Assembly (NCBI GenBank): GCA_024137785.1
Contig: JAHRHZ010000263.1
Coordinates: 43,732,721 to 43,796,720, forward strand
Reading direction: 5' to 3'
DNA length: 64,000 bases
DNA from: Ginglymostoma cirratum
Lineage: Eukaryota
Both the position numbers and the translations under genes were made by a program. The notes below the pieces were generated by a model. The model ran no database searches. It saw only the letters and a program-made list of their open reading frames with translations, and was not told where the DNA came from. Of the stretch, positions 1-64,000 are shown piece by piece (the stretch's first letter is position 1; each line of letters opens with the position of its first letter).

Positions 1-113
1 AAGGGAATCAAGGGTTATAAAGGAAAAGGGAATGGCAGGAAGGTGGCTTCACCTAGAGGCTGGCAGGAATCTGGAACTCACTGCCTGTAAAGGTGGTAGA
101 GGCAGAAACCTTC

Positions 114-2763
114 GAAGAAGGGGATGGTCACTCTGTTGGGACTGTAGTATAGGCCCCATATCGCTAGCGGGTACTAGAGGAGCAAGATGTGTTGAGAGAT
201 TACAGATACCTGTAGGAATAATAGAGTAGTACTAGTTGGAGATTTTACTTTGGCCTGTATTGAGTGGGCCACTCAGTGTAAAATGTCCAGACAGGGTAGA
301 AATTGTCAAACATGTCCAAGAAAGTTTCCTAATTCAATATGTAGAGGTCCCTACTCGGGAGGATGCAACATTGGACCTCCTTTTAGGAAACAAGGTCAGG
401 CAAGTGACTGAAATATCTGTCCAAGTGCACTTTGGGTCCAGTGACCATAACTTCCTTAGTTTTAACATAACTATGGGAAGAGATAGGACAAGTCCACAGG
501 TGAAGGTGCTAAACTGGAGCAGGGCCAATTTTGGAGCCACTAGGCAGGATCTAGCATAGGCCAAATGGGTGAATCGGTTTGAAGGAAAAGGAATGACCGG
601 CAAGTGGGAGGCTTTTAAAAGTGTGATATCAAGAATCTAGGGATAGTATGTCCCCGTGACGGTGAAGGGAAAAGCTGGCAGATTTAGGGATTGCTGGCTG
701 ACAATGGATATTGAGGCTCTGGTCGGGAAAAAGAAGGCAGCATACATTGGGTTTAAGCTAAAGTTAAAATCGGGCTCAAGTGAATCCCTAGAGGACTATA
801 AAAAAAGTGTAGGAGCACACACAAGAGGGAAATCAGATGAGCAAAAGGAGGGTATGAGATGGATCTGGCAGATAAGGTCAAAGCTAAATCCAAGAGGTTC
901 TATAGCTATATAAGAGTACGAGGGTGGCTAGGGAGAGAATAGGTCCCATTAAAGTTCAACACAGCCGTCTATGTGTGGAGCCGCAGGAGATTTTTAATGA
1001 ATGTGTTTCCTCAGAATCTTGGCTGCTAAGGAAATAAGGGAAACAAGTGGGGATGCTTTGGACCACATACATATTACCAGAGGGGAGGTGTTTGCAGCCT
1101 TAAAACGCATTAAGATCGATAAATCCCCTAGACTTGATCAAGTCCATCCTCAGACGTTGTGGGAGGATAGGCAAGAGATTGCAGAGGCCCTTGCAGAGAT
1201 TTTTGCTTCATCTTCAGAAACTGGTGAAGTTCTGGAAGACTGGAGGGTGGCTAATGTTGTTCCATTGTTAAACAAAGGTAGCAAAGACAAGCCAGTGAGC
1301 CTGACATCAGTGGTAGGCAAGTTATTGGAGAGGATACTGAGAGTCAGGATCAACCCACATTTGAATAGTCAAGGTCTGATTAGGGATAATCAGCATGAAT
1401 TTGTGCGCGGGAAGTCATGTCTGACAAATCTCTTAGTTTTTCAAAGAGGCAACCAACAGGATAGAGGAGGGTAGAGCAGTGGATGTTGTCTATATGGACT
1501 TTAGTAAGCCCTTTGACAAGGTCCCACACGGCAGGCTAATCATGAAGGTAATGTCTTAAGGGATCCAGGGAGAGCTAGCTAACTGGATTCAAAATTGGCT
1601 GGAAGGCCCTGAGGAGTGTTGTGGAACAGAGGAGTACAAGTACATAGTTTGCTGAAAGCAACGTCACAGGTAGACAGGGTGGTGAAGAAGGCATTTAGCA
1701 GGCTGGCCTTCATTGCCACTTCTATACTCAATGCCTCAACCAATGTTATATTACAACTGTATAAGTCATTGGTGAGGTGGCGCTTGGAGTATTGTCTACA
1801 GTTTTGGTCACCCTGTTATAAGAAAGGCATAGTTAAACTGGAAACTGTGCAAAGAAGATTTACGAAGATGGTGCCAGGATTAGTAGGTCTGAGTTATATG
1901 GAGAGGTTGGTTAGGATAGGACTTTATTCCTTGGAACGTAGGAGAATGAGGGGTAACCTTATTGAAGTGTATAAAATCATGGAGGGACACAGGTAGGATG
2001 AATGCTTTTAGTCTTTTTCCCCAGGGATGGGGAATTGAAAACTAGAGGTCATAGGTTTAAAGGTGAGAGGGAAAAGGTTTAAGACGGACCTGACGGGCAA
2101 CTTTTTCAGACAGGGTGGTGGTGCACATATGGAATGGGCTGCCAGTGAAAGTGATTGAGGCAAGTACAATAGCAACATTTAAAAACATTTGGATAGGTAC
2201 ATGGATGGGAAAGGTTGAGAACAGTATAGCACAGTACAGGCCCTTCAGCCCACAATGTTGTGCCAAACTTTTACCCTAATCCTAAGGTCTATCTAACCTC
2301 CACCCCTACCTTATACTATCATCCATATGCCTATCTAGTAGCCGCTTAAATGCCCCGAATGAGGCCGACTCCACTACCCTCTCTGGCAATGCATTCCACG
2401 CCCCAACCACTCTGAGTAAAGAACCTACCTCTCACGACTCCCCTATATCTACCTCCACTCACTTTAAAACTATGCCCCCTCGTAATAGCTACCTCCACTC
2501 TGGGGAATAGCCTCTGGTTGTTCACTCTGTCTATACCTCTGATCATTTTGTACACCTCTATCAAGTCATCTCTCATCCTTCGTAGTTCTAAAGAGAAAAG
2601 CCCTAGCTCTCGCGACCTTTCCTCGTAAGGCCTTCCTTCTGTTTAAGAGGGATATGGATCAAATGCGGGTAATTGGGACTAGCTGAGTGGGCACCATGGT
2701 CAGCATGGACCCGTTTGGGCCAAAGGGCCTGTTTCCATGCTGTTTTATTCTAGGACTCTGACT
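114..2763 (+). mobile_element. CR1 LINE (HER1-like) ORF2 remnant with internal deletion, interrupted near its 3' end
   Basis: Endonuclease motifs PTREDATLDLLLGN and HFGSSDHN; RT-proximal WRVANVVPL..K and VSLTSVVGKLLE; C-terminal LYKSLVR..LEYC.QFWSP and LERRRMRGNLIEVYKIM. Stops and frameshifts. 3' tail resumes at 2641-2763. Confidence 0.92.
2217..2640 (-). mobile_element. CR1 3' fragment inserted antisense in the preceding CR1
   Basis: Minus-strand MRDDLIEVYKMIRGIDRV..QRLFP...TRGHSFKV plus CR1 3' UTR. Host sequence GGGAAAGGTT / GTTTAAGAGGGATATGG is split around it. Confidence 0.9.
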
Positions 2764-3417
2764 TAAATGCGGCGTGAGGCAAAATGCTAGCTTCCTGCTG
2801 GCAAAATGAAAAATTGGGAACAAGTTGGAAGGGATTGCAGCTCCCAATGACAAACAATGGAAAGCTATTTTTCATGCATTAACCTGACATGCACGCTCAC
2901 TAAAACTTAGCTTTTTCTGCCTTTAGGATTAAGTTGCCAGCGTATTAAAAACAGGTGCCTTCAGATTCATGACTGGCATGCAGCTGGCAAGCTCATTTTC
3001 CTCATGGATTTGCCATGAGTAGCAGCTGCTTTTCTAGTCTGGGAACCTGTTCAATGAGGGGAGAGAAGGCAGAGCTGCTGTGTTGAGTTCAGTTGGTGAT
3101 TGTTCTGCAAAGTTGGGGAAGGGAGGTTGGATCATGGAGGTCCTCAGAGGCGTTGTGGGGGTTGGGGGGATAGAAACACAGAGCGAGAGCGAGAGCAACC
3201 TCAATGACAGAAGGATTACTGACGAAGGCAGCACAAACATAAAACAGGGAATATCGGGGGTCTTGGGATCAGGTCAAAAAAGTAGAACTGGGAGAGAGTC
3301 AAGAGGATAAGCAAGGACAGGTCAATGGAGGGTTGAGCTTGATGTTGGGAGTGAGCTTGACAATGACAGGGTTGAAGCTGTTTGGAACACACCACCGCAG
3401 AAAGATTCCACCCATTG

Positions 3418-3600
3418 TCTGGTCATTTATTTCACTGTTGTTTGTTGGAGCTCACTGTGTGCAAATTAGCTGCTGTGTTTTGTATGTCACAACAATAACT
3501 ACAGTGCAAAAAAAAAACACTGTACTTCACTGGCTGCCAAGCACTTTGGGGCATCATGAGCTCCTGAAAAGTACTACTAGACCTACAAACTCTTTCTTTA
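3418..3600 (+). mobile_element. DeuSINE (SacSINE1/AmnSINE-like) 3' part
   Basis: Deu-domain-like CTGTGTGCAAATTAGCTGCTGTGTTT...ACAACA..ACTAC...GTACTTCACTGGCTG..AAGCACTTTGGG. Confidence 0.7.
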
Positions 3601-3614
3601 CAGTACGGTACAGG

Positions 3615-4260
3615 TGTGCACTAAGATCAGAAGACACCGGAGCAAAAGCAGCCTATTGACTCTGCTCTGTCATTCAATGAGAGTGTGGCTGATCTGAAAA
3701 CCCTCAATTTCACTTTCCTGCCTTTTTCTGACAATCCCGGATTCTCTTACCGATTAAAAACCTCAGCCTCCCATATACTAAATGACCCTGTCAATTCCCC
3801 CAACAATCTTGTATGTTTCAACAGGGTTGCATTTCATTCTTCTATATTACTATGAGTACATGCCTAATCTACTCAACCTCTCCTCATATGATTGCTTCTA
3901 TACCTGACGTTAGCCTAGTGAACCTTCTCTGGATTGTCTCCAATGCCAGTATATCTTTCCTTAATTTATGAGTCGACAGTATACCAGCTGTGGTTTTGTA
4001 TAGCTTTAGCAAGACCTTCCATGTTTTTATATTCCATTCCCTTCAAACTCAAGGTCAACATTCCACATGCCTTCCTTTATTAACTGCTGAACTTGAGGAT
4101 TCTAGCTTTGTGCGATTCATGATGGGGACTCCCAAATTCCACTGTCCAATGGCTTTCTGCAGCTTTTCTCCTTCCAAATAATATTCAGTTTCTCTATTCT
4201 TCCTGCCAACGTGCATAATCATATTTACCCACATTATATTACCCACTCACATAGCTTGTT
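3615..4260 (-). mobile_element. Old CR1 3' fragment
   Basis: Minus-strand MHVGRKNRETEYYLEGEKLQ..NLGV and CR1-type 3' UTR. Confidence 0.75.
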
Positions 4261-6004
4261 GATATTCCTCTTCTTACCAGTACAGATCTGTGATGCCCCA
4301 TTTGGGAGCTTGTGGTATGAGCTACTCTTATGGAGAAAGGCCACCAAGGAGAAGGATGTGTGGGAAGGAGCTGGAAATGGAAACTATGACAGCGGGGCTC
4401 CCAGTCACCACATGCCTCTGTTTTCTCGCACTGCCACTTCAAAAAGGCAGCATTTGTATGAATCACACAGTCTGTAGACGACAGAGTGCACACATACAAA
4501 GGGAAAGCCAGTGTGATTGGTAAGCTATAGATTGGAGCAGCTGGTCTCAAACATGGAATATGCATTTCGAAAAGTGCTCGAGATTTTTAAGATTTTTGAA
4601 TAAATCTAATGCATTTAATTCAAAGTCATTCTCACTGCAGAGCAAAAATAAGGAGGCTGACTCCTTGTGTCAAGCGCCCCCCTGCCCACCCCATCAGACC
4701 TGGTGATGACCCCATCTCACACCTGTTCCCTGTGCCAGCATTCCCTTTCCTGACTCTCGGCACAGGCCTGCTCTGCTCCCACTCCTGGCAATATCTTTTT
4801 TCCCGGCTTCTGCAGAGGAGGGGAGGGGAAGCTGCATTCGTCAGCTGCCAGCCCCCTCCCTCCCCAGTCTCTGTCAGTGGTGAAAATGCAGATGTCTCCT
4901 CAGCTGATGTCACAAATCGAGTTAGGGCAGGTGTGGGTTACATTTTGGTACCATGCATAATCACTCCATTTCAGTGAAGCAAAAATCAGCATATACGAGG
5001 ACTGGTTCATCTGCCCAGCTTTGATTAATCAACAAATGAGCTAAATCACAGGATCATGAGGGTGGGGATTGTTAATTAAGCAACAAGCCATTTAGGAGTA
5101 GGATTTGTCACAGTCACCAGTGACTTCTTTTGGGGCCATGTACCAAGCCTTTGACTCGATTCCTTCTAATTTTATTTGACCAGATTTTTGGGCCCAATTC
5201 CTTTGGTTGAAAAGTACTAAGGTTTATGGAGTATTCTCTTCTATTTAAACAGCCTCAGCAACAGAATGCCCCAAAGTTAGTACAAGAAGCAGAGTCTGGG
5301 TATCATCAACAGCAATGTCCATCCCCACAACTGTGATGATTTTATATGGGATAAAAGTTTCATATACCATTTGTACATTATTCATGCTACATTAGCTGTA
5401 CTGATGTAAGCCACTTAAAATTAGAATGCTGAAAATATTCTACTGTGGTCTAGTTCACCATTTCTAGTGAGGGGAAGAGGAGGGTAATGGTGGAAATTAG
5501 GTAGAAGCAGCAATTAACCACATGACACAGTGGAGAAAGGGAAACTCATTGCAGCTTCAAGCCCACGAGAATGCCTACTCCTGGTCTGGGATGAGTCAAT
5601 CAACATCATGTGTATGCTCAGGCTCTCTACTAACCTTAAAAGGACCTTTATAAACTCCTGGTCACAGGCACATTGGTGTGTGGTCCTTACAACTATTAAC
5701 GTGCTTCATGTACAACAGGTTATAAACAACTCCAAGTCACATTTTCCATCCAAATGCTGATTGCAGTTGAGAGTAGTGAGCTGCTGTTTGCTTTAATCAA
5801 GGACCAAAACCTAGTTCAATCGTGCAAATGCAAACCTATTACAGGATTACTAAAAATGTGTTCGATGACAACACTGCAAAAATGTTCACCGTCTTTAGTT
5901 GACAACTTGGCTGACTCATAGCAAAGAGACTGAAGTCTGTTCCAAATTTCACTGTTTAGAACCACATGATTTGAATCAATGTGGATGGTAACTCTTGGAT
6001 ATGG

Positions 6005-6570
6005 AAATATAGTTCTTATCTTGCTGGACTAGTAATCCAAAGGTTAGCCAAATGAACCAGAAACACGAGTTCAAATCCAACCATAGCATCTGGGAAATTT
6101 AAAGTTAATCAATTATGGTGAACATAAAACCACTAGTTTGCCAGGAGATAATGACCAAGCAGTATTATCGTTAGACTACGAATCTAGAAACTCAGCTGAC
6201 CCTCTGAGGATCTGGGTTCAAATCTCACCATGGCAGATGGTGGAAGTTGTATCCAAATAAAAAAGGGATTTGAAATTAAGAGTCTAATCATGAAATCATG
6301 AAATCATGAAATCATGAATCAAACTGTTGTCAATTGTCAGAAAAAGCCATCCAGTTCAGTAATGTCCTTCAGTTGGCTGTCCTTTTCTAGTCTGGCCTAT
6401 TCGTAACTCCACAGCCACAGCAACAGCAATGTGGTTGACTCTGAGCTGTCCTCTGTGCACTTAGGGGTGGGCAGTAAGTGCTGGCCTACCTAGTGATACC
6501 CACATCCTGTGAATGAATAACCAAAAAAAAAAGCCATCTGGTTCACTAATGTACTTCAGGGATGTGAAAG
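6005..6570 (+). mobile_element. tRNA-head SINE with a second copy (about 6160-6530) nested in it; tail shared with the CR1-like LINE at 30112
   Basis: Two heads (GGACTAGTAATCC...GTTCAAATCC; CTGGGTTCAAATCTCACCATGGCAGATGG). Tail GGGCAGTAAGTGCTGGCC...CCCACATCCTGTGAATGAATAA-polyA. Internal (AATCATGA)x4 at 6286-6320. Confidence 0.75.
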
Positions 6571-6577
6571 TTATATA

Positions 6578-6786
6578 CAGTTGGTGCTGCAAAACATGTG
6601 TTGCTTCAACGCAAATTGGCTTTGACGTGTTTGAAGCATTTAGACCAATATTTGTAGAATGCAAACTTTCCTGACTGATATTGGCTATAACGTGATTCCG
6701 GCCCCATTCATTTAAGTGGCGTGGCTATTGCACAATTTTCCTACAAACGTGAGAATGGAACTATCACATTACATCAGAACCAACTG
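6578..6786. mobile_element. Tc1/mariner-pogo type MITE
   Basis: Terminal inverted repeats TA-CAGTTGGT(G)CTG ... CAGAACCAACTG, about 210 bp, non-coding. Confidence 0.55.
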
Positions 6787-6899
6787 GACATTGTGCAGAA
6801 TAACAGCACAGAAATAAGCCATTAAATCCAACAGAACTAGTTTTCATACTAATGCCTGTAAATCATACTGCTCTCTGTAAATGATAATTTATTTAATGT

Positions 6900-7265
6900 G
6901 GGATCATAAAATCATAAGAAAGCGATATAGAATTAGGCCTCTCAGCCCCTCAAGCCATCCTCACCATTCTACAAAATCAGGGCTATCTGCCCCACACCAA
7001 CTCCTCATAGCCATTAACTCCGATATTTCCAAAAATCTCTCCCCTCTAAATACATTCAGTGATCTAGCCTCCACAGCACTCCGTGGTACAGAATTCCAGA
7101 CACTCCCTACCCTCTAGGAGAAGAAATTCCTTTGGTGGCTCCTCATTCCGTAAATATTTTGAGATCCTGCCACCAGAGAAAACGTCTGAACATACAGTAT
7201 TCTGTCAGAATCTTGTTTGTTTCAATAAGATCACTGCTAATTCTTCTAAACTGTCACGAATAAAG
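6900..7265 (-). mobile_element. CR1 3' fragment
   Basis: Reverse complement of the CR1 3' end (CCTCCACAGCACTCCGTGGTACAGAATTCCA...AAGAAATTCCT). Confidence 0.7.
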
Positions 7266-7267
7266 GC

Positions 7268-7868
7268 CGAGATAACAAGGTGTGGGGCTGGATGAACACA
7301 GCAGGCCAAGCAGCATCGTAGGAGCAGGAAAACTTGACGTTTCGGGCCTAGACCCTTCATCAGAAAATTTTCTGAGNNNNNNNNNNNNNNNNNNNNNNNN
7401 NNNNNNNNNNNNNNNNNNNNNNNNNNNNNNNNNNNNNNNNNNNNNNNNNNNNNNNNNNNNNNNNNNNNNNNNNNNNNNNNNNNNNNNNNNNNNNNNNNNN
7501 NNNNNNNNNNNNNNNNNNNNNNNNNNNNNNNNNNNNNNNNNNNNNNNNNNNNNNNNNNNNNNNNNNNNNNNNNNNNNNNNNNNNNNNNNNNNNNNNNNNN
7601 NNNNNNNNNNNNNNNNNNNNNNNNNNNNNNNNNNNNNNNNNNNNNNNNNNNNNNNNNNNNNNNNNNNNNNNNNNNNNNNNNNNNNNNNNNNNNNNNNNNN
7701 NNNNNNNNNNNNNNNNNNNNNNNNNNNNNNNNNNNNNNNNNNNNNNNNNNNNNNNNNNNNNNNNNNNNNNNNNNNNCTGCTCCTATGATGCTGCTTGACC
7801 TGCTGTGTTCATCCAGCCCCGTGCTTGTTATCTCGGATTCTCCAGCATCTGCAGTACCTTTTATCCCC
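7268..7868. mobile_element. Penelope-like pLTR fragments in inverted orientation flanking a 400-N gap
   Basis: Left GAGATAACAAGG...GACGTTTCGGGCCTAGACCCTTCATCAGAAA; right CTGCTCCTATGATGCTGC...TTGTTATCTCGGATTCTCCAGCATCTGCAG. Gap 7377-7776. Confidence 0.8.
7334..7366 (-). ncRNA. Minimal hammerhead ribozyme motif (PLE type)
   Basis: Minus strand reads CUGAUGA-AGGGUCUAGGCCC-GAAAC-GUC: both conserved core boxes, stem II hairpin and GUC triplet. Confidence 0.65.
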
Positions 7869-9454
7869 AACAGGGATACTGCTGCTCACATTCAAATAGT
7901 TGTGAATACTTCGCATCCATCTGGTGCGGGTTGCAAACTGGTTTAAAATGCCTTCTCCAGACAATGTCAGCTTGGTATTATTGTCCTCAAGTTTCAAATG
8001 AGATTTTACGCTCAAGGTTGGAACGCAAAAGTTTTGCAAGAACTCCAGTTGGCTGAAGCTTTGTTCTATTCTTCACCTGTATGATTTATTACAGCCTATC
8101 TCATTAAAAAGAGATAAACAGCAACTGTGGGTGGAAATAATGATGTTTTAGATCCTTAGGCACTTCTTCAGTCTTTGTTGGGTGTCAATATCCACAGTTA
8201 TGAGATTAGACTGATATTTCAAAGGGACTACCTTTTGGATGAAATTGTTGCCATTCCATTTCTCAGTGGAATAAACTCAAATGTATCTTGAGACATACAG
8301 AAACATTAAAGTTTTTGGAATTCCCTGGGTCTCCTTCTGCTCTCCCCACTATGGAGTCATCTTGTACTGAAGACCGCGTCCACCTGTGGTGTATGCCATA
8401 ATTTATGTGACAGTGACCAGCCGGTCATAAACTGGACTCGCTCAGTTCTTCACACAGATGCACAACCAGCTTTCTAGACAACATTCAGGAAAACCAGGCT
8501 CATGGCTCATCTGAATTGGCAGTGTCACACCACTTGATGTAATGCAGATATCATGTGCAATGCCTCCATTTTTTCTGGAGGTGAAGCTGTAGCAAATCCA
8601 CACTTGCAGTCATAGAGTCATGCAGTATAGAAACATACCCTTTGGTCCAACTAGTCCACACTGACCATGTTCCCAAACTGAACTAGTCCCTGTTGCCTGC
8701 ATTTGGCCCACATCACAAGTTGAGCAGAGAACACTACTGAATTATAGGCTTTCAGATGAACCATCAAGCCAAAGCCAAACGTTTTAATGCTATGCAGGTG
8801 AAAGAGTTCAAAAATCACTCTGCATTAAAACTAACCATTTCTAACACGGATTGCTGTTACAGATTGCCAGCTAATGCAGAATTTTGCTGATGTTGCTGAC
8901 CCAACTATGGGGCAGAATTGAAATATTAGAGGTTTTTGAGTGCCTTAAGTGGTGTACTGGAGACTAAGTTGAAGATCAACGGAGCAATAGTGGCATCAAA
9001 TCTCGGAAAGTCATACAATGCAGATATGTTCAAGGTGCTACAGGGTTGGTGTGATTGGGGCATATCTAGAAAATTCCATGTGTTAACCAGAGAATGTGGA
9101 CTCATTTTCACCTGAGCAAGAAGTCACAACTTGAGTAGCTTCCCAGTATTTGGGCCACATTAAAAATTGCCAATGATGGAAAATGGGGATGGGTAAACCG
9201 TGGCTGGGATCTGCCTGCCATACTCAAGCCCAATTGCATTCATTTAACATAGATGCAAACTGTGAAATCATGTCTCATGCCAAAATCTTGTCAAGGGTTG
9301 GTACAATTCGCATCAACAAACAAATTAGAACTGGGGTAGACCACTCTGTCTCTCTAGCCAGCACCACTCAGGATGTTCAACAAAGAGTCACATCAACAGA
9401 GCTGAAAATAGGCAAGTGTCCCTGGATCGAGCACATTAAAGAAAAGGAGGCAAA

Positions 9455-9670
9455 GACTCAAAGTCTGGAATGCACTGCCATGGGTGGTGGTAGAGGCAGA
9501 TACAATAAAGACACTTAAAGGAACTAATGGATAAACATGAATATGCAAGGAACGGAGGGATATGGACCAAGGGCAGGCAAAAGGGATCAGTTTCATTTGG
9601 CATCATGTTCAGCACAATATCATGGGCCAAAGGGCCTGTCCTTGTGCTGTACAGTTCTATGTTCCATGTC
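9455..9670 (+). mobile_element. CR1 3' end
   Basis: TGGAATGCACTGCC..GGTGGTAGAGGCAGATACAATA...GGGCCAAAGGGCCTGT...GTTCTATGTTC. Confidence 0.75.
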
Positions 9671-9769
9671 AATGAAAAACAACCTCGTGACAGTTAACGT
9701 GCCTGCTAACAAATGGGTGAGAAGGATGTTTAAATTGCCATCTCTCTCACTTTGACAACACACACCAGA

Positions 9770-9880
9770 ACAGCCTTTATTGTCATGTGCACTCGAATAA
9801 GTGCAGTGAAAAGTTTATAATTGCACCACTTTGGTGCCATCTTAAGGACTGGGTACCTAGGTACAGACACTAAGGGTTTG
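9770..9880 (-). mobile_element. Rex1/Babar-like 3' tail (related copy at about 36350-36465, plus strand)
   Basis: Reverse complement of CTTTTCACTG.AC...GTGCACATGACAATAAA; the same motif with GGTACC is at 36360-36460. Confidence 0.45.
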
Positions 9881-12229
9881 CCACAGGATTGAAAGAGTAG
9901 ACAAAAAAATAGTTTAGCATAGGATCAAGGTTTTATAAAGTACTCGACTTACTCAAAGCCCAGAAGAAGAATAAAAGTATCTTTAATAAGTACTCAAATT
10001 ATAGTCTCTTTCACTAAGTCTGTGCCCACCAGGCTTCAGAATGAGGCCTCACTGTCTCCATCTGCTGGCCTCTGGTCCATTGTCCTCCAGGACTCACTTC
10101 CCAGGCTGGTCAGGGCTCCGGCCTGCAACTCAACCCCGAGGACTCGTCTCCCAGGCTGGCCCAGGCTCAGACTGCCTCCCACTCCGGACTGCAGGAATTT
10201 ATATTTGGAAAAAAAAACTCAAAAAGCCACATGATGACTTCAATGAATAACTGACTGTTCAAGCAGACCAGCCAGTGATATGTGAGAAGAACTGTGATCT
10301 GCACATTGGACTCAGTCAGTTGTAAACACCCAGCAGCAACAAAGATTATTTCTGATGATTCAATCATACTTGAAACAAGGGACAACCACACAGTGTGAAC
10401 AGCATAATCCATTTAGCCTCCAAGTCATCCAGAGATTGAAAATAATTCAACTGTCCTCACCACAAAACTCTTGCACCAGCTGACTCTGGGCAGCGTAGCA
10501 GAGGAAGACGGAAAATAGAAAATAGAACAGAAAGGCTTATAGCCATTGATCCCTTTGCTAGTGGGTTTTTTTTTAAAAAAATAATTTGGTTGCATTTTTG
10601 TTCGGTTTTTGATAATGTAATGGCTCAAGTAGCCTTAAAGCACAATCTGCATGTTCTGTTTGCATCTCTGCCCAACTCAGGGTTGAGATGAACAAGTAAT
10701 TGAAATCTGTAAGCTACACTGATGTTAACCATTGAATGTAAAAGATCAATAATGAATATAATGGCAAGTGAATACTATATTGACTGAAGCCGCTGACAAG
10801 AATGTCATCTACTGGATGTGGACAAAGATAACCGGGCCAATAAAAATCAGCTAACTTTAAACAATGCATGATGGCTGGATGTCTGGAGTCAGATGGTCAG
10901 GGATGACCTGTAATTTGAGGCGCAAGAGAAAGATGGTGTTTGGTCTGTTGCTGATGTTGAGAGGACGAGGTTGTCTGCCTAGAGTATATTTACCTAAATG
11001 GTGACTAGAAGAGACTTGACAGTCGCTTGGTCAAGGAGACTTGCGGTCTAAGCACCTGACATCATATGGGCACTGAAATTCAAAAACGAATCTGTTCATG
11101 TTTTTATGAACTACCCTCGAGCTTGGGAGACTATGGTTGCCTGTTGCTTTCTCCCTGATGATAACCCCACCAATGAGAGTCAACTGGCCAACAAAGTATC
11201 CATTTATTCTGTAGTCTATTTTGCTGCACATTTGAAAATTGATTTTCTTGCAATTTGTCCTGAGAAGGGCAAGATGAAAGAAACTTCAAACTATCTCCTT
11301 TCAACAATGTTCAAGTGCTGTGCTAAGTGATTGTAACGATCATTGCTTCTTCACTATCAATGGATCAAAATTCTAAATTCCGATATTCCTCCACAACATG
11401 GACTGCAGCACTTCAAGGCGGCAGTTCACCACTACCTTGGAGAATAATAGATGCTGGTCTTGCCAATTGTACTCCCACCCCTTTAACAAATAAAAATAGT
11501 CATAATTCATTCGTTTGTACTTTATCATTGAGACACTGTATACAGTGAGAGTATGGATTAGTGGTTTCCATGACTCAAACATGGAAGGGCTTCAATAACA
11601 GGTCTGTCAGGCATTCAGTCCATTGAGTCTGCTCCATAATTCAATGGAATCACGGCTGATCTAATAACCCTTAACTTCACTTTCCTGTTTTTGTTTTTAT
11701 AATCACAACCCTTGATTCCCCGTCAGATTGAACATTCGTCTATCTCAGCCTTAAATATATGAGACCATAAACTGCAAGAACAGAAGTAGGCCTTTCAAAA
11801 AGTCCCCTCCCCTGGTATTTCTTTCTTATACATACATAGACACCTTGTTGTCCCAGCTTACATTAGCCTTCCCTGCTACCAATGTCAGAGATTGTATTTG
11901 CACTATTGCGCTGAATGCACCATTATCTTCTTGAGGGCAATTAGCGATGGCAATAAAAGCTGGTCCAACTAGCAAATCCTAAATCTTAAAAGAAAAATTA
12001 AAAAAGACAAATTCAGCTAAGTTATCCAGCTCACTACAAGGCCTCTTCCATTCTTCGTTGCGTTTCGCTGGCAAGTCCAACGGATGTTGTCCCGCCTTAA
12101 TTGCCCCTGAACTAAGTGGCTTGCTAGGCCTTTTCAGAGGACAGTTAAGAGACAGCCATATTGCTGTGGGTCTAGACTCTCACGATGAGACAGCAAGAAC
12201 CCTTTCCCTAAAGAGGGCATTTACTGAAC

Positions 12230-12645
12230 CTTCACAAGCTTCAAAATCTCCCCTCCCCCACCACATCCCAAAACTCGCCCAGCTCGTCCCTGCCTCCCTC
12301 ACCTGTCCTTCCTCCCACCTATCCACTCCTCCCACCTCAAGCTCCACCCCCATCTCCTACCTACTAACCTCATCCCGCCCCCTTGACCAGTCCGTCCTCC
12401 CTACCTCCCCACCTACACTCACCTTTACTGGCTCCATCCCCGCCTCTTGGACCGGTGTCTCCTCTCCACCTATCTTCTCCTCTATCCATCTTCTATCCAC
12501 CTCCCCCTCTCTCCCTATTTATTTCAGAACACCCTTCCCCTCCCCCATTTCTGAAGAAGGGTCTAGGCCCAAAACGCCAGCCTTCCTGCTCCTCTGATGC
12601 TGCTTGGCCTGCTGCGTTCATCCAGCTCTACACCTTGTTATCTCA
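12230..12645 (+). mobile_element. Penelope-like element 3' end with degenerate hammerhead, nested in a SINE
   Basis: TTCACAAGCTTCAAAATCTCCC (end of GIY-YIG ORF), C-rich UTR, CTGAAGAAGGGTCTAGGCCCAAAACG. Flanks CATTTACTGAACC / CATTTAGTGAACC act as TSD. Confidence 0.85.
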
Positions 12646-13499
12646 TTTAGTGAACCAGATGGGTTTCTATGACGATCAATGATAGATTCATTTTATAAAA
12701 TCTGAAATTGGTGGCAAGAAAACTATATTTCCACCAGCTGCCTTGGCTATTGATGTTTTAGTTCAGCTCACTGTTTGTATTTCACTCATTTCCTTTTACA
12801 AAACTGCGTGCAAGGCCGGAAATCTGTATTGTTGGGACTAGCTGATCCTTTAAACAGCAGCATCTTAAACTCAAGGTGGTTCATAAAGAGATTTGCACTT
12901 GCTATTGTTTCTCTCTGGGCCTTCACAATGACTTGTCGCAGTGAGTTCAAGCATTCCCTCCTCACTCAACAGTATCAATACACTTTGGTCCCATGTGGCT
13001 AATTTCAACCAATTTGAAGTGATATCCAATGCAATATTTTAGAGCTTCTTCATGAACACAAGCCTTTTTTCAAGTATACCAAGGCAGTGTTTGATTGCTT
13101 TGTGGAGGAAAGCCAATTTCCTGCCACATTCCACCTTTTTTGATAGAGGAGATAAACTGACATATTAGGAAAGCAACTATAGCAACCAAGCTCAATTGAA
13201 GTAATCCCAAGACAGCTTTAGTAGTCAAACAATAGCTTGACCAGCAAGATAGAGACTCAGTCATGCCTTGTGAGTACTTATGTGCTACCTGCATCTACAT
13301 TCAGACCCTATTATTTCTGAATGCCAAAAGAATAGGAACTGTTCAGTCCAAAGGGAAGTAGGTGGCCATGCTCACAAATCATGAAAAGTTAGCCTGTAAA
13401 CAATCCAGAAGATTAGCGGAACAATGTTCTGTTAACTCAAGGGCATTGAAGTAGGAATAGGTGATGTTTCCATTGTGTGACCATGTTATAGTAGGTGTA

Positions 13500-13925
13500 A
13501 AAAAAACAAGAAATCGCAGGCAAGCTGAGCAGGTCTGGCAGCATCTGTGGACAGAAATCACAGTTAACATTTTGGATTGAGTAACCCTTCCTCAGAATTC
13601 ATGGCAGCTAGGAAAATGTCAGTTTATATGCAGAGGATAGTGTGGGGGCTGGGGTTAATGAGTAAATGATAGGTAAAGATAGAGAGCCCAAAAGAGAGAG
13701 AAGAACTGTTGGACAAACAAAAGGAGTGGATAACGATCCGGCTGGGAGGGCTAATAGCTATTAATGGGGATTGTTAGTGATTAACAGCAGGTTGTATGTA
13801 ATAGCAGTGTATCTGATAACAAGGCCTGGAGCGTGGGTGTTGGAGTAAGGACACAGCCCTAAAGTTGAACTCTCAATATTGGCTCTAGAAGGCTGCAGGA
13901 CCTCCAAGCAGAAAATGAGGTTACA
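13500..13925 (-). mobile_element. Older Penelope-like family 3' end
   Basis: AGCAGGTCTGGCAGCATCTGTGGA...CAGTTAACATTT...ACCCTTCCTCAGAA pLTR and GAAGGCTGCAGG...AAGCAGAAAATGAGG GIY-YIG tail. Confidence 0.7.
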
Positions 13926-13930
13926 TCAGG

Positions 13931-14030
13931 ATTTTTTTCTGAAGAAGGGTCGAGGCCCGAAACGTCAGCTTTCCTGCTCCTCTGGTGCTGCTTGGCCTGC
14001 TGTGTTCATCCAGCTCTACTCCTTGTTATC
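13931..14030 (+). mobile_element. About 100 bp solo PLE pLTR with intact hammerhead core
   Basis: CTGAAGA-AGGGTCGAGGCCC-GAAAC-GTC at 13939-13966; flanked by TTACATCA direct repeats (13921 and 14031). Confidence 0.8.
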
Positions 14031-14329
14031 TTACATCAAGTGTTTGTGTTCACTTTAGGAGGTTGCACCTGAGGAAACAGAGGCTGCCCTGGAGGGCACA
14101 CAGAGCAAAGTCACAAGAACAGCTGGCACAAAGCAGGTTTCAATGCCCTCAAGTTTATAAGGCTCAGGGGTACGCTGATCAAGGTCTCTAAAACGACAAA
14201 TAAATTCTCTAGGAACAGAAACTATTCCCTTTGACAAGGGCATTCAGGTCATGGAGGCTTTATTATTAAATTATGGCCATGCCAGTTAGAGGTTATATTA
14301 GAAAACTGAAATATTTCTTTAATCATTCA

Positions 14330-14570
14330 GGGGTTGTGCACTTCGTGGCTGGGCCAGCATTTATTGCCCATAGCTAATTGCTCTGGAGAAGTCTGTACTG
14401 AGCTGCCTTCTTGAATGGCAGCAGTCCATTTAGTGCAGGTACAGCAACAAATGCTGTTGAAGGGGGAGTTCCCGGATTGTGATCCAGCAACAGGGAAAGA
14501 ATGGCAATATATTTCCAAGTCAGGATGGTGAGTGGCTTGGAATTTGCAGGGGTGGTGTCTCAATGTATTT
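14330..14570 (-). mobile_element. CR1-like LINE 3' tail
   Basis: GGCCAGCATTTATTGCCCAT..CTAATTGC...GGGAGTTCC.GGATT.TGA.CCAGC; reverse of the 31250-31520 tail. Confidence 0.75.
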
Positions 14571-14834
14571 TTTACCCCTTTAAAAAAAGTCCTTTGTGGA
14601 TGCCGTTTAAATTTTTAGTTTAACCAATCCATTTTTGTGAGGTAAGAATGTGAAGGCATACTAGCATACATATTGGAAACAGATTTAACTAAGAGACCAA
14701 AACTATATGTAATACTGTAGATGCGCCTACTTTTAGATTCTATTCCCCTTTCTAATCACTTGGTGCACCTGCATACTAACGACTTAAGATTTATGTAGCA
14801 GAACACTTGCAGTATAATGAGAAGAGTATATGAC

Positions 14835-15168
14835 TCCGACATACAGGCCATTCAGCCCATTGAATCTGCACTGACCCTCTGAACAGCATCCTACTGCCCC
14901 CACCCTATCCCTGTAACCACCACTCACCCCCAAATTACCATGGCTCACCCAACCAGCCTGCACATCCCTGGACACTATGCGCAATTTAGAAAACCAATCC
15001 ACCTAACCTGCACATGTTTGGACTGTGGGAGGAAATCTGAACACCTGGAGGAAACCCTCGCAAACACAGGGAGGATGTGCAAACTCCACACAGACAGACA
15101 CGCAAGACAGGAGTCGAACTTGGTTCCCTGATGCTCTGAGGCAGCAGTGCTAACCACTGTGCTGCCCA
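14835..15168 (-). mobile_element. HE1-type V-SINE
   Basis: tRNA-like head GGCAGCACAGTGGTTAGCACTGCTGCCTCA and V domain TGTGTGGAGTTTGCACAT.CTCCCTGTGT..GCG.GGGTTTCCTCC.GGTG. Confidence 0.88.
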
Positions 15169-15179
15169 TGACCAAAACA

Positions 15180-16550
15180 AGTGTTTAACGGAACTCCTGA
15201 GATCAGATGATATTTGCTCTTTGATAAGGGTAGAGACAGATGCAGCAAATTCAGAATAGGGGCCTTCTAGCCAAGTAGAACAGCCTCAACAGTGGCCATA
15301 CATTCAGTTCCTTAATCCAACTCATTCCTATAGATTGTAAATAATTGAGGCCCCTTTAGCTCTAGTAGTTTTCTCAGTGCCCTTTCCCTTATGATGGTAG
15401 TTGTTTATGTTCCTCCCTCATTTCAACACTTGATTTACAGGTATTTCTGGGATATTATTTGTGCCTTCTACAGTGAAGATAAACACAAAATATCTATTCT
15501 TCTGGAATCCTCACTTGGGAACCATCCAGCCTTCAGGAGTCAACATTAGGTTTAATAATTTTAAGAGTACGACCACCTCTTTCCATGTCTACTACTCAGC
15601 CCCTCACTCCAGGTCGTGCCATGAAATTGGCTCTTAACATCACAGCCAACCAATTTTCAAATATTCATAGCCTCCACTATCACCTATCTAGCTTTTCTTC
15701 CCGGACTTACTATCAACAATCCTCTTGTCTGCCTGCCCCTTTTTTCCTGTCTCCTTCTGGGCTCTGTTTCAACTCACTCCTTTCCCTCCACCCCTTGTAA
15801 TCAACATAAATAGCACCTTTTCCTAACTGTTATTGGTTCTGAAGGATCACTTGACTAGAATGCTAAAACTGCTTCTGTGTCTACAAATGCTCAGAGTACT
15901 GAGTTTCTCCAGTAATTTTTATTTGTTACAAGTAATCATTCCATAGTTCCATCATTTCCTTATTTCCCACCATCAATTCCTCAGATTCACTCTGCAGAAC
16001 CAACAGTTACTTTTATTACTGCTTCCTTTATTAAATACTTGTAGAGACTCTTGTGACCTGATTTTATATTTCTAGTTAGTGTTTTCTCTTTCTTTTTAAA
16101 AGAAACTCTCGGTTTGTGCATCATTCTAGAATTTTTCTCTCATTAGAATTTGTCTTTGCACAGACTTATGAAATATCATCACTGTTTGCCACTACATCTC
16201 TACTGCCCTACCCTTCAAATCAATTATAAAGTTGATTTTAGCTTGCTGTTTTCATAACCTTCTAACTGCTTTTACTTAAGTTTAGGACGCTAGTCTTAGA
16301 CCTCAATTTCTCAATCTCAGATGTGAAATTCTTTTATGGTATGATCACTGCTGCCTACAGACTCCTTTACTAGGAGCTCATTAATTAATTCTGTCTCATT
16401 ACACATTACCTGGTCTAAAATAACCTGTTCCCTGGTTAGCTAGAGAATGTGTTGATCTAAGCAAATATCCTAAATGCACTCCATAAACTTATTTTCTGGG
16501 TTACCTACATTAATCTGATTATTAAATCAATATGCAGATTTAAATCACTT
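15180..16550 (-). mobile_element. Very old CR1 ORF2 remnant interrupted by an old PLE 3' end (about 15620-15930, plus strand)
   Basis: Reverse-complement CR1 endonuclease-like TATGATCACTGCTGCCTA...ATTACACATTACC..GTCTAAAATAACCTGTTCCCTGGTT; PLE tail GAGTTTCTCCAG.AATTTT. Confidence 0.55.
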
Positions 16551-17287
16551 CTTTAAAAATGTACTTTAATGGCTGTGGAAATTGCTGCCAAGGCTAGCAT
16601 TTGTTGCCCAACCATGATTGCCCACTGCAGAAGGCAGTTAAGAGCCAAAGCTACATTACTCTGGGTTTGAAGTCACACAGTTCAGACCAGATAATGATAA
16701 CTGATTTCCTTCCAGAAGTGCACTAGTGAATCTCAGGTTTTTACAACAACCAGTGCTAGTATCCATGTCAGTATTATGGAAAACAATTAATTAATCTGCA
16801 ATTTAAAGCTAAATTAAAATTCCACCTAGAACATATTCATCTCTCACCCAATAATCACTAGAAAAACAAGATTACCTACTCATTACAGAGAAGCCTAAGA
16901 CAGCCTACAGAGCTCAAATTAGCTATCATATTTCCTACAATTTAACAGTACTTCATTGGCTGTAATGTGCTCAGAGATATCTAGTAGTTGACAAAAATTA
17001 TTAATACAAATGTAAGGTTTTTTTCATATTAAACTAGTGAGAAATGTCACCAGATAACTATTTGCTTTCATGTCAGAATATACAAGGTCTAAACAAACAC
17101 AGTAGAGTTTCTTCTGGCAGCACCTCCAAAGCTAGCAACCTCTGCCACTGAGAAGGGCAAAGGCAGCAAAGTGCAGGAAACGCCATTTTCAAACTCCTTC
17201 ATTGTTACTGGGCCAAATTTGTCGAACTCCCTCCCTAACAGCACTGTGGGAACACCTTAACCACGTGGTCTTGGGAGTTTTATCTAG

Positions 17288-18012
17288 ATATATGTGGGGT
17301 GCTGCATTTTGGAAAAGCAAATCAGGGTAGGACTTAGACACTCAATGGTAAGATCCTGGGATGTGCTGCCGAACAAAGAGACTTTGGACGGTAGGTTCAT
17401 AGTTCCTTGAAAGTGGAGTCGCAGGTAGATAGGATAGTGAAGAAGGCATTTGGTACACGTGCCTTTATTGGTCAGTGCATTGAGTATAGGGGTTGGGAGG
17501 TCATGTACAGGACATTGGTTAGGCCACTTTTGGAATACTGCATTCAATTCTGGTCTCCCTGAATTCACAATAAATTTACGAAGATATTGTTAGGGTTGGA
17601 GGGTTTGAACTATAGGGTGAGGCTGAATAGGCTGGGGCTCTTTTCCCTGGAGCGTCAAAGGCTGAGGGTGACCTTATAAAATCATGACGGGCATAGATAG
17701 GGTGAATAGTTAAGGCCTCTTCTCCAGGGTAGAGGGTATAGTTTAAGGTGAGACAGGAAAGATTTAAGGACATGAGGGGCAACTTTTTCACGCAGAGGGT
17801 GGTGCATGTGGGGAATGAGCTGCCACAGGTGGTGGAGCAGCTGGGTATAAAAACAACATTTAAAGAGGCATCTGGATGGGTTTAAGAATGGTAAGGGTTT
17901 AGAGGGACATGGGCCAAATGCTGGATGGGACCAGGTTAACTTAGGATACCTGGTCGGCATGGACAATTTGGACTGAAGGGTCTGTTTCTCTACTGTACAT
18001 CTCTACGATTAT
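17288..18012 (+). mobile_element. CR1 3' fragment nested in a CR1-like LINE tail (17100-17270 and 18015-18110)
   Basis: GTGCTGCATTTTGGAAAAGCAAATCAGGG...GGTTAGGCCACTTTTGGAATACTG...CAATTCTGGTCTCC and CR1 3' UTR. Host tail resumes with TTCAAG...GCTCAGCACCACCT.TTCAAGGGCAATTAGGGA. Confidence 0.85.
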
Positions 18013-18577
18013 ATCTTCAAGGAAATGGCTCAGCACCACCTATTCAAGGGCAATTAGGGACTGAAAATAAAGAATGGCCTTGACAGTGATGCCGAAGTCC
18101 AACCTAAAAATCAAGTTCTTTTTTAAAAAAAAAAAAGGTATTGATCCGAAAAGCTGATGAAAATCTGGGAATAGTATACAGACAGAATTTAACTTAATGA
18201 GTCACTAAAGTATTGCCTCAGAGCTGCTTTCAGCATCAGCGGCTGACTCAGTTCTTAGCTTTTGTCAGTGTTATACCAGCTTGTGGAGCTGTTTGGCAGT
18301 CTTTGAAAGTTGATCATACAGGGATAAAAATAATGACATTTGCAAAAAAAATGAGCTAGAAATAGAAGTGCACACAGTCACCAACTTCAAAAGCTCGCAG
18401 GGCTAGAGGAATCAAATAGGGAGTGAAATCCATTGGATCATTCTGTGGAGAGCCAGCATGGACTTGATGGGCCAACAAACCTCCTTCCAAGCTATAAGCG
18501 ATTTTGTAAAATTTTGAAGATTTTCCAAAAATGTTGATGATTTGGTGAAGGTTCTTGTGTTATGCTGCCAGGTAATT

Positions 18578-19690
18578 ATTCATTCATGAGATGTGGGCAT
18601 CTCTGGCAAGGCCAGAGTTTACTGCCCATTCTGAATTGTCTTTGAGAAAAAGGGATTGAGAGTTGCTTTCTTGAACCACCACAGTCCTTTTAGGTGTAGG
18701 GTCATACACAAAGTTCTGTTAGGAAGGGAGCTGCAGGATTTTTGACCTTGCAAGTGAACCAATGGTGATATTTTTCCAAATCAGGACAGTGAGATACTTA
18801 GAGGGGTCCTTGCAGGTGGTGGTGTGCATCTGCTTGCATATCTAGGTAGCAGCAGTCGTGGGTATAGGAGGTTCTGTTGAAAGGGATGCCGCAACACATT
18901 TTGCAAATGTGACCTCTGTTCCCCTGTCCATCGGTACTGGAGGAAATAAATGTTTAAAGTTGATGGGGTATCAATCAAGCAGGCTGCATTGTCCTGGATG
19001 GTGTCAATGTTTCAGCACTGTTGAAGGTCACTCACCCTGGCAAGAAGGAAGGGAGTATCCCACCACACTCCTGACTTGTGCCTTGCCATCACTGGCCAGA
19101 CTTGAGTCAGGAGGGGAATTACTGAATGCAGAATTCCCAACTTCTGACTAGCTGTTGCAGTCACAATATTTACATAACTGGTCCGGTTCAGGTTCTGGTC
19201 AATGGTAATCCCCAGGTTTTTAATAGCTGGGGATTAGTGACAGCAATGCCAGTAAATATCATGGGCAGATGGTTAGATTCTCTTGCTGGGGTCACTGCCT
19301 GGCACATACTGTAATATTAGGGCTATACATTAGCTTAAGTGTGACATTATTCAGATGTTGCCTCACAAATGGACACAGACTCCTCCAGTATCCGAGGAGC
19401 TGCAAATGGTGCTCAACATCAACTTTGCCATTTCTGACCTTACAATGTGGGAAAAGCCATTGATTAAGCAACTGAAGATAAAGGAACTCCTGCAGTGATA
19501 CCCTGGTACTGGTGTGATGTTCAACAGCTACAACCATCTTCCTTTGTTGCCAGTGGGAGAGTTTTACCCCCAATTTTCACTGACTCCAGTTTTACCAGGA
19601 TTACTTGATGCCACACTTTGTCAAATGCTACCTAAAGTGAAGGATCCATGGCATCAGGGCTTATAGCTTTTATGGTATCCAATACCTTGA
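18578..19690 (-). mobile_element. Decayed CR1-like LINE (family of 30112-31540)
   Basis: Reverse-complement tail GATGTGGGCATC.CTGGC.AGGCCAG..TTTA.TGCCCAT and GGGAGTAT.CCA.CACACTCCTGACTTGTGCCTTG. Confidence 0.8.
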
Positions 19691-19999
19691 CTTTTACAGA
19701 GATACACTACATCTGGCTATCAGTGAGGGTGGGGCCACTTGAAGCCTTATTCTTCTGTTATTTGTTTAAAATCAACCACAGCCATTCGTGGCAGGACTGC
19801 AGAGCTCGGATTGGATCTGTTTGTTAACAGACCACTTAGCAGTATCATGTACTGCTTATACTGTTTAGTGTCCCATCCACAAAAACACCTCTATCAGACA
19901 ACATTCACTTACCAACTAATCAGTACCCTCTTCTCATGCAGTATAAATTATCGCCTATGATGAGATTTGGTATTCTTGCAATTATGTCCTAAAGACTGC

Positions 20000-20340
20000 A
20001 AGAGGTAATCAACCGCTGGAAGGTTGTTCCAGATGGACAGAATCCAGGGCTAGGGGTCACAGTCTAAGAACACACAGACAGCCATTTACGACAGAGATGA
20101 AAACAACACTTTTCAACCAGACCGAGAATTCCACAGACTCACCACACAAAATCACAGAAAACAATTGAGGCCAAAACATTCTAGGATTTCAAGAAGGTGT
20201 TAGGTACAACACTTAGGGCTAAAGGGATCAAAGTTTATGGGGAAAATAGGCAATTGAATTGGATGATCAGTTATATCATAATGAATGGCGGATCTGGTCA
20301 GAAGGGCTGAATGGCCTTATACTGCTCCTATTTGCTGTGG
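20000..20340 (+). mobile_element. CR1 3' fragment
   Basis: TCCAGGGCTAGGGGTCACAGTCTAAG...AAAGGGATCAAAG.TTATGGGGA...GGGCTGAATGGCCT. Confidence 0.7.
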
Positions 20341-20573
20341 CTCTACTTTACCTGACTAATATTAATGCACCTGCTTTTTCAGTTCTGGCACTAATAACAA
20401 TGCTGTTTACAGCTCCTTTGGAGAGTATACAGTGTATTCCCACATTTAATTATTGATTACTGATTTCTTGGGTGGTAAAGATGGGGGCAGGTGAGATTAT
20501 TTGGAAGTTGAATGAGTTAGCATTTGTCAACCCAGTAGTTGAAGATTAATCTCTTGGATTACTGGATGCTGGG

Positions 20574-20673
20574 NNNNNNNNNNNNNNNNNNNNNNNNNNN
20601 NNNNNNNNNNNNNNNNNNNNNNNNNNNNNNNNNNNNNNNNNNNNNNNNNNNNNNNNNNNNNNNNNNNNNNNNN

Positions 20674-20713
<40 letters not shown>
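20574..20713. other. Assembly gap (100 N) followed by a 40-nt poly-C run
   Basis: N 20574-20673, C 20674-20713. Confidence 0.95.
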
Positions 20714-21027
20714 ACGGAAAAAAGAAAATCAGACTTACAGAGAAGTGATTTGCTTCATTTACTATTTACCCTTTCCTGTATTAATAATGTTTTAAACATT
20801 CGAGATGGAAAAACGTGTTATTTAACCAGGTGCTCGAAAATCTTAAGTATCATTAAAATAGACATTAAAGGCTGAAAATTAGTGATAATAAACACAAAAC
20901 TCACTAACACTGTTTTATTAGACACTGCACTTTCAGGAGAAAAAAGTGAAAAAACTTGAAAGGTGCAGAAAAGCTTCATGTAAGTGGTTCTAGAAACCGA
21001 GAGCTTCAGGAGAGGTAGCCTAAAATT

Positions 21028-21524
21028 ATCCACCATCTACAAGGCATAAGTCAGAAGTGTGATGGAATACTCCCCACTCGCCTGGATGAGTGCAGTTCCC
21101 ACAACACAAGAAGCTTGACATTATCCAGGCCAAAACAGCCCATTTGATTGGTACCACATCCACAAACATCCATTCACTCCATCACTTCCCATTCAGTAGC
21201 AGCAGTGTGAACCATCTACAAGCTACACTGCAGAAATTTACGAAAGTTCCTTAGACAGCACCTTCCAAACCCACGACCACTGCACCTAGATGCATAAAGG
21301 TAGCAGATACACAAAAACACCCCACCACCTACAAGTTCCTTCAGATGCAACTCACCATCCAGAAATAGAAAAATATCTCCTTTCCTTCAGTATCACTGGA
21401 TCAAAATCTTGGAACTTCCTCCCTATTGGGTCTACCTGTAGTTCAGGACAGCAGCTCACCACCACTTTCAAGGCCAATTAAGGATGAGCATTAAATGCTG
21501 GCTCATGAATAAATTTTTCAAAAA
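21028..21524 (+). mobile_element. CR1-like LINE 3' fragment
   Basis: High similarity to 30990-31520 (TCCACCATCTACAAGGCA.AAGTCAG.AGTGTGATGGAATACTCCCCACT). Confidence 0.88.
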
Positions 21525-24500
21525 GTAGGCCAGAGAAGAGTTAGGAATGTTTCCCTTAACAAAAGGCAGCTAAGAAGAGATTCATAGAGTCATACAGCAT
21601 GGAAACAGGTCTTTCAGTCCAGTTAGTCCATGCTAACCATGGTCACCCGACCTTCAACAGCTATCTTAGGTCAAGGAACATTGTACATTAACTTGGTATT
21701 CAGCTTCTGCTACCTACCATTTAAACCAAATCTAAACACCCTTTCGATAGAGGTTTTCAAAATTTTGTATGGTTACTGATTGAGTATATAGGGTGAAACT
21801 ACTCCCACTCTTGACAAGGATCAAGAGTAAGTGGGCACAAAAGGAACTGGTAATAGGCAACAAAAATGACAAAGGAAAATCTCTTTCACTGTGAGCTGAC
21901 AGGGTATGGAATACACTGAACAGGATTTGTACTGCGAAGTTGCCGTGACAGGAGAAGTGCATAAATGGGCTCATGGTGAATCAGTAACCTGTCTTACAGC
22001 GTACATGATTCTCCACAGTCTTCCCCATGGATTGGTTTTTTTGTCTTTTTTTGACTACTTATCATCATCATTATTTCATTCTACATATCAAAAAAAAATT
22101 GTAAAAGATAGTGATAAAGTTGTGTTGCATAGAAGAGATTAGAAATGTATTGAGAAGCAGCAAATCAGCAGATATGTTGATCAAGGAAACAAAGATACAA
22201 ATATGAACCAGTCTTTGTCTTCTAGACTCCTAAAAGTTTTATCACACAGAGACAGCAAAGTGCTCAGACAGTGATGACCTAGGTTGACTAATCACATCAT
22301 TTTGCTGCTCAGGAGTTATTTGGTCTTTCAACCCTGTGAGAATACCGATACGAAGGTTTCAGTTTTGAGAAGTCATTATATCTTGTTTCCATGCAGGAAA
22401 AAGTCTTCAACATCTCATGCAGTTTATCTGGGTTGCAAGCACCAGTGCTAACTTTCCACCCCCCCGCCCCCCAACATGAATTTACAGATTACGCGCACAT
22501 AGTGCAATGTTAACAGTGCGTTAATGGGGTGGTCAACAAAAACAATGTTATCCTCAGTGTTAGAAGTCAAAGGGATATTTTCCTGTCAAATTAATAACAT
22601 CATGCAATATCGTGAAAAGTAAAATTTGTCCTATGTAGTTTGTTTACTAATGGAAAAATGTGTTATTTAATTGTAGGTAGGATCATCGACCAAAGTCCAC
22701 TTAAACTAATATTGCATTATATCATTGCTGCTCTTAACACTGAGGACCCACGTTGCACACATCAGGTTATATTGTTTTCTCAGAATGCTAACAATGGCTG
22801 TTATCACTTTATCCTGACCTTTCTGGAATTGTTTGGTGAACTGGTTGGTGAACCTTGAAAGAGGGAAAAGCAATACGCATGATTAAGGGTGAGGGCTAGT
22901 GGGCAGTGAATAATGCAGCCTGGACACAGGAAAAGTGCCATGATTGTTCCCTGGGCCCTGATCAAAACTGCATAGGATGCAAGGGGAGAGTACAATTGTG
23001 GAAACAAGTTGTCAGTATTAACTGCACACAAAGTTCATCACGTTGTTAGCTTGCACTCCAGATAAGCAGTAAATCGCTGCAGCAATTAATTCCAGCAGGT
23101 TATTGTCAAACTGCAATTACTTACGTTATAGGTAGATTTCTGCTGCAGTTTTATTACAGGTCCTCAAACTTAGTACCTGCTCATATCAGAAAAGGCCTTG
23201 AAATAATTAACATATGCATACCTTATAACGCAAATGGCAAATGTACAATTAGCAATGTGAGAAACTAGTATAAATTAAACCAATATCATTTTATTTACTT
23301 CTTCCCTACAACCAATAGGGCAAAATCAAAGGACAATTACAGATTGGGAACGCACATTCATTGTGCCTTGATTGACATATACAGGACAAGTTCCCCTCCA
23401 AATCATACACCACACTGGCTCAGAAATATAATCGTCGTTCCTTTATGGTTATTGGGTCAAAATTCTGGAATTCCCCTCCTAACATTGTTGATGTTCATAA
23501 AGACTACACCAGTTTAAATCAGTAGCTCACCAACACTTTCTCAAGGGCCATTAGGAATGGACTAGCTTTGTTTCCCTGTGATGTCCACATCCCACAATTA
23601 AATAAAAAGCAGTATCGGGGGATTCTGTTAATTGAAAGGTGCTATTGAAATGCAAGTGATTGTTAATATTAAGATAATTGACTGCATTTACTCTGAAACT
23701 TAACACGTTCAGGTTACTGGTATAATGCATTAAGCTATTTTTGTGAGCCAAATTATTTGGTAGGTAGGACTTCTTCTTCTGAAGAGGAAGTGTTACTAGC
23801 CTACTACTGAAAAGGAACTTTCTGACTTTTTAAAAAGGACATGGCATTTATGAGAGGTTGTTCACTAATTTTTTTTAAGTGACATTTAAATATGTGCATA
23901 AATATGTGTCATGGCAATCACTTTGCATCTATTTGCACCAGTGTATTAGCCATTAACAAAATGATGGGTAGTGCTGCTAAGGGAGAAGTCAGCACGAAAA
24001 AGGCAAAATAAAAAAAATGCAGAAGATTCAGCAAAGACACAGAAACACACAGCCAGAGACAGAGACAGAGATAAAGGAGGGGAACAGGAAAGTGGGAAAG
24101 TGGCAAAGTGGCAAAAGGGATGGGGGAAAAAAAAAAGGCATAAGAGGTGTTGTATGGGCATGCCAACTCATTATGTTTACTTGCTGCCACCATCCTCTTT
24201 AAAAGATGAGTGAAACTCCCAAGGTCTGCTTGGTCTAGTAGAGGAAGACCATTTCTTGGTCTAATTAGACAAGTCTCGAAGTTAACAAGATATTTAAAAT
24301 TTATTGCATATTTGCAACTAGCTAGTTACAGGTTATATTGACGTGGCAAACGCTGTTAGAGATTTTGACAAGGATCTGATGTTAGCTCATTCCTTCCATA
24401 CCTTGAGCTGTTCTGCTCACAAGTCCATCTAACATCATACTGTCCAATGATGGTGCTATTATTTGGAGGGAGGGGGGAAAGAAGGAGGAAGAGTATTTAG

Positions 24501-25029
24501 TTTTTGTTTGTCCCCCCCGACAGTCTGAGGTCTGCAGGTTCCTTGGAATTGGAGACTCTTTAATCACTTCGATTTTCTTTGCACAGAATGTCTTCCCTGC
24601 TGAATCAGACAATTTCTTCCTTGCAGTGTTTTGTATGAGTGAACTTCAGTCATCCTTTCTCAGTGTTGGCTTCCATGGAGTTGCACACACCACATCTTCA
24701 ATTTACATCAACACATTGTCACTGTAAACCACCCATAAATTTGTGCTGTAGCGTGTCCACCTTTTACTTCTGCATTTTGATTGATTTAGATGCTCTCATT
24801 TCCCCATGACAATTGCATTATTGATGAAACTAACATGTTCATTCAGCTACTATTTGAGGATGCACTTGGCTTTGCACAATCTGTCACAGTTCATGAGGAT
24901 TCTTCAGCATCTAACATCAGACTTTTACTCCTTGTTGAGCTGTAACATTAGCTGCTTTACATGTATATTTACATTAAAAATCATTGAATCAGGAACTGAG
25001 CATGTTAATCTACAATTTGGAGAGGATTC

Positions 25030-25650
25030 TGTATCTTAGAATCAGGAGTCGGCAATTTGACCCTTTGGCTATGGCCATATTGAATGGCAGAGCAGGCTCA
25101 ATCATCTAACCCAGCACACTGTTCCTGCTTTCTCCCCGTACCTTTTGATCCCTTTAGCCCAAGAACTGTATCCAACTCCTTCTTGAAAGCATTCAAGTTT
25201 TGGCCCTGATCATTTTCTATGGTAGACAATTCCACAGGCTCACCACTCTAAGTGGAGAGATTTCTCCTCATCTATCCTAAATGCCCTGCCCTCTATCATT
25301 AGACTGTGACCTCTGGCTCCGCATTCCCCAGTCTTTGGGAACATCCTTCCTGCATTTTTCTGTTTTGCTGAAGAGAATTTGACAGGTTTCTATAAGACTC
25401 CCCTGACTCTTCTCAACTTCAGTGAATATCATTCTGAGTAATTCAGTCTCATACCAGTTCTGCCAATCCAGGAATCAGTCTGGCAAAACTCTGCTGGATT
25501 CCCTCCATTACCAGGTATCATTCCTCAGATAAGGAGGCCTAAACAGCACACAGTACTCCAGGTGTGTGCTCCCTTAAGGCTGTGTACAACTGTTGCAAGA
25601 CATCCTTGCTCCTATATACAAATTTTTTTGCTGTGATGACCAACATCATT
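25030..25650 (-). mobile_element. CR1 3' fragment
   Basis: TTCCTGCTTTCTCCCCGTACCTTTTGATCCCTTTAGCC...CACACAGTACTCCAGGTGTG, reverse of the CR1 3' region. Confidence 0.8.
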
Positions 25651-25824
25651 TACCTTGTTGTCACATCAGAAAATGTTTTCTCCAAGGTGTCTAATTCTAT
25701 ATTCCACTTAAAAGACTTGTAATAACAATTCTGTTGCTCCTTGTCACCAAATTGGTGGGTTTTCATGCTTTGTGGCTAAGTGGATGCTTCCTGACAGTTT
25801 TTGGAAGTGTCACTGTACAAATCA

Positions 25825-26030
25825 GAAAAAACGGAAATTTCTGGAAAAGCTCAGCAAGTCTGGCAGCATCTGTAAAGGAAAGAACAGTTACCGTTTCGGG
25901 TCCGGTGAGTTCTTAGGAAGGGTCACTGGACCTGAAACGTTAACTGTTTTTTCCTTCACAGATGTTGCCAGACTTGCTGAGCTTTTCCAGCAATTTGTTT
26001 TGTTTCCTGATCTACAGCATCCGCAGTTCT
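25825..26030. mobile_element. Palindromic older-family PLE pLTR element
   Basis: CTGGAAAAGCTCAGCAAGTCTGGCAGCATCTGT...GTTTC followed by its reverse complement GAAACGTTAACTG...ACAGATGTTGCCAGACTTGCTGAGCTTTTCCAG. Confidence 0.8.
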
Positions 26031-26799
26031 TTTTTTTTTTAATTGTACGAATCATGCTGTTTGCAGAATTAATTCAGTTTTATTGAATGATGCCCACTCC
26101 TTGCTGTTTAAAAGGCATGTTTCTCAGCTTTATCACAGCTTTTATGAAAGATCATCAACATTTTCCACAGCACAGATAGTCTGCTAAATTTACAGTCAAT
26201 GTTAGAACAGATCTGCTTAGTCTTTTAATCTGCTGAATGTTATCACTAATTGCTGGCTACATAATGTTGCTGGGGGCACATCCTCAGGTTAATATTTCTT
26301 TCATGCCTTTTACTTCAATCTCTGTGCCCTGTGGTGTCCGCTCACTCTGCCAGTTCAGATCGAGCATCATTGGAAGCAATTATTTTAAACTTCCTCCCTT
26401 ACAGCCTGGATTAATGTGTGGTTTTAAAGTTTCCCCAGCACACCCGGGATTTTAAAGCTACACTTGTGGAGTTTCTGATATCTGCTCACTGAACTTCAAT
26501 TTGGGGCCACTCCCACAGATTGCCGCCTCAAGACAGAGCCAGAGTCTGCTTTGGAATCACTGATTCACTGTCTCCAGAGAGCTGCTAACTCTGCTGTTGC
26601 AGCACATCTCTTTCAAGCTCTGAAGTCATAGAATCAGAAGTGTAGAAGGCGGCTATGGAGCTTATAATGCCTGTACCAGCTCATTATCTCGTGCTAGACA
26701 AATACTTTCACTTCCTCGCTAAGGATTGCCACAAAAAGGTTCTTCCGTCAGGCTCTTAGATCTTCAGCTCCTCCCTCACGTTGACTATACTGTATGAAT

Positions 26800-27888
26800 A
26801 GGGCAGGGGATTTCAATAATAGGGAGCACATTTTTGCAGTGAGAGGATAAAGTTTTAAAAAAGACATGAGGGGCAATTTTTGGGTGGCTCGCATGTGGAA
26901 TGAACTTCCTGATGAAGTGGTGGATGTGCGTACAATGACAACATTTAAAAGACATTTGGATAAGTACATGAGCTAACAAGGTGCAGAGCTGGATGAACAC
27001 AGCAGGCAAAGCAGCAAAGCTGACATTTCGGGCCTAGACCCTTCTTCAGAAAGGGTCTACGCCCAAAACGTCAGCTTTCCTGCTTCGCTGATGCTGCTTG
27101 GCCTGCTGTATTCATCCAGCTCTGCACCTTGTTAGCTCAGATTCTCCAGCATCTGCAGTTCCTGCTATCTCTGGATAAGTAGCTGAGTAGTCAAGGAATA
27201 TAAAACCCTTGTTAAGCCACATTTGGAGGAACTGTATGCGGTTTTGGCCACCACACTACCAGAAGGATGTGGAAGCTGCGGAGAAAATACAAGAGAAGGT
27301 TTACCAGGATGTTGCCTGGCCTCGAGGGCATTCGCTATGAGGAAAAGTTAAAAAGACTAGGATTGCTTGCACTGGAAAGACGGCGGCTCAGAGGAGACCT
27401 GATAGAGGTCTACAAAATTATGAGAGGCATACATAGGGTAGGTAGTCAGAGGCTTTTTCCCTAGTGTAGAATTTCAGTTATGAGGGGACACAGGTTCAAA
27501 GCGAGAGAGGAAAAGTTTAAGGGAGATGTGCAAGGGAAGTTTTTCACACAGAAGTGGTAGGAGCCTGAAACGCAGTGCCAGAGAGCTGGTGAAAGCCGGC
27601 ACGTTGGCAACATTTAAGAGGCATCTGATGGATACATGAATACGGGCTGAATAAGGGCAGGAGGTTCTTTATTTAAGATTAGTTAGGGCATGATGATCAG
27701 CACAGGCTTGGAGAGCCAAAGCCTCTGTTCTTGTGCTGTACTTCTCTTTTGTTCTTGTTCTCTATGGTTCTTATTGTTCTTTTGTTTGGAGGGATACGGA
27801 CCAGGAGCAGCCAGGTGGGACTAGTTTAGTTTGTGATTATGTTCAGCATGGACGTGTTAGTCTGAAGGGTCTGTCTGTGCTGCATGAC
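26800..27888 (+). mobile_element. CR1 3' end hosting a PLE palindrome (26972-27172) and a second CR1 (about 27190-27785)
   Basis: Host CR1 UTR is split and resumes at 27785 (TTTGGAGGGATACGGACCA). Inner CR1 encodes RRFTRMLPGLEG..YEEKL.RLGL..LERRRLRGDLIEVYKIMRG. Confidence 0.85.
26972..27172. mobile_element. Palindromic PLE pLTR element with hammerhead-like cores
   Basis: Inverted arms centred near 27045; flanks TGGATAAGTACATGAG / TGGATAAGTAGCTGAG act as TSD. Confidence 0.85.
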
Positions 27889-27889
27889 A

Positions 27890-28460
27890 AGTTGCTTTGA
27901 GTTAGCTTTGACAACCTCACAGCACTGCTCATAGCCTGTTGTACGAGCTGTCATATTAAATCCTCACGGTCGACTACCATGTTGTACGAGTGTGTGTCAG
28001 CTCACTACACTCGGAGATGCTGTCACCATCTTCTTTATGTGAAACAAACTCCAGGGCCTGCTTAGTCTAGGGTAGTAGAAGAAAAATCAAAAATCGGTAG
28101 AAGTGTCTAACCAACCATGTCTTTTGCAGCAAACATGATATCATTCATTGCATGTGAGCAATGACACTCTATTATCGACTGATATGCTGTCCAGACAGCA
28201 TGGTTTCTTCCCCATGGTCCTCAGTAAAGTAATTGCAGTCCTTCACTGTACACAGGAGTGGTACCCGCGTTCTCTGTTATCAGGTGGAAAGTCCATGCCC
28301 TTATCTCTCATGGCTAATAAGGACACAGCGCAGTCACAATAAGATACTGTTACAGAGTCTTGGAGGAGAACCCAATGTCAATTCTCACTCCTTCAAGATC
28401 GCAACTGCTTTGTGAACGAATGGGCAGAACATCACAGTGGGTCATGTTTATGACATTCTT
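27890..28460 (-). pseudogene. Possible heavily decayed ankyrin-repeat (espin/espin-like) pseudogene segment
   Basis: Across shifting frames: THCDVLPIR..SCDLEGVRI, TENAGTTPVY, YFTEDHG, FAA(K/R)HGWLD, KEDGDS, TLVQHG, GYEQCCEVV. The order resembles consecutive espin-type ankyrin repeats. Many stops; recognised by eye only. Confidence 0.35.
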
Positions 28461-28479
28461 TACCTTCACCCTTTCAGAG

Positions 28480-28900
28480 CCATAGACAACAACAGGAAAA
28501 CAGGTAGCGAGAGCGAGATGCAGGGGTGATGAAGTCTGGTGCTGGAGGGGACAGAGAGTGCCAGAGTTGGTAATGGAGAGGGTCAAGCGGTTTTGGGAGT
28601 GGGTGCACAGGTAGGAAGAGGGCTAAGGGAAGGGGACTTTGAGGGTTAGAGAAGGTTAGAATGTTGGGGTGGGGCAAAACAGCAGGGTAGAGAATGCTGG
28701 GGGAGCTGACAGAAAAGGGCCAGGAGTTAAGAGAAGGCATGAAGCCACATAAAGTGGAGTCAGAGGATGGAGAAAACCAAGAGAAGGAGATGGGTAGGGG
28801 ATGGGAAAAAAAAGCAGTGGAGAGGAGACGGAAGGTGGTGGAAGAGCGCATAAAAAAGACGCATGCAAAAGAGCTAGAGCGGAAACAGTAAGAAAAATCC
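28480..28900 (+). repeat. Purine-rich (GA) low-complexity tract
   Basis: Strong G/A bias on the plus strand. Confidence 0.6.
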
Positions 28901-30111
28901 ATTTTCGTAGCCTCCATTAATGAAAGGTGACAGAATGGTGATAATCATGAGATTTGAAAATGCCTCTCATGACTCACACAAAACTAAACAGAAAATGAGA
29001 AATTAAGAATAGTAACCACATCCCCTCCCCCGCTCCCACAAAACCAGTTTTGTAGCATATTTAGTGACAGGCAGAGAAAGGTTTTAGAGGGGACGTGCCC
29101 ATCGTTACCTGGGAGAGCAACAGAAGAATAAAAGGATTATGTAAGTCACATGATCTGTGAGCCAAATGATGCAAACTCTGTTGTATTAATTGGTAAGGTC
29201 ATTCAATTTACACAGAACGGCTGATGCAGGTAATGCAATCTGGAATATTGGAAACATTCCAGATTCCAGAATCTGGAAAACAAAGGATATACCAGCATGG
29301 TGCTTACATTATTGTATGCTACTGAAAGTACACGCTTTGAAAGATACTGTAGTCAATGTGAGTATGAAATGCTCCAAGAGTTCAAGAACGTGAACTCGCT
29401 ACTAAAGAAGTCAAAGAAGATTTAAAAAAGTGATTACGATAAGACATTTCAATTGGTACAAAACAGGAAAAGGTTCAGAGGGTTATGGGCCAAAACGCAG
29501 ACAAGTGAGACTAGTTTGTATTGAGAAACTTGGTCAGCATAGGCTAATTGGACCGAAGGTCTGTTTCTGATCTGTATGACTCTAGCCTGTATGTGACTCC
29601 AGTCCCACCTTGCCCTCTGATGTGGTTGAACAAGCCAGTGAGTTGCATTACCAGCTTCTCAGGGGAGATGTTGTTTCTCAGGGGAAAACAAACTGTAAAC
29701 AAAAATGCAGTCCAGCCACATTGGGTCATCTAGCTTGGAAGCATCCTTTTCTTGATAAAGTCAGATTTCAAGGCCCGCATTTTTTCTCTATCCTCAATGT
29801 GTTATTAGTGGGTGGGAAAAGAAAAAGCCCGAAAAATTTCCTGAAAGCCTACTCATCTCAAAACATGAACCCTATCACTCGACACAGAAGCTGCCAGACC
29901 TGCTGAGCATTTCCAGTATTTTGTCCAGTATTTCTATCCCCCACAACGCCAACGGACTATGGTTCAGTGAGTGAAGGCAACCCTCTAATATTTTACCTTG
30001 AAGCCACTGGTCACGCACAATGTTGCCAGGATAGTCAACCAAGGCCTGACTTCATTCAATATCCACGCATCAAGCTCGCTTTCACTTGCTGAAAGGTATG
30101 CGCATTGTGGA

Positions 30112-31540
30112 ACAATGTGGAAAATTGCCCAAGCATGTCCTGTACATAGAAAGCAGGACAAATCCAACACAACCAATTACCATCCCACCAGTCTACTGCC
30201 AATCATCAGCAAGGTGATGGAAGGGGTCATCAGCAGTGCTATCAAGCAGCACCTGCTCAGCAATAACCTGCTCATTGATGCCCAATTTGGGTTCTGTTAG
30301 GACCACTCAGCTCCTGACCTCATTACAGCCTTGGTTCAAACATGGACAAAGGAGCTGAATTCCAGAGGTGAGGTGACAGTGACGGCCCTTGACATCAAGG
30401 CTGCATTCGACTGAGTGTGGCATCATGAAGCCCTAGCAAAACTGGAATCAATGGATATCAGTTGGTAAGAGTCATACCTGACACAAAAAGGAAGATGGTC
30501 GTGGTTGCTGGAAGTCAGTCATCTTGGGTCCAGGACATCTCTGCAGGAGTTTCTCAGGGTCGGTTCCGAGGCCCAACCATCTTCAACTGATTCATTGATG
30601 ACCTTCCCACCACCATAAAAGGTCAGAAGTAGGGATGTTCGCTGATGATTGCACAATGTTCAGCACCATTCATGGTTCCTCAGATACTAAAGCAGTCCGT
30701 GTCCAAATACAGCAAGATCTGGACAATATCCAGGCTTGGGCTGACAAGTGGCAAGTGACGTTCGTGCCACACAAATGCCAGGCTATTAACCATCACCAAT
30801 AAGAGACAATCTAACCACCACCCCTTGGCATTCAACAGTGTTACCATCACTGAATCCCCCACTATCAACATCCTGGGGGTTATCATTGACTTGAAATACA
30901 ACTGGACTCACCACATAAACACAGTGGCTACAAGTGCAGGTCAGAAGCTAGGAACTCTAGTAACTCACCACCTGACTCCCCAAAGCCTGTCCACCATCTA
31001 CAAGGCACAAGTCAGGAGCGTGATGGAATACTCCCCACTTGCCTGGATGAGTGCATCACCAACAACACTCAAGAAGCTTGACATTATCCAGGACAAAGCA
31101 GCCCATTTGATTGGCACTACATCCACAAGCATCCACTCCCTCCACCACCGACGCTCAGTAGCAGCAGTATGTACTCTGTACAAAACGCACCGCAGAAATT
31201 CACTAAAAATCCTCAAACAGCACCTTCCAAACCCATGACCACTTCCATCTAGGAGGACAAAGGCAGCAGATACATGGGAACACCACCATCTGCAAGTTCC
31301 CCTCCAAGCTACTCACCATCCTGACTTGGAAATAGATCGCTGTTCCTTCACCGTCACTGGGTCAAGATCCTGGAATTCCCTCCCTAACGGCATGGTGGGT
31401 CATCCCACTGCAGGGGGACTGCAGTGGTTCAAGAAAGCAGCTCCGAACACTATCTCAAAAGGTAACTAGGGACAGGCAAGAAATGCTGGGTAGCCAGCGA
31501 CTCCCACATCCCACAAAAATGAATTCTTAAAAAAAAAAAA
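30112..31540 (+). mobile_element. CR1/L2-superfamily LINE, 5'-truncated, RT domain to poly(A) tail
   Basis: WKIAQ.CPVH.KQDKSN..NY.P.SLL.IISKVME, QFGF, LDIKAAFD, GV.QG...GP, MFADD, TIYKAQVRSVMEYS; stops and frameshifts; ends in an A-run near 31540. Confidence 0.92.
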
Positions 31541-32699
31541 ATTATTCATAAGCAGGAGCCTGCCCTCTGCAAACAAAAGCAATTTGTACAGGCATTATGC
31601 CTTTTCTGAATTAAGCCAAAGCATGGCAGCCACACACTCCCTGGGGCTTCCTTTATAACAATGACGTAACTAGTCAGGACCCTTTACTCCTGCAGCATAA
31701 ATTGCCAAATTTCCCAGGGAATAACATTCTTGCAGTCCTAATGTATCCAAGTCAAAAAAGTTTCAATAGCACACCTCTGATCAACAATACTCAAAATGTG
31801 TACGAAACAATATGTAAATTATGTTTGTGCAGTGCTCAATGCAATTGTCAAGTAAAAAAAAGTTTCAGGTCGAGGAACATAATGGGCCAGGCTGCATAGA
31901 GGAGCTAGGTGTCTAATCCTACAGTGCTTCCCAAAACCCTAAACAGCCTGCAATTTAAGTGTTGAAGATGGATTCTCTTAAAAGATCGTGGAAAAGGCCT
32001 CAAGAAAGAAAGGCCTGACTGAGAATCTCAATCGTCATACAGGAAAATGCAAGTGATACTGCCAGGCAACTAAATGAACATAATAGCATGGAGGGATTTG
32101 TGGTTAATGCACTAATGGTAATTGAACAATTATAGAGTAGAACACAGATGGTAGTTTTGTCTAAATTGAAACTGAAGTAAAATTTTGGATTTTCAGCAAG
32201 CCTTATTCTAAGACATCCTTTGCTGCACATTTTGTCCCACTTCTACAGAACTGAACATAAATAATTCTGAGAGGTTGAAAGGAAAGCTGCAAAAACAGAG
32301 TTCCAGGAACAAAGAGTGCTTATGTCATTTTTAACATTTACTTAATCTTATTAGTTCAATGCACAATATGTCTATGCTAATTGAGACCATGACGTTTTAA
32401 CTGAATTGCATTTAATGCAGTTTTTGCAAAATATCTTTAAAATTCAGATCACACGCTCCTGCTCTGACAAGCTCCCCTATCTGGAGGATGGGAAAGCGCC
32501 AGGAGCTGACCATAGAAACAGAACCCATCCTTCAATCTATCATTCTGCCATTGACAACAGAGATTTACAAATGTAGCTCAACTAGAATAGATGGCACAAA
32601 ATACAAAAAAAAAAAAACCTTAGTGAATAATACAGAGAGTTTTTGTATTCACAGCATTGACAATAGCCTCTGGACAAAAATACAATGGTCAAGATGGAA

Positions 32700-33085
32700 T
32701 TCTATCAATTGGTTTAGCTGGTAGTACGCTTACCTCTAAAGCTGAATTATAGATTCAAACTTCACACAGCTGAGATTGCAACTGAGCAACTGCTATGCTT
32801 GCTAAAGTTGCCAAATTGCAGACAAGATAGTAAACAAAGGCCAAATCTTTTATTTTAAAACTGGACAGCTGCAAGAAATCTCATTTCACAATTTGAGGAA
32901 AAACAGATGATTTCTCCCAGCATGCTGGTTAATTCTCTCTCACTCAATCAGCATCACCAAATGGGAATTTACTGGTAAACTAACTGACAACTGTTTCTGC
33001 GTCCTTGCTGTGTCAGCATAGATTGTTGCATTTAATCATATTGCAATATTATACTGCCAAAAGTAATTCACTAGCTCCGATACAT
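32700..33085 (+). mobile_element. Old DeuSINE
   Basis: Degenerate tRNA-like head and Deu-like core (CAGCATGCTGG..AA...CTCACTCAATCAGCATCACC...CTTGCTGTGT..CATAGATTG.TGCATTT). Confidence 0.5.
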
Positions 33086-33666
33086 GTCAAACAGGAGAGG
33101 AAATACTCTTATTCTACTTGTACACACTCTTAGAAGTGGGACTGTTCTTTGTTCTCTGACAGGGAATGAAGTGAAGTTTTACAGTTGAAAAGTAGCAAGG
33201 GTCAAGTTAGAAAAAACTTTTTCCCCAAGCGAGTAGTTAGGGTATGGAATGCACTGCCGGGCAATGTGGTGGAGGTGGGTTTAATATAGAGGCATTCAAG
33301 AGAACATTGGATTATTTGGGCCAAATGGCCTCCCTGCACCATAAAAAGGAAACTAAAAATAACGTCTAGTGTAGGCTAAACTGACCTCCCCGCTTATCTG
33401 CTTGCAAAAACCTATCAATATGCAATGTTGACTGCTCATATGGTCTATCTTTTGTGTTTGATTTCTTTTTGACTTTTCTTGTTGCTTGGACCTGGGAATC
33501 ACTGGCTTGACCAGCATTTGTTACCCATTCCAAACGTTAGTGCTGGCCACCTTCTTGAAGCACTGCACTGTAGAAACACCCAGGCTAAGGAGATAGTTCA
33601 GTTAGTTTACCATTGGACATTTGTAACTGTGCAGAACAGCCAGATGTGTGACAATGCGAGACAGCA

Positions 33667-33691
<25 letters not shown>
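33667..33691 (+). repeat. (AG)n microsatellite
   Basis: About 12 AG units. Confidence 0.9.
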
Positions 33692-33697
<6 letters not shown>

Positions 33698-35439
33698 CAG
33701 AAATTATTAGGCTAAGTGGTAAGTTGCTTTTACATCATAATTCCATTCTAATGCACGGCCTTCCATGAAGCAGCACAAACATAATGGCATTTTTTTTTCT
33801 AATAAAGAAATCCCTGGTGCCTTTAAGTGAAAATCTGGTTCTGTTCATACGAAAGCTGAAAATAGGCATCACATAAGATATAATCTTGTCTTCCATCTGA
33901 AAGTAGCCAGACTTCAATCACTGGAAATTACTTAACAAGATTATGCTGGACAAGTTACTAGTTTGATTGGCATACACCTGTCAATTTCTCAATTAATTTA
34001 ATTATTTTTGAACATGTTGAAAATTTTACAAGTAAAAAAATCCAAGAAAATAAACATAAGTCTGGAAGCCCTGCTTAAAACTTGCCTTGCTGATTTTGCA
34101 GGGGCTGGTTCCAGGAAAAACTTTCTTGGCCAGCATTAAAATGTCACAGAAATTTGTTTTTTGCTTGACAAAATTTCCATACAAAATTTCCCCAATCTTT
34201 GCTGTTGGATCAGCTGATTTTGTAGTCTAAGGGGTTAAGTCTGACCACGTGGCAGGGAGTGATGCAATGTCACATGATCTTGCTCTCTCTGTTGCAGTCT
34301 GGTGGCAAGATGAAGCCATAATAACATATCTCCATAAATTAAGTTGATCATTTCCTGACCTCAGCTGACTCTAATTATTTTATAGCAGCAGTCATGAAAC
34401 CAATGATAGATCATACCCAGACTACATGGATGACATTAGCAGAAGCACTACCCCTCAGGCTGGCCCTGGAATTGATTGAAAGATGGTTAAGATTTTAGAA
34501 TGACAGATTTGCCCTTCGTATTTTCCCTTTCTGTAGGAAACCATCCCTACAGCAAAGCCTAGGCTGGGAAACAGACATTGAATAACCACAATTTTAAGCC
34601 AGGTCACTCCAGCAGCATCACTTGTGGTTTCACAAAGGTCAGAGATGGGAATCCCCCACGTACCTTGTTTAAAAAAGGAGAAATGTAGGTTCCGAAAGCA
34701 GGCTGCTACCAAGACAAACACCAATCAGCAGAACAAAGGAAACAAACTGAATCAAGAAGCTGTGATTAGATGATAAGAAGCTTGCCTATGTGATGTAGAT
34801 TGAAAAATGTATTTCTTTGCTGGGCAGTGAAAAATTATCTGCCCAAAAAGTAGATAATCCATTCAATACATTCTGTCTCAGATACTGAGAGGCCTACATG
34901 CAAGGATGGTGCCAGGCGATGTTCAATCAGATAGGCACCTACCTTCCACTTATTTTTTTAAAAGAAACTGATTTTAAAATACATCTGTTAACATGCATGC
35001 ATGCACTTTTAAAGGAAGTGTTATATTAAAATATAGCAGACATTTCCTAAAATTCCACTCACATTCCATTTGCAGCTCCTGAACAGTACAGTGATCTGCC
35101 TGTGAGTGGGATTTATCTATCGATAGATCACAATAATTCAAAAAAGATGGCTGTCGCCCTTGTCCTCCATCTCCCTGGCAAAGCTCACCACTATGAATTT
35201 TGATTGAGTACCAATAACACTATTTTGATTGCATTCCAAAACAATACAGATTTAGAATTCTGGGCAAAATAATCTACTTTGCGCAGATTGCAGCACCAGA
35301 ACACGGGAGCTTTAAAGTTACTTGCAAAGCCTTGGGCAAAGTCTTATTCAACAGCTTGCCATACCATGGATATTTCCTTGTGTGTTTCATTTATTGATTT
35401 CCCAATTTATCTGAAGCGTCACTAACAGGCCTGAGTTCA

Positions 35440-36010
35440 GATTTCAGTTCATCTGCTGCTGAAATTGTGATCCAAGCCTTTGGTACCTCTGGACCTCATT
35501 ATTCCAATAGACTTCCAGCCAGCCTCCCATTTACCACCCTACAGGAACTTTAAGCTCATCTAAAATCTGTATCCAACTCACGCCAAGTCTCATTCATGTA
35601 TCATCCCTGTGCTCACTGACCTATACTGACTCCCGGTGAAGCAAAATGATGACATTCATAATCTCATCCTCATTTTCAAAATTGTCCTAGGACTTTGTAA
35701 GAATGGCAGAGTCACAACTTTCAGGTATCTGTACTGCTCCAATTCAGATTCCTTCAGTAGGTTCGTTTTCAACCACTTCAGTAGCAGCCATGGCCCAAGC
35801 TCTGGAATTCCTTCCCTAAATTTCTGCTCTGCCCACCTCCTTTTTCCTTCTTCAATAATGCTCTTTAAAACCTACCTTTGACCATAATTTCTGTCACCAG
35901 CATGAATACTGGTGGCATATGGTTTGGTGTCCAATTTAGTTTGATAATGCTTCTGGAAACACCTTGGGAAGCTTGCTACATGAAAGCCACTAGAGAAGTA
36001 GAAGTTGTCA
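35440..36010 (+). mobile_element. L2 LINE 3' fragment
   Basis: CATCCCTGTGCTCACTGACCTA.ACTG.CTCCCGGT...CTCTGGAATTCC.TCCCTAAA...CTCTTTAAAACCTACCT, the L2 C-terminal HITPVL..LHWLPV region and tail. Confidence 0.75.
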
Positions 36011-37094
36011 TAAAGGAGCTATACAAACTGACATTGTGCTAATCAATACTCAGTACTCTTGCTTTACTCAGAATGATGATTTGACTCTTGTTGATATTGA
36101 ATCATGTCTATATTATGATGTACATGCCACAGTCTCTCCTCCTGCTTCACAACTGTCCCAGTATGTCTAAGCACTCAAGGAAGACTTTTGAACTTTTAAC
36201 TTTATTGCTTTATTTTTCTAGATTATATTAAGAAGGACTTAAATGTTAACTATTACCTTATTTTTGTATTTTTTTTTGAAAACTTATTCTATGAAGCTTT
36301 GTAAGGCCTAACATTTTTTAAAATTTGTTTCTCACTTTTACTATCTCCCTAAGTTTTTGTACATGGGTACCTTTGTACCTAAGATAGCATCACGTGTGGC
36401 GACATTATACACTTTTCACTGTACTCCAGTACTTGAGTACACAAAAATAAACTCTAAAATCTAAAGTATTGTTTCTTCTGGTGTGCTTTTTTAAATCCTC
36501 ATTTCTAAAGCAGTTTAAAAACACACAGAGCAGAAGAATTTTAGTAAGATAAAATGCAGGAAGAAAAAGTATGTCTCTCATTGCACAGTTGCATCCCTTT
36601 GTAAATTCTAGGATGATGTGGAAATTCCGATTGAGAATAACGTTGTCTCCTCCTTGCTTTCAACCAACTACATTCGGCAGTGTGAAATCCGTCCACAGTA
36701 GTATTACAGAACAAAAACGTCAGTGCTTCAAGTCTCCCTTGAATCAAAGGGTAATTCTGCTGAGGCAGCTCTTCAGTTTAATTAGTGACTCAATGGAATC
36801 ACATGAAGGAGCAGCAAAGACAACGTGAGTCTTGAAGCAACACAACCTATAGTCGCAGGTATTGAGCCCAAGGCTAAATTCAGCTTGGAAGCAATTTATT
36901 TTCTCCCTTTAACTATGTTCCAAAGATGTAATCCAAGTGACAAACAATTACAATTCATTCTGTTTTAAAACGTTTGTATCTTATTGCATTTGCTGCTGCA
37001 CAATATCTTTTTGCCATCCAAGCTGTTGGCTCAAAAGCAGCCAATCACAGCAGTTGGCAGCTTGGAAACCCAAAGTGATAAAAAAGGTTTGCCA

Positions 37095-37600
37095 TTGATA
37101 AGGCACAAGTCAGAAGTGCGAATGGAGAGCTCCTCACTTGCCTGGATAAGTGCAGCTTCAATAAACTTGATCCATCCAGGACAAAGCAGCCCACTTGATT
37201 GACACCACATGCACAAACATTCACTCCCTTTACCACTGAGACTCAGTAGCAGCAGTGTATACAGTCTACAAGACGCACTGCAGCAATTCACCAAAACTCC
37301 TTAGACATCACGTTCTAAACCCATGATCACTTCCATTTAGAAGTGGAAAGTCAGTAGATAGACAGGAACACCAACATGTGTAAATTCCCCTCCAAGTTAC
37401 TTGCCACCTTCACCGGGAAATATGTTGGTGTTGCTTCATTATTGCTGGGTCAAAATCCTGAAATCCCCTCTCTAACGAGATTGTGGATCTTCCTGGGAAG
37501 ATGGAAAGCAGCAGCTCAATGAGGAAGTTCACCATCTTCTCAAGGGCAACTAGGGATGGGTAATACATGCTGGCCAGCCAAGGGCACCCAAAGAATTTTT
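37095..37600 (+). mobile_element. CR1-like LINE 3' fragment
   Basis: Similar to 31000-31520. Confidence 0.85.
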
Positions 37601-38452
37601 TTTGAAGAGGGGATGGAGAGCTGCTAAATAATACTTATGAAAACTGCCAATCCTGATGGGATCTCATCAGCCCAAGAAAAATGTCAGACTGAGAAAGTAT
37701 AGAAATTCTCAAAAGAATACACCTGCACCTTCTTTTCAAAATTGAAAGTTCCTGTTTACAAAACAGGACTTAAGGTATTTATAATTAACTTAACAGAACT
37801 AAAGTATCAAGTTGTCTCATTTCTTCAATTAATCCTGAATTAACTTGAAAGCCTTTGTTTCTCCCCTAGAAAGCTCGTACATCATATTTTTGCTCGCTGC
37901 TGCAGCTCAAATAAATGAGGGAAAAATCCTGCAATCAGAACATTTGGTGTTAATAAAATAACTTCCAGGGTACTTGAATATAACTTCTTACAGCCGAACA
38001 TGGAAAGATGGTCTCTCACCAAAAAAAAAAACAAAAAAAAAAAAAAACTTGAAGAAAGGCAAAGTAATCACTTTTTACAAGTTCTATTCAACATTAACAT
38101 TTGCCTGGAAGATTCTTTTTAAATGAACAGTAGCTTTGAAATTTATCTTGAATGATAATACAAAACAAGTGTTGTTGAAATGGTTGCCCATGATGTACAA
38201 CGAAGATTTAATTTAATTGACTACAATTCTAGACGAGTCTAAGAGAGAGACTAACGCATAAAAACAATTACTTAAAAATGATTGATTACAGAACAGTGGC
38301 AGCTTTTACTCACATTTAAATTAAGAAGTTATTTCTCCAGGGAATGCATAACTGATATTGCCCGACGATGCTTTCATTCGTCTGCACTTGAAATTAATTT
38401 GACTACAAATATATTTATGCAGGTTTCCAGAATTTTTACAAATAAGAGAAAA

Positions 38453-38813
38453 ATCATAGAATCATAGAACTCTAGAGTGTGGAAGTAGGCCATTCAGCCA
38501 ATGTAGTCCACACCAACCCTCCAAAGAGCATCCACCCCTCTATCCTATCGCTGTAACTCTGCATTTACCATGACTAATCCTCCTAACCTACACTTCCCTA
38601 GACAATATGGGCAATTTAGCATGGCCAATCCACCTCACGTGCAAGTTTTTTGCACTGTGGGAAGAAACAGGAGTACCTGGAGGAAACCAACACGGACATG
38701 GTGAGAACATGCCACTCCACACAGACAGACACACAGTCATCCATGGCTGGAACTGAAGCCAGGTCTCTGGCGCTGCGATGCTACAGCGCTAACCACTGAG
38801 CCACCATCCTGCC
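38453..38813 (-). mobile_element. HE1-type V-SINE
   Basis: Head GGCAGGATGGTGGCTCAGTGGTTAGCGCTG, V domain and CR1-type (GATTCTAT)n tail. Confidence 0.88.
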
Positions 38814-38859
38814 AAAAATTATTCACTTTTTTGTCTCAAAGCATCTAGAGAGATATAGA

Positions 38860-39423
38860 GATAGCAGGAACTGCCGATGCTGGAGTCTGAGCTGTAGAGC
38901 TGGATGAACACAGCAGGCTAGACAGCATCAGAGGAGCAGGAAAGCTGACATTTTGGGTCTGGGCCCTTTTTCAGAAATGGGGGAGGGGATGGGGACTCTG
39001 GAATAAATAGGTGGAGACGATGATGGAAGCTGGACAAAGGAGCAGATAGGTAGGAGAGAAGATGGACAAGTCAAGGAGGCAGGGATGGAGCCAGTAAAGG
39101 TGAGTGTAGGTAGGGAGTTGGATGGGGGTTGGTCAGTTGGGAAGACGGACAGGTCAAGGAGGCAGGGACGAGCTGGGCTGGTCTTGGGAGGTCGTCAGGG
39201 TGGGGAGATTTTGAAGCTTGTGAAGTCCATATTGAGACCATTGGGCTGCAGGGTTCCCAAGCGAAATATGGAGGTGCTGTTCCTGCAACCTTCGGGTGGC
39301 ATCATCGTGGCTCTGGAGGAGGCCTAGGATGGACACATTGTCCAAGGAGTGGGAGGGGGAGTTGAAGTGGTTCGTGACTGGGAGGTGCGGTCGTTTGTCA
39401 TGAATCAAGCGTAAGTGTTCCAC
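38860..39423 (-). mobile_element. Penelope-like element 3' fragment (GIY-YIG tail plus pLTR)
   Basis: EHLRLIHDKRPHLPVTNHFNSPSHS...RRLQEQHL; flanks AGATATAGAG act as TSD. Confidence 0.9.
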
Positions 39424-39589
39424 AGATATAGAGAGGCCACCTGATTAGATGACGACTTAAAAACTGTATTTTCATATCATTTTGATTATATAGTCACTAT
39501 GGATGAGTGAAATTCCAATTATTTGTTGTTGACTAGAAAATATCAGAGGTTGGGTACAATTGCTTGTAGACATTAAAAATATTTAAATT

Positions 39590-39930
39590 TAACACCTTTA
39601 TCCAGGAATTCAAGTATGTCAATGTCCTCAAATCCTCCATTCTTGCAACCTTTTCTAAACATACAACTCTGGAGGGATCTCTGCACACCTCCAATTCTGA
39701 ATCTCCAATTTCCATTGCCCACCTGCTTGGGCATTAAATTCTGGAATTTCTTCTCAGGCCTACTCTCCTCCTTCACGATGCTCTTTAAAAACATCTTCCT
39801 TGGCCAAACATTTGGTCATCTGTCATAATATCCCCTGTGGCTAGGTATCAAGCTTTGCCTTAATTGCCCTCTTATGATGTTTCTTGGGTACATTTCATCA
39901 TACTGAAAGTAGTTTGTCAATACAAGTTGT
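39590..39930 (+). mobile_element. L2 LINE 3' fragment
   Basis: CTGGAATT...CTCCTTCACGATGCTCTTTAAAAC...TTTGGTCATCTGTC.TAATATC tail. Confidence 0.65.
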
Positions 39931-40759
39931 TGTTACTAATCCAATGCTGTTCAACTAACACAGACTGCACTAAATATCTTGGAGAAGTTTTTCCCCTCCT
40001 CCTTCTCGACAACACCACCCCACCCCACCTGAAATAATTCTGGAACTGATTTTAGTTGAGAAAAACTAGCCATTTCCAGAGATCTAAAAAAAAAAAGTTT
40101 ACCAGGACCATGGCTGGCTTGTGTAATGCAGTCAGATAAACGACCCCTTTTTCATTGCTTGCAGAATTCAGAAATTCACAAGTAAAAAGGAAACCCAAGT
40201 ATTTCTCCCACCGCCACACTCAGATTCTCTAAATGTTAGTGTTAGTAAAACACAAGAACATCTGCTGGCATACCCCTCAGCTCCAAGAATCCACACCCTG
40301 ACCTGACCGAATGACAGTGCTCCTGAAGTCCAGTACCAGAACCCCTCACCAGTTCTAATAAAACCTTACGAAAGCCACTCCTCCTTACTACTGTTAAGCA
40401 TCACTTTTTCTGTATGTCCTCAGGTTTTCATAAGTATTAAGAAAAAGGATAAAAACATTAATACTCCAGAAGGGAGGTACATATAATGCAATGGCTATTA
40501 ATTTATGAATAAGCCACCCATTGGTTTTTATGAAAGAAAGAAGCATTATCGTTTCCATGTAACCCACTGCCCCCAAAAGAAAGAAATCCAGAGAAAATCC
40601 CTCAATATGATTTGGTTTACTATGACCCAGATCAGGACATTATGTTGTTTACTACCAATTTCAACTTGTATTTAAATAGCACCTTTCATATCCCAAATTA
40701 CTTCACAGAAGTACAATCAGACTAAAACAGACACAAACCACGTCATACTTTGGACAAAG

Positions 40760-42850
40760 TTAACAAGGTGTGGACCTGGATGAATACAGCAGGCCAGGCA
40801 GCATCAGACGTTTCGGGTCTAGACCCTTCTTCAGAAATGGGGGAGGGGAAGGGGGCTCTGAAATAAATAGCCGGGGGTGAGGCAGTGATAGAAGGTGGAT
40901 AGTGGAGCAGATAGGTGGTGGAGAGAAGACGGACAGGTCAAGGAGGCAGGGATGAGGTGGGGGTGCTGGTCTTGGGATGAGGTCGGGGGTGGGGAGATTT
41001 TGAAGCTTGTAAAGTCCACATTGAGACCACTGGGTTGCAGGGTTCCCAGGCGGAAAAGGTGCTGTTCTTCCAGTTTTCAGGTGGCATCGTTGTGACACTG
41101 GAGGAGGCCCAGGGTGGACATGTCGTCCAGGGAGTGGGAGGGGGATTTGAAGTGGTTCGCGACTGGAAGGTGTAGTCGTTTGTCGCGAACCGAGCGTAAG
41201 TTCTCCGAGCGGTCCATGAGCTTCTGCTTGGTCTCCCGAAGTAGAAGAAGCCACACTGAGAACAGCGGACACAATAGACCACATTAGCGGATGTGCAGGT
41301 GAACATCTGTTTAATGTGGAAGGTTTTCTTGGGGTCTGGGATGGAGGTGAGGGGGTAGTTGTAGGGGCAGGTGTAGCACCTCCTGTGTTTGCAGGGAATA
41401 GTGCCAGGGGTGGTGGGGCTAGTGAGGAGTGTGGAGCGGACGAGGGCGTCGTGAAGAGAGCGATCCCTACTGGAAGGCAGTTATGGGTGGGGAGGGAAAT
41501 ATATCCTTGGTAGTGGGGTCAGATTGCAGGTGGCGGAAGTGGCAGAGAATGATGCATTGAATCTGGAGGTTAATGGGGTGATATGTGAGGACAAGGGAAT
41601 TCTGTCTTTGTTTTTAATTGCGGGGAGGGCTGAGGTGCGGGAAACGCAAGAGATGCGATTGAGGACATTTTCGACCAATGTTAAGGGGGGGAAATTGTGG
41701 CCCTTGAAAAGTGAAGACATCTGGGATGTCCGGGAGGGGAACGCCTCATCTTGGGAGCAGATGCAGCAGAGGCAAAGGAATTGGGAATAGGGGATCGCAT
41801 CCTTGCGGGAAGGTGGGTGAAAGGAGGTGTATTCTTGGTAACTGTGGGAGTTGGTGGGCTTGAAATAGATATCAGTTTCTAGATGGTTACCACAGATGGA
41901 GACAGAGGGGTCCAGGAAGAAGAGAGAGGTATCAGAGATGGTCCAGGTGAATTTGAGGTTGCAGTGGAAGGTGTTAGTAAAATGGATGAACTGTTCGAGC
42001 TCCTCATGGGAGCACGAGGCAGCGCCAATACAGTCATTGTTATAATGGAGGAAGAGCTGGGGGATAGTGCCAGTGTAGCCACGGAACAGGGACTGTTCCA
42101 CATATCCTACAAAGAGGCAACATGCGGGTGCCCATGGCCACCCCCTTCGTCTGTAGGAAGTGGGAGGAGTTGAAGGAGAAGGTGGTGTTAAGGGTAAGGA
42201 CGAGCTCGGTTAGGTGGATAAGGATGTTGGTGGAGGGGGACTGGTCGGACCTGCGGGTGAGGAAGCAGCAGGGGGCTTTTAGGCCATCTGCATGGGAAAT
42301 GCAAGTATATGGGGAATTGGACGTCCATGGTGAAGATGGGGTGTTGAGGGCCAGGGAATCGGAAGTTTTGGAGGTGGTGGAGAGAGTGGGTGGTGTCCCG
42401 GATGTAGGTGGGGAGTTCCTGGACCGGGAGGAGAAAGTGGAGTCGAGATAAGTTCGGTGGGGCAGGGGCAGGAACAGGAACAGGCAGAGACAATGGGTCG
42501 ACCAGAGCAGTGGGGTTTAATGGATTTTGGGAAGGAGATAGAAACAGGCGGTGCAGGGTTGGGGAACGATGAGGTTGGACACAGTGGGTGGGAGGTGTCT
42601 TTCAAGGGGGCGGTAGGAGGAGGCGTCAGAGAGTTGGCGCCTGGCCTCGGCGATGTAAAAGGTCAGTGTGCCATACCAGAGCTGTGCCTCCCTCGTCCAC
42701 GGGTTCTATAGTGAGGTTAGGGTTGGAGTGGAGGGAACAGAAGGCTGCACGTTCTGTGGGGGAAGAGGTTGGAGTGAGAGAGACGGGTGGAGAGGTTGAG
42801 GCAATTGATGTTGCTACAGCAGTTAGAGATGAAGAGGTCCAGGGAGATCT
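40760..42850 (-). mobile_element. Penelope-like retroelement (Neptune-type): RT, Cys linker and GIY-YIG, 5'-truncated and disrupted
   Basis: GRPIVSACSC, FTMDVQ, GVAMGTRM, degenerate catalytic motif (HYNND for RYIDD), TDIYFKPT.SH.Y..Y.S.HP, IPYSQFL; linker PC..RRCYTCP; FTCTSANVVYCVRCSQCG..Y.G. pLTR with hammerhead at 40807-40834. Confidence 0.93.
40807..40837 (-). ncRNA. Minimal hammerhead ribozyme motif (PLE type)
   Basis: CUGAAGA-AGGGUCUAGACCC-GAAAC-GUC on the minus strand, with a perfect stem II. Confidence 0.6.
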
Positions 42851-44504
42851 TTCAAGGGGATGGTAGGAGATTACTGTGACAGTTGTGACAGTCTGCTCTC
42901 AATATATTACAAAGCTCCATAGATCATATTGATTCAAAACTGAAATCTAATGCAAAGACAATTTTGTCCTACCATGAGCAAAGTTACCTTCAACAGGCTA
43001 ATTTTTCCACACGACAAAGTGCAAGTCAAATCAACAGGTGCAACAGACCACACTTAACAATCAAAAGCTACAAGAACTTCACACCGCCAGCCTGAGAATT
43101 AAAGACAACACTTTTAAAATTACTTTTACAATTAGCTGAACTTCACCTTACTAACTCCTGGCTTTCCACTATAATTGGGCAAGTATTTAAATGCATCAGT
43201 TTCCCTCCCTCCAAAAACATAATGGTTCCACACATTTTCATCTTGTTAGCACATCTGTCAAACCATGTTTAAAACAGGTCAATGATTAAACCCAGATTTA
43301 ATAGCCACAATATATGCACTTTCCATTCACAGGAAAAAAAAAGGGACAGATGATGTTTCCAATCTGCTTTACATGGTATTGTGTTTAATTACCTACAAAG
43401 CAATTTGAGTACAAGGCATATTTGACATACACAAGTAACATTTTGCTGGAAAAAAAAAGTTATTACAAAAAAAAAAAAAACCAGCCACAGCATCATTCTC
43501 CAACTCCCCATAAGCAATGCCAAGGGCGATCAGAGAATCAGTGAATCATACAGAACAGAAGTGGCTGTTCGGCCCAACAAGTCTGCACGGCCAAAAGCTG
43601 CACTAAATCTACACTGAACCCACCTCCAGCATGAGGCGCATAGCCTTAAATGTTAATACACTCAAGGACTTTTTGATGGCGGAGAGGTTTCCTGCCTCAA
43701 CTATCCTCCCAGGTGTTAAGTAGCTCTCCTATTTCTAACTAATCACAGCTAACTCATTGCTTATCAACTAGAAAACTATTTTCCAGAGAGTTAATGGCAC
43801 AGTGACAGTGCATAACAGATCATCACATCAAACACTATCTAGTGAAGGCAGTGCATATAAAAGTAGACCATTTATTTCCAATTCTTGCAACAGGAATTAT
43901 GCCAAAGGCAAAAAATAAGCACTCTCAGGATAACATTAAGAAAATGAAAAAGGTACAAATGGCAGTCAGTCAATGAATCACTCAATTCAGTAAAATCATC
44001 CAAATCTAGCAGGAAATCTAGTAGAACAATAAACAGGCATTTTTCCAGCTGAACAGCACTATACTGAGTAATTGCTTGGTTTGTTTGCTGCAAAGGAACA
44101 TCACATGCACCTGTTATGCAGTTGTACACTAGAATAGTATATCCTCCGAGATTAGATAGTGTAAATTTTACGAATTTCAAAACTGCTGTATGACACCAGT
44201 TCCTTTGTAAGAAAACATATAGACATCCCAATTTGTGTAAAGAGTGACAGCCGTTCTCTACGAACAGATCACCACATCCCACTATATACTTAAAAATAAT
44301 GTTGTTAGACCCAGGTATAAACCTCAAAGTATGGAATCCTGGAGCTTTGCAGTACAGAAAGTGGTTTTTCAATCCATCACATCACTTGAGAAATCCCGGA
44401 AAATGTAGCAATTTACCCAATTTCACAAAGCGAAAATGGTCTTGGTCTCATTTGTCCGATTCCAGTCAAATGTTCATTTATCAAAACATGTTGCTTTAAA
44501 TAGT

Positions 44505-45190
44505 ATCAGAGATAAAAGGTACTGCAGATGCTGGAGAATCCGAGATAACAAGCATGGGGCTGGATGAATACAGCAGGTCAAGCAGCATCATAGGAGCAGG
44601 AAAACTTGACATTTCGGGCCTAAACCCTTCATCAGAAATGGGGGAGGGGAAGAGGGTTCTGAAATAAATAGGGAGAGAGGGGGAGGCGGATAGAGGATGG
44701 ATAGAGGAGAGGATAGGTGGAGAGGAGGCAGACAAGTCGAAGAGGCGGGGATGGAGCCAGTAAAGGTGAGTGTAGGTAGGGGGGTAGGGAGGAGATAGGT
44801 CAGTCCAGGGAGGATGGACAGGTCAAGGGGGTGGGATGAGGTTAGTAGATAGGAGATGGGGGTGAGGCTTGAGGTGGGAGGAGGGGATAGGTGAGAGGAA
44901 GGACAGGTTAGGGAGGTGGGGACGAGCTGGGCTGGTTTTGGGATGCGGTTGGGGGAGGGGAGATTTTGAAGCTTGTGACATCCACATTGATGCCATTGGG
45001 CTGCAGGGTTCCCAGGCTGAATATGATTTGCTGTTCCTGCAGCCTTTGGGTGGCATCACTGTGGCATTGCAGGAGGCCCAGGATGGATATGTCATCTGAG
45101 GAATGGGAGGGGGAGTTGAAATGGTTCGCGACTGGAAGGTGCAGTTGTTTGTTGCGAACTGAGCGCAGGTGTTCTGCAAAGCGGTCACCA
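44505..45190 (-). mobile_element. Penelope-like element 3' fragment
   Basis: LGDRFAEHLRSVRNKQLHLPVANHFNSPSHS...LGTLQPNGINVD; pLTR with CUGAUGA...GAAAUGUC near 44607-44636. Confidence 0.92.
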
Positions 45191-45389
45191 AGCCCAATAG
45201 ACATTTGTTTACTTCCCTAAATGCTGCTTACAAAATAAAACAAACAATAACGCACATCAGCATTTCTACCATGTACCCAAATCATGCAAATTTGGCACAT
45301 GAGGCTGGCTGGTGACCTGCTATTTCCCAAATGATGGAGTTAAGATACGACTGAAGTGGGAAAAAACATACAACTTCAAAACAAAATAA

Positions 45390-45770
45390 CTTTCCTCAGT
45401 GTTTCATCACATTTAACCACCTCAACACACTTCACAATTTTTTTTTGGAGTGCAGATGTTGTTATGCCAGAAAGTACTGCAGCTATTTGGTGCCAGCACA
45501 TAATGCAATGACTGGCTGGTCCATCTGTTTTGTTGGTGGTAGAGGTTGAAGGAGGGATGTTGGCCAAGCAACCGTGATAACTCTCCATTTTCTTGCAATC
45601 CTCAACATGAAATCTTTCAAGTCTACACTGATTTAATATCAACTTAAAAACAGTCCCTCTGACAATGCTTCGCTCTGTTTGTGCACTGGAGTAACAGCCA
45701 GGATCACGTATGGTTGTAGCTCCCCAGCCTATAACCCTTCCACCCAAATGCCACCAACAGGTTCAAGCTG
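45390..45770 (-). mobile_element. DeuSINE (SacSINE1-like)
   Basis: Reverse reads GGCTG.TACTCCAGTGCA...GAGCGAAGCATTGTCAGAGGG.CTGT...TTGGCCAACAT.CCTCC.TCAACC. Confidence 0.7.
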
Positions 45771-46449
45771 ATCCGCTCTATGAAAGGTCTCCGTCTGATG
45801 CTGCTGGTTCTGCTTTTATTCCTAGATTTATTTTGCACTGTCCAGTATTTCACTAAAATAGTAAGGGGGGCGGAAGGACACACATTAGAAGAAATTGAAA
45901 TAATCAAACTCCTGCTTCACAATTCCATTAATCTTGGTGTTTCTGTTCCAACATGCAGCATCACTAGAAATCCCACACTCACTAACTCGGGCCTGCTTGT
46001 CTGATACTGCTCCATTGAGGTCTGGCTCAGCCAAGCAGTTGATGTTTTCGGCTCCACATGAAGTGGTGTTTTCCTGCCAAAGACAATTTGCTAACATTGA
46101 TAAGTATATAGCCCAAAACAACCGGAGACATTTTCGTGAAAATAAATAGGCAAAGGGAATACGTGGAAGCCAAAGACGTGTCAAGTTTCTTAATCCCGTG
46201 ATGATGTGTTTAACGTTAAGTCTTTTAAAAAAAACCCGACAGGACAAGCTTCATCCTTGATGTTGAGTCTGTGGTGCAAAACATACCGAGCGTTTCGTAG
46301 TTGAATGTAAAAAAAAAACCAATGCTTACACAGTTACCTAATGAAAAAAAAAAATCAATGCGCAGTTACCATGCCGTTTATTTTTTGAACCGATCTATGA
46401 ATAATCAGAAGAGGGTTGCAGTAGCTCTGGGCAACACTGTGATGCAGCA

Positions 46450-47300
<851 letters not shown>

Positions 47301-47399
47301 TTGTACATTTTAATTAAAGCTCTTCGGGTTTATTTTTGCCGCACGAATACCATCACCCTGTCCATAACGCTATTTCAAAGTAGTGGAGGGTGTTTTGGC

Positions 47400-47660
47400 T
47401 AATACTTTTCGCTGAATCGACATTGCAAAAAAAATTGCTCATTATCACATGATTGCGTGCGGGAGCTTGCAGTCCACATACTGGCTGACGCGTTTCCTAT
47501 ATAACTACAACAGTGAGCAACGTTAATGAAGCGTTCAGAGATAGCTGACCCGAAACGTCAACTTTCATGCTTCTCTGATGCTGCCTGGCCTGCTGTGTTC
47601 CTCGAGCTCCACACCTTGTTATCTCAGACTCCAGTATCGGCAGTTCCTACTATCTCCAAT
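47400..47660 (+). mobile_element. DeuSINE fragment followed by PLE pLTR, immediately upstream of SLC9A7
   Basis: TCATTATCACAT..TTGCGTGCGGGAGCTTGCAGT...CTGGCTGACGCGTTTCCTA; then CCCGAAACGTCAACTTTC...CACCTTGTTATCTC. Confidence 0.7.
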
Positions 47661-48479
47661 TTTTTTAAGTTGCGTTAGACTTAATGATTCCAAATTACAA
47701 TTCCTTGTGTCACTGTTTTTTTTGAAAAAATCTTCATCTAAGGGAACATTTGCTTTGTGTCTGACAGGGCCAGTGATCCTCATGAACAATTGTCATCAAT
47801 CCAGATTTGGATCCTACAGTTTTGTTTTTGCAAAGCAAAAGCAAAATATTGCAGAACCTTAAAATCTGAAATAAAAGCTCATCATACCCAGCAGGTCGAG
47901 CAGTGTGAGGGGAGAGAGAGATCAGTGAAAGTTTCCATTTGACAGCTGTTCATCACAACTTGTTTGTAAACAAGTTGGTAATTCTAGGATGTAAATTAAA
48001 TGCCAAACAATCCAGCATCCCCAATTTTCACTTAGATAGTTCCTGCATCATTGATATAGTTTCTGATTCAAGAAAATGCATCTTTTGGATTAGTCACAGG
48101 CAGGAACAGGTGAAAAGGTGACGAAGACAAAGGAAAATAAGGAAGGTGACAAAACTACTCAAAATGATCGATGTTAAGGAGAGTGTTAAAGGTGAAGATG
48201 CAAAAAGGCTTCTGTAGGGGGACCTGCTCTTGTACTGAGGGAGGAGATGATAACAACACAGGTGCCAATCTGGTCGACATAAGTGGATAATGTTTAAAAG
48301 GCAGGAATAGGCGATTTCACAGGGTTGGAAATTGGTGTGGTGGATTACAGGTTAAAGGACAGGACAGGTCTTTCAGGCATTCAAACAAGAAATTGAACTG
48401 TAGCTGCTGCTATTGTTACTTGCCAGAGCCTCTTAATGTTCAATAGTGTCATTGTTTCTGAATCCATCACTAGCAGGAT

Positions 48480-48950
48480 TATCAGAAAATGCAGGAAAGT
48501 GGACTTGAAGATTATTAGATTAGCTACTATCTCACTAAAAATTGGATCAGACTTGATGATCTGAATGGCCCATTTCTGCTCCTATGTCTTATGGTCTAAT
48601 TAATATTAGAAATGAAATAAGTCAATATCTGGATGAAGAGAAAATAGATGGAAGACGCCAAAATGGATTTCAGGAAGGAAGGTCATGCTGGACTAACCTG
48701 AGAAAAATTCTATGAGAAGTGACAGATATGGTAAGTGAGAGAAATCCAGTGGCTATAGTTTATTGAAACTTTCAGAAAACCTTTGAAAAGGTGCCATACA
48801 GGAAACTATTGCAAAAGGTTAACAGATATGAGTAGCAAGCATTGGAACAGAGAGGGCAACAAATTACCTTGATAGCAAATAATGAGTAGGAATTGAAGGG
48901 TATATCTTAGACTGGTTATAAATGTGTCTCCAACTAAAGATTCTTGTTCT
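48480..48950 (+). mobile_element. Old CR1 fragments
   Basis: CR1 tail, then ATGGATTTCAGGAAGGAAGGTCATGCTGGACTAACCTG (HGF..GRSCLTNL) and TTTCAGAAAACCTTTGAAAAGGTGCCA (FQKAFDKVP). Confidence 0.65.
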
Positions 48951-48959
48951 GGGACCACT

Positions 48960-51900
48960 TCTATTCGCTGCAGTGACCCACAACAACTACTTACATTAGG
49001 ACAGCACCTCTTTAATGTAAGAAGGCATCCCAATACCACATATGACTGAGCCACACAAGAAATGTTGGGCGGATGGCCAAAAAATTTCTCAAAAACTTAA
49101 GTCTAAAGAAATATTTTAAGACAATAAAAAGGTGTTGGGTGTGAATTCCAGAGCACAGGGGCTAGACCACTTCAAGTACGGCCACCAAGTCTGAAGCAAT
49201 TAAAATCAGGGTGCTCGAGAGATCAAAATTAAATGAATGCAATTACCTCAGAGGGTTATGGCATGGAGGAGATTACAGAGGTAGAGTGGGATGAGACCAT
49301 AGAGGAAACAGAAAACATGATGAAAATTTTAATATAAGATAACAAGGTGTAGAGCTGGATCAACACAGCAGGCCAAGCAGCATCAGAGGAGCAGGAAAGC
49401 TGACGTTTCGTATCTGGACCATTTTTCAGATTTCTGAAGAAGGGTCCAGACCTGAAACATCAGCTTTCCTGCTCNNNNNNNNNNNNNNNNNNNNNNNNNN
49501 NNNNNNNNNNNNNNNNNNNNNNNNNNNNNNNNNNNNNNNNNNNNNNNNNNNNNNNNNNNNNNNNNNNNNNNNNNNNNNNNNNNNNNNNNNNNNNNNNNNN
49601 NNNNNNNNNNNNNNNNNNNNNNNNNNNNNNNNNNNNNNNNNNNNNNNNNNNNNNNNNNNNNNNNNNNNNNNNNNNNNNNNNNNNNNNNNNNNNNNNNNNN
49701 NNNNNNNNNNNNNNNNNNNNNNNNNNNNNNNNNNNNNNNNNNNNNNNNNNNNNNNNNNNNNNNNNNNNNNNNNNNNNNNNNNNNNNNNNNNNNNNNNNNN
49801 NNNNNNNNNNNNNNNNNNNNNNNNNNNNNNNNNNNNNNNNNNNNNNNNNNNNNNNNNNNNNNNNNNNNNNNNNNAGCATCAGAGGAGCAGGAAAGCTGAC
49901 GTTTCGGGCCTAGACCTTCAGGTCAGCTTTCCTGCTCCTCTGATGCTGCTTGGCCTGCTGTGTTGATCCAGCTCTACACCTTGTTATCTCAGATTCTCCA
50001 GCATTGGCAGTTCCTACTATCTATGAAAATTTTAATGTCAAGATTGAGCTTGACTGGGAACCAACTTAATTCTGAACACATTTAGATGATAGGTAAATGG
50101 AATTCTGTGAAGGTTAAGTCTTGTTGTGAGGAGCTGATTTTTAAATGACCTCAAATTTGCAGAGGATAGAATGTGGGAGACCTATTAGAAGTATTTAAGA
50201 TAGTCAAGTCTAGAGATAACAAAGGCAAGAATGGATGTTTCAGTAGGAGATGAGCTTAGACAAGGGCAAAGTTGAGGATGTTAGACAGCGAGGAAATGTG
50301 CAATAGTAGAGCTGCCATGGATATACGAATGGAAGGTCACCTTGGGGTCAAATATTACAAGCAGACAGGTTTAGTCTCAGACTGTTGTCAGACAGAAGGA
50401 TTGAGTCGATTGCCTTCAATCTTCATAAGAATGGATGAGAATATGCATTTGTGATGGGACTCACTGACTGTCTATGTTAATGCATTGGAATAGTTTTTAA
50501 AACATTTTAATCAAAGTTAGACCTCTGTGATATGGTCATTTTCTTTTTTTTATTTTATTATTCATTTACATGCAATTCTTGGATAAACAATCAATGTAAA
50601 TAATTTCTGTTTGGATAATAAAGTGGAATTTTAAAAATTCCTAGTATTTAATGGGAGGAAATCTCACATCCAATACAGGATGTCAGATAAGCAGTCTGAT
50701 AATTTAGCAATAATGAAGGAAGTAAGAGAGATGGCAGTGAACTACATTTAGAACTAATATTGTGCCTTTGGATACTGTCATGGAGGGTAATCTAGAAGAG
50801 ATGATTTAGATGAGAAATAACAGAGATCCATGATTGAATCTTGAGGGCTACCAAAATAACTGTGTGGAAGTGGGAGAGGAGGAACTGCAAGTAATAGGCT
50901 ACAATTAGATTAATAAGAATGAAAATTAGATGAGAGTAGTCCCATCCAGCTGGATGACAGGGGAGAAGAGTTGGTAAAGGATGGTATGGTCACGTGTGTC
51001 AAACATTGCAGGTAGGTTGAGAAGGATGAAAAGGGATAGTTTACCCTTGTCACAATCTCACAGGATATCATTTGTGACTTTGATTCAACTTTGACTCAAT
51101 CCCTCTCTCTGGAAACAGTCTGAGACCAAATCTGTCTGCTTGTAACCATTTCAGTTCTGTGACAAAGCGATAATCTGACTGCAGGGATTCAAGCATGGAA
51201 TGCTGAGAAAATTGGGAACAGGTTTGAGAGGTGACAGCACATTCAAGGACTTTAGACAGGGAAGGGAGATTGGAGATGGGATGGCAGTTTGTAAATTCAG
51301 CGGGGTTAAAGGTTTTTTTATGAGGAGAAAGCTGGTGGTGGCAGATTTCAAGGAAGGGCAATAGCTGAAAGAAGAGAACTGTTCACCTTATTGGCCACCA
51401 TGATAAAGGGATACAGAGTGGGAGAGTGTAACGGAGCAGCTGCAGTAATGTTCTGTTGAACAGACAGCAGAAGATTCAACAGCTAAAATTGTAGATGCAA
51501 CTGAAATGAATTGGGGGATAGTCTTTTCCATTGGTGGATACGAATGGAAGTAGGATTGGGACATGGAAGGGTTGTCAGTAGTGGGTGTTACAGGAAGTGA
51601 TTGGAACTGCCCTTATATTTGATTGATATAATAAAACAAAGAAGACCATATGAGATAGCAGTGTCAAGGGAGTTGATTGTGAATATGGACTGGAAAGTTT
51701 ACATGGGGGAGAGATTTAGGAAGGATAGAAGGTAGTGAAAGCCGTGGAAAAAGAGCTTGATTCATAAGCTGGAGCTTGAAATTATCAAAAATGAGAAGTT
51801 GTTCCATACAGAGACTGAAGGAGGAAGAAAATGAAGATCTTTCAGTAATAACATTTTTTGTATACTTGAGAAGGGAGTACAAAAGTATGATTTTAAAAGA

Positions 51901-52370
51901 GAGATGAGGGGTTGGACCAAGATGAGATGCTCAAAGGAAAAATTCCCAGAGGAGTAGCGGGTTAGATCAAGGTCTGACCTGTTGATAAGTGCCCCACTGC
52001 CACCCCAAAGTGTTCACTGGGCAAATGGTGGAAGATAAAGCCAGGTATGTAGACATCATTAAGGGGAATGGTATCTTCACTCTCAACCAGGTTTTCATGA
52101 AGGCAATGATGATATTGATGCAATAATCTTGAGTACATGCATGGATAACAAAGACCTTATTTAAATGTGAATGGATATCCTGTAGGGAGGTACATTGCGG
52201 GCTGGTGAGAGCAGAGTCAGTAGGGCCAGTGGTGGGAGCTGTGTGTTGGACAGGAAAAAGATTGGCAAAATTGACCCTCAGTGCTTACATCACACAGGAA
52301 GGTAGATGATCAAGGGTTGCTGCCACCACTTGCCTTAATGAATACTTTGGAGGATGCACAGAGGGAACCT
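48960..52370 (-). mobile_element. Long decayed L2 LINE interrupted by a PLE palindrome
   Basis: Minus-strand KKTFNPAEFTNCHPISNLPSLSKVLECAV...LESLQS (L2 RT N-part); L2 3' tail near 48990-49300. Confidence 0.75.
49334..50022. mobile_element. Palindromic PLE pLTR element spanning a 400-N gap
   Basis: Inverted outer arms; 14-bp TSD ATGAAAATTTTAAT at 49320-49333 and 50023-50036; gap 49475-49874. Confidence 0.85.
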
Positions 52371-52607
52371 GTAGCCACAGAGTCATACAGCATAGAAACA
52401 AGTCCTTCGGCCCACCATGTATGTGCCAACCTACGAACACCAAACTGCATTCAACCCATTTACCTGCACTTGGTCCATAGCCTTACCTAGGAAGGAAATG
52501 AGCCTGGAACAAAAACAACAGAGAAGGTAACATGAGGAATATTGAAGAACTGTGAAGGGAATTGTAAAGGCAGGGTACCGAGTGTGGGGAAGAGAAAGAG
52601 ACAGGCC

Positions 52608-52835
52608 TTAGAACAAAGGAAATAGGAGCAGGAGTAGGCTGTTTGCCCCTTCAAGCTTGCTCTTCCATTCAAATGATAGTGGCTGATTATCCAATTCAGT
52701 ACCCTTTCCCCTTTCTCCTTCTATCCTTAATTCCTTTAGTTCTGAGAATGATGTCTAATTACTTCTTGAAAACATTCAATGTTTTAATCTCAATTGCTTT
52801 CTGTGACAGAGAATTGTACAGGCTCACCACCCAAC
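52608..52835 (-). mobile_element. CR1 3' end
   Basis: AGGAAATAGGAGCAGGAGTAGGC...CCTTTAG...TTCTTGAAAACATTCAATGTTT. Confidence 0.7.
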
Positions 52836-53339
52836 ATTTATCTGTCTTGGAGGGGTAAAGGGAAAAGAAGTAATGCAAAATAAAAACAAAAGTATAACTC
52901 AAGAGAAGGGGGTTTCCAAATTTTCAGACAAATCCTGGACTTAAAAATAAAATGATTCTTAGCATCAAGGATGGGATGTTGTGGAGAAGAAAGAATGCCC
53001 CATCATTGACCGCAAGATGGACATTCTGTTAAAAGTTATGAAACTCTGCCATAAATGGAGGTAAGTTCAGTGATGTGAAACAGCAAGCAAAATTTTAGGA
53101 TTCACCTTCACAATGTGTGAACAGTGCACTTCTATTAGATGAAGCTATGAGTAAGTTATTTCGATTTGTAAGAAGAGATACTGAAGTTAAAAGTCAAGAT
53201 GTAATCTTAGTAAGGGAACAGTTGGAGTAGTGTGTGCAGCTTTGAGTCCACAATAGAAAGGATATTGAAACATTAGAGTGGGTTGACAGTGCAACTTCAT
53301 AGTGGTACAATTGCACAGAAAGACTACAAAAATTGTGGG

Positions 53340-53503
53340 ATAACAAGGTGTGGAGCTGACCCTTCATTGACCCTTCATCAGGGTCGAGGCCTGAAACGTC
53401 AAGCTTTCCTGCTCCTATGATGCTGCTTGGCCTGCTGTGTTCATCCAGCTCCACACCTTGTTATCTCGGATTCTCTAGCATCTGCAGTACCTATTATCTC
53501 TGA
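53340..53503 (+). mobile_element. Short PLE pLTR insertion with rudimentary inverted 5' arm
   Basis: 15-bp TSD TACAAAAATTGTGGG at 53325-53339 and 53504-53518; sits within an old CR1. Confidence 0.85.
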
Positions 53504-53891
53504 TACAAAAATTGTGGGTTTTTTTTTGTTCAAGCATCACATAAAGGTGTCTAATAGGATAGGGTACCTGGTAAATGAGGGGCTTCAATGAGGAAGTTAA
53601 AGTTTAATGTAAGAGATTTAGGCAGAGGGCAGGAGACATTTTAAGTACACCAGTGTTAGAAACTACACTTCCCAGAAGGTAGGGGCTAACTCTTAAGTTC
53701 CAGTGGGTGTCAGCCGACCACCTATCAGGAGCTGTCCAAAATATAACAGAGGGATGGTAGAAGTGAAGGATACTTCACCTGTCCTTGGGCCTACTGAGTT
53801 CCTCGAATGGTGAATTAATGGTCAGTTAAGGGTCTCATTCCATGTCTACCACTATTTTACCCTCTCACCCAAGCAGGTATCCCCTTAGATT

Positions 53892-53992
53892 TAGAGGTAA
53901 CAAGGCGTGGGGCTGGATGAACACAGCAGGCCAAGCAGCATCATAGGAGCAGGAAAACTTGACGTTTCGGGCCTAGACCTTTCATCAGAAAT
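53892..53992 (-). mobile_element. Solo PLE pLTR with hammerhead core
   Basis: Minus CUGAUGA-AAGGUCUAGGCCC-GAAAC-GUC at 53961-53988. Confidence 0.8.
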
Positions 53993-54244
53993 AGTTGTGT
54001 AGGTTGTCAGGGAAGAGAAGAGAGGGGAACAGATTTGCAACTCCTCTGGGAGGATTGGAGGCATTTCCCTGCAGGTTCACTCTCATTACCCCCCACACCC
54101 CTTCTCTTTATCCTCTTTGTTCGGCCTGTCATTTGACGCCCAACACCCCCTTGCTGGTTCCTGGTTCCTCTTTGTTGGGACTAGATGTAGACCATCACTC
54201 TCACTTGGTGTTGCTAGGACTATACAACCGCTGGCTAATCTGTA

Positions 54245-55140
54245 CAGAATCACAGAATTGTTACTGCCCTGAAGGAGGTCATTCAGTTCATCATATCTGC
54301 AACAGCTCTCTGATTGAGAAATTTACTCAGAGTGTGATTCTCCAGCCTTCTGTCCACAATACTCCACATTTTTCCTTTTCAGATAATTGTCAAATTATTT
54401 TTCGAATATTTCATTTGAAGTCGCAGGCACTGCATTCCAGACCTCGCTGCATGATAAGGTTTATTGGTGTACCACTTTGCTTCTTCTTGCCAAAAACTTT
54501 AAAACTGTGTCCCCTGATTCACAGGTGAAAATAGTTTCTCCTTATCTACTCTGTCCAGACCCATCATAATTTTGAATACTTAAATCAGATCTCCTCTTAG
54601 CCTTCTATTCTCCAAGGAAAACAGCCCTAATTTTTTCGATCTGTCTTCCTAGCTGAAGTTCTGCCCCGTGGATCGCTTCACGTGAATCCGTTCTGCACTC
54701 TCTTCAATGCCCTCAAATCCATCCTAAAGGGTGGTGCTCAGAACTGGATGCATTACTCCAACTGGGGCTGACCAAGTGTCCTATATAGAGTTCAACATAA
54801 TTTCATTGCTCTTATGCCCTGTGCTCCTATTAATAAAATTGAATAATTAAGATTTGAAACTTTAAGTCTGTTTCTCTCTCCACAGGTGCTGCTAGACCTG
54901 CTGATTTTCTCCAGCACTTTCTGTTTTTAGAACATAAGAACTAGGAGCAGGAGTAGGCCATCTGGCCCCTTGAGCCTGCCCCACCATTTAATAAGATCAT
55001 TGCTGATCTTTTTGAGACACAGCTCCACTTACCCGCCCGCTCACCATAACTCTTTTGTCCCGGTATAATGAATGCTTTATCAGCTGCACTCTCAATCTGT
55101 ATTACACACATATCCCTCTACTCCTGGGACCCTTTGAGTG
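54245..55140 (-). mobile_element. Cluster of CR1 3' fragments and an old PLE tail
   Basis: TACTCTGTCCAGACCC.TCATAATTTTGAATAC...CAGAACTGGATGCATTACTCCA; AGAACATAAGAACTAGGAGCAGGAGTAGGCCA at 54929. Confidence 0.75.
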
Positions 55141-55479
55141 TTAAAATGTACCTGAGATAGGAGCAGAACTCCTGTGATAGGGGAATTAACACAGCTCCCA
55201 CTGTTGAATTGCTGAGGTGCAGTTGTCAGTATGGTGGGCAGGCTCACTAATGACTTTTAGCTAGTTCGTTGGGGACCATGGTATTCTGTAAAATTCAGCT
55301 CATTGTGTTTGGGGCTAGTGAATGGACAACCACAGCTAATGAGAGAAGAAGACCACATTACCTTTTAATGGCTCTTATGATACAGTACAGTGTGTCTACA
55401 TCTGGCCAGAAGGTCTGGGTTCAGATCTCACCTGCCATTGAAAATGGGTCATAACATGTCTGAAAAGGTTGATTAAAAA

Positions 55480-56060
55480 TAACTTTAAAGATAGCTTGGA
55501 CAAGAAATAGACAAGAAATTGAACAAAAACAAGAAAAAATACTGATATGGAAATGTGAACGGTTTTGGTCTCCTTATCTAATGAAAGATATACTACTATT
55601 GCTGGCTGTCCAGAGAAGATTCACTAAGTGGGTCATGATACGGATGGATTTTCTGATGACGAGAGGTTGAGTAAGTTGGCCTGTATTCATTAAATGTAAA
55701 AGAATTTGAGGTGATCTCATGAAATATATATGATTGTTTGGGGACTTGGCAGTGTAGGTGAGCAATGGTCGCTTCCCCTTGTGGGAAAGTTTAGAACCAG
55801 AGGGCATAATCTCAGAATGAGGGGTTGTCCATTAAAGGAAGAGATGATGAGGAATTTCTTCCCAAAGAGTAATGAATTTGTGGAATTCTTCACTGCAGAC
55901 AGCTGTCAAGGCTGGATCATTAAGATAGCAAAGGCTGAAATAGGTCAGTAAGGAAATCAAGAGTTATGGGGAAAAGGCAGGATAGCGGACTCGTCGGTTT
56001 TTAGGTCAGCCATGATCTCATTAAAAGATCTACTTATACTCCTATGTTCTATGGTCTCTT
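55480..56060 (+). mobile_element. CR1 3' fragment
   Basis: GTCCAGAGAAGATTCACTA...GAGGTGATCTCATGAAA...RTRGHNLRMRG. Confidence 0.8.
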
Positions 56061-56369
56061 ATAGAGATTAGAATTTATTATGTATGGGATAATCCCACAT
56101 TGTCAATTACATTCTCAAACTTGCCTTACAGTTCATAAAAATAGAAAGTGTCACTTTCATTACAATTACCGATTAAATGAGAGTCAAAAGCAAACATAAA
56201 TATTTCTAAAGAGCAAAACGATTAAATAAAAATAAAAGAAATTTATGAGATTAAGTTATGATATGCAATTCTATTATACAGTACAGCATGTTGTATTAAA
56301 ATTTAGGTTTTATAAAGCTTAATTTGGTGGAAAGAGCTGAAGGGTTGTTAGTGATGGTAGGTGCCTATT

Positions 56370-56860
56370 TTCTATTCTGCGATTGGCGAATATTAATATT
56401 TTGTCTCATTAGTCCCTGCTTTCTGTACTTTGATTGGAGAATATTGATTGGAGAATACCAATCTTGTATCTGATTGGTCCTTACCTCTTTACAGTGATTG
56501 GTGATTATTGACAACTTACTTCTGATTGGTTCCTGTTTCCAGTACTGCAATTGGGGAATATTGATACCTTGCCTGTGACTGGTCTTTGCCTTCTATACCA
56601 TGATTGGAGATTATTGATTTCTTATCTCTGATTGGTTCACATTCTCAGTTGAAGAATATTGATAACTTGTCATTAGTTCCAACCGTCTGTATTATGATTA
56701 GAGAATTTTGATATCTTGTCTCTGATTGATTCCTAGCCTCTATACAGTGAGTGGAGAACACTGGTATGTGTCTCCTGTGCTGTTTTCTGTACCATGATTG
56801 GTGAATATTGATTTCTCATCTTGATTGGTCCCTTCCCACCATACTGCAATTGGTAACACT
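56370..56860 (+). repeat. Degenerate 52-53 bp minisatellite with two inverted CCAAT boxes per unit
   Basis: Unit approx CTGTACxxTGATTGGAGAATATTGATATCTTGTCTCTGATTGGTCCCTGCCT. First box at 56382, 56433/56447, 56497, 56550, 56603, 56797, 56849; second at 56473, 56525, 56631, 56824. About 9 units. Confidence 0.8.
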
Positions 56861-57149
56861 TCTGGAGTTAGTTTTTACCTGATTGGCCAAATGCTGTTGG
56901 ATCATCGGCAGCGATTAGTTAAATCGGCCAGAAGGCTGTTAAATTACGTTTTTCATTGGTCAGCCTGGAGATTGATGACTTTGTTCGAAGGCAGTTCCTA
57001 TTGGCCTGGTTAGAAACTGAGGAGAAATACACCTGGTGATGGTTATCACTAGAATTAAATCTACCTTTGAGATGGGCACGGTCCGCAATCGGAGTCCGTG
57101 ACAGTCACCACTCTCAAATACCCACGAGGATTGATTGAACGTCAAGGTC

Positions 57150-57470
57150 ATTTTGATTGGCGGAGACTAGAACCTCTGCGATCTGATTGATCAGTAATAG
57201 GATTCCTGCAAGTGATTGGAGCAACAAAAAATCCCATTCGCTCTGTGATAGGCGGAGGCCGAGCTACGCTACGCCGTAATTCCCCAAGGTTACTGAGATC
57301 TGATTGGTAGAGACGGAGCAGACCCTCGTTGTGATTGGCGGAGACCGAGCAGCTCCCAGCGCTCTAATTGGTGGAAATGGAGCATCCCCGCCCTCTGATT
57401 GGTGGAGCTACAGAGGCGCCGCGTGGTGATTGGTAAACACGCTGTGGCCCCGCGTTCTGATTGGTGGGTT
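57150..57470 (+). promoter_or_regulatory. RP2 proximal promoter: ladder of inverted CCAAT (NF-Y) boxes in a CpG-rich region
   Basis: ATTGG at 57303, 57334, 57367, 57398, 57429, 57460 (spacing 31,33,31,31,31), plus 57156 and 57215. CCCCGCCC GC box near 57386. Confidence 0.8.
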
Positions 57471-57546
57471 TGGTCGGCAGGGCGAGGGGAAGCGGTTGTC
57501 AGGGGCCGGGACCGAGGGACAGCGAGTGTCGGAGGTACAGGGCAAG

Positions 57547-57666
57547 ATGGGTTGCCTGTTTTCCCGGAAATCTAAGGAGAAAGACCAAGAGAAGAAGAAG
57601 AAAAAGAAGAAGGAACCTGATGCCGAGGAGGAGCCCAAGCAATACAGCTGGGACCAGCGGGAGAAG
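57547..57666 (+). CDS. RP2: Retinitis pigmentosa 2 protein (XRP2, ARL3 GAP), coding exon 1 (partial gene)
   Basis: MGCLFSRKSKEKDQEKKKKKKKEPDAEEEPKQYSWDQREK matches the RP2 N-terminus (MGCxFS acylation motif, PKQYSWDQREK). Kozak GCAAGATGG, phase-0 donor AAG|GTGAGT at 57666/57667. Confidence 0.96.
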
Positions 57667-57678
57667 GTGAGTCTCTGT

Positions 57679-57707
57679 GGGGAGCGAGGGTTAGGGTTAG
57701 GGTTAGG
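57679..57707 (+). repeat. Short telomere-like (TTAGGG) tract / G-run cluster just inside RP2 intron 1
   Basis: GGGGAGCGAGGGTTAGGGTTAGGGTTAGG, 12 nt after the start of the intron. Confidence 0.8.
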
Positions 57708-58737
57708 ACCGAGTCCAATGGATGCAGCCACACCGAACCTGACTGGTCAACCGAGGCTCCAAACCCATCTCAACATACTCCGATCCCGGCCCCCTCCCTC
57801 AATAGCCCCTTGTTTCTCCCTCTACTCCGACCCCCAACAACAACCCTCACCCGAATCCTGCCCCACATCCGCCGCGATTAACTCTTCATCTCCTGTTTGC
57901 TGCCCCTACTCCTTTTACCCTGCCCCCACCCGCTTTTCCTTAGCCCCGCCTCTCTTTCCCCTTCCCCTGTCGATGTTGAGCAATGAAGCCACTGTCAACA
58001 AACTGCAGGAGGAATACATACTCAATTTAGACTAAAGCAGGAGACTAATTAAATGTTATGCTTGTATACGTGTAACCACGTAGATATGAGGTATAGTAGA
58101 ACAACCTAATAATGTGTATTTAGGCAATGTCTTGAATATTTTTGGAAAAAAATACTTCAGTTGATATTTGCTTCATAATGATCCGTTCTAGCTCACAGTC
58201 TTGTCCGTTTACTGAGTAATTCTAACGCCAGTTTTTCATGATTTAAAAAACGACTTAGGATTCCACTTGTGAAGATGGTGTCATGGCTTTTTTTGTAAAG
58301 ATTTGTGGCTGAAGTGGTTGTTTTCTGTGGCAATGGGTCATATTTGTAGACTTCCATAATGTAGAGCAAGATTTCTAGTACAAGCGGTCTGAGTTGCATT
58401 TCCCTCCTGCCATGTAACCTTTTTAAACTTTTTTTCCCAATTACATTGTACTCTGGCTGACAAAAGGGAAACTGTTATGGCATTAACAAGATCTGAACTT
58501 GCATTGGGTTGAGTTTTTTTTTTGTCCTGCCCTCCTGCAATATTCTGTGCTGAAGGTGGTTTGAGGTCTCTTTGCTATATCTCTCCTACAAAATTATGTG
58601 GAAAAGCAACGTGCAATTTTGATAATTGTACTCTTGATCATTATAACTTGACTGGGGACACTTGCAGTTACAGAGGTCTTTTATTCTGTGATGTGTGGTG
58701 AATTGTAGTTTGTGCAGTATAGCAATACATCTCAATC

Positions 58738-58830
58738 TGAGATAAAAGGTACTGCAGATGCTGGAGAATCCGAGATAACAAGCATGGAGCTGGATGAACA
58801 CAGCAGGTCAAGCAGCATCATAGGAGCAGT
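58738..58830 (-). mobile_element. PLE pLTR terminal fragment
   Basis: Near-identical to 44509-44600. Confidence 0.8.
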
Positions 58831-59369
58831 GTAGATCAGAATGTGTGCCCACTCCTTGAGACTTTCCATTAGGGCAGATGACCAAAAGCTTTGTCAAAGA
58901 GACAGAGGTTGGCCTGCTGAGTATTTTAAGCAACTTTTGTTTCTGTTTCAGATTTCCACCATCAACAATTTTGCTTGAGTTGGCTATCTAGTTTCAGTGA
59001 AGTAGAATCTGGCATCTTTACTGTAAGCATGCTGTCAGAAGTCAAGAATCTACTCCCCATTTTAAGGGCAGTGCACTCATCTGGGCAATAGTTTGATGTT
59101 TGATTAGAAACTATTGATACTGATGTTCATAATGATAATTTTGAGGTTTCCTTCACTTCAGGTGTGGTAACTCAAACAGTTTTCTTTCCACATAGTTTTC
59201 TAACGTCCTCTCCTGTAAACAATGATTACTGTGAGCTGGCCTCTCATCAGCTCATCGTGTTTAACTGTGCACACTATTTTTTGAGTCTGGGTGATTGAGT
59301 GACAACCGTTTGCCAGTGGAGATCTTCACAGAAATCGGAACCCTATTCTCATCTGAAATCTTACTATTT

Positions 59370-59920
59370 GTGTTTACTCAGCAATAACCTGCTCACTTCG
59401 GCTCAATTTGAATTCCATCAGGACCACTTACCTCCAAGCCTCATCGTGCCTTGGAGTAAATGTGGTCAAGAGAGAAGAATTCCTGAATTGAGAGTAACTG
59501 CCCTGATATCAATGCGGCATTTGACAATTTGACATGGAGCCCTACCATGGGAATCAAGGGGAGGGGAGAGTTTCTCCACAGGTTGATTTCATATGAGCAC
59601 AAAGAGAGATGGCTGTGGTTGACGGACGCCCATTTTCTCAGTGCCAGGACATTGCTGCAAGACATCCTCAGAATATTTCTCTAGGTCTAATCATTTTCAG
59701 TTGCATCATTAATGACATTCCCTCTATCATATGGTCATTATAATGTAATTAGATAGTGTAATGACATTCAATAGTGGCTGAATTTCCCATCCTGGTGGGG
59801 GATTACCAGGAACTGAATTGAACCAGCCATATCAAGACTGTGGTTACCAGAACAGGCTCTGAAGTCTTTGTGACTCACCATCTGACTTCCCAAAACCCCT
59901 GTCTATATTTATAAGGTTAA
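59370..59920 (+). mobile_element. Decayed CR1-like LINE RT fragment
   Basis: LLSNNLLTSAQFEFHQDH...RVTALI, homologous to 30250-30400. Confidence 0.75.
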
Positions 59921-61269
59921 AAACAAAACAATTTGTGGTGTTTTGTTTGTATGTAATTTAATAGTTTGAATATTAGATTTTAGTAATTTTTCACTTCTAA
60001 AACAAGTGTTAACCAACGAATGAAGTGAAACATGTTTAATGGAGTTGTTCATCATGTCACTTTTTTTTTAAGAAAATTTTTTCACTTCAAGCGCCAGTAT
60101 TTAGTTTTGGACCGTGATCAGATATTTGCCTCAAGTAAAGTAGTTCATTGCCATACGAGCTTGTTCAATATTTCTTGCTCGCTTTCTTATCCTGGTTCCT
60201 GTAATCTGCAACCAAGGCTAAACTGTTAATCTGCTATCTGTCAAAATATAAAGCCTTTGGAATGAGTTATTGATGGTTTGTTTATTTGCCACAAAAAAAA
60301 TTGCCTATAAAAATGCCTTGCTAACTGTTAAAATTTTAAGTCTTCAACTGACGGTTGTTGTATCTGTTTTCTTTTGCCTCTAAATGACAAAAGGACTTAT
60401 AAATGTATTCAATTTGATACAAATGACAGCTGATGTCACTGAAGGATGTGTTAGCTCAGCAATGATTTTGTTGGTCTCCAGGGAATCTTAGGTGTTGTGC
60501 CCCTTCTGTAGAATTAATTGGGAAGGCAATTTGATAGATGGAGCATGTGTAAATATTTAATTGAAGAGCTTGTGTATTTCACAATCTTGGCTACCGTGCC
60601 CCACCCAAGACTTTTTTTTTTGACAACCATAACTGAGCCAGGTTATGTATTGCTGGAAACTTAAATATACTTCTGTGCAACTTAGTGTGATGTATTATCT
60701 ACAGTTTGTTTGAAAATCATTTCATGTCCAAGACTGATGTGTTGTAGCCTTGCCTAGACTCTTCTGTTATGGTGCACTTCACATTCTTTCAGTCGTCTCT
60801 TTGGTCTGCAGTTTAACGATCTTGATGTCAACTCATGATTAATGTTTTCCCCACTCTTGCATTCTGTACAATGATCTTGGCTTTTTTTTTTAAACAAGTA
60901 TTGAAGTGAATTAAATTTCAAAGACCCTAACCACAAATGTCCCCAAAACTTGCAAAATGATTATCCGTTTAGAATTTTGCTCTATAGCTAGAATATACTT
61001 AATCTGAGTTTTCTGAAATGAATTCTGATTAATCCCCTAGGTTCGTATGATAGGTTAGCTTCGATGCCCACAAAGTTACCCTTATGTTTAAAAATTAGTC
61101 TTGGGCTCAATGTTTTTCCCTTTTTCAAATTTGATCTAAAAATTCAGTCGTATTTTGGTTACTGCTACTGAGGGGTACGTAACTCTGAGGTATTAATTCA
61201 TCATATCATATTACACAATATTACAGGTAATATACATTGCTCATTGGTTAATTTCTTAGATTATGAGAA

Positions 61270-61750
61270 TTTTGGAACTATATCCAAGACTTTTAATAAA
61301 ATTCTCATCTTAGCTAATGCTAATTCTATTCTTCTAGTTTATATGTAGATTGAAGCCATCCATGATTATAACCCTGTGTTACACGTACCTTGTATATCTT
61401 ATTGTATAGCCTGTCCCACATTGTTGGTACTGTTAGGGGGCCTGTAGACCACTAACCCCAATCCTTCTATTCTTCGTCTCTACCCAAACTGATTCTACAT
61501 CCTAATCTCCTGAATGAGGTCTTCTTTAACTGTTGCACAGATGGAATAATTGTTCTTGATTAACAGCAATATCCCTGCACCTTTACTTAGCTTCCTATTT
61601 TTCTTTAGTGTCATATGCCCCTCAATATTCAGGACCCAATCTAAGTCAACCTAAAGCCAGAGCTGTCAGATTGTATTTATTAACTTCAATGTGTGCTATC
61701 AATTTTTTTACATTATAGATGCTACATACATTCAAATACGGAACCTTTAC
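61270..61750 (-). mobile_element. Old CR1 5'/endonuclease fragment
   Basis: TGTTAGGGGGCCTGTAGACCACT..CCC...AACTGATTCTACATC...CCCTCAATATTCAG, reverse of the CR1 APE region. Confidence 0.55.
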
Positions 61751-63099
61751 TTATGTCTTGTTTGTCACCTTTGTAACATGAAGTCTTGATTGGTGTATTC
61801 CTAGAATTTTTCTCTGTTCCTTCCTGCTGTTTTCGAACCATCATTATTTCAGATCCTTGATTTTAAAAAAAACCTTTTCCTCCCAATTTTACAAATTAGG
61901 AATGAAGTATGGAAAGCTTACTATGTATTTAAAATGCAGGAAGATCTATTTTCAGTGTGAAATCTTTCTTAAGCATGTAGTTCCAAGGGTAAGATATTTA
62001 AATATGTTCTGATTTATCCTTGGTGGAATACAGTATTGTGTGAAAGCTCTATTTCTAGGGTGTTACCTTGACGTTTGACCATTATTGTCGTATGATTAAA
62101 GTAAGCTACTCCAGCAATAAAGGTGCCTGTGTGATAGTTACAGATTCAGGGTCAGTCTCTGGTGGAGGCTTGCTTCTGGTATTCAATAGCAAGGATGTTA
62201 ACATAATTCCTATTTTGGGCATTCATTGTATGCATCAGATATACAGGAATTATGTTTAGCACAACCCATTTCCTCGAATCTGCCCCAGTCAAGTGTTTTA
62301 GCCCAAACTGTCTGAACTACCAAGTTCAATTAGTGCAACATTTCTATTTCCGTTGTGATACCTGCTTTGATTCCTCAGTCTGAGATTCCTGTGATTTTTA
62401 TTTTTAACATATAAAGTGGTTACGGTGGTGTACAGTCAGTTAGCACAGTTTCTCCTCTAGTCCTAGTCATGGATTTGAAGTGCAATTCAAAGGAAAAAAG
62501 ATACATTTCTCTTTCTTATGATTAAATATGCCCCCCCAAAAATAGGTAGCCAGTTTTAAGTCGTCTGCTGGTGGATGATGTGCAGGTTTTAAAAAAAACT
62601 TAAGTCTGTAATGGAAAATTATTTTGCTTGTGATTTGAGTTTACTGTCATTGCTACAAGTTTCGATGGAACTGATCTAGGAAGAATATCATGTGGGCATC
62701 AGTGGCCTCATTTATGCTGTGTAATGAATTCATAATCTTTTAGTTTTAATGAGGAAAATTGATTCTACACAATACCTCTCCAGATCACCCTTTTTAAGTG
62801 TTTGATTAGAGTTACCTTTTTAAAGCAGTGCTTGATAATTTAAATTTGCTCCTTTTCATGGTTTCAACTGTGAATGCAAAGTCAATTCTGATTCTTCCTC
62901 CTCCTGCCACACACTCTGGTGAGCCTCTTTGTTCTTCTTTCTCCTCCTTTCTCTCTGGTATCCCTAAAGAAATACATACAACATGGCAGCCATTACATAA
63001 AATGACTGCACAATGGCATAGTTTAGGATCTGCCAGTAAAACCACATGACATGTGGGAATGACAGGAAGCTATGAAAATGTGGAAGGATGGCTGTTCTC

Positions 63100-64000
63100 A
63101 TTAATGATGCTATATATTAGCACAATAGATTGGCATGATCTAAGTTCAAAAAAAAATTGTGTTCAAATGGTTTAGGTAGAGATGAGAAATGATAAATGCA
63201 AGAAATGATGTGTGGGAATGATGTGTAAGTCTCCATGTGGTAGCCAAGTGCTGGAATGGAGTATGAAGAATATTATGAGCTTGACAGAAAGGTAAGGTGA
63301 TAATCATAGGATATTTTAATTTGTCCATAGACTGGAAAAGTCAGATGGACAAAGGTAGCCTAGAAGAAGTCAGATTGAATGTTTTCATTGTTTTTTTTAG
63401 ACTATGTTTAGGAGCCAGTCAGAGAACAGGCAATACTAGACCTTGTATTGTACAATGAGCCAGGATTAGTTAATGACCTCAGAGTGAAGGCATCCCTAGG
63501 TAGCAGCAATCAACACGTGGTTGAACTTTACAATCAATTGAGGTACAAGATTAGTATTTTAAACTTAAGACACCGTAATTGTTCAAATTTAAAAACAGAG
63601 CCAGCCAATGTGAACCAGCAAACCAATTTGTGAGAGGTCAATAGAGATGCAGTGGCAGACATTTAAGTGGAGTTTTCAGAATCAATCATTACAATGAGGA
63701 AGAAAAATCCAAGGGGTGGACTGCATTCATCTTTAACTCAAGATTTAAAGAAAAAGTATATGATTGCATGGCTGATAGGTCAGGAGATTGGACAGAGTAT
63801 AGTAAATATCAGAACGATGAAACGATTACTAAGGGGGAATCTTTAATATGAGAAAGCTAGCTATAAATTTAAAAACATATGAAAGTTTCTGTAGATATTT
63901 TAAAGAATTAATAAAGTAGCGTTGGTCATGTGGAAAGTGAGTATGGAAAATAAGAAGATGGCAGGTGAATTGAAAAGGTATTTTGCATCAGCCTTTATTA
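63100..64000 (+). mobile_element. Old CR1 ORF2 fragment (endonuclease to linker)
   Basis: ATCATAGGATATTTTAAT (IMGDFN-like), GAGCCAGTCAGAGAACAGGCAATACTAGACCTTGTATTG (EP.REQAILDLVL), CTAGGTAGCAGCAATCA (LG.SDH-like). Confidence 0.75.

Follow-up and report, generated by a model that had tools for sequence, protein, structure and literature searches.

Short pLTR insertions of a Neptune-like Penelope element in Ginglymostoma cirratum as probable by-products of reverse transcription

Introduction

Endonuclease-bearing Penelope-like elements (EN+ PLEs) of the Neptune/Nematis type possess a single ORF with a reverse transcriptase (RT), a CX4CxxC linker and, at the C terminus, a GIY-YIG endonuclease (EN), and are described, in the sections of the accounts covered here, with pseudo-LTRs (pLTRs), an adjacent inverted copy and a 30-40 bp tail often present at one end only (PMC8557442; PMC3846280). 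A CX2-5CxxC linker between RT and EN is a Neptune feature also found in Nematis (PMC8557442), and only Neptune and Poseidon PLEs are reported from vertebrates in the covered part of a recent account (bioRxiv 10.64898/2026.07.22.740005). Among rotifer elements, recombination or deletion was held responsible for solo pLTRs, while head-to-head forms were explained by an antisense template that primes itself (PMC3846280). How PLEs build their pLTRs, inverted arms and tail, and what role the hammerhead plays, is still presented as open in the portions covered (PMC11167929; PMC8557442).

The element described here shares the above ORF layout with these EN+ PLEs, as well as partial tandems, head-to-head inverted pLTRs, target site duplications (TSDs), solo pLTRs and a tail on one arm (35 nt here). 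It differs from them in yielding solo and paired pLTRs more often than any other product, and in the sharp 5' end and excess of G that these show. PAc, a Poseidon element of Anolis carolinensis belonging to a different clade, has a tail bounded by two internal RT starts, nicks and extends both strands, uses unprocessed RNA and does not need the hammerhead for insertion, with no reads ending at the cleavage site (PMC11167929). The present element probably resembles it in the paired starts, the extension of both strands and the dispensable hammerhead, and here too no read pile-up was found at the cleavage site. The PAc ORF starts inside the hammerhead, whereas here it begins about 35 nt past the tail, and in vitro the start site of PAc did not differ between strands, whereas one site per arm was used in 34 of 38 pairs here.

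Metazoan PLE hammerheads, according to the sections covered of their description, which name no cartilaginous fish, are minimal type I motifs that share with the present ones CUGANGA, one additional base ahead of stem II, G10.1-C11.1 and a loopless palindromic stem III; they are likewise mostly single, with some opposite-strand pairs 100-700 bp apart (PMC4209133). The present motifs differ from them in a 4-bp stem II and a stem I of only 2-4 weak pairs, beside the 4-5 bp usual for helix I of this class. Non-LTR retrozymes, as far as their accounts were covered, resemble the present copies in being short, non-coding relatives of PLE pLTRs with a type I hammerhead and dispersed monomers (PMC7229834; bioRxiv 10.64898/2026.07.22.740005). 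The present copies differ from them in the lack of head-to-tail arrays in the sequence examined, in ends that are not set by cleavage and in forming no separate clade; evidence of circles was not found here. Full-length L1 and SVA insertions also carry an extra, untemplated G at a fixed 5' end, taken as a copied cap, and L1 twin priming likewise produces an inversion by priming on both strands, in the part of the account covered (PMC4859970). In twin priming it is the 5' portion of a single RNA that becomes inverted, whereas here both arms start from 3'-end signals of the element.

Repeats of the window and their parent element

The window analysed is a 64-kb stretch of G. cirratum DNA, for which a sequence-only reading had listed eleven pLTR copies of 100-200 bp. 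All 11 sites were found to contain the repeat and a further one was located (Table 1), while the length given did not hold at 12540, 38860, 44505 and 40760, where truncated copies extend into the 3' UTR or ORF. The sites at 7268, 26972, 49334 and 53340 were identified as head-to-head inverted insertions, two with a central gap. TSDs of 8-16 bp, attributed to several copies, were recovered at six of the 11 sites (12540, 13931, 26972, 38860, 49334 and 53340), with none found at 7268, 40760, 44505 and 53892 and only an off-register 7-mer at 47540. The full hammerhead core, CTGA-N-GA...GAAACGTC, was present at only four of the 11 (7268, 13931, 40760 and 53892), and the CTGA half was missing at 47540 and 53340.

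Table 1. Insertions of the pLTR family in the 64-kb window.
Feature	Position	Strand	Structure	Further details
Head-to-head insertion	7267..7870	.	Untailed arm 7267-7366 (-), 400-N gap, tailed arm 7777-7865 (+)	5' end of (-) arm at -3 of hammerhead core; core intact
5'-truncated copy, ~414 bp	12232..12644	+	~340 nt 3' UTR and untailed pLTR	Core decayed; 13-bp TSD with 1 mismatch
Solo untailed pLTR	13929..14031	+	5' end at fixed point; intact core; 8-bp TSD	A-T(7) preceded by two G of non-target origin
Head-to-head pair	26970..27172	.	Untailed (-) and tailed (+) arms, junction at hammerhead 5' edge	10-bp TSD; one long hairpin on folding
5'-truncated tailed copy, ~570 bp	38857..39424	-	Extends to ORF end; 11-bp TSD	
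Decayed 5'-truncated Neptune-like PLE, ~2090 bp	40758..42846	-	RT, CX4CxxC linker, GIY-YIG region, untailed pLTR	16-nt deletion after GTC in pLTR, stem I 3' strand lost; several frames; 77% identity to full-length copy L207
5'-truncated tailed copy, ~690 bp, young subfamily	44506..45190	-	pLTR has 98-100% genome matches	
Tailed pLTR	47547..47656	+	5' end within stem II (without CTGA)	
Compound inverted insertion	49336..50022	.	Untailed (-) left, 400-N gap, tailed (+) right	16-bp TSD with 1 mismatch
Inverted ~20-nt untailed stub, short scrambled filler and tailed arm (+)	53339..53503	.	15-bp TSD	Tailed arm (+) begins at +7
Solo untailed pLTR	53894..53993	-	5' end A(-4); intact core with stem II mismatch	
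Tailed pLTR fragment	58735..58829	-	5' end at +36	Absent from the earlier list

The short repeats derive from the pLTR of a Neptune-like Penelope element that is abundant in the genome, at about 165 pLTR arms per Mb, and whose full-length form is pLTR-ORF-pLTR of about 3.8 kb. Frames of the full-length copy L207 gave an RT match with Pfam (PF00078, E=1.3e-5, under the curated cut-off), while the endonuclease piece was recognized by direct reading of its VVY-CxxC-x-YIG and H motifs, with no Pfam match. A CX4CxxC linker lies between RT and EN in L207 and at 40938-41480 of the window, and by this linker type the RT appears to be Neptune-like. Six decayed frames of the window gave no match against Pfam, nor did the RT piece in a PDB sequence search. 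The single ORF, which joins RT to a GIY-YIG endonuclease at its C terminus, together with the pLTRs, partial tandems, inverted copy and 30-40 bp tail, places the parent among the EN+ PLEs; neither the element nor its ribozyme motif is of a new kind, structure and hammerhead having been described already. The proposal that a Neptune-type RT at 40760-42850 spreads the short units was borne out as to the probable type of RT and not as to a present driver, as this copy is 5'-truncated, spread over several frames and diverged from L207; it stands for the family.

Hammerhead motif

A minimal type I hammerhead in the pLTR, as had been read from the sequence, was confirmed by a relaxed core pattern, which gave eight matches in the window compared to an average of 0.06 over 50 base-shuffled versions. 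In the window and a sample of 1.07 Mb of genome together, 96 matches were identified, 53 of them with the GAAACGTC word intact, and the pairs of stem II are kept. The CUGANGA/GAAA/UH core, stem II and a palindromic stem III are those of a minimal type I motif. Screening of the window against Rfam (E<=1) returned no hammerhead family and only weak miRNA matches on inverted pairs. The hammerhead is mostly decayed among the pLTR copies. It was not the minimum-energy fold of a single copy or a cofolded pair, and no unit folded better than its shuffles (z -0.9 to +0.85).

A fixed 5' end

Positions of 129 clean 5' ends in the sample were compared to the CUGA core. Fifty-one were found at -8..+1, of which 43 lay at -5..-2, and only two fell at +26..+31, a span that takes in the cleavage site (+28). 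Among arms reaching -8..+1, 51 of 94 stop there, whereas the bins lying further upstream hold 15 stops among 422 arm-bins (Fisher test, p=7e-31). A discrete length class is present, and the smooth truncation series that the sequence-only reading had named as a refutation was not seen. Short and ORF-linked copies share one common 5' end, which precedes the CUGA core by 4-5 nt and lies upstream of the cleavage site by about 32 nt; among 25 ORF-start copies with a clean end, eight begin at -5..-3, five extend further upstream and 12 start within the pLTR.

In 102 of 118 extended copies a TATA-like TATTTAT precedes A(-4) by exactly 31 nt, and CCATTTC surrounds the start in what we take to be an initiator-like pattern. 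A G precedes the fixed start at 29 of 55 junctions; at truncation points elsewhere, 42 of 134 non-C bases are G (p=0.008). A strict filter, which removed junctions whose G could stem from the opposite arm, ORF or TSD, weakened the signal to 10 of 19 (p=0.011 when compared to base composition, p=0.075 when compared to the truncation control), with only two of six in the unselected sample. A search limited to the main text of openly available papers found no report of a cap-derived G or of start-anchored solo pLTRs in PLEs. The description of the short copies as extreme 5' truncations was not upheld, as copies of this class most likely extend all the way to the RNA's 5' end.

3' ends, inverted pairs and composites

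The 3' ends (n=175) were found to be bimodal, with 65 at +90..99 and 72 at +125..134, and the 35 nt between the two ends correspond to the PLE tail; this matches the anole PLE, whose tail lies between two internal RT starts. Of 38 classifiable inverted pairs, 34 combined a tailed arm with an untailed one (p=3e-7), as would fit if both nicked strands served as primers; the rule was broken in the other four sample pairs and in eight of 36 pairs of selected loci. The same asymmetry holds for arms that carry ORF sequence. The arms of a pair are enclosed by one TSD of 13-15 bp, and a TSD was present in 25 of 34 pairs compared to one of 289 random controls. These TSDs and the one-tail rule fit two primings on sense RNA better than the antisense self-priming proposed for rotifers, as we infer.

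ORF-start sequence was found directly before a pLTR within one TSD at four of 11 loci examined (L236, L238, L248 and L252). An apparent peak of such junctions at about ORF position 420 was dropped, as the query ended there.

Origin of the short copies

The short copies are probably by-products of RT run-off from the 5' end of a capped, uncleaved RNA, and are likely to be dead-end products as opposed to a separate self-cutting mini-element. The RT would start internally in the first (5') pLTR of the element RNA and run off its 5' end after about 100 or 135 bases, in which case the shared 5' end would be the Pol II start and the extra G a copied cap. Each nicked strand would prime one cDNA, one per start site, and the cDNA ends would be joined head to head, while a jump of the RT after run-off to another element RNA may account for the composites of pLTR, ORF fragment and pLTR. 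The hammerhead would not set the template ends. For a single solo copy, the 5' pLTR and RNA read out from a 3' pLTR are not told apart as templates by these data. Against the run-off reading weigh the weaker G signal after strict filtering, the lack of any pile-up of RNA starts or ends in the pLTR in the poly(A) run, the pairs that break the one-tail rule, and the mild clustering of short copies and their excess in older subfamilies.

In a broader reading, to which we give an even chance, several hundred thousand fossil reactions would display the PLE cycle in vivo, with a capped uncleaved template, every pLTR a valid internal start and a different start site for each nicked strand. If so, solo pLTRs, inverted pLTRs and the tail on one side would all follow from a single mechanism of two primings, with no part for the hammerhead in template processing. 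Should the fixed end be the cap, the abundant stubs map the start site of the element and show uncleaved RNA as the in vivo template, and a sharp prediction follows for the existing in vitro system, namely one start site per strand. Dispersed "retrozyme monomers" of vertebrate genomes may then be plain by-products of autonomous PLEs.

Lineages, transcripts and alternative explanations

The same 5' end and G are also predicted by a SINE-like route, which is unlikely. Capped RNAs would begin at this point in any copy that keeps the upstream TATA-like word, such as 3' pLTRs and truncated copies, or in solo copies with an internal promoter, and would read into the flank and be copied in trans, making the short unit partly non-autonomous with no ribozyme step. 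Precedents exist in the covered parts of two accounts, the pLTR of Drosophila virilis Penelope having an internal promoter (PMC2377424) and rotifer pLTRs alone having mobilised a host gene in trans (PMC3846280). Short copies occur across all four rough subfamilies, outnumber long ones in the two older subfamilies (38 versus 23) and are mutual nearest neighbours slightly above chance (0.62 versus 0.50, p=0.008); from both excesses, some may derive from non-coding source RNAs. Against an independent family with its own lineage and private alleles, a short-only clade was rejected (AU p=0.0003, 49 short versus 42 long copies) and no private short-only fixed allele was found, leaving a mild assortment. 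Reads of pLTR RNA were about 40-fold more numerous than ORF reads, but 86% of the aligned reads continued into unlike sequence and both directions were equally represented, as is expected of copies embedded in host RNAs. Only the poly(A) run X22, apparently unstranded, had depth, X23 being dominated by one locus and X1 and X2 consisting of contigs, which cannot show RNA ends; no pile-up of RNA starts or ends within the pLTR was present in that run. The anole enzyme, moreover, requires RNA 3' of its start sites in the part of the account covered (PMC11167929), and junction fillers and composites alike draw on ORF-start sequence.

Next in probability, and again improbable, is a mechanical stop, in which the RT pauses before a C-rich tract or the AT-rich ATTT is the first site to anneal to the target or another cDNA. 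The fixed end directly precedes a C-rich run, several inverted pairs are joined via A/T palindromes, and the strict G test is only borderline against its control. A stop of this kind would not add a G, however, and would make the 31-nt TATA-like spacing a coincidence, and no peak is seen at the more AT-rich TATTTATTT some 30 nt upstream (1/39 and 0/38 stops).

The proposal that the units spread as a retrozyme-like element, with hammerhead cleavage freeing unit-length or circular RNAs for reverse transcription by the PLE enzyme, is very improbable: variation does follow the hammerhead, changes lying at N7, in loop II and at the U-G/U-A partner within stem II (55 TG and 27 TA of 84) and the palindromic ACGU of stem III being kept, and retrozymes are related to pLTRs in the covered part of their account (bioRxiv 10.64898/2026.07.22.740005), but the ends, shared with ORF-linked copies, lie away from the cleavage site, stem I has four weak pairs in the youngest subfamily and two to three elsewhere, all A-U or G-U, in four copies the hammerhead fold is 6-9 kcal/mol less stable than the minimum, neighbouring arms run antisense to each other and give a single long hairpin (-113.9 kcal/mol) on folding, and no read pile-up was found at the cleavage site in one poly(A) run, a weak test. 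The copies are very probably not retrozymes, as they have no clade of their own and never form head-to-tail units in sample or window (none of five same-strand neighbour pairs among 194 arms). The poly(A) run contained one back-joint from 1474 to 1362, which need not mark a circle, and no pile-ups, and loose read ends at 1384, considered as possible cleavage, were instead traced to a one-base difference between subfamilies.

Identity of the repeats

The repeats of the window are pseudo-LTRs (pLTRs) of a Neptune-like Penelope-like element (PLE) with a minimal hammerhead, a known kind of element. A full-length copy reached by genome searches (L207:5086-8883, elsewhere in G. cirratum) consists of pLTR, ORF, 3' UTR and pLTR, with the first ATG approximately 35 nt past the pLTR tail (the 35-nt stretch between the two 3' ends of the repeat). 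Its ORF is now in three broken frames, its reverse transcriptase (RT) matches PF00078 below the cut-off (E=1.3e-5), and a CX4CxxC linker and GIY-YIG-type motifs were identified by eye. This layout matches the RT, CX4CxxC-type linker and GIY-YIG arrangement described for Neptune/Nematis (PMC8557442). A repetitive Ala/Pro/Thr-rich stretch with PTADAAP-like units (L207:6080-6240) lies in the N-terminal part of the ORF.

The motif agrees with the minimal hammerhead described for PLE pLTRs (PMC4209133), as the sequence-only reading had proposed, in an extra A before stem II and the palindromic ACGU of stem III. Subfamily variation lies at N7, loop II and the stem II partner of U (55 U-G and 27 U-A, n=84), a pattern which suggests selection on source elements. 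Positions in the repeat are counted from the first base of the hammerhead's CTGA, taken as 0; cleavage as predicted would produce a 5' end at +28. Stem I has 2-4 weak pairs, no longer stem being possible in RNA starting at -4, and folding of four copies put the active structure 6-9 kcal/mol higher than the minimum. Any activity would likely need protein help, by analogy with the Poseidon element of Anolis carolinensis. In one poly(A) RNA run, 49,230 reads fell on the repeat, equally in both directions and with 86% continuing into unlike sequence, which fits copies embedded in host transcripts; read starts and ends formed no pile-up in that run, a result compatible with cleavage or its absence.

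Copies in the window

The repeat was present at all 11 sites listed by the sequence-only reading, with a further copy at 58735. A relaxed hammerhead-core pattern gave 8 matches in the window vs 0.06 in shuffles, the complete core being kept at 4 of the 11 sites. Two of these are true solos, four are long truncated copies rather than short units, four are head-to-head inverted insertions and one (47547) begins within stem II; target site duplications (TSDs) of 8-16 bp, attributed to several of them, were found at six of the 11 sites.

Repeat copies at the listed window sites, and composite loci elsewhere in the genome
Feature	Location	Detail
Long truncated copy	12232-12644	
Long truncated copy	38857-39424	
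Long truncated copy	44506-45190	
Long truncated copy	40758-42846	first 1.2 kb absent; 77% identity to L207
Head-to-head inverted insertion	7267-7870	
Head-to-head inverted insertion	26970-27172	
Head-to-head inverted insertion	49336-50022	
Head-to-head inverted insertion	53339-53503	
True solo pLTR	13929-14031	from fixed start
True solo pLTR	53894-53993	from fixed start
pLTR	47547	starts inside stem II
Composite	L227, L231, L233, L236-L239, L246, L248, L250, L252	pLTR, first 420-1230 nt of ORF, second pLTR from fixed point

Copies of a related, older family, whose stem II is longer, were observed at 25825-26040, 13502-13591, 29883-29924 and 54855-54927. It also makes a head-to-head pair (11-bp TSD, 1 mismatch), and its relatives in the genome sample also start just before CTGA.

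A discrete class with a fixed 5' end

From the G. cirratum assembly (4.36 Gb, 289 contigs), 17 blocks on 14 contigs (1,074,399 non-N bases) were sampled non-randomly, beside the window, beside earlier matches or at arbitrary places, three all-N blocks being dropped. They held 177 arms (single pLTR pieces), or 165 per Mb, extrapolating to roughly 7e5 genome-wide. After exclusion of 48 arms touching N or less than 80% identical, 51 of 129 began at -8..+1 (43 of these at -5..-2), 35 began inside the pLTR and 43 reached upstream, as far as -2322. Stops at this fixed point amounted to 51 of the 94 arms reaching it vs 15 of 422 arm-bins upstream (p=7e-31), and only 2/129 ends fell at +26..+31, around the predicted cut. 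The expected discrete length class thus exists on top of a truncation continuum, and is not set by cleavage.

The fixed 5' end is likely the start of a capped RNA. Among 29 loci picked for an ORF start, the 25 with a clean pLTR end included 8 starting at -5..-3 (5 extended upstream and 12 started inside). TATTTAT lies 31 nt upstream of A(-4) in 102/118 extended copies, although these are related and hence constitute a single observation of spacing. The start falls within CCATTTC, which we take to be initiator-like. The preceding base was G in 14/19 ATTT junctions (p=1.5e-5) and, in a wider set, in 29/55 vs 42/134 non-C bases at other truncation points (Fisher p=0.008). This signal weakened under a deliberately harsh filter, which dropped every G possibly derived from the opposite arm, ORF or TSD and left 10/19 (p=0.011 vs composition, 0.075 vs the truncation control) and only 2/6 in unselected blocks. 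Among RNA-read joints listed at the start point, 4/7 begin with G on the element strand. Untemplated G has been interpreted as copied cap in L1 and SVA (PMC4859970), and D. virilis Penelope transcription is described as likewise starting inside the upstream pLTR (PMC2377424). The short class is best explained as probable cap run-off from the first pLTR: RT would run off the capped 5' end, leaving fixed-start short copies.

Tails and inverted pairs

The 3' ends were bimodal (n=175), with 65 at +90..99 and 72 at +125..134. The span between them is the PLE tail, reported in the anole element to be bounded by two internal RT starts (PMC11167929). Head-to-head pairs made up 46 of 131 events, and in 34 of 38 classifiable pairs only one of the two arms was tailed (both in 3, neither in 1; p=3e-7), the same being true of 28/36 at selected loci. 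Arm length varied between approximately 20 nt and 1.7 kb, the rule holding also for ORF-bearing arms; one-sided PLE tails have been described qualitatively (PMC8557442, PMC3846280). TSDs, mostly of 13-15 bp, flanked 25 of the 34 one-tailed/one-untailed pairs, and among single arms 8/19 fixed-start, 6/21 extended and 1/13 inside-start, vs 1/289 random controls. We infer two primings using different start sites, whereby each nicked target strand would prime at its own site, yielding one tailed and one untailed arm. In the sample blocks and window, most isolated 400-N gaps (11 of 15), probably of nominal size, lie at pair centres, as at 7377-7776 and 49475-49874, so the assembly breaks at these hairpins, hiding some junctions.

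Relationship of short and long copies

Spread as a retrozyme-like element, as the sequence-only reading had suggested, did not withstand comparison. Besides ends away from the cleavage site, no head-to-tail unit was found among five same-strand neighbour pairs (194 arms), three of which had ORF-start sequence between them. A single clade of short copies was rejected (AU p=0.0003); all variable alleles were common to 49 short and 42 long copies, and four rough subfamilies each contain both, with like-with-like neighbours mildly in excess (0.62 vs 0.50, p=0.008). Non-LTR retrozymes are defined by tandem units and by cleaved, circular RNAs (PMC7229834; bioRxiv 10.64898/2026.07.22.740005), neither of which was seen here. 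Some fixed-start arms are directly preceded by ORF sequence. Since 4 of 11 composites examined lie within one TSD, ORF-bearing RNA was probably present at the reaction, and composites are likely template jumps, in which RT would move onto such RNA after run-off.

Putative surrounding host genes

Two putative first exons lie head to head in the window, at 46840-47200 (-) and 57550-57670 (+), with translations resembling SLC9A7/SLC9A6 (sodium-proton exchanger) and RP2, respectively. With these identities, most listed copies would be intronic to the first gene or sit between it and the second. Upstream of the RP2-like exon, loose repeats of 51-100 bp and 31 bp (56370-56821 and 57299-57407) contain GATTGG (reverse CCAAT-box) words.

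Follow-up and report, generated by a model that had tools for sequence, protein, structure and literature searches.

An unusually large CCAAT array with a visible duplication history upstream of RP2 in Ginglymostoma cirratum

The 23 co-oriented CCAAT boxes upstream of the RP2 gene of Ginglymostoma cirratum are two tandem arrays plus a linker and not independent sites. The proximal ladder of six boxes arose by tandem duplication of a unit of about 31 bp, whereas the distal block arose by duplication of a two-box unit of about 53 bp; both arrays are old, and their homogenization has ended. The best explanation, which we favor with moderate confidence, is a functional proximal ladder accompanied by a largely passive distal array. 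All positions refer to the window, that is, the whole stretch of 64,000 nucleotides that was analyzed (contig JAHRHZ010000263.1, positions 43,732,721 to 43,796,720 of the forward strand), and the coordinates of the individual features are provided in Table 1.

Between positions 56370 and 57470, we counted 23 exact copies of ATTGG, all in the same orientation, and a single CCAAT. The sequence TGATTGG accounted for 17 of the 23 boxes, and the recount thus bore out the number and form of the boxes given in the preliminary description of this DNA. At the rate observed in the remainder of the window, 1.26 copies are expected per 1101 bp. Dinucleotide shuffles contained on average 2.3 boxes with a maximum of 9, and the observed number was reached in none of 2000 shuffles. 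When all 5-mers were compared over all 1101-bp stretches of the window, this cluster ranked as the most extreme (log10 P of -20.6). The earlier statement that about one box would be expected by chance is numerically correct at the window rate, but it is the wrong null for the meaning of the cluster: three positions in two repeat units gave rise to 21 of the 23 boxes. In total, 13 boxes belong to the distal minisatellite, 8 to the proximal array with its intervals of 29 to 33 bp, and 2 are single; seven further cores carry one mismatch (56578, 56697, 56725, 56750, 57134, 57186, and 57248). The last box is located 87 bp upstream of the RP2 ATG. Assembly stutter is unlikely, since the units are too diverged and the 6 kb around the array are free of N, the closest assembly gap being located at 49475-49874. 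Neither BLAST nor a profile search detected a second copy of the 53-bp or the 31-bp unit above chance in the 64-kb window. Smaller same-strand box clusters, with irregular spacing and mixed flanks, were observed at 51211-51600 (7 boxes), 29189-29720 (5 boxes), and 35211-35931 (5 boxes).

Table 1. Positions of the features upstream of and around the first exon of RP2
Feature	Position	Strand	Remarks
NHE6/7-type sodium/hydrogen exchanger, first coding exon	46842..47159	-	E 1.7e-27 to NHE6
Distal minisatellite	56365..56880	+	Ten units of ~53 bp (45-64); GC 37%; CpG o/e 0.17
Perfect 14-bp tandem duplication, unit 2	56430..56457	+	Adds extra box 56447
CpG-island-like zone	56880..57970	.	CpG o/e 0.5-0.9 (200-bp windows) vs 0.28 window-wide; GC 45-60%
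Middle stretch, without clear repeat	56881..57140	+	Well-flanked boxes 56882, 56955, 57000; CpG o/e 0.76
Four older proximal units	57146..57290	+	Cores 57156 exact, 57186 one mismatch, 57215 exact, 57248 one mismatch
Proximal ladder	57291..57480	+	Exact boxes 57303, 57334, 57367, 57398, 57429, 57460; GC 58%; CpG o/e 0.83
GC box GGGCGG	57388..57393	-	5 bp from box 57398; sole exact one in 56000-57700
RP2 (XRP2) coding exon 1	57547..57666	+	40 codons; strong Kozak context; GT donor at 57667

The identity of the downstream gene as RP2, proposed beforehand, was confirmed by two matches. Residues 1 to 34 of human XRP2 were matched by the exon at 57547 (E of 2.6e-4), and XRP2 of Mustelus asterias was the sole match to exon 1 among 6 candidates (large protein set; 80% identity, E of 1.6e-7). 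On the other side of the array, at a distance of about 9 kb, lies the NHE6/7-type exon, which is divergent from RP2 and has its own CpG island; we take it to be SLC9A7 by synteny, as this gene is the neighbor of human RP2. The CpG-rich zone spans the middle stretch, the ladder, exon 1, and the start of intron 1, and the distal array is located outside this zone.

The six boxes of the proximal ladder are spaced by 31, 33, 31, 31, and 31 bp, in agreement with the 31 to 33 bp initially reported. Tandem Repeats Finder (TRF) returned a period of 31 with 71% matches, and the self-identity at lag 31 with the boxes masked was 47%, compared to 26% expected. The pairwise identity of the spacers was 50% versus 27% for shuffled spacers, a value reached by none of 5000 shuffles, and it was 49% versus 28% once the 11 bp around the box had been removed. 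The spacers, which had been considered strongly diverged, are thus still clearly homologous, and this homology supports the view that the promoter was built by tandem amplification of a CCAAT unit. The most similar pair of proximal units is 71% alike, and the median is 52%. We take the GGGCGG sequence within the ladder to be an Sp/KLF-type GC box. In most ladder units (57291-57460) a CG-rich word is found 5 nt after the pentamer, as read on the CCAAT strand, and its columns are among the best-kept spacer positions; judged by its letters, this word may represent a site of the Sp/KLF or E2F type that is paired with the box. E2F motifs have been described at +6/+7 (PMC3730095). The ladder also contains an upstream, out-of-frame ATG at 57377 that opens a 19-codon ORF (57377-57436) and stops before the RP2 start. 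This ATG would be of consequence only if transcription began upstream of it, and its presence would favor a transcription start site (TSS) downstream of most of the ladder.

The four older proximal units follow each other at intervals of 30, 29, and 33 bp, with another 55 bp to the first ladder box. Their spacers are related to those of the six-box ladder, since only 1 and 2 of 1500 permutations reached the observed score. The CpG-rich zone begins in the middle stretch, whose box at 56882 is probably box B of the last distal unit.

The distal minisatellite consists of ten units with two box slots each. The units were registered on a non-box anchor, except for two degenerate units that were placed by box position, and the cut points were set by hand; the resulting anchor spacings are 51, 64, 53, 53, 45, 49, 53, 47, and 52. 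The box A slot is exact in 7 of 10 units (56382, 56433, 56497, 56550, 56603, 56797, and 56849), and the box B slot, 28 bp downstream of A, in 4 of 9 units (56473, 56525, 56631, and 56824). With permissive settings, TRF identified a period of 53 with 8.6 copies and 55% matches, consistent with the 52- to 53-bp repeat with two boxes per unit that had been noticed; the default settings did not detect the distal repeat. The best pair of units is 88% alike (median, 66%), and the perfect 14-bp duplication in unit 2 is the only young duplication in the region. The box intervals of 24 to 28 bp satisfy only the steric minimum for NF-Y. Two ideas on the history of the 53-bp unit found no support, namely, that it is an ancient dimer, as its halves are not homologous (1422 and 1381 of 1500), and that it retains deaminated-CpG columns, for which 4 pairs were found compared to 2.45 after permutation (4220 of 20000), with 2 to 5 for control dinucleotide families. 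A founding unit that was itself poor in CpG could be enough to account for the low CpG ratio of the distal array. The hexamer ATCAAT, presumably a CUT/ONECUT-type core, occurs nine times on the minus strand in 56443-57191, five times at the conserved non-box anchor of the 53-bp unit. This anchor is 86% conserved, compared to 92% for box A, and may correspond to a site for a second factor or simply to a third degenerate box.

Boxes and spacers differ in their conservation. In the ladder, 30 of 30 core positions but only 100 of 144 spacer positions (69%) carry the majority base; the uncorrected Fisher P value of 6e-5, which is the same without CpG columns, leaves aside that the region was picked for its many exact boxes. 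We thus simulated neutral decay at the observed overall divergence, with the best window free to fall anywhere in the unit. An invariant 5-mer was obtained in 22 to 49 of 4000 simulations with equal rates and in 176 to 385 of 4000 with gamma rate variation, and a test over 7 columns gave 14 to 202 of 4000. The scan-corrected P value for the invariance of the ladder cores is 0.004 to 0.10, and the evidence for selection on these cores is moderate. An extended test with ten proximal units (0 to 37 of 4000) was set aside because the units had been chosen and registered on their boxes. The ladder intervals of 31 to 33 bp are almost free of indels, compared to 45 to 64 bp in the distal array. In the latter, boxes and spacers are 88% and 74% identical to the consensus, respectively (Fisher P of 0.0014, and 0.01 to 0.03 without CpG-type columns), and a simulation at fixed positions gave P values of 0.006 to 0.03. 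After scan correction, however, distal box retention is not significant (P of 0.18 to 0.71), and box B is no better kept than the spacer (P of 0.18 to 0.22). The proposal that boxes were kept while spacers decayed is thus supported for the proximal ladder, but weakly or not at all for the distal array. Given the excess conservation at fixed positions, to regard the latter only as debris may be too strong.

The six ladder boxes are in phase at 10.4 to 10.5 bp (R of 0.92 to 0.95), which is one coincidence and not five, since the period of a minisatellite is inherited. Several of the best-flanked boxes seemed to be in phase with the ladder at 10.5 bp, but this long-range phasing was dismissed after cluster jitter (6144 to 8594 of 20000 with a free period and 1389 to 2705 of 20000 with a period fixed at 10.5). 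Of the helically phased ladder initially envisaged, the six boxes remain, and phasing beyond them is not significant (P of 0.07 to 0.43).

Concerning the kinship of the two arrays, the observed likeness between the A-to-B half of the distal unit and the proximal spacers was reached in 69 and 14 of 1500 column permutations, and that with the older proximal spacers in 5 and 35 of 1500; these are four comparisons out of ten made. When four of the eight A-to-B spacers were compared with GC-matched segments of the window, the likeness was not significant (P of 0.09 to 0.12), and the B-to-A half showed no resemblance to the proximal spacers. The idea of a minisatellite grading into the ladder depends on the null chosen (P of 0.003 to 0.05 for the column permutations) and is at best weakly supported, and a common ancestor of the two arrays is no more than suggested. 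A more ambitious reading is that the locus is a fossil record of the birth of a three-turn NF-Y ladder: one CCAAT unit would have been amplified over 1.1 kb, selection in the CpG island would have frozen the cores and the 31-bp period, and the copies outside would have turned into the 53-bp two-box unit and decayed. We consider this reading unlikely. If it were general, tandem duplication would often be the source of the 31-bp CCAAT spacing that is common at vertebrate promoters, and its trace would still be visible in sharks, whose genomes evolve slowly, whereas mammals would have lost the spacer homology.

Both orientations of CCAAT are recognized by NF-Y, and the bound site usually lies at -40 to -100 relative to the TSS (PMC3730095). 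For co-oriented CCAAT pairs in human ChIP-seq data, the modal spacing is 31 bp, followed by further maxima every 10 to 11 bp, and a distance below 24 bp is sterically excluded (PMC4982600); the ladder spacing fits this modal dimer spacing. The following observations bear on the assignment of the array to the NF-Y promoters. (i) Multi-CCAAT promoters have at least two intact co-oriented pentamers; the RP2 array has 23 versus 1 in the opposite orientation, including six consecutive exact cores. (ii) The last box falls 40 to 100 bp from the TSS only if the 5' untranslated region is short. (iii) Flanks were scored over five positions against a consensus and not a matrix, resulting in 3.5 for the ladder, 2.3 for distal box A, 4.75 for distal box B, 4.3 for the middle stretch, and 2.0 for 146 background boxes; the ladder flanks thus appear good but not ideal, and the best are those of distal box B and the middle stretch. 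(iv) Of the partner motifs searched for, none matched near the gene. CHR variants were present only at 56735-57000 and nowhere in 57001-57700, and the TSS-near CHR element of G2/M CDE/CHR promoters was thus not found; ERSE and ERSE-II (CCAAT-N9-CCAC(G/A) and ATTGG-N-CCACG) had no match on either strand in 56000-57700. DECA (GA-NN-GAC 10 to 11 bp upstream of CCAAT) accompanied 0 of 23 boxes, and there was no match near the gene to full NFI, C/EBP, E-box, E2F, G4, or plus-strand TATA motifs. By sequence, the RP2 array has the makeup of a multi-CCAAT NF-Y promoter and is predicted to work as one.

In the explanation that we favor, RP2 would have a TATA-less CpG-island promoter with two old arrays, each of which amplified a CCAAT-bearing unit. 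Purifying selection has probably kept the CCAAT cores of the ladder and its three-turn period, while the spacers drifted. Several NF-Y trimers would then bind side by side on one helix face, beside the GC box. Since NF-Y maintains an upstream nucleosome-depleted region and guards TSS choice (PMC6624317), the ladder may keep nucleosomes sparse upstream of the start site and determine where RP2 transcription begins, which would be between about 57465 and 57546. The distal array, outside the CpG island (CpG o/e of 0.17 versus 0.83 for the ladder), may be mostly a decaying by-product with little or no contribution to expression, and the well-flanked middle boxes are possible accessory sites. Human RP2 is not in the lists of up- or downregulated genes contained in 8 of the 16 supplemental files of an NF-Y regulome study (PMC7793273), and these lists thus provide no support for a conserved NF-Y dependence. 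NF-Y at mammalian RP2 was likewise not found in the four supplemental files, out of four, of another study, which apparently do not include a full list of bound promoters (PMC6624317).

The same data can be read in other ways. The arrays might be a mutational by-product, in which germline-bound sites duplicate, only the one or two boxes nearest the TSS matter, and the other ladder boxes and the period are neutral. Where factors bind DNA in spermatogonia, short insertions frequently copy the binding motif and so give rise to homotypic clusters, an effect shown for insertions of 5 to 20 bp in a study whose main text does not name NF-Y (PMC8559717). The perfect 14-bp insertion in the array duplicates a box in this manner, neutral simulations with strong rate variation reached the observed box conservation in 4 to 10% of cases, and the distal array shows little sign of selection. 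We nevertheless consider this alternative fairly improbable, given that all six cores are invariant, even 150 bp from the last box, next to spacers that are 69% conserved, and that the ladder period is almost indel-free, unlike that of the distal array, and matches the spacing preferred by NF-Y (PMC4982600). Alternatively, the entire 1.1 kb could be one amplified unit that forms a single NF-Y array for nucleosome exclusion, with its copy number tuning RP2. The common orientation of all 23 boxes would be expected in this case, as would the resemblance of the A-to-B half to both sets of proximal spacers and the excess of distal boxes over spacers at fixed positions; the distal 53 bp correspond to five helical turns, box B has ideal flanks by the consensus used, and the TRIB3 33-bp VNTR (PMC7425993) and the ABO minisatellite (PMC7187371) are precedents. 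Such a single array is distinctly unlikely in view of the outcome of the second null for shared ancestry and the unlike B-to-A half, the fact that box B is intact in less than half of the units, the lack of long-range phase, and a distal array as CpG depleted as bulk DNA. Repeat instability falls with impurity. Near-identical units, as expected of an active VNTR, are absent, since even the most similar pairs reach only 88% (distal) and 71% (proximal) identity; ongoing copy-number change, and hence the tuning of expression by copy number that had been suggested, is therefore unlikely.

It would also be conceivable that, in the manner of human LTR12, an LTR or another dispersed element either inserted into the RP2 promoter or was recruited to serve as this promoter, and that the array is what is left of its U3-like part. 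The U3 region of LTR12 contains 5 to 17 tandem repeats of about 41 nt with CCAAT boxes (PMC11853044), more human NF-Y sites fall in LTRs than in any other class (PMC3730095), and a minus-strand TATA-like match (56314) and AATAAA (56079) follow the array in the order of an LTR. However, these two matches lie in a stretch of 28% GC, where they are common. No TG...CA ends with a 4- to 6-bp target-site duplication were found when the left end was placed in 56060-56380 and the right end in 57465-57546, although an old element could have lost them. Neither unit has a second copy in the 64 kb, and the ladder passes straight into the CpG island and exon 1. An origin from such an element is thus highly improbable.

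The RP2 array is an unusually large variant of a known architecture, of which all parts are known; its scale and its visible duplication history are unusual. By origin it is a minisatellite, that is, a series of head-to-tail homologous units of 10 to 100 bp. A comparison with known systems revealed the following. (i) It shares with the multi-CCAAT promoters of G2/M genes and mouse Sp2 the co-oriented boxes at 31 to 33 bp, the promoter-proximal location, and the adjacent GC box (PMC4982600; PMC3730095). The mouse Sp2 promoter has five CCAAT boxes in -150/+1 (bioRxiv 10.64898/2026.02.16.706105), which weakens the notion that such promoters usually have only 2 to 3. The RP2 array differs in having six boxes without a break in register, preceded by four older units, in spacers that show descent from one unit, and in the lack of CHR, ERSE, and DECA near the gene. 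(ii) Human ABO also has a CCAAT-bearing minisatellite upstream of a CpG-island promoter, and NF-Y is bound there; it is a polymorphic repeat of a 43-bp unit, present once or four times about 3.8 kb upstream, and its in vivo effect is disputed (PMC7187371), whereas the RP2 units are old, diverged, more numerous, and adjoin the gene. (iii) The U3 of LTR12/ERV9 likewise acquired many co-oriented CCAAT boxes via a tandem unit of 40 to 50 bp, but it is a dispersed retroviral sequence with about 5000 copies (PMC11853044), in contrast to the RP2 array, unique within 64 kb. (iv) The TRIB3 33-bp VNTR resembles the RP2 array in its tandem copies of one factor's site and its similar period, and these copies strengthen the TRIB3 promoter; it differs in being a C/EBP-ATF site in 1 to 5 near-identical polymorphic copies with a measured dose effect (PMC7425993), compared to proximal RP2 units of limited likeness. 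(v) The human RP2 gene has a GAAA repeat about 0.6 kb upstream, just outside the CpG island, but this primate-restricted tetranucleotide is unrelated in sequence to the shark arrays (PMC4117532). BORIS (PMC4973313) was also considered and is not a match. Among the full-text matches listed, neither a CCAAT array at RP2 nor a six-box 31-bp ladder with homologous spacers was described, which is weak evidence of novelty, as most subscription journals are outside the literature searched.

Whereas the origin of phased CCAAT pairs is rarely visible, the RP2 spacers still show it. The locus permits an internal comparison of box and spacer decay inside and outside a CpG island and lends itself to asking whether homotypic clusters of sites are maintained by selection or arise from mutation only. 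No new regulatory mechanism is revealed.

A number of minor observations concern the surrounding sequence. An Rfam search of 55000-59000 gave no matches at E values up to 1, and a Pfam search of 8 selected ORFs identified no family; transposon labels of the flanking DNA are based on resemblance. By such resemblance, 55500-56060 would be the 3' end of a CR1/L2-type LINE. This stretch stops about 300 bp short of the array, and its segment 55579-55755 matches 3785-3963 at 69%. At 7267-7865 and 49331-50035, two of the three N gaps are bordered by inverted copies of one dispersed repeat of about 100 bp, which occurs more than 10 times in the window. Within RP2 intron 1, 20 bp from its start, the telomere-type hexamer AGGGTT is present in 3.5 copies (57687-57707). 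The N terminus of shark RP2 is six residues longer than that of the human protein, and seven consecutive lysines follow the MGC acylation motif (57547-57666); this polybasic stretch could provide extra membrane binding.
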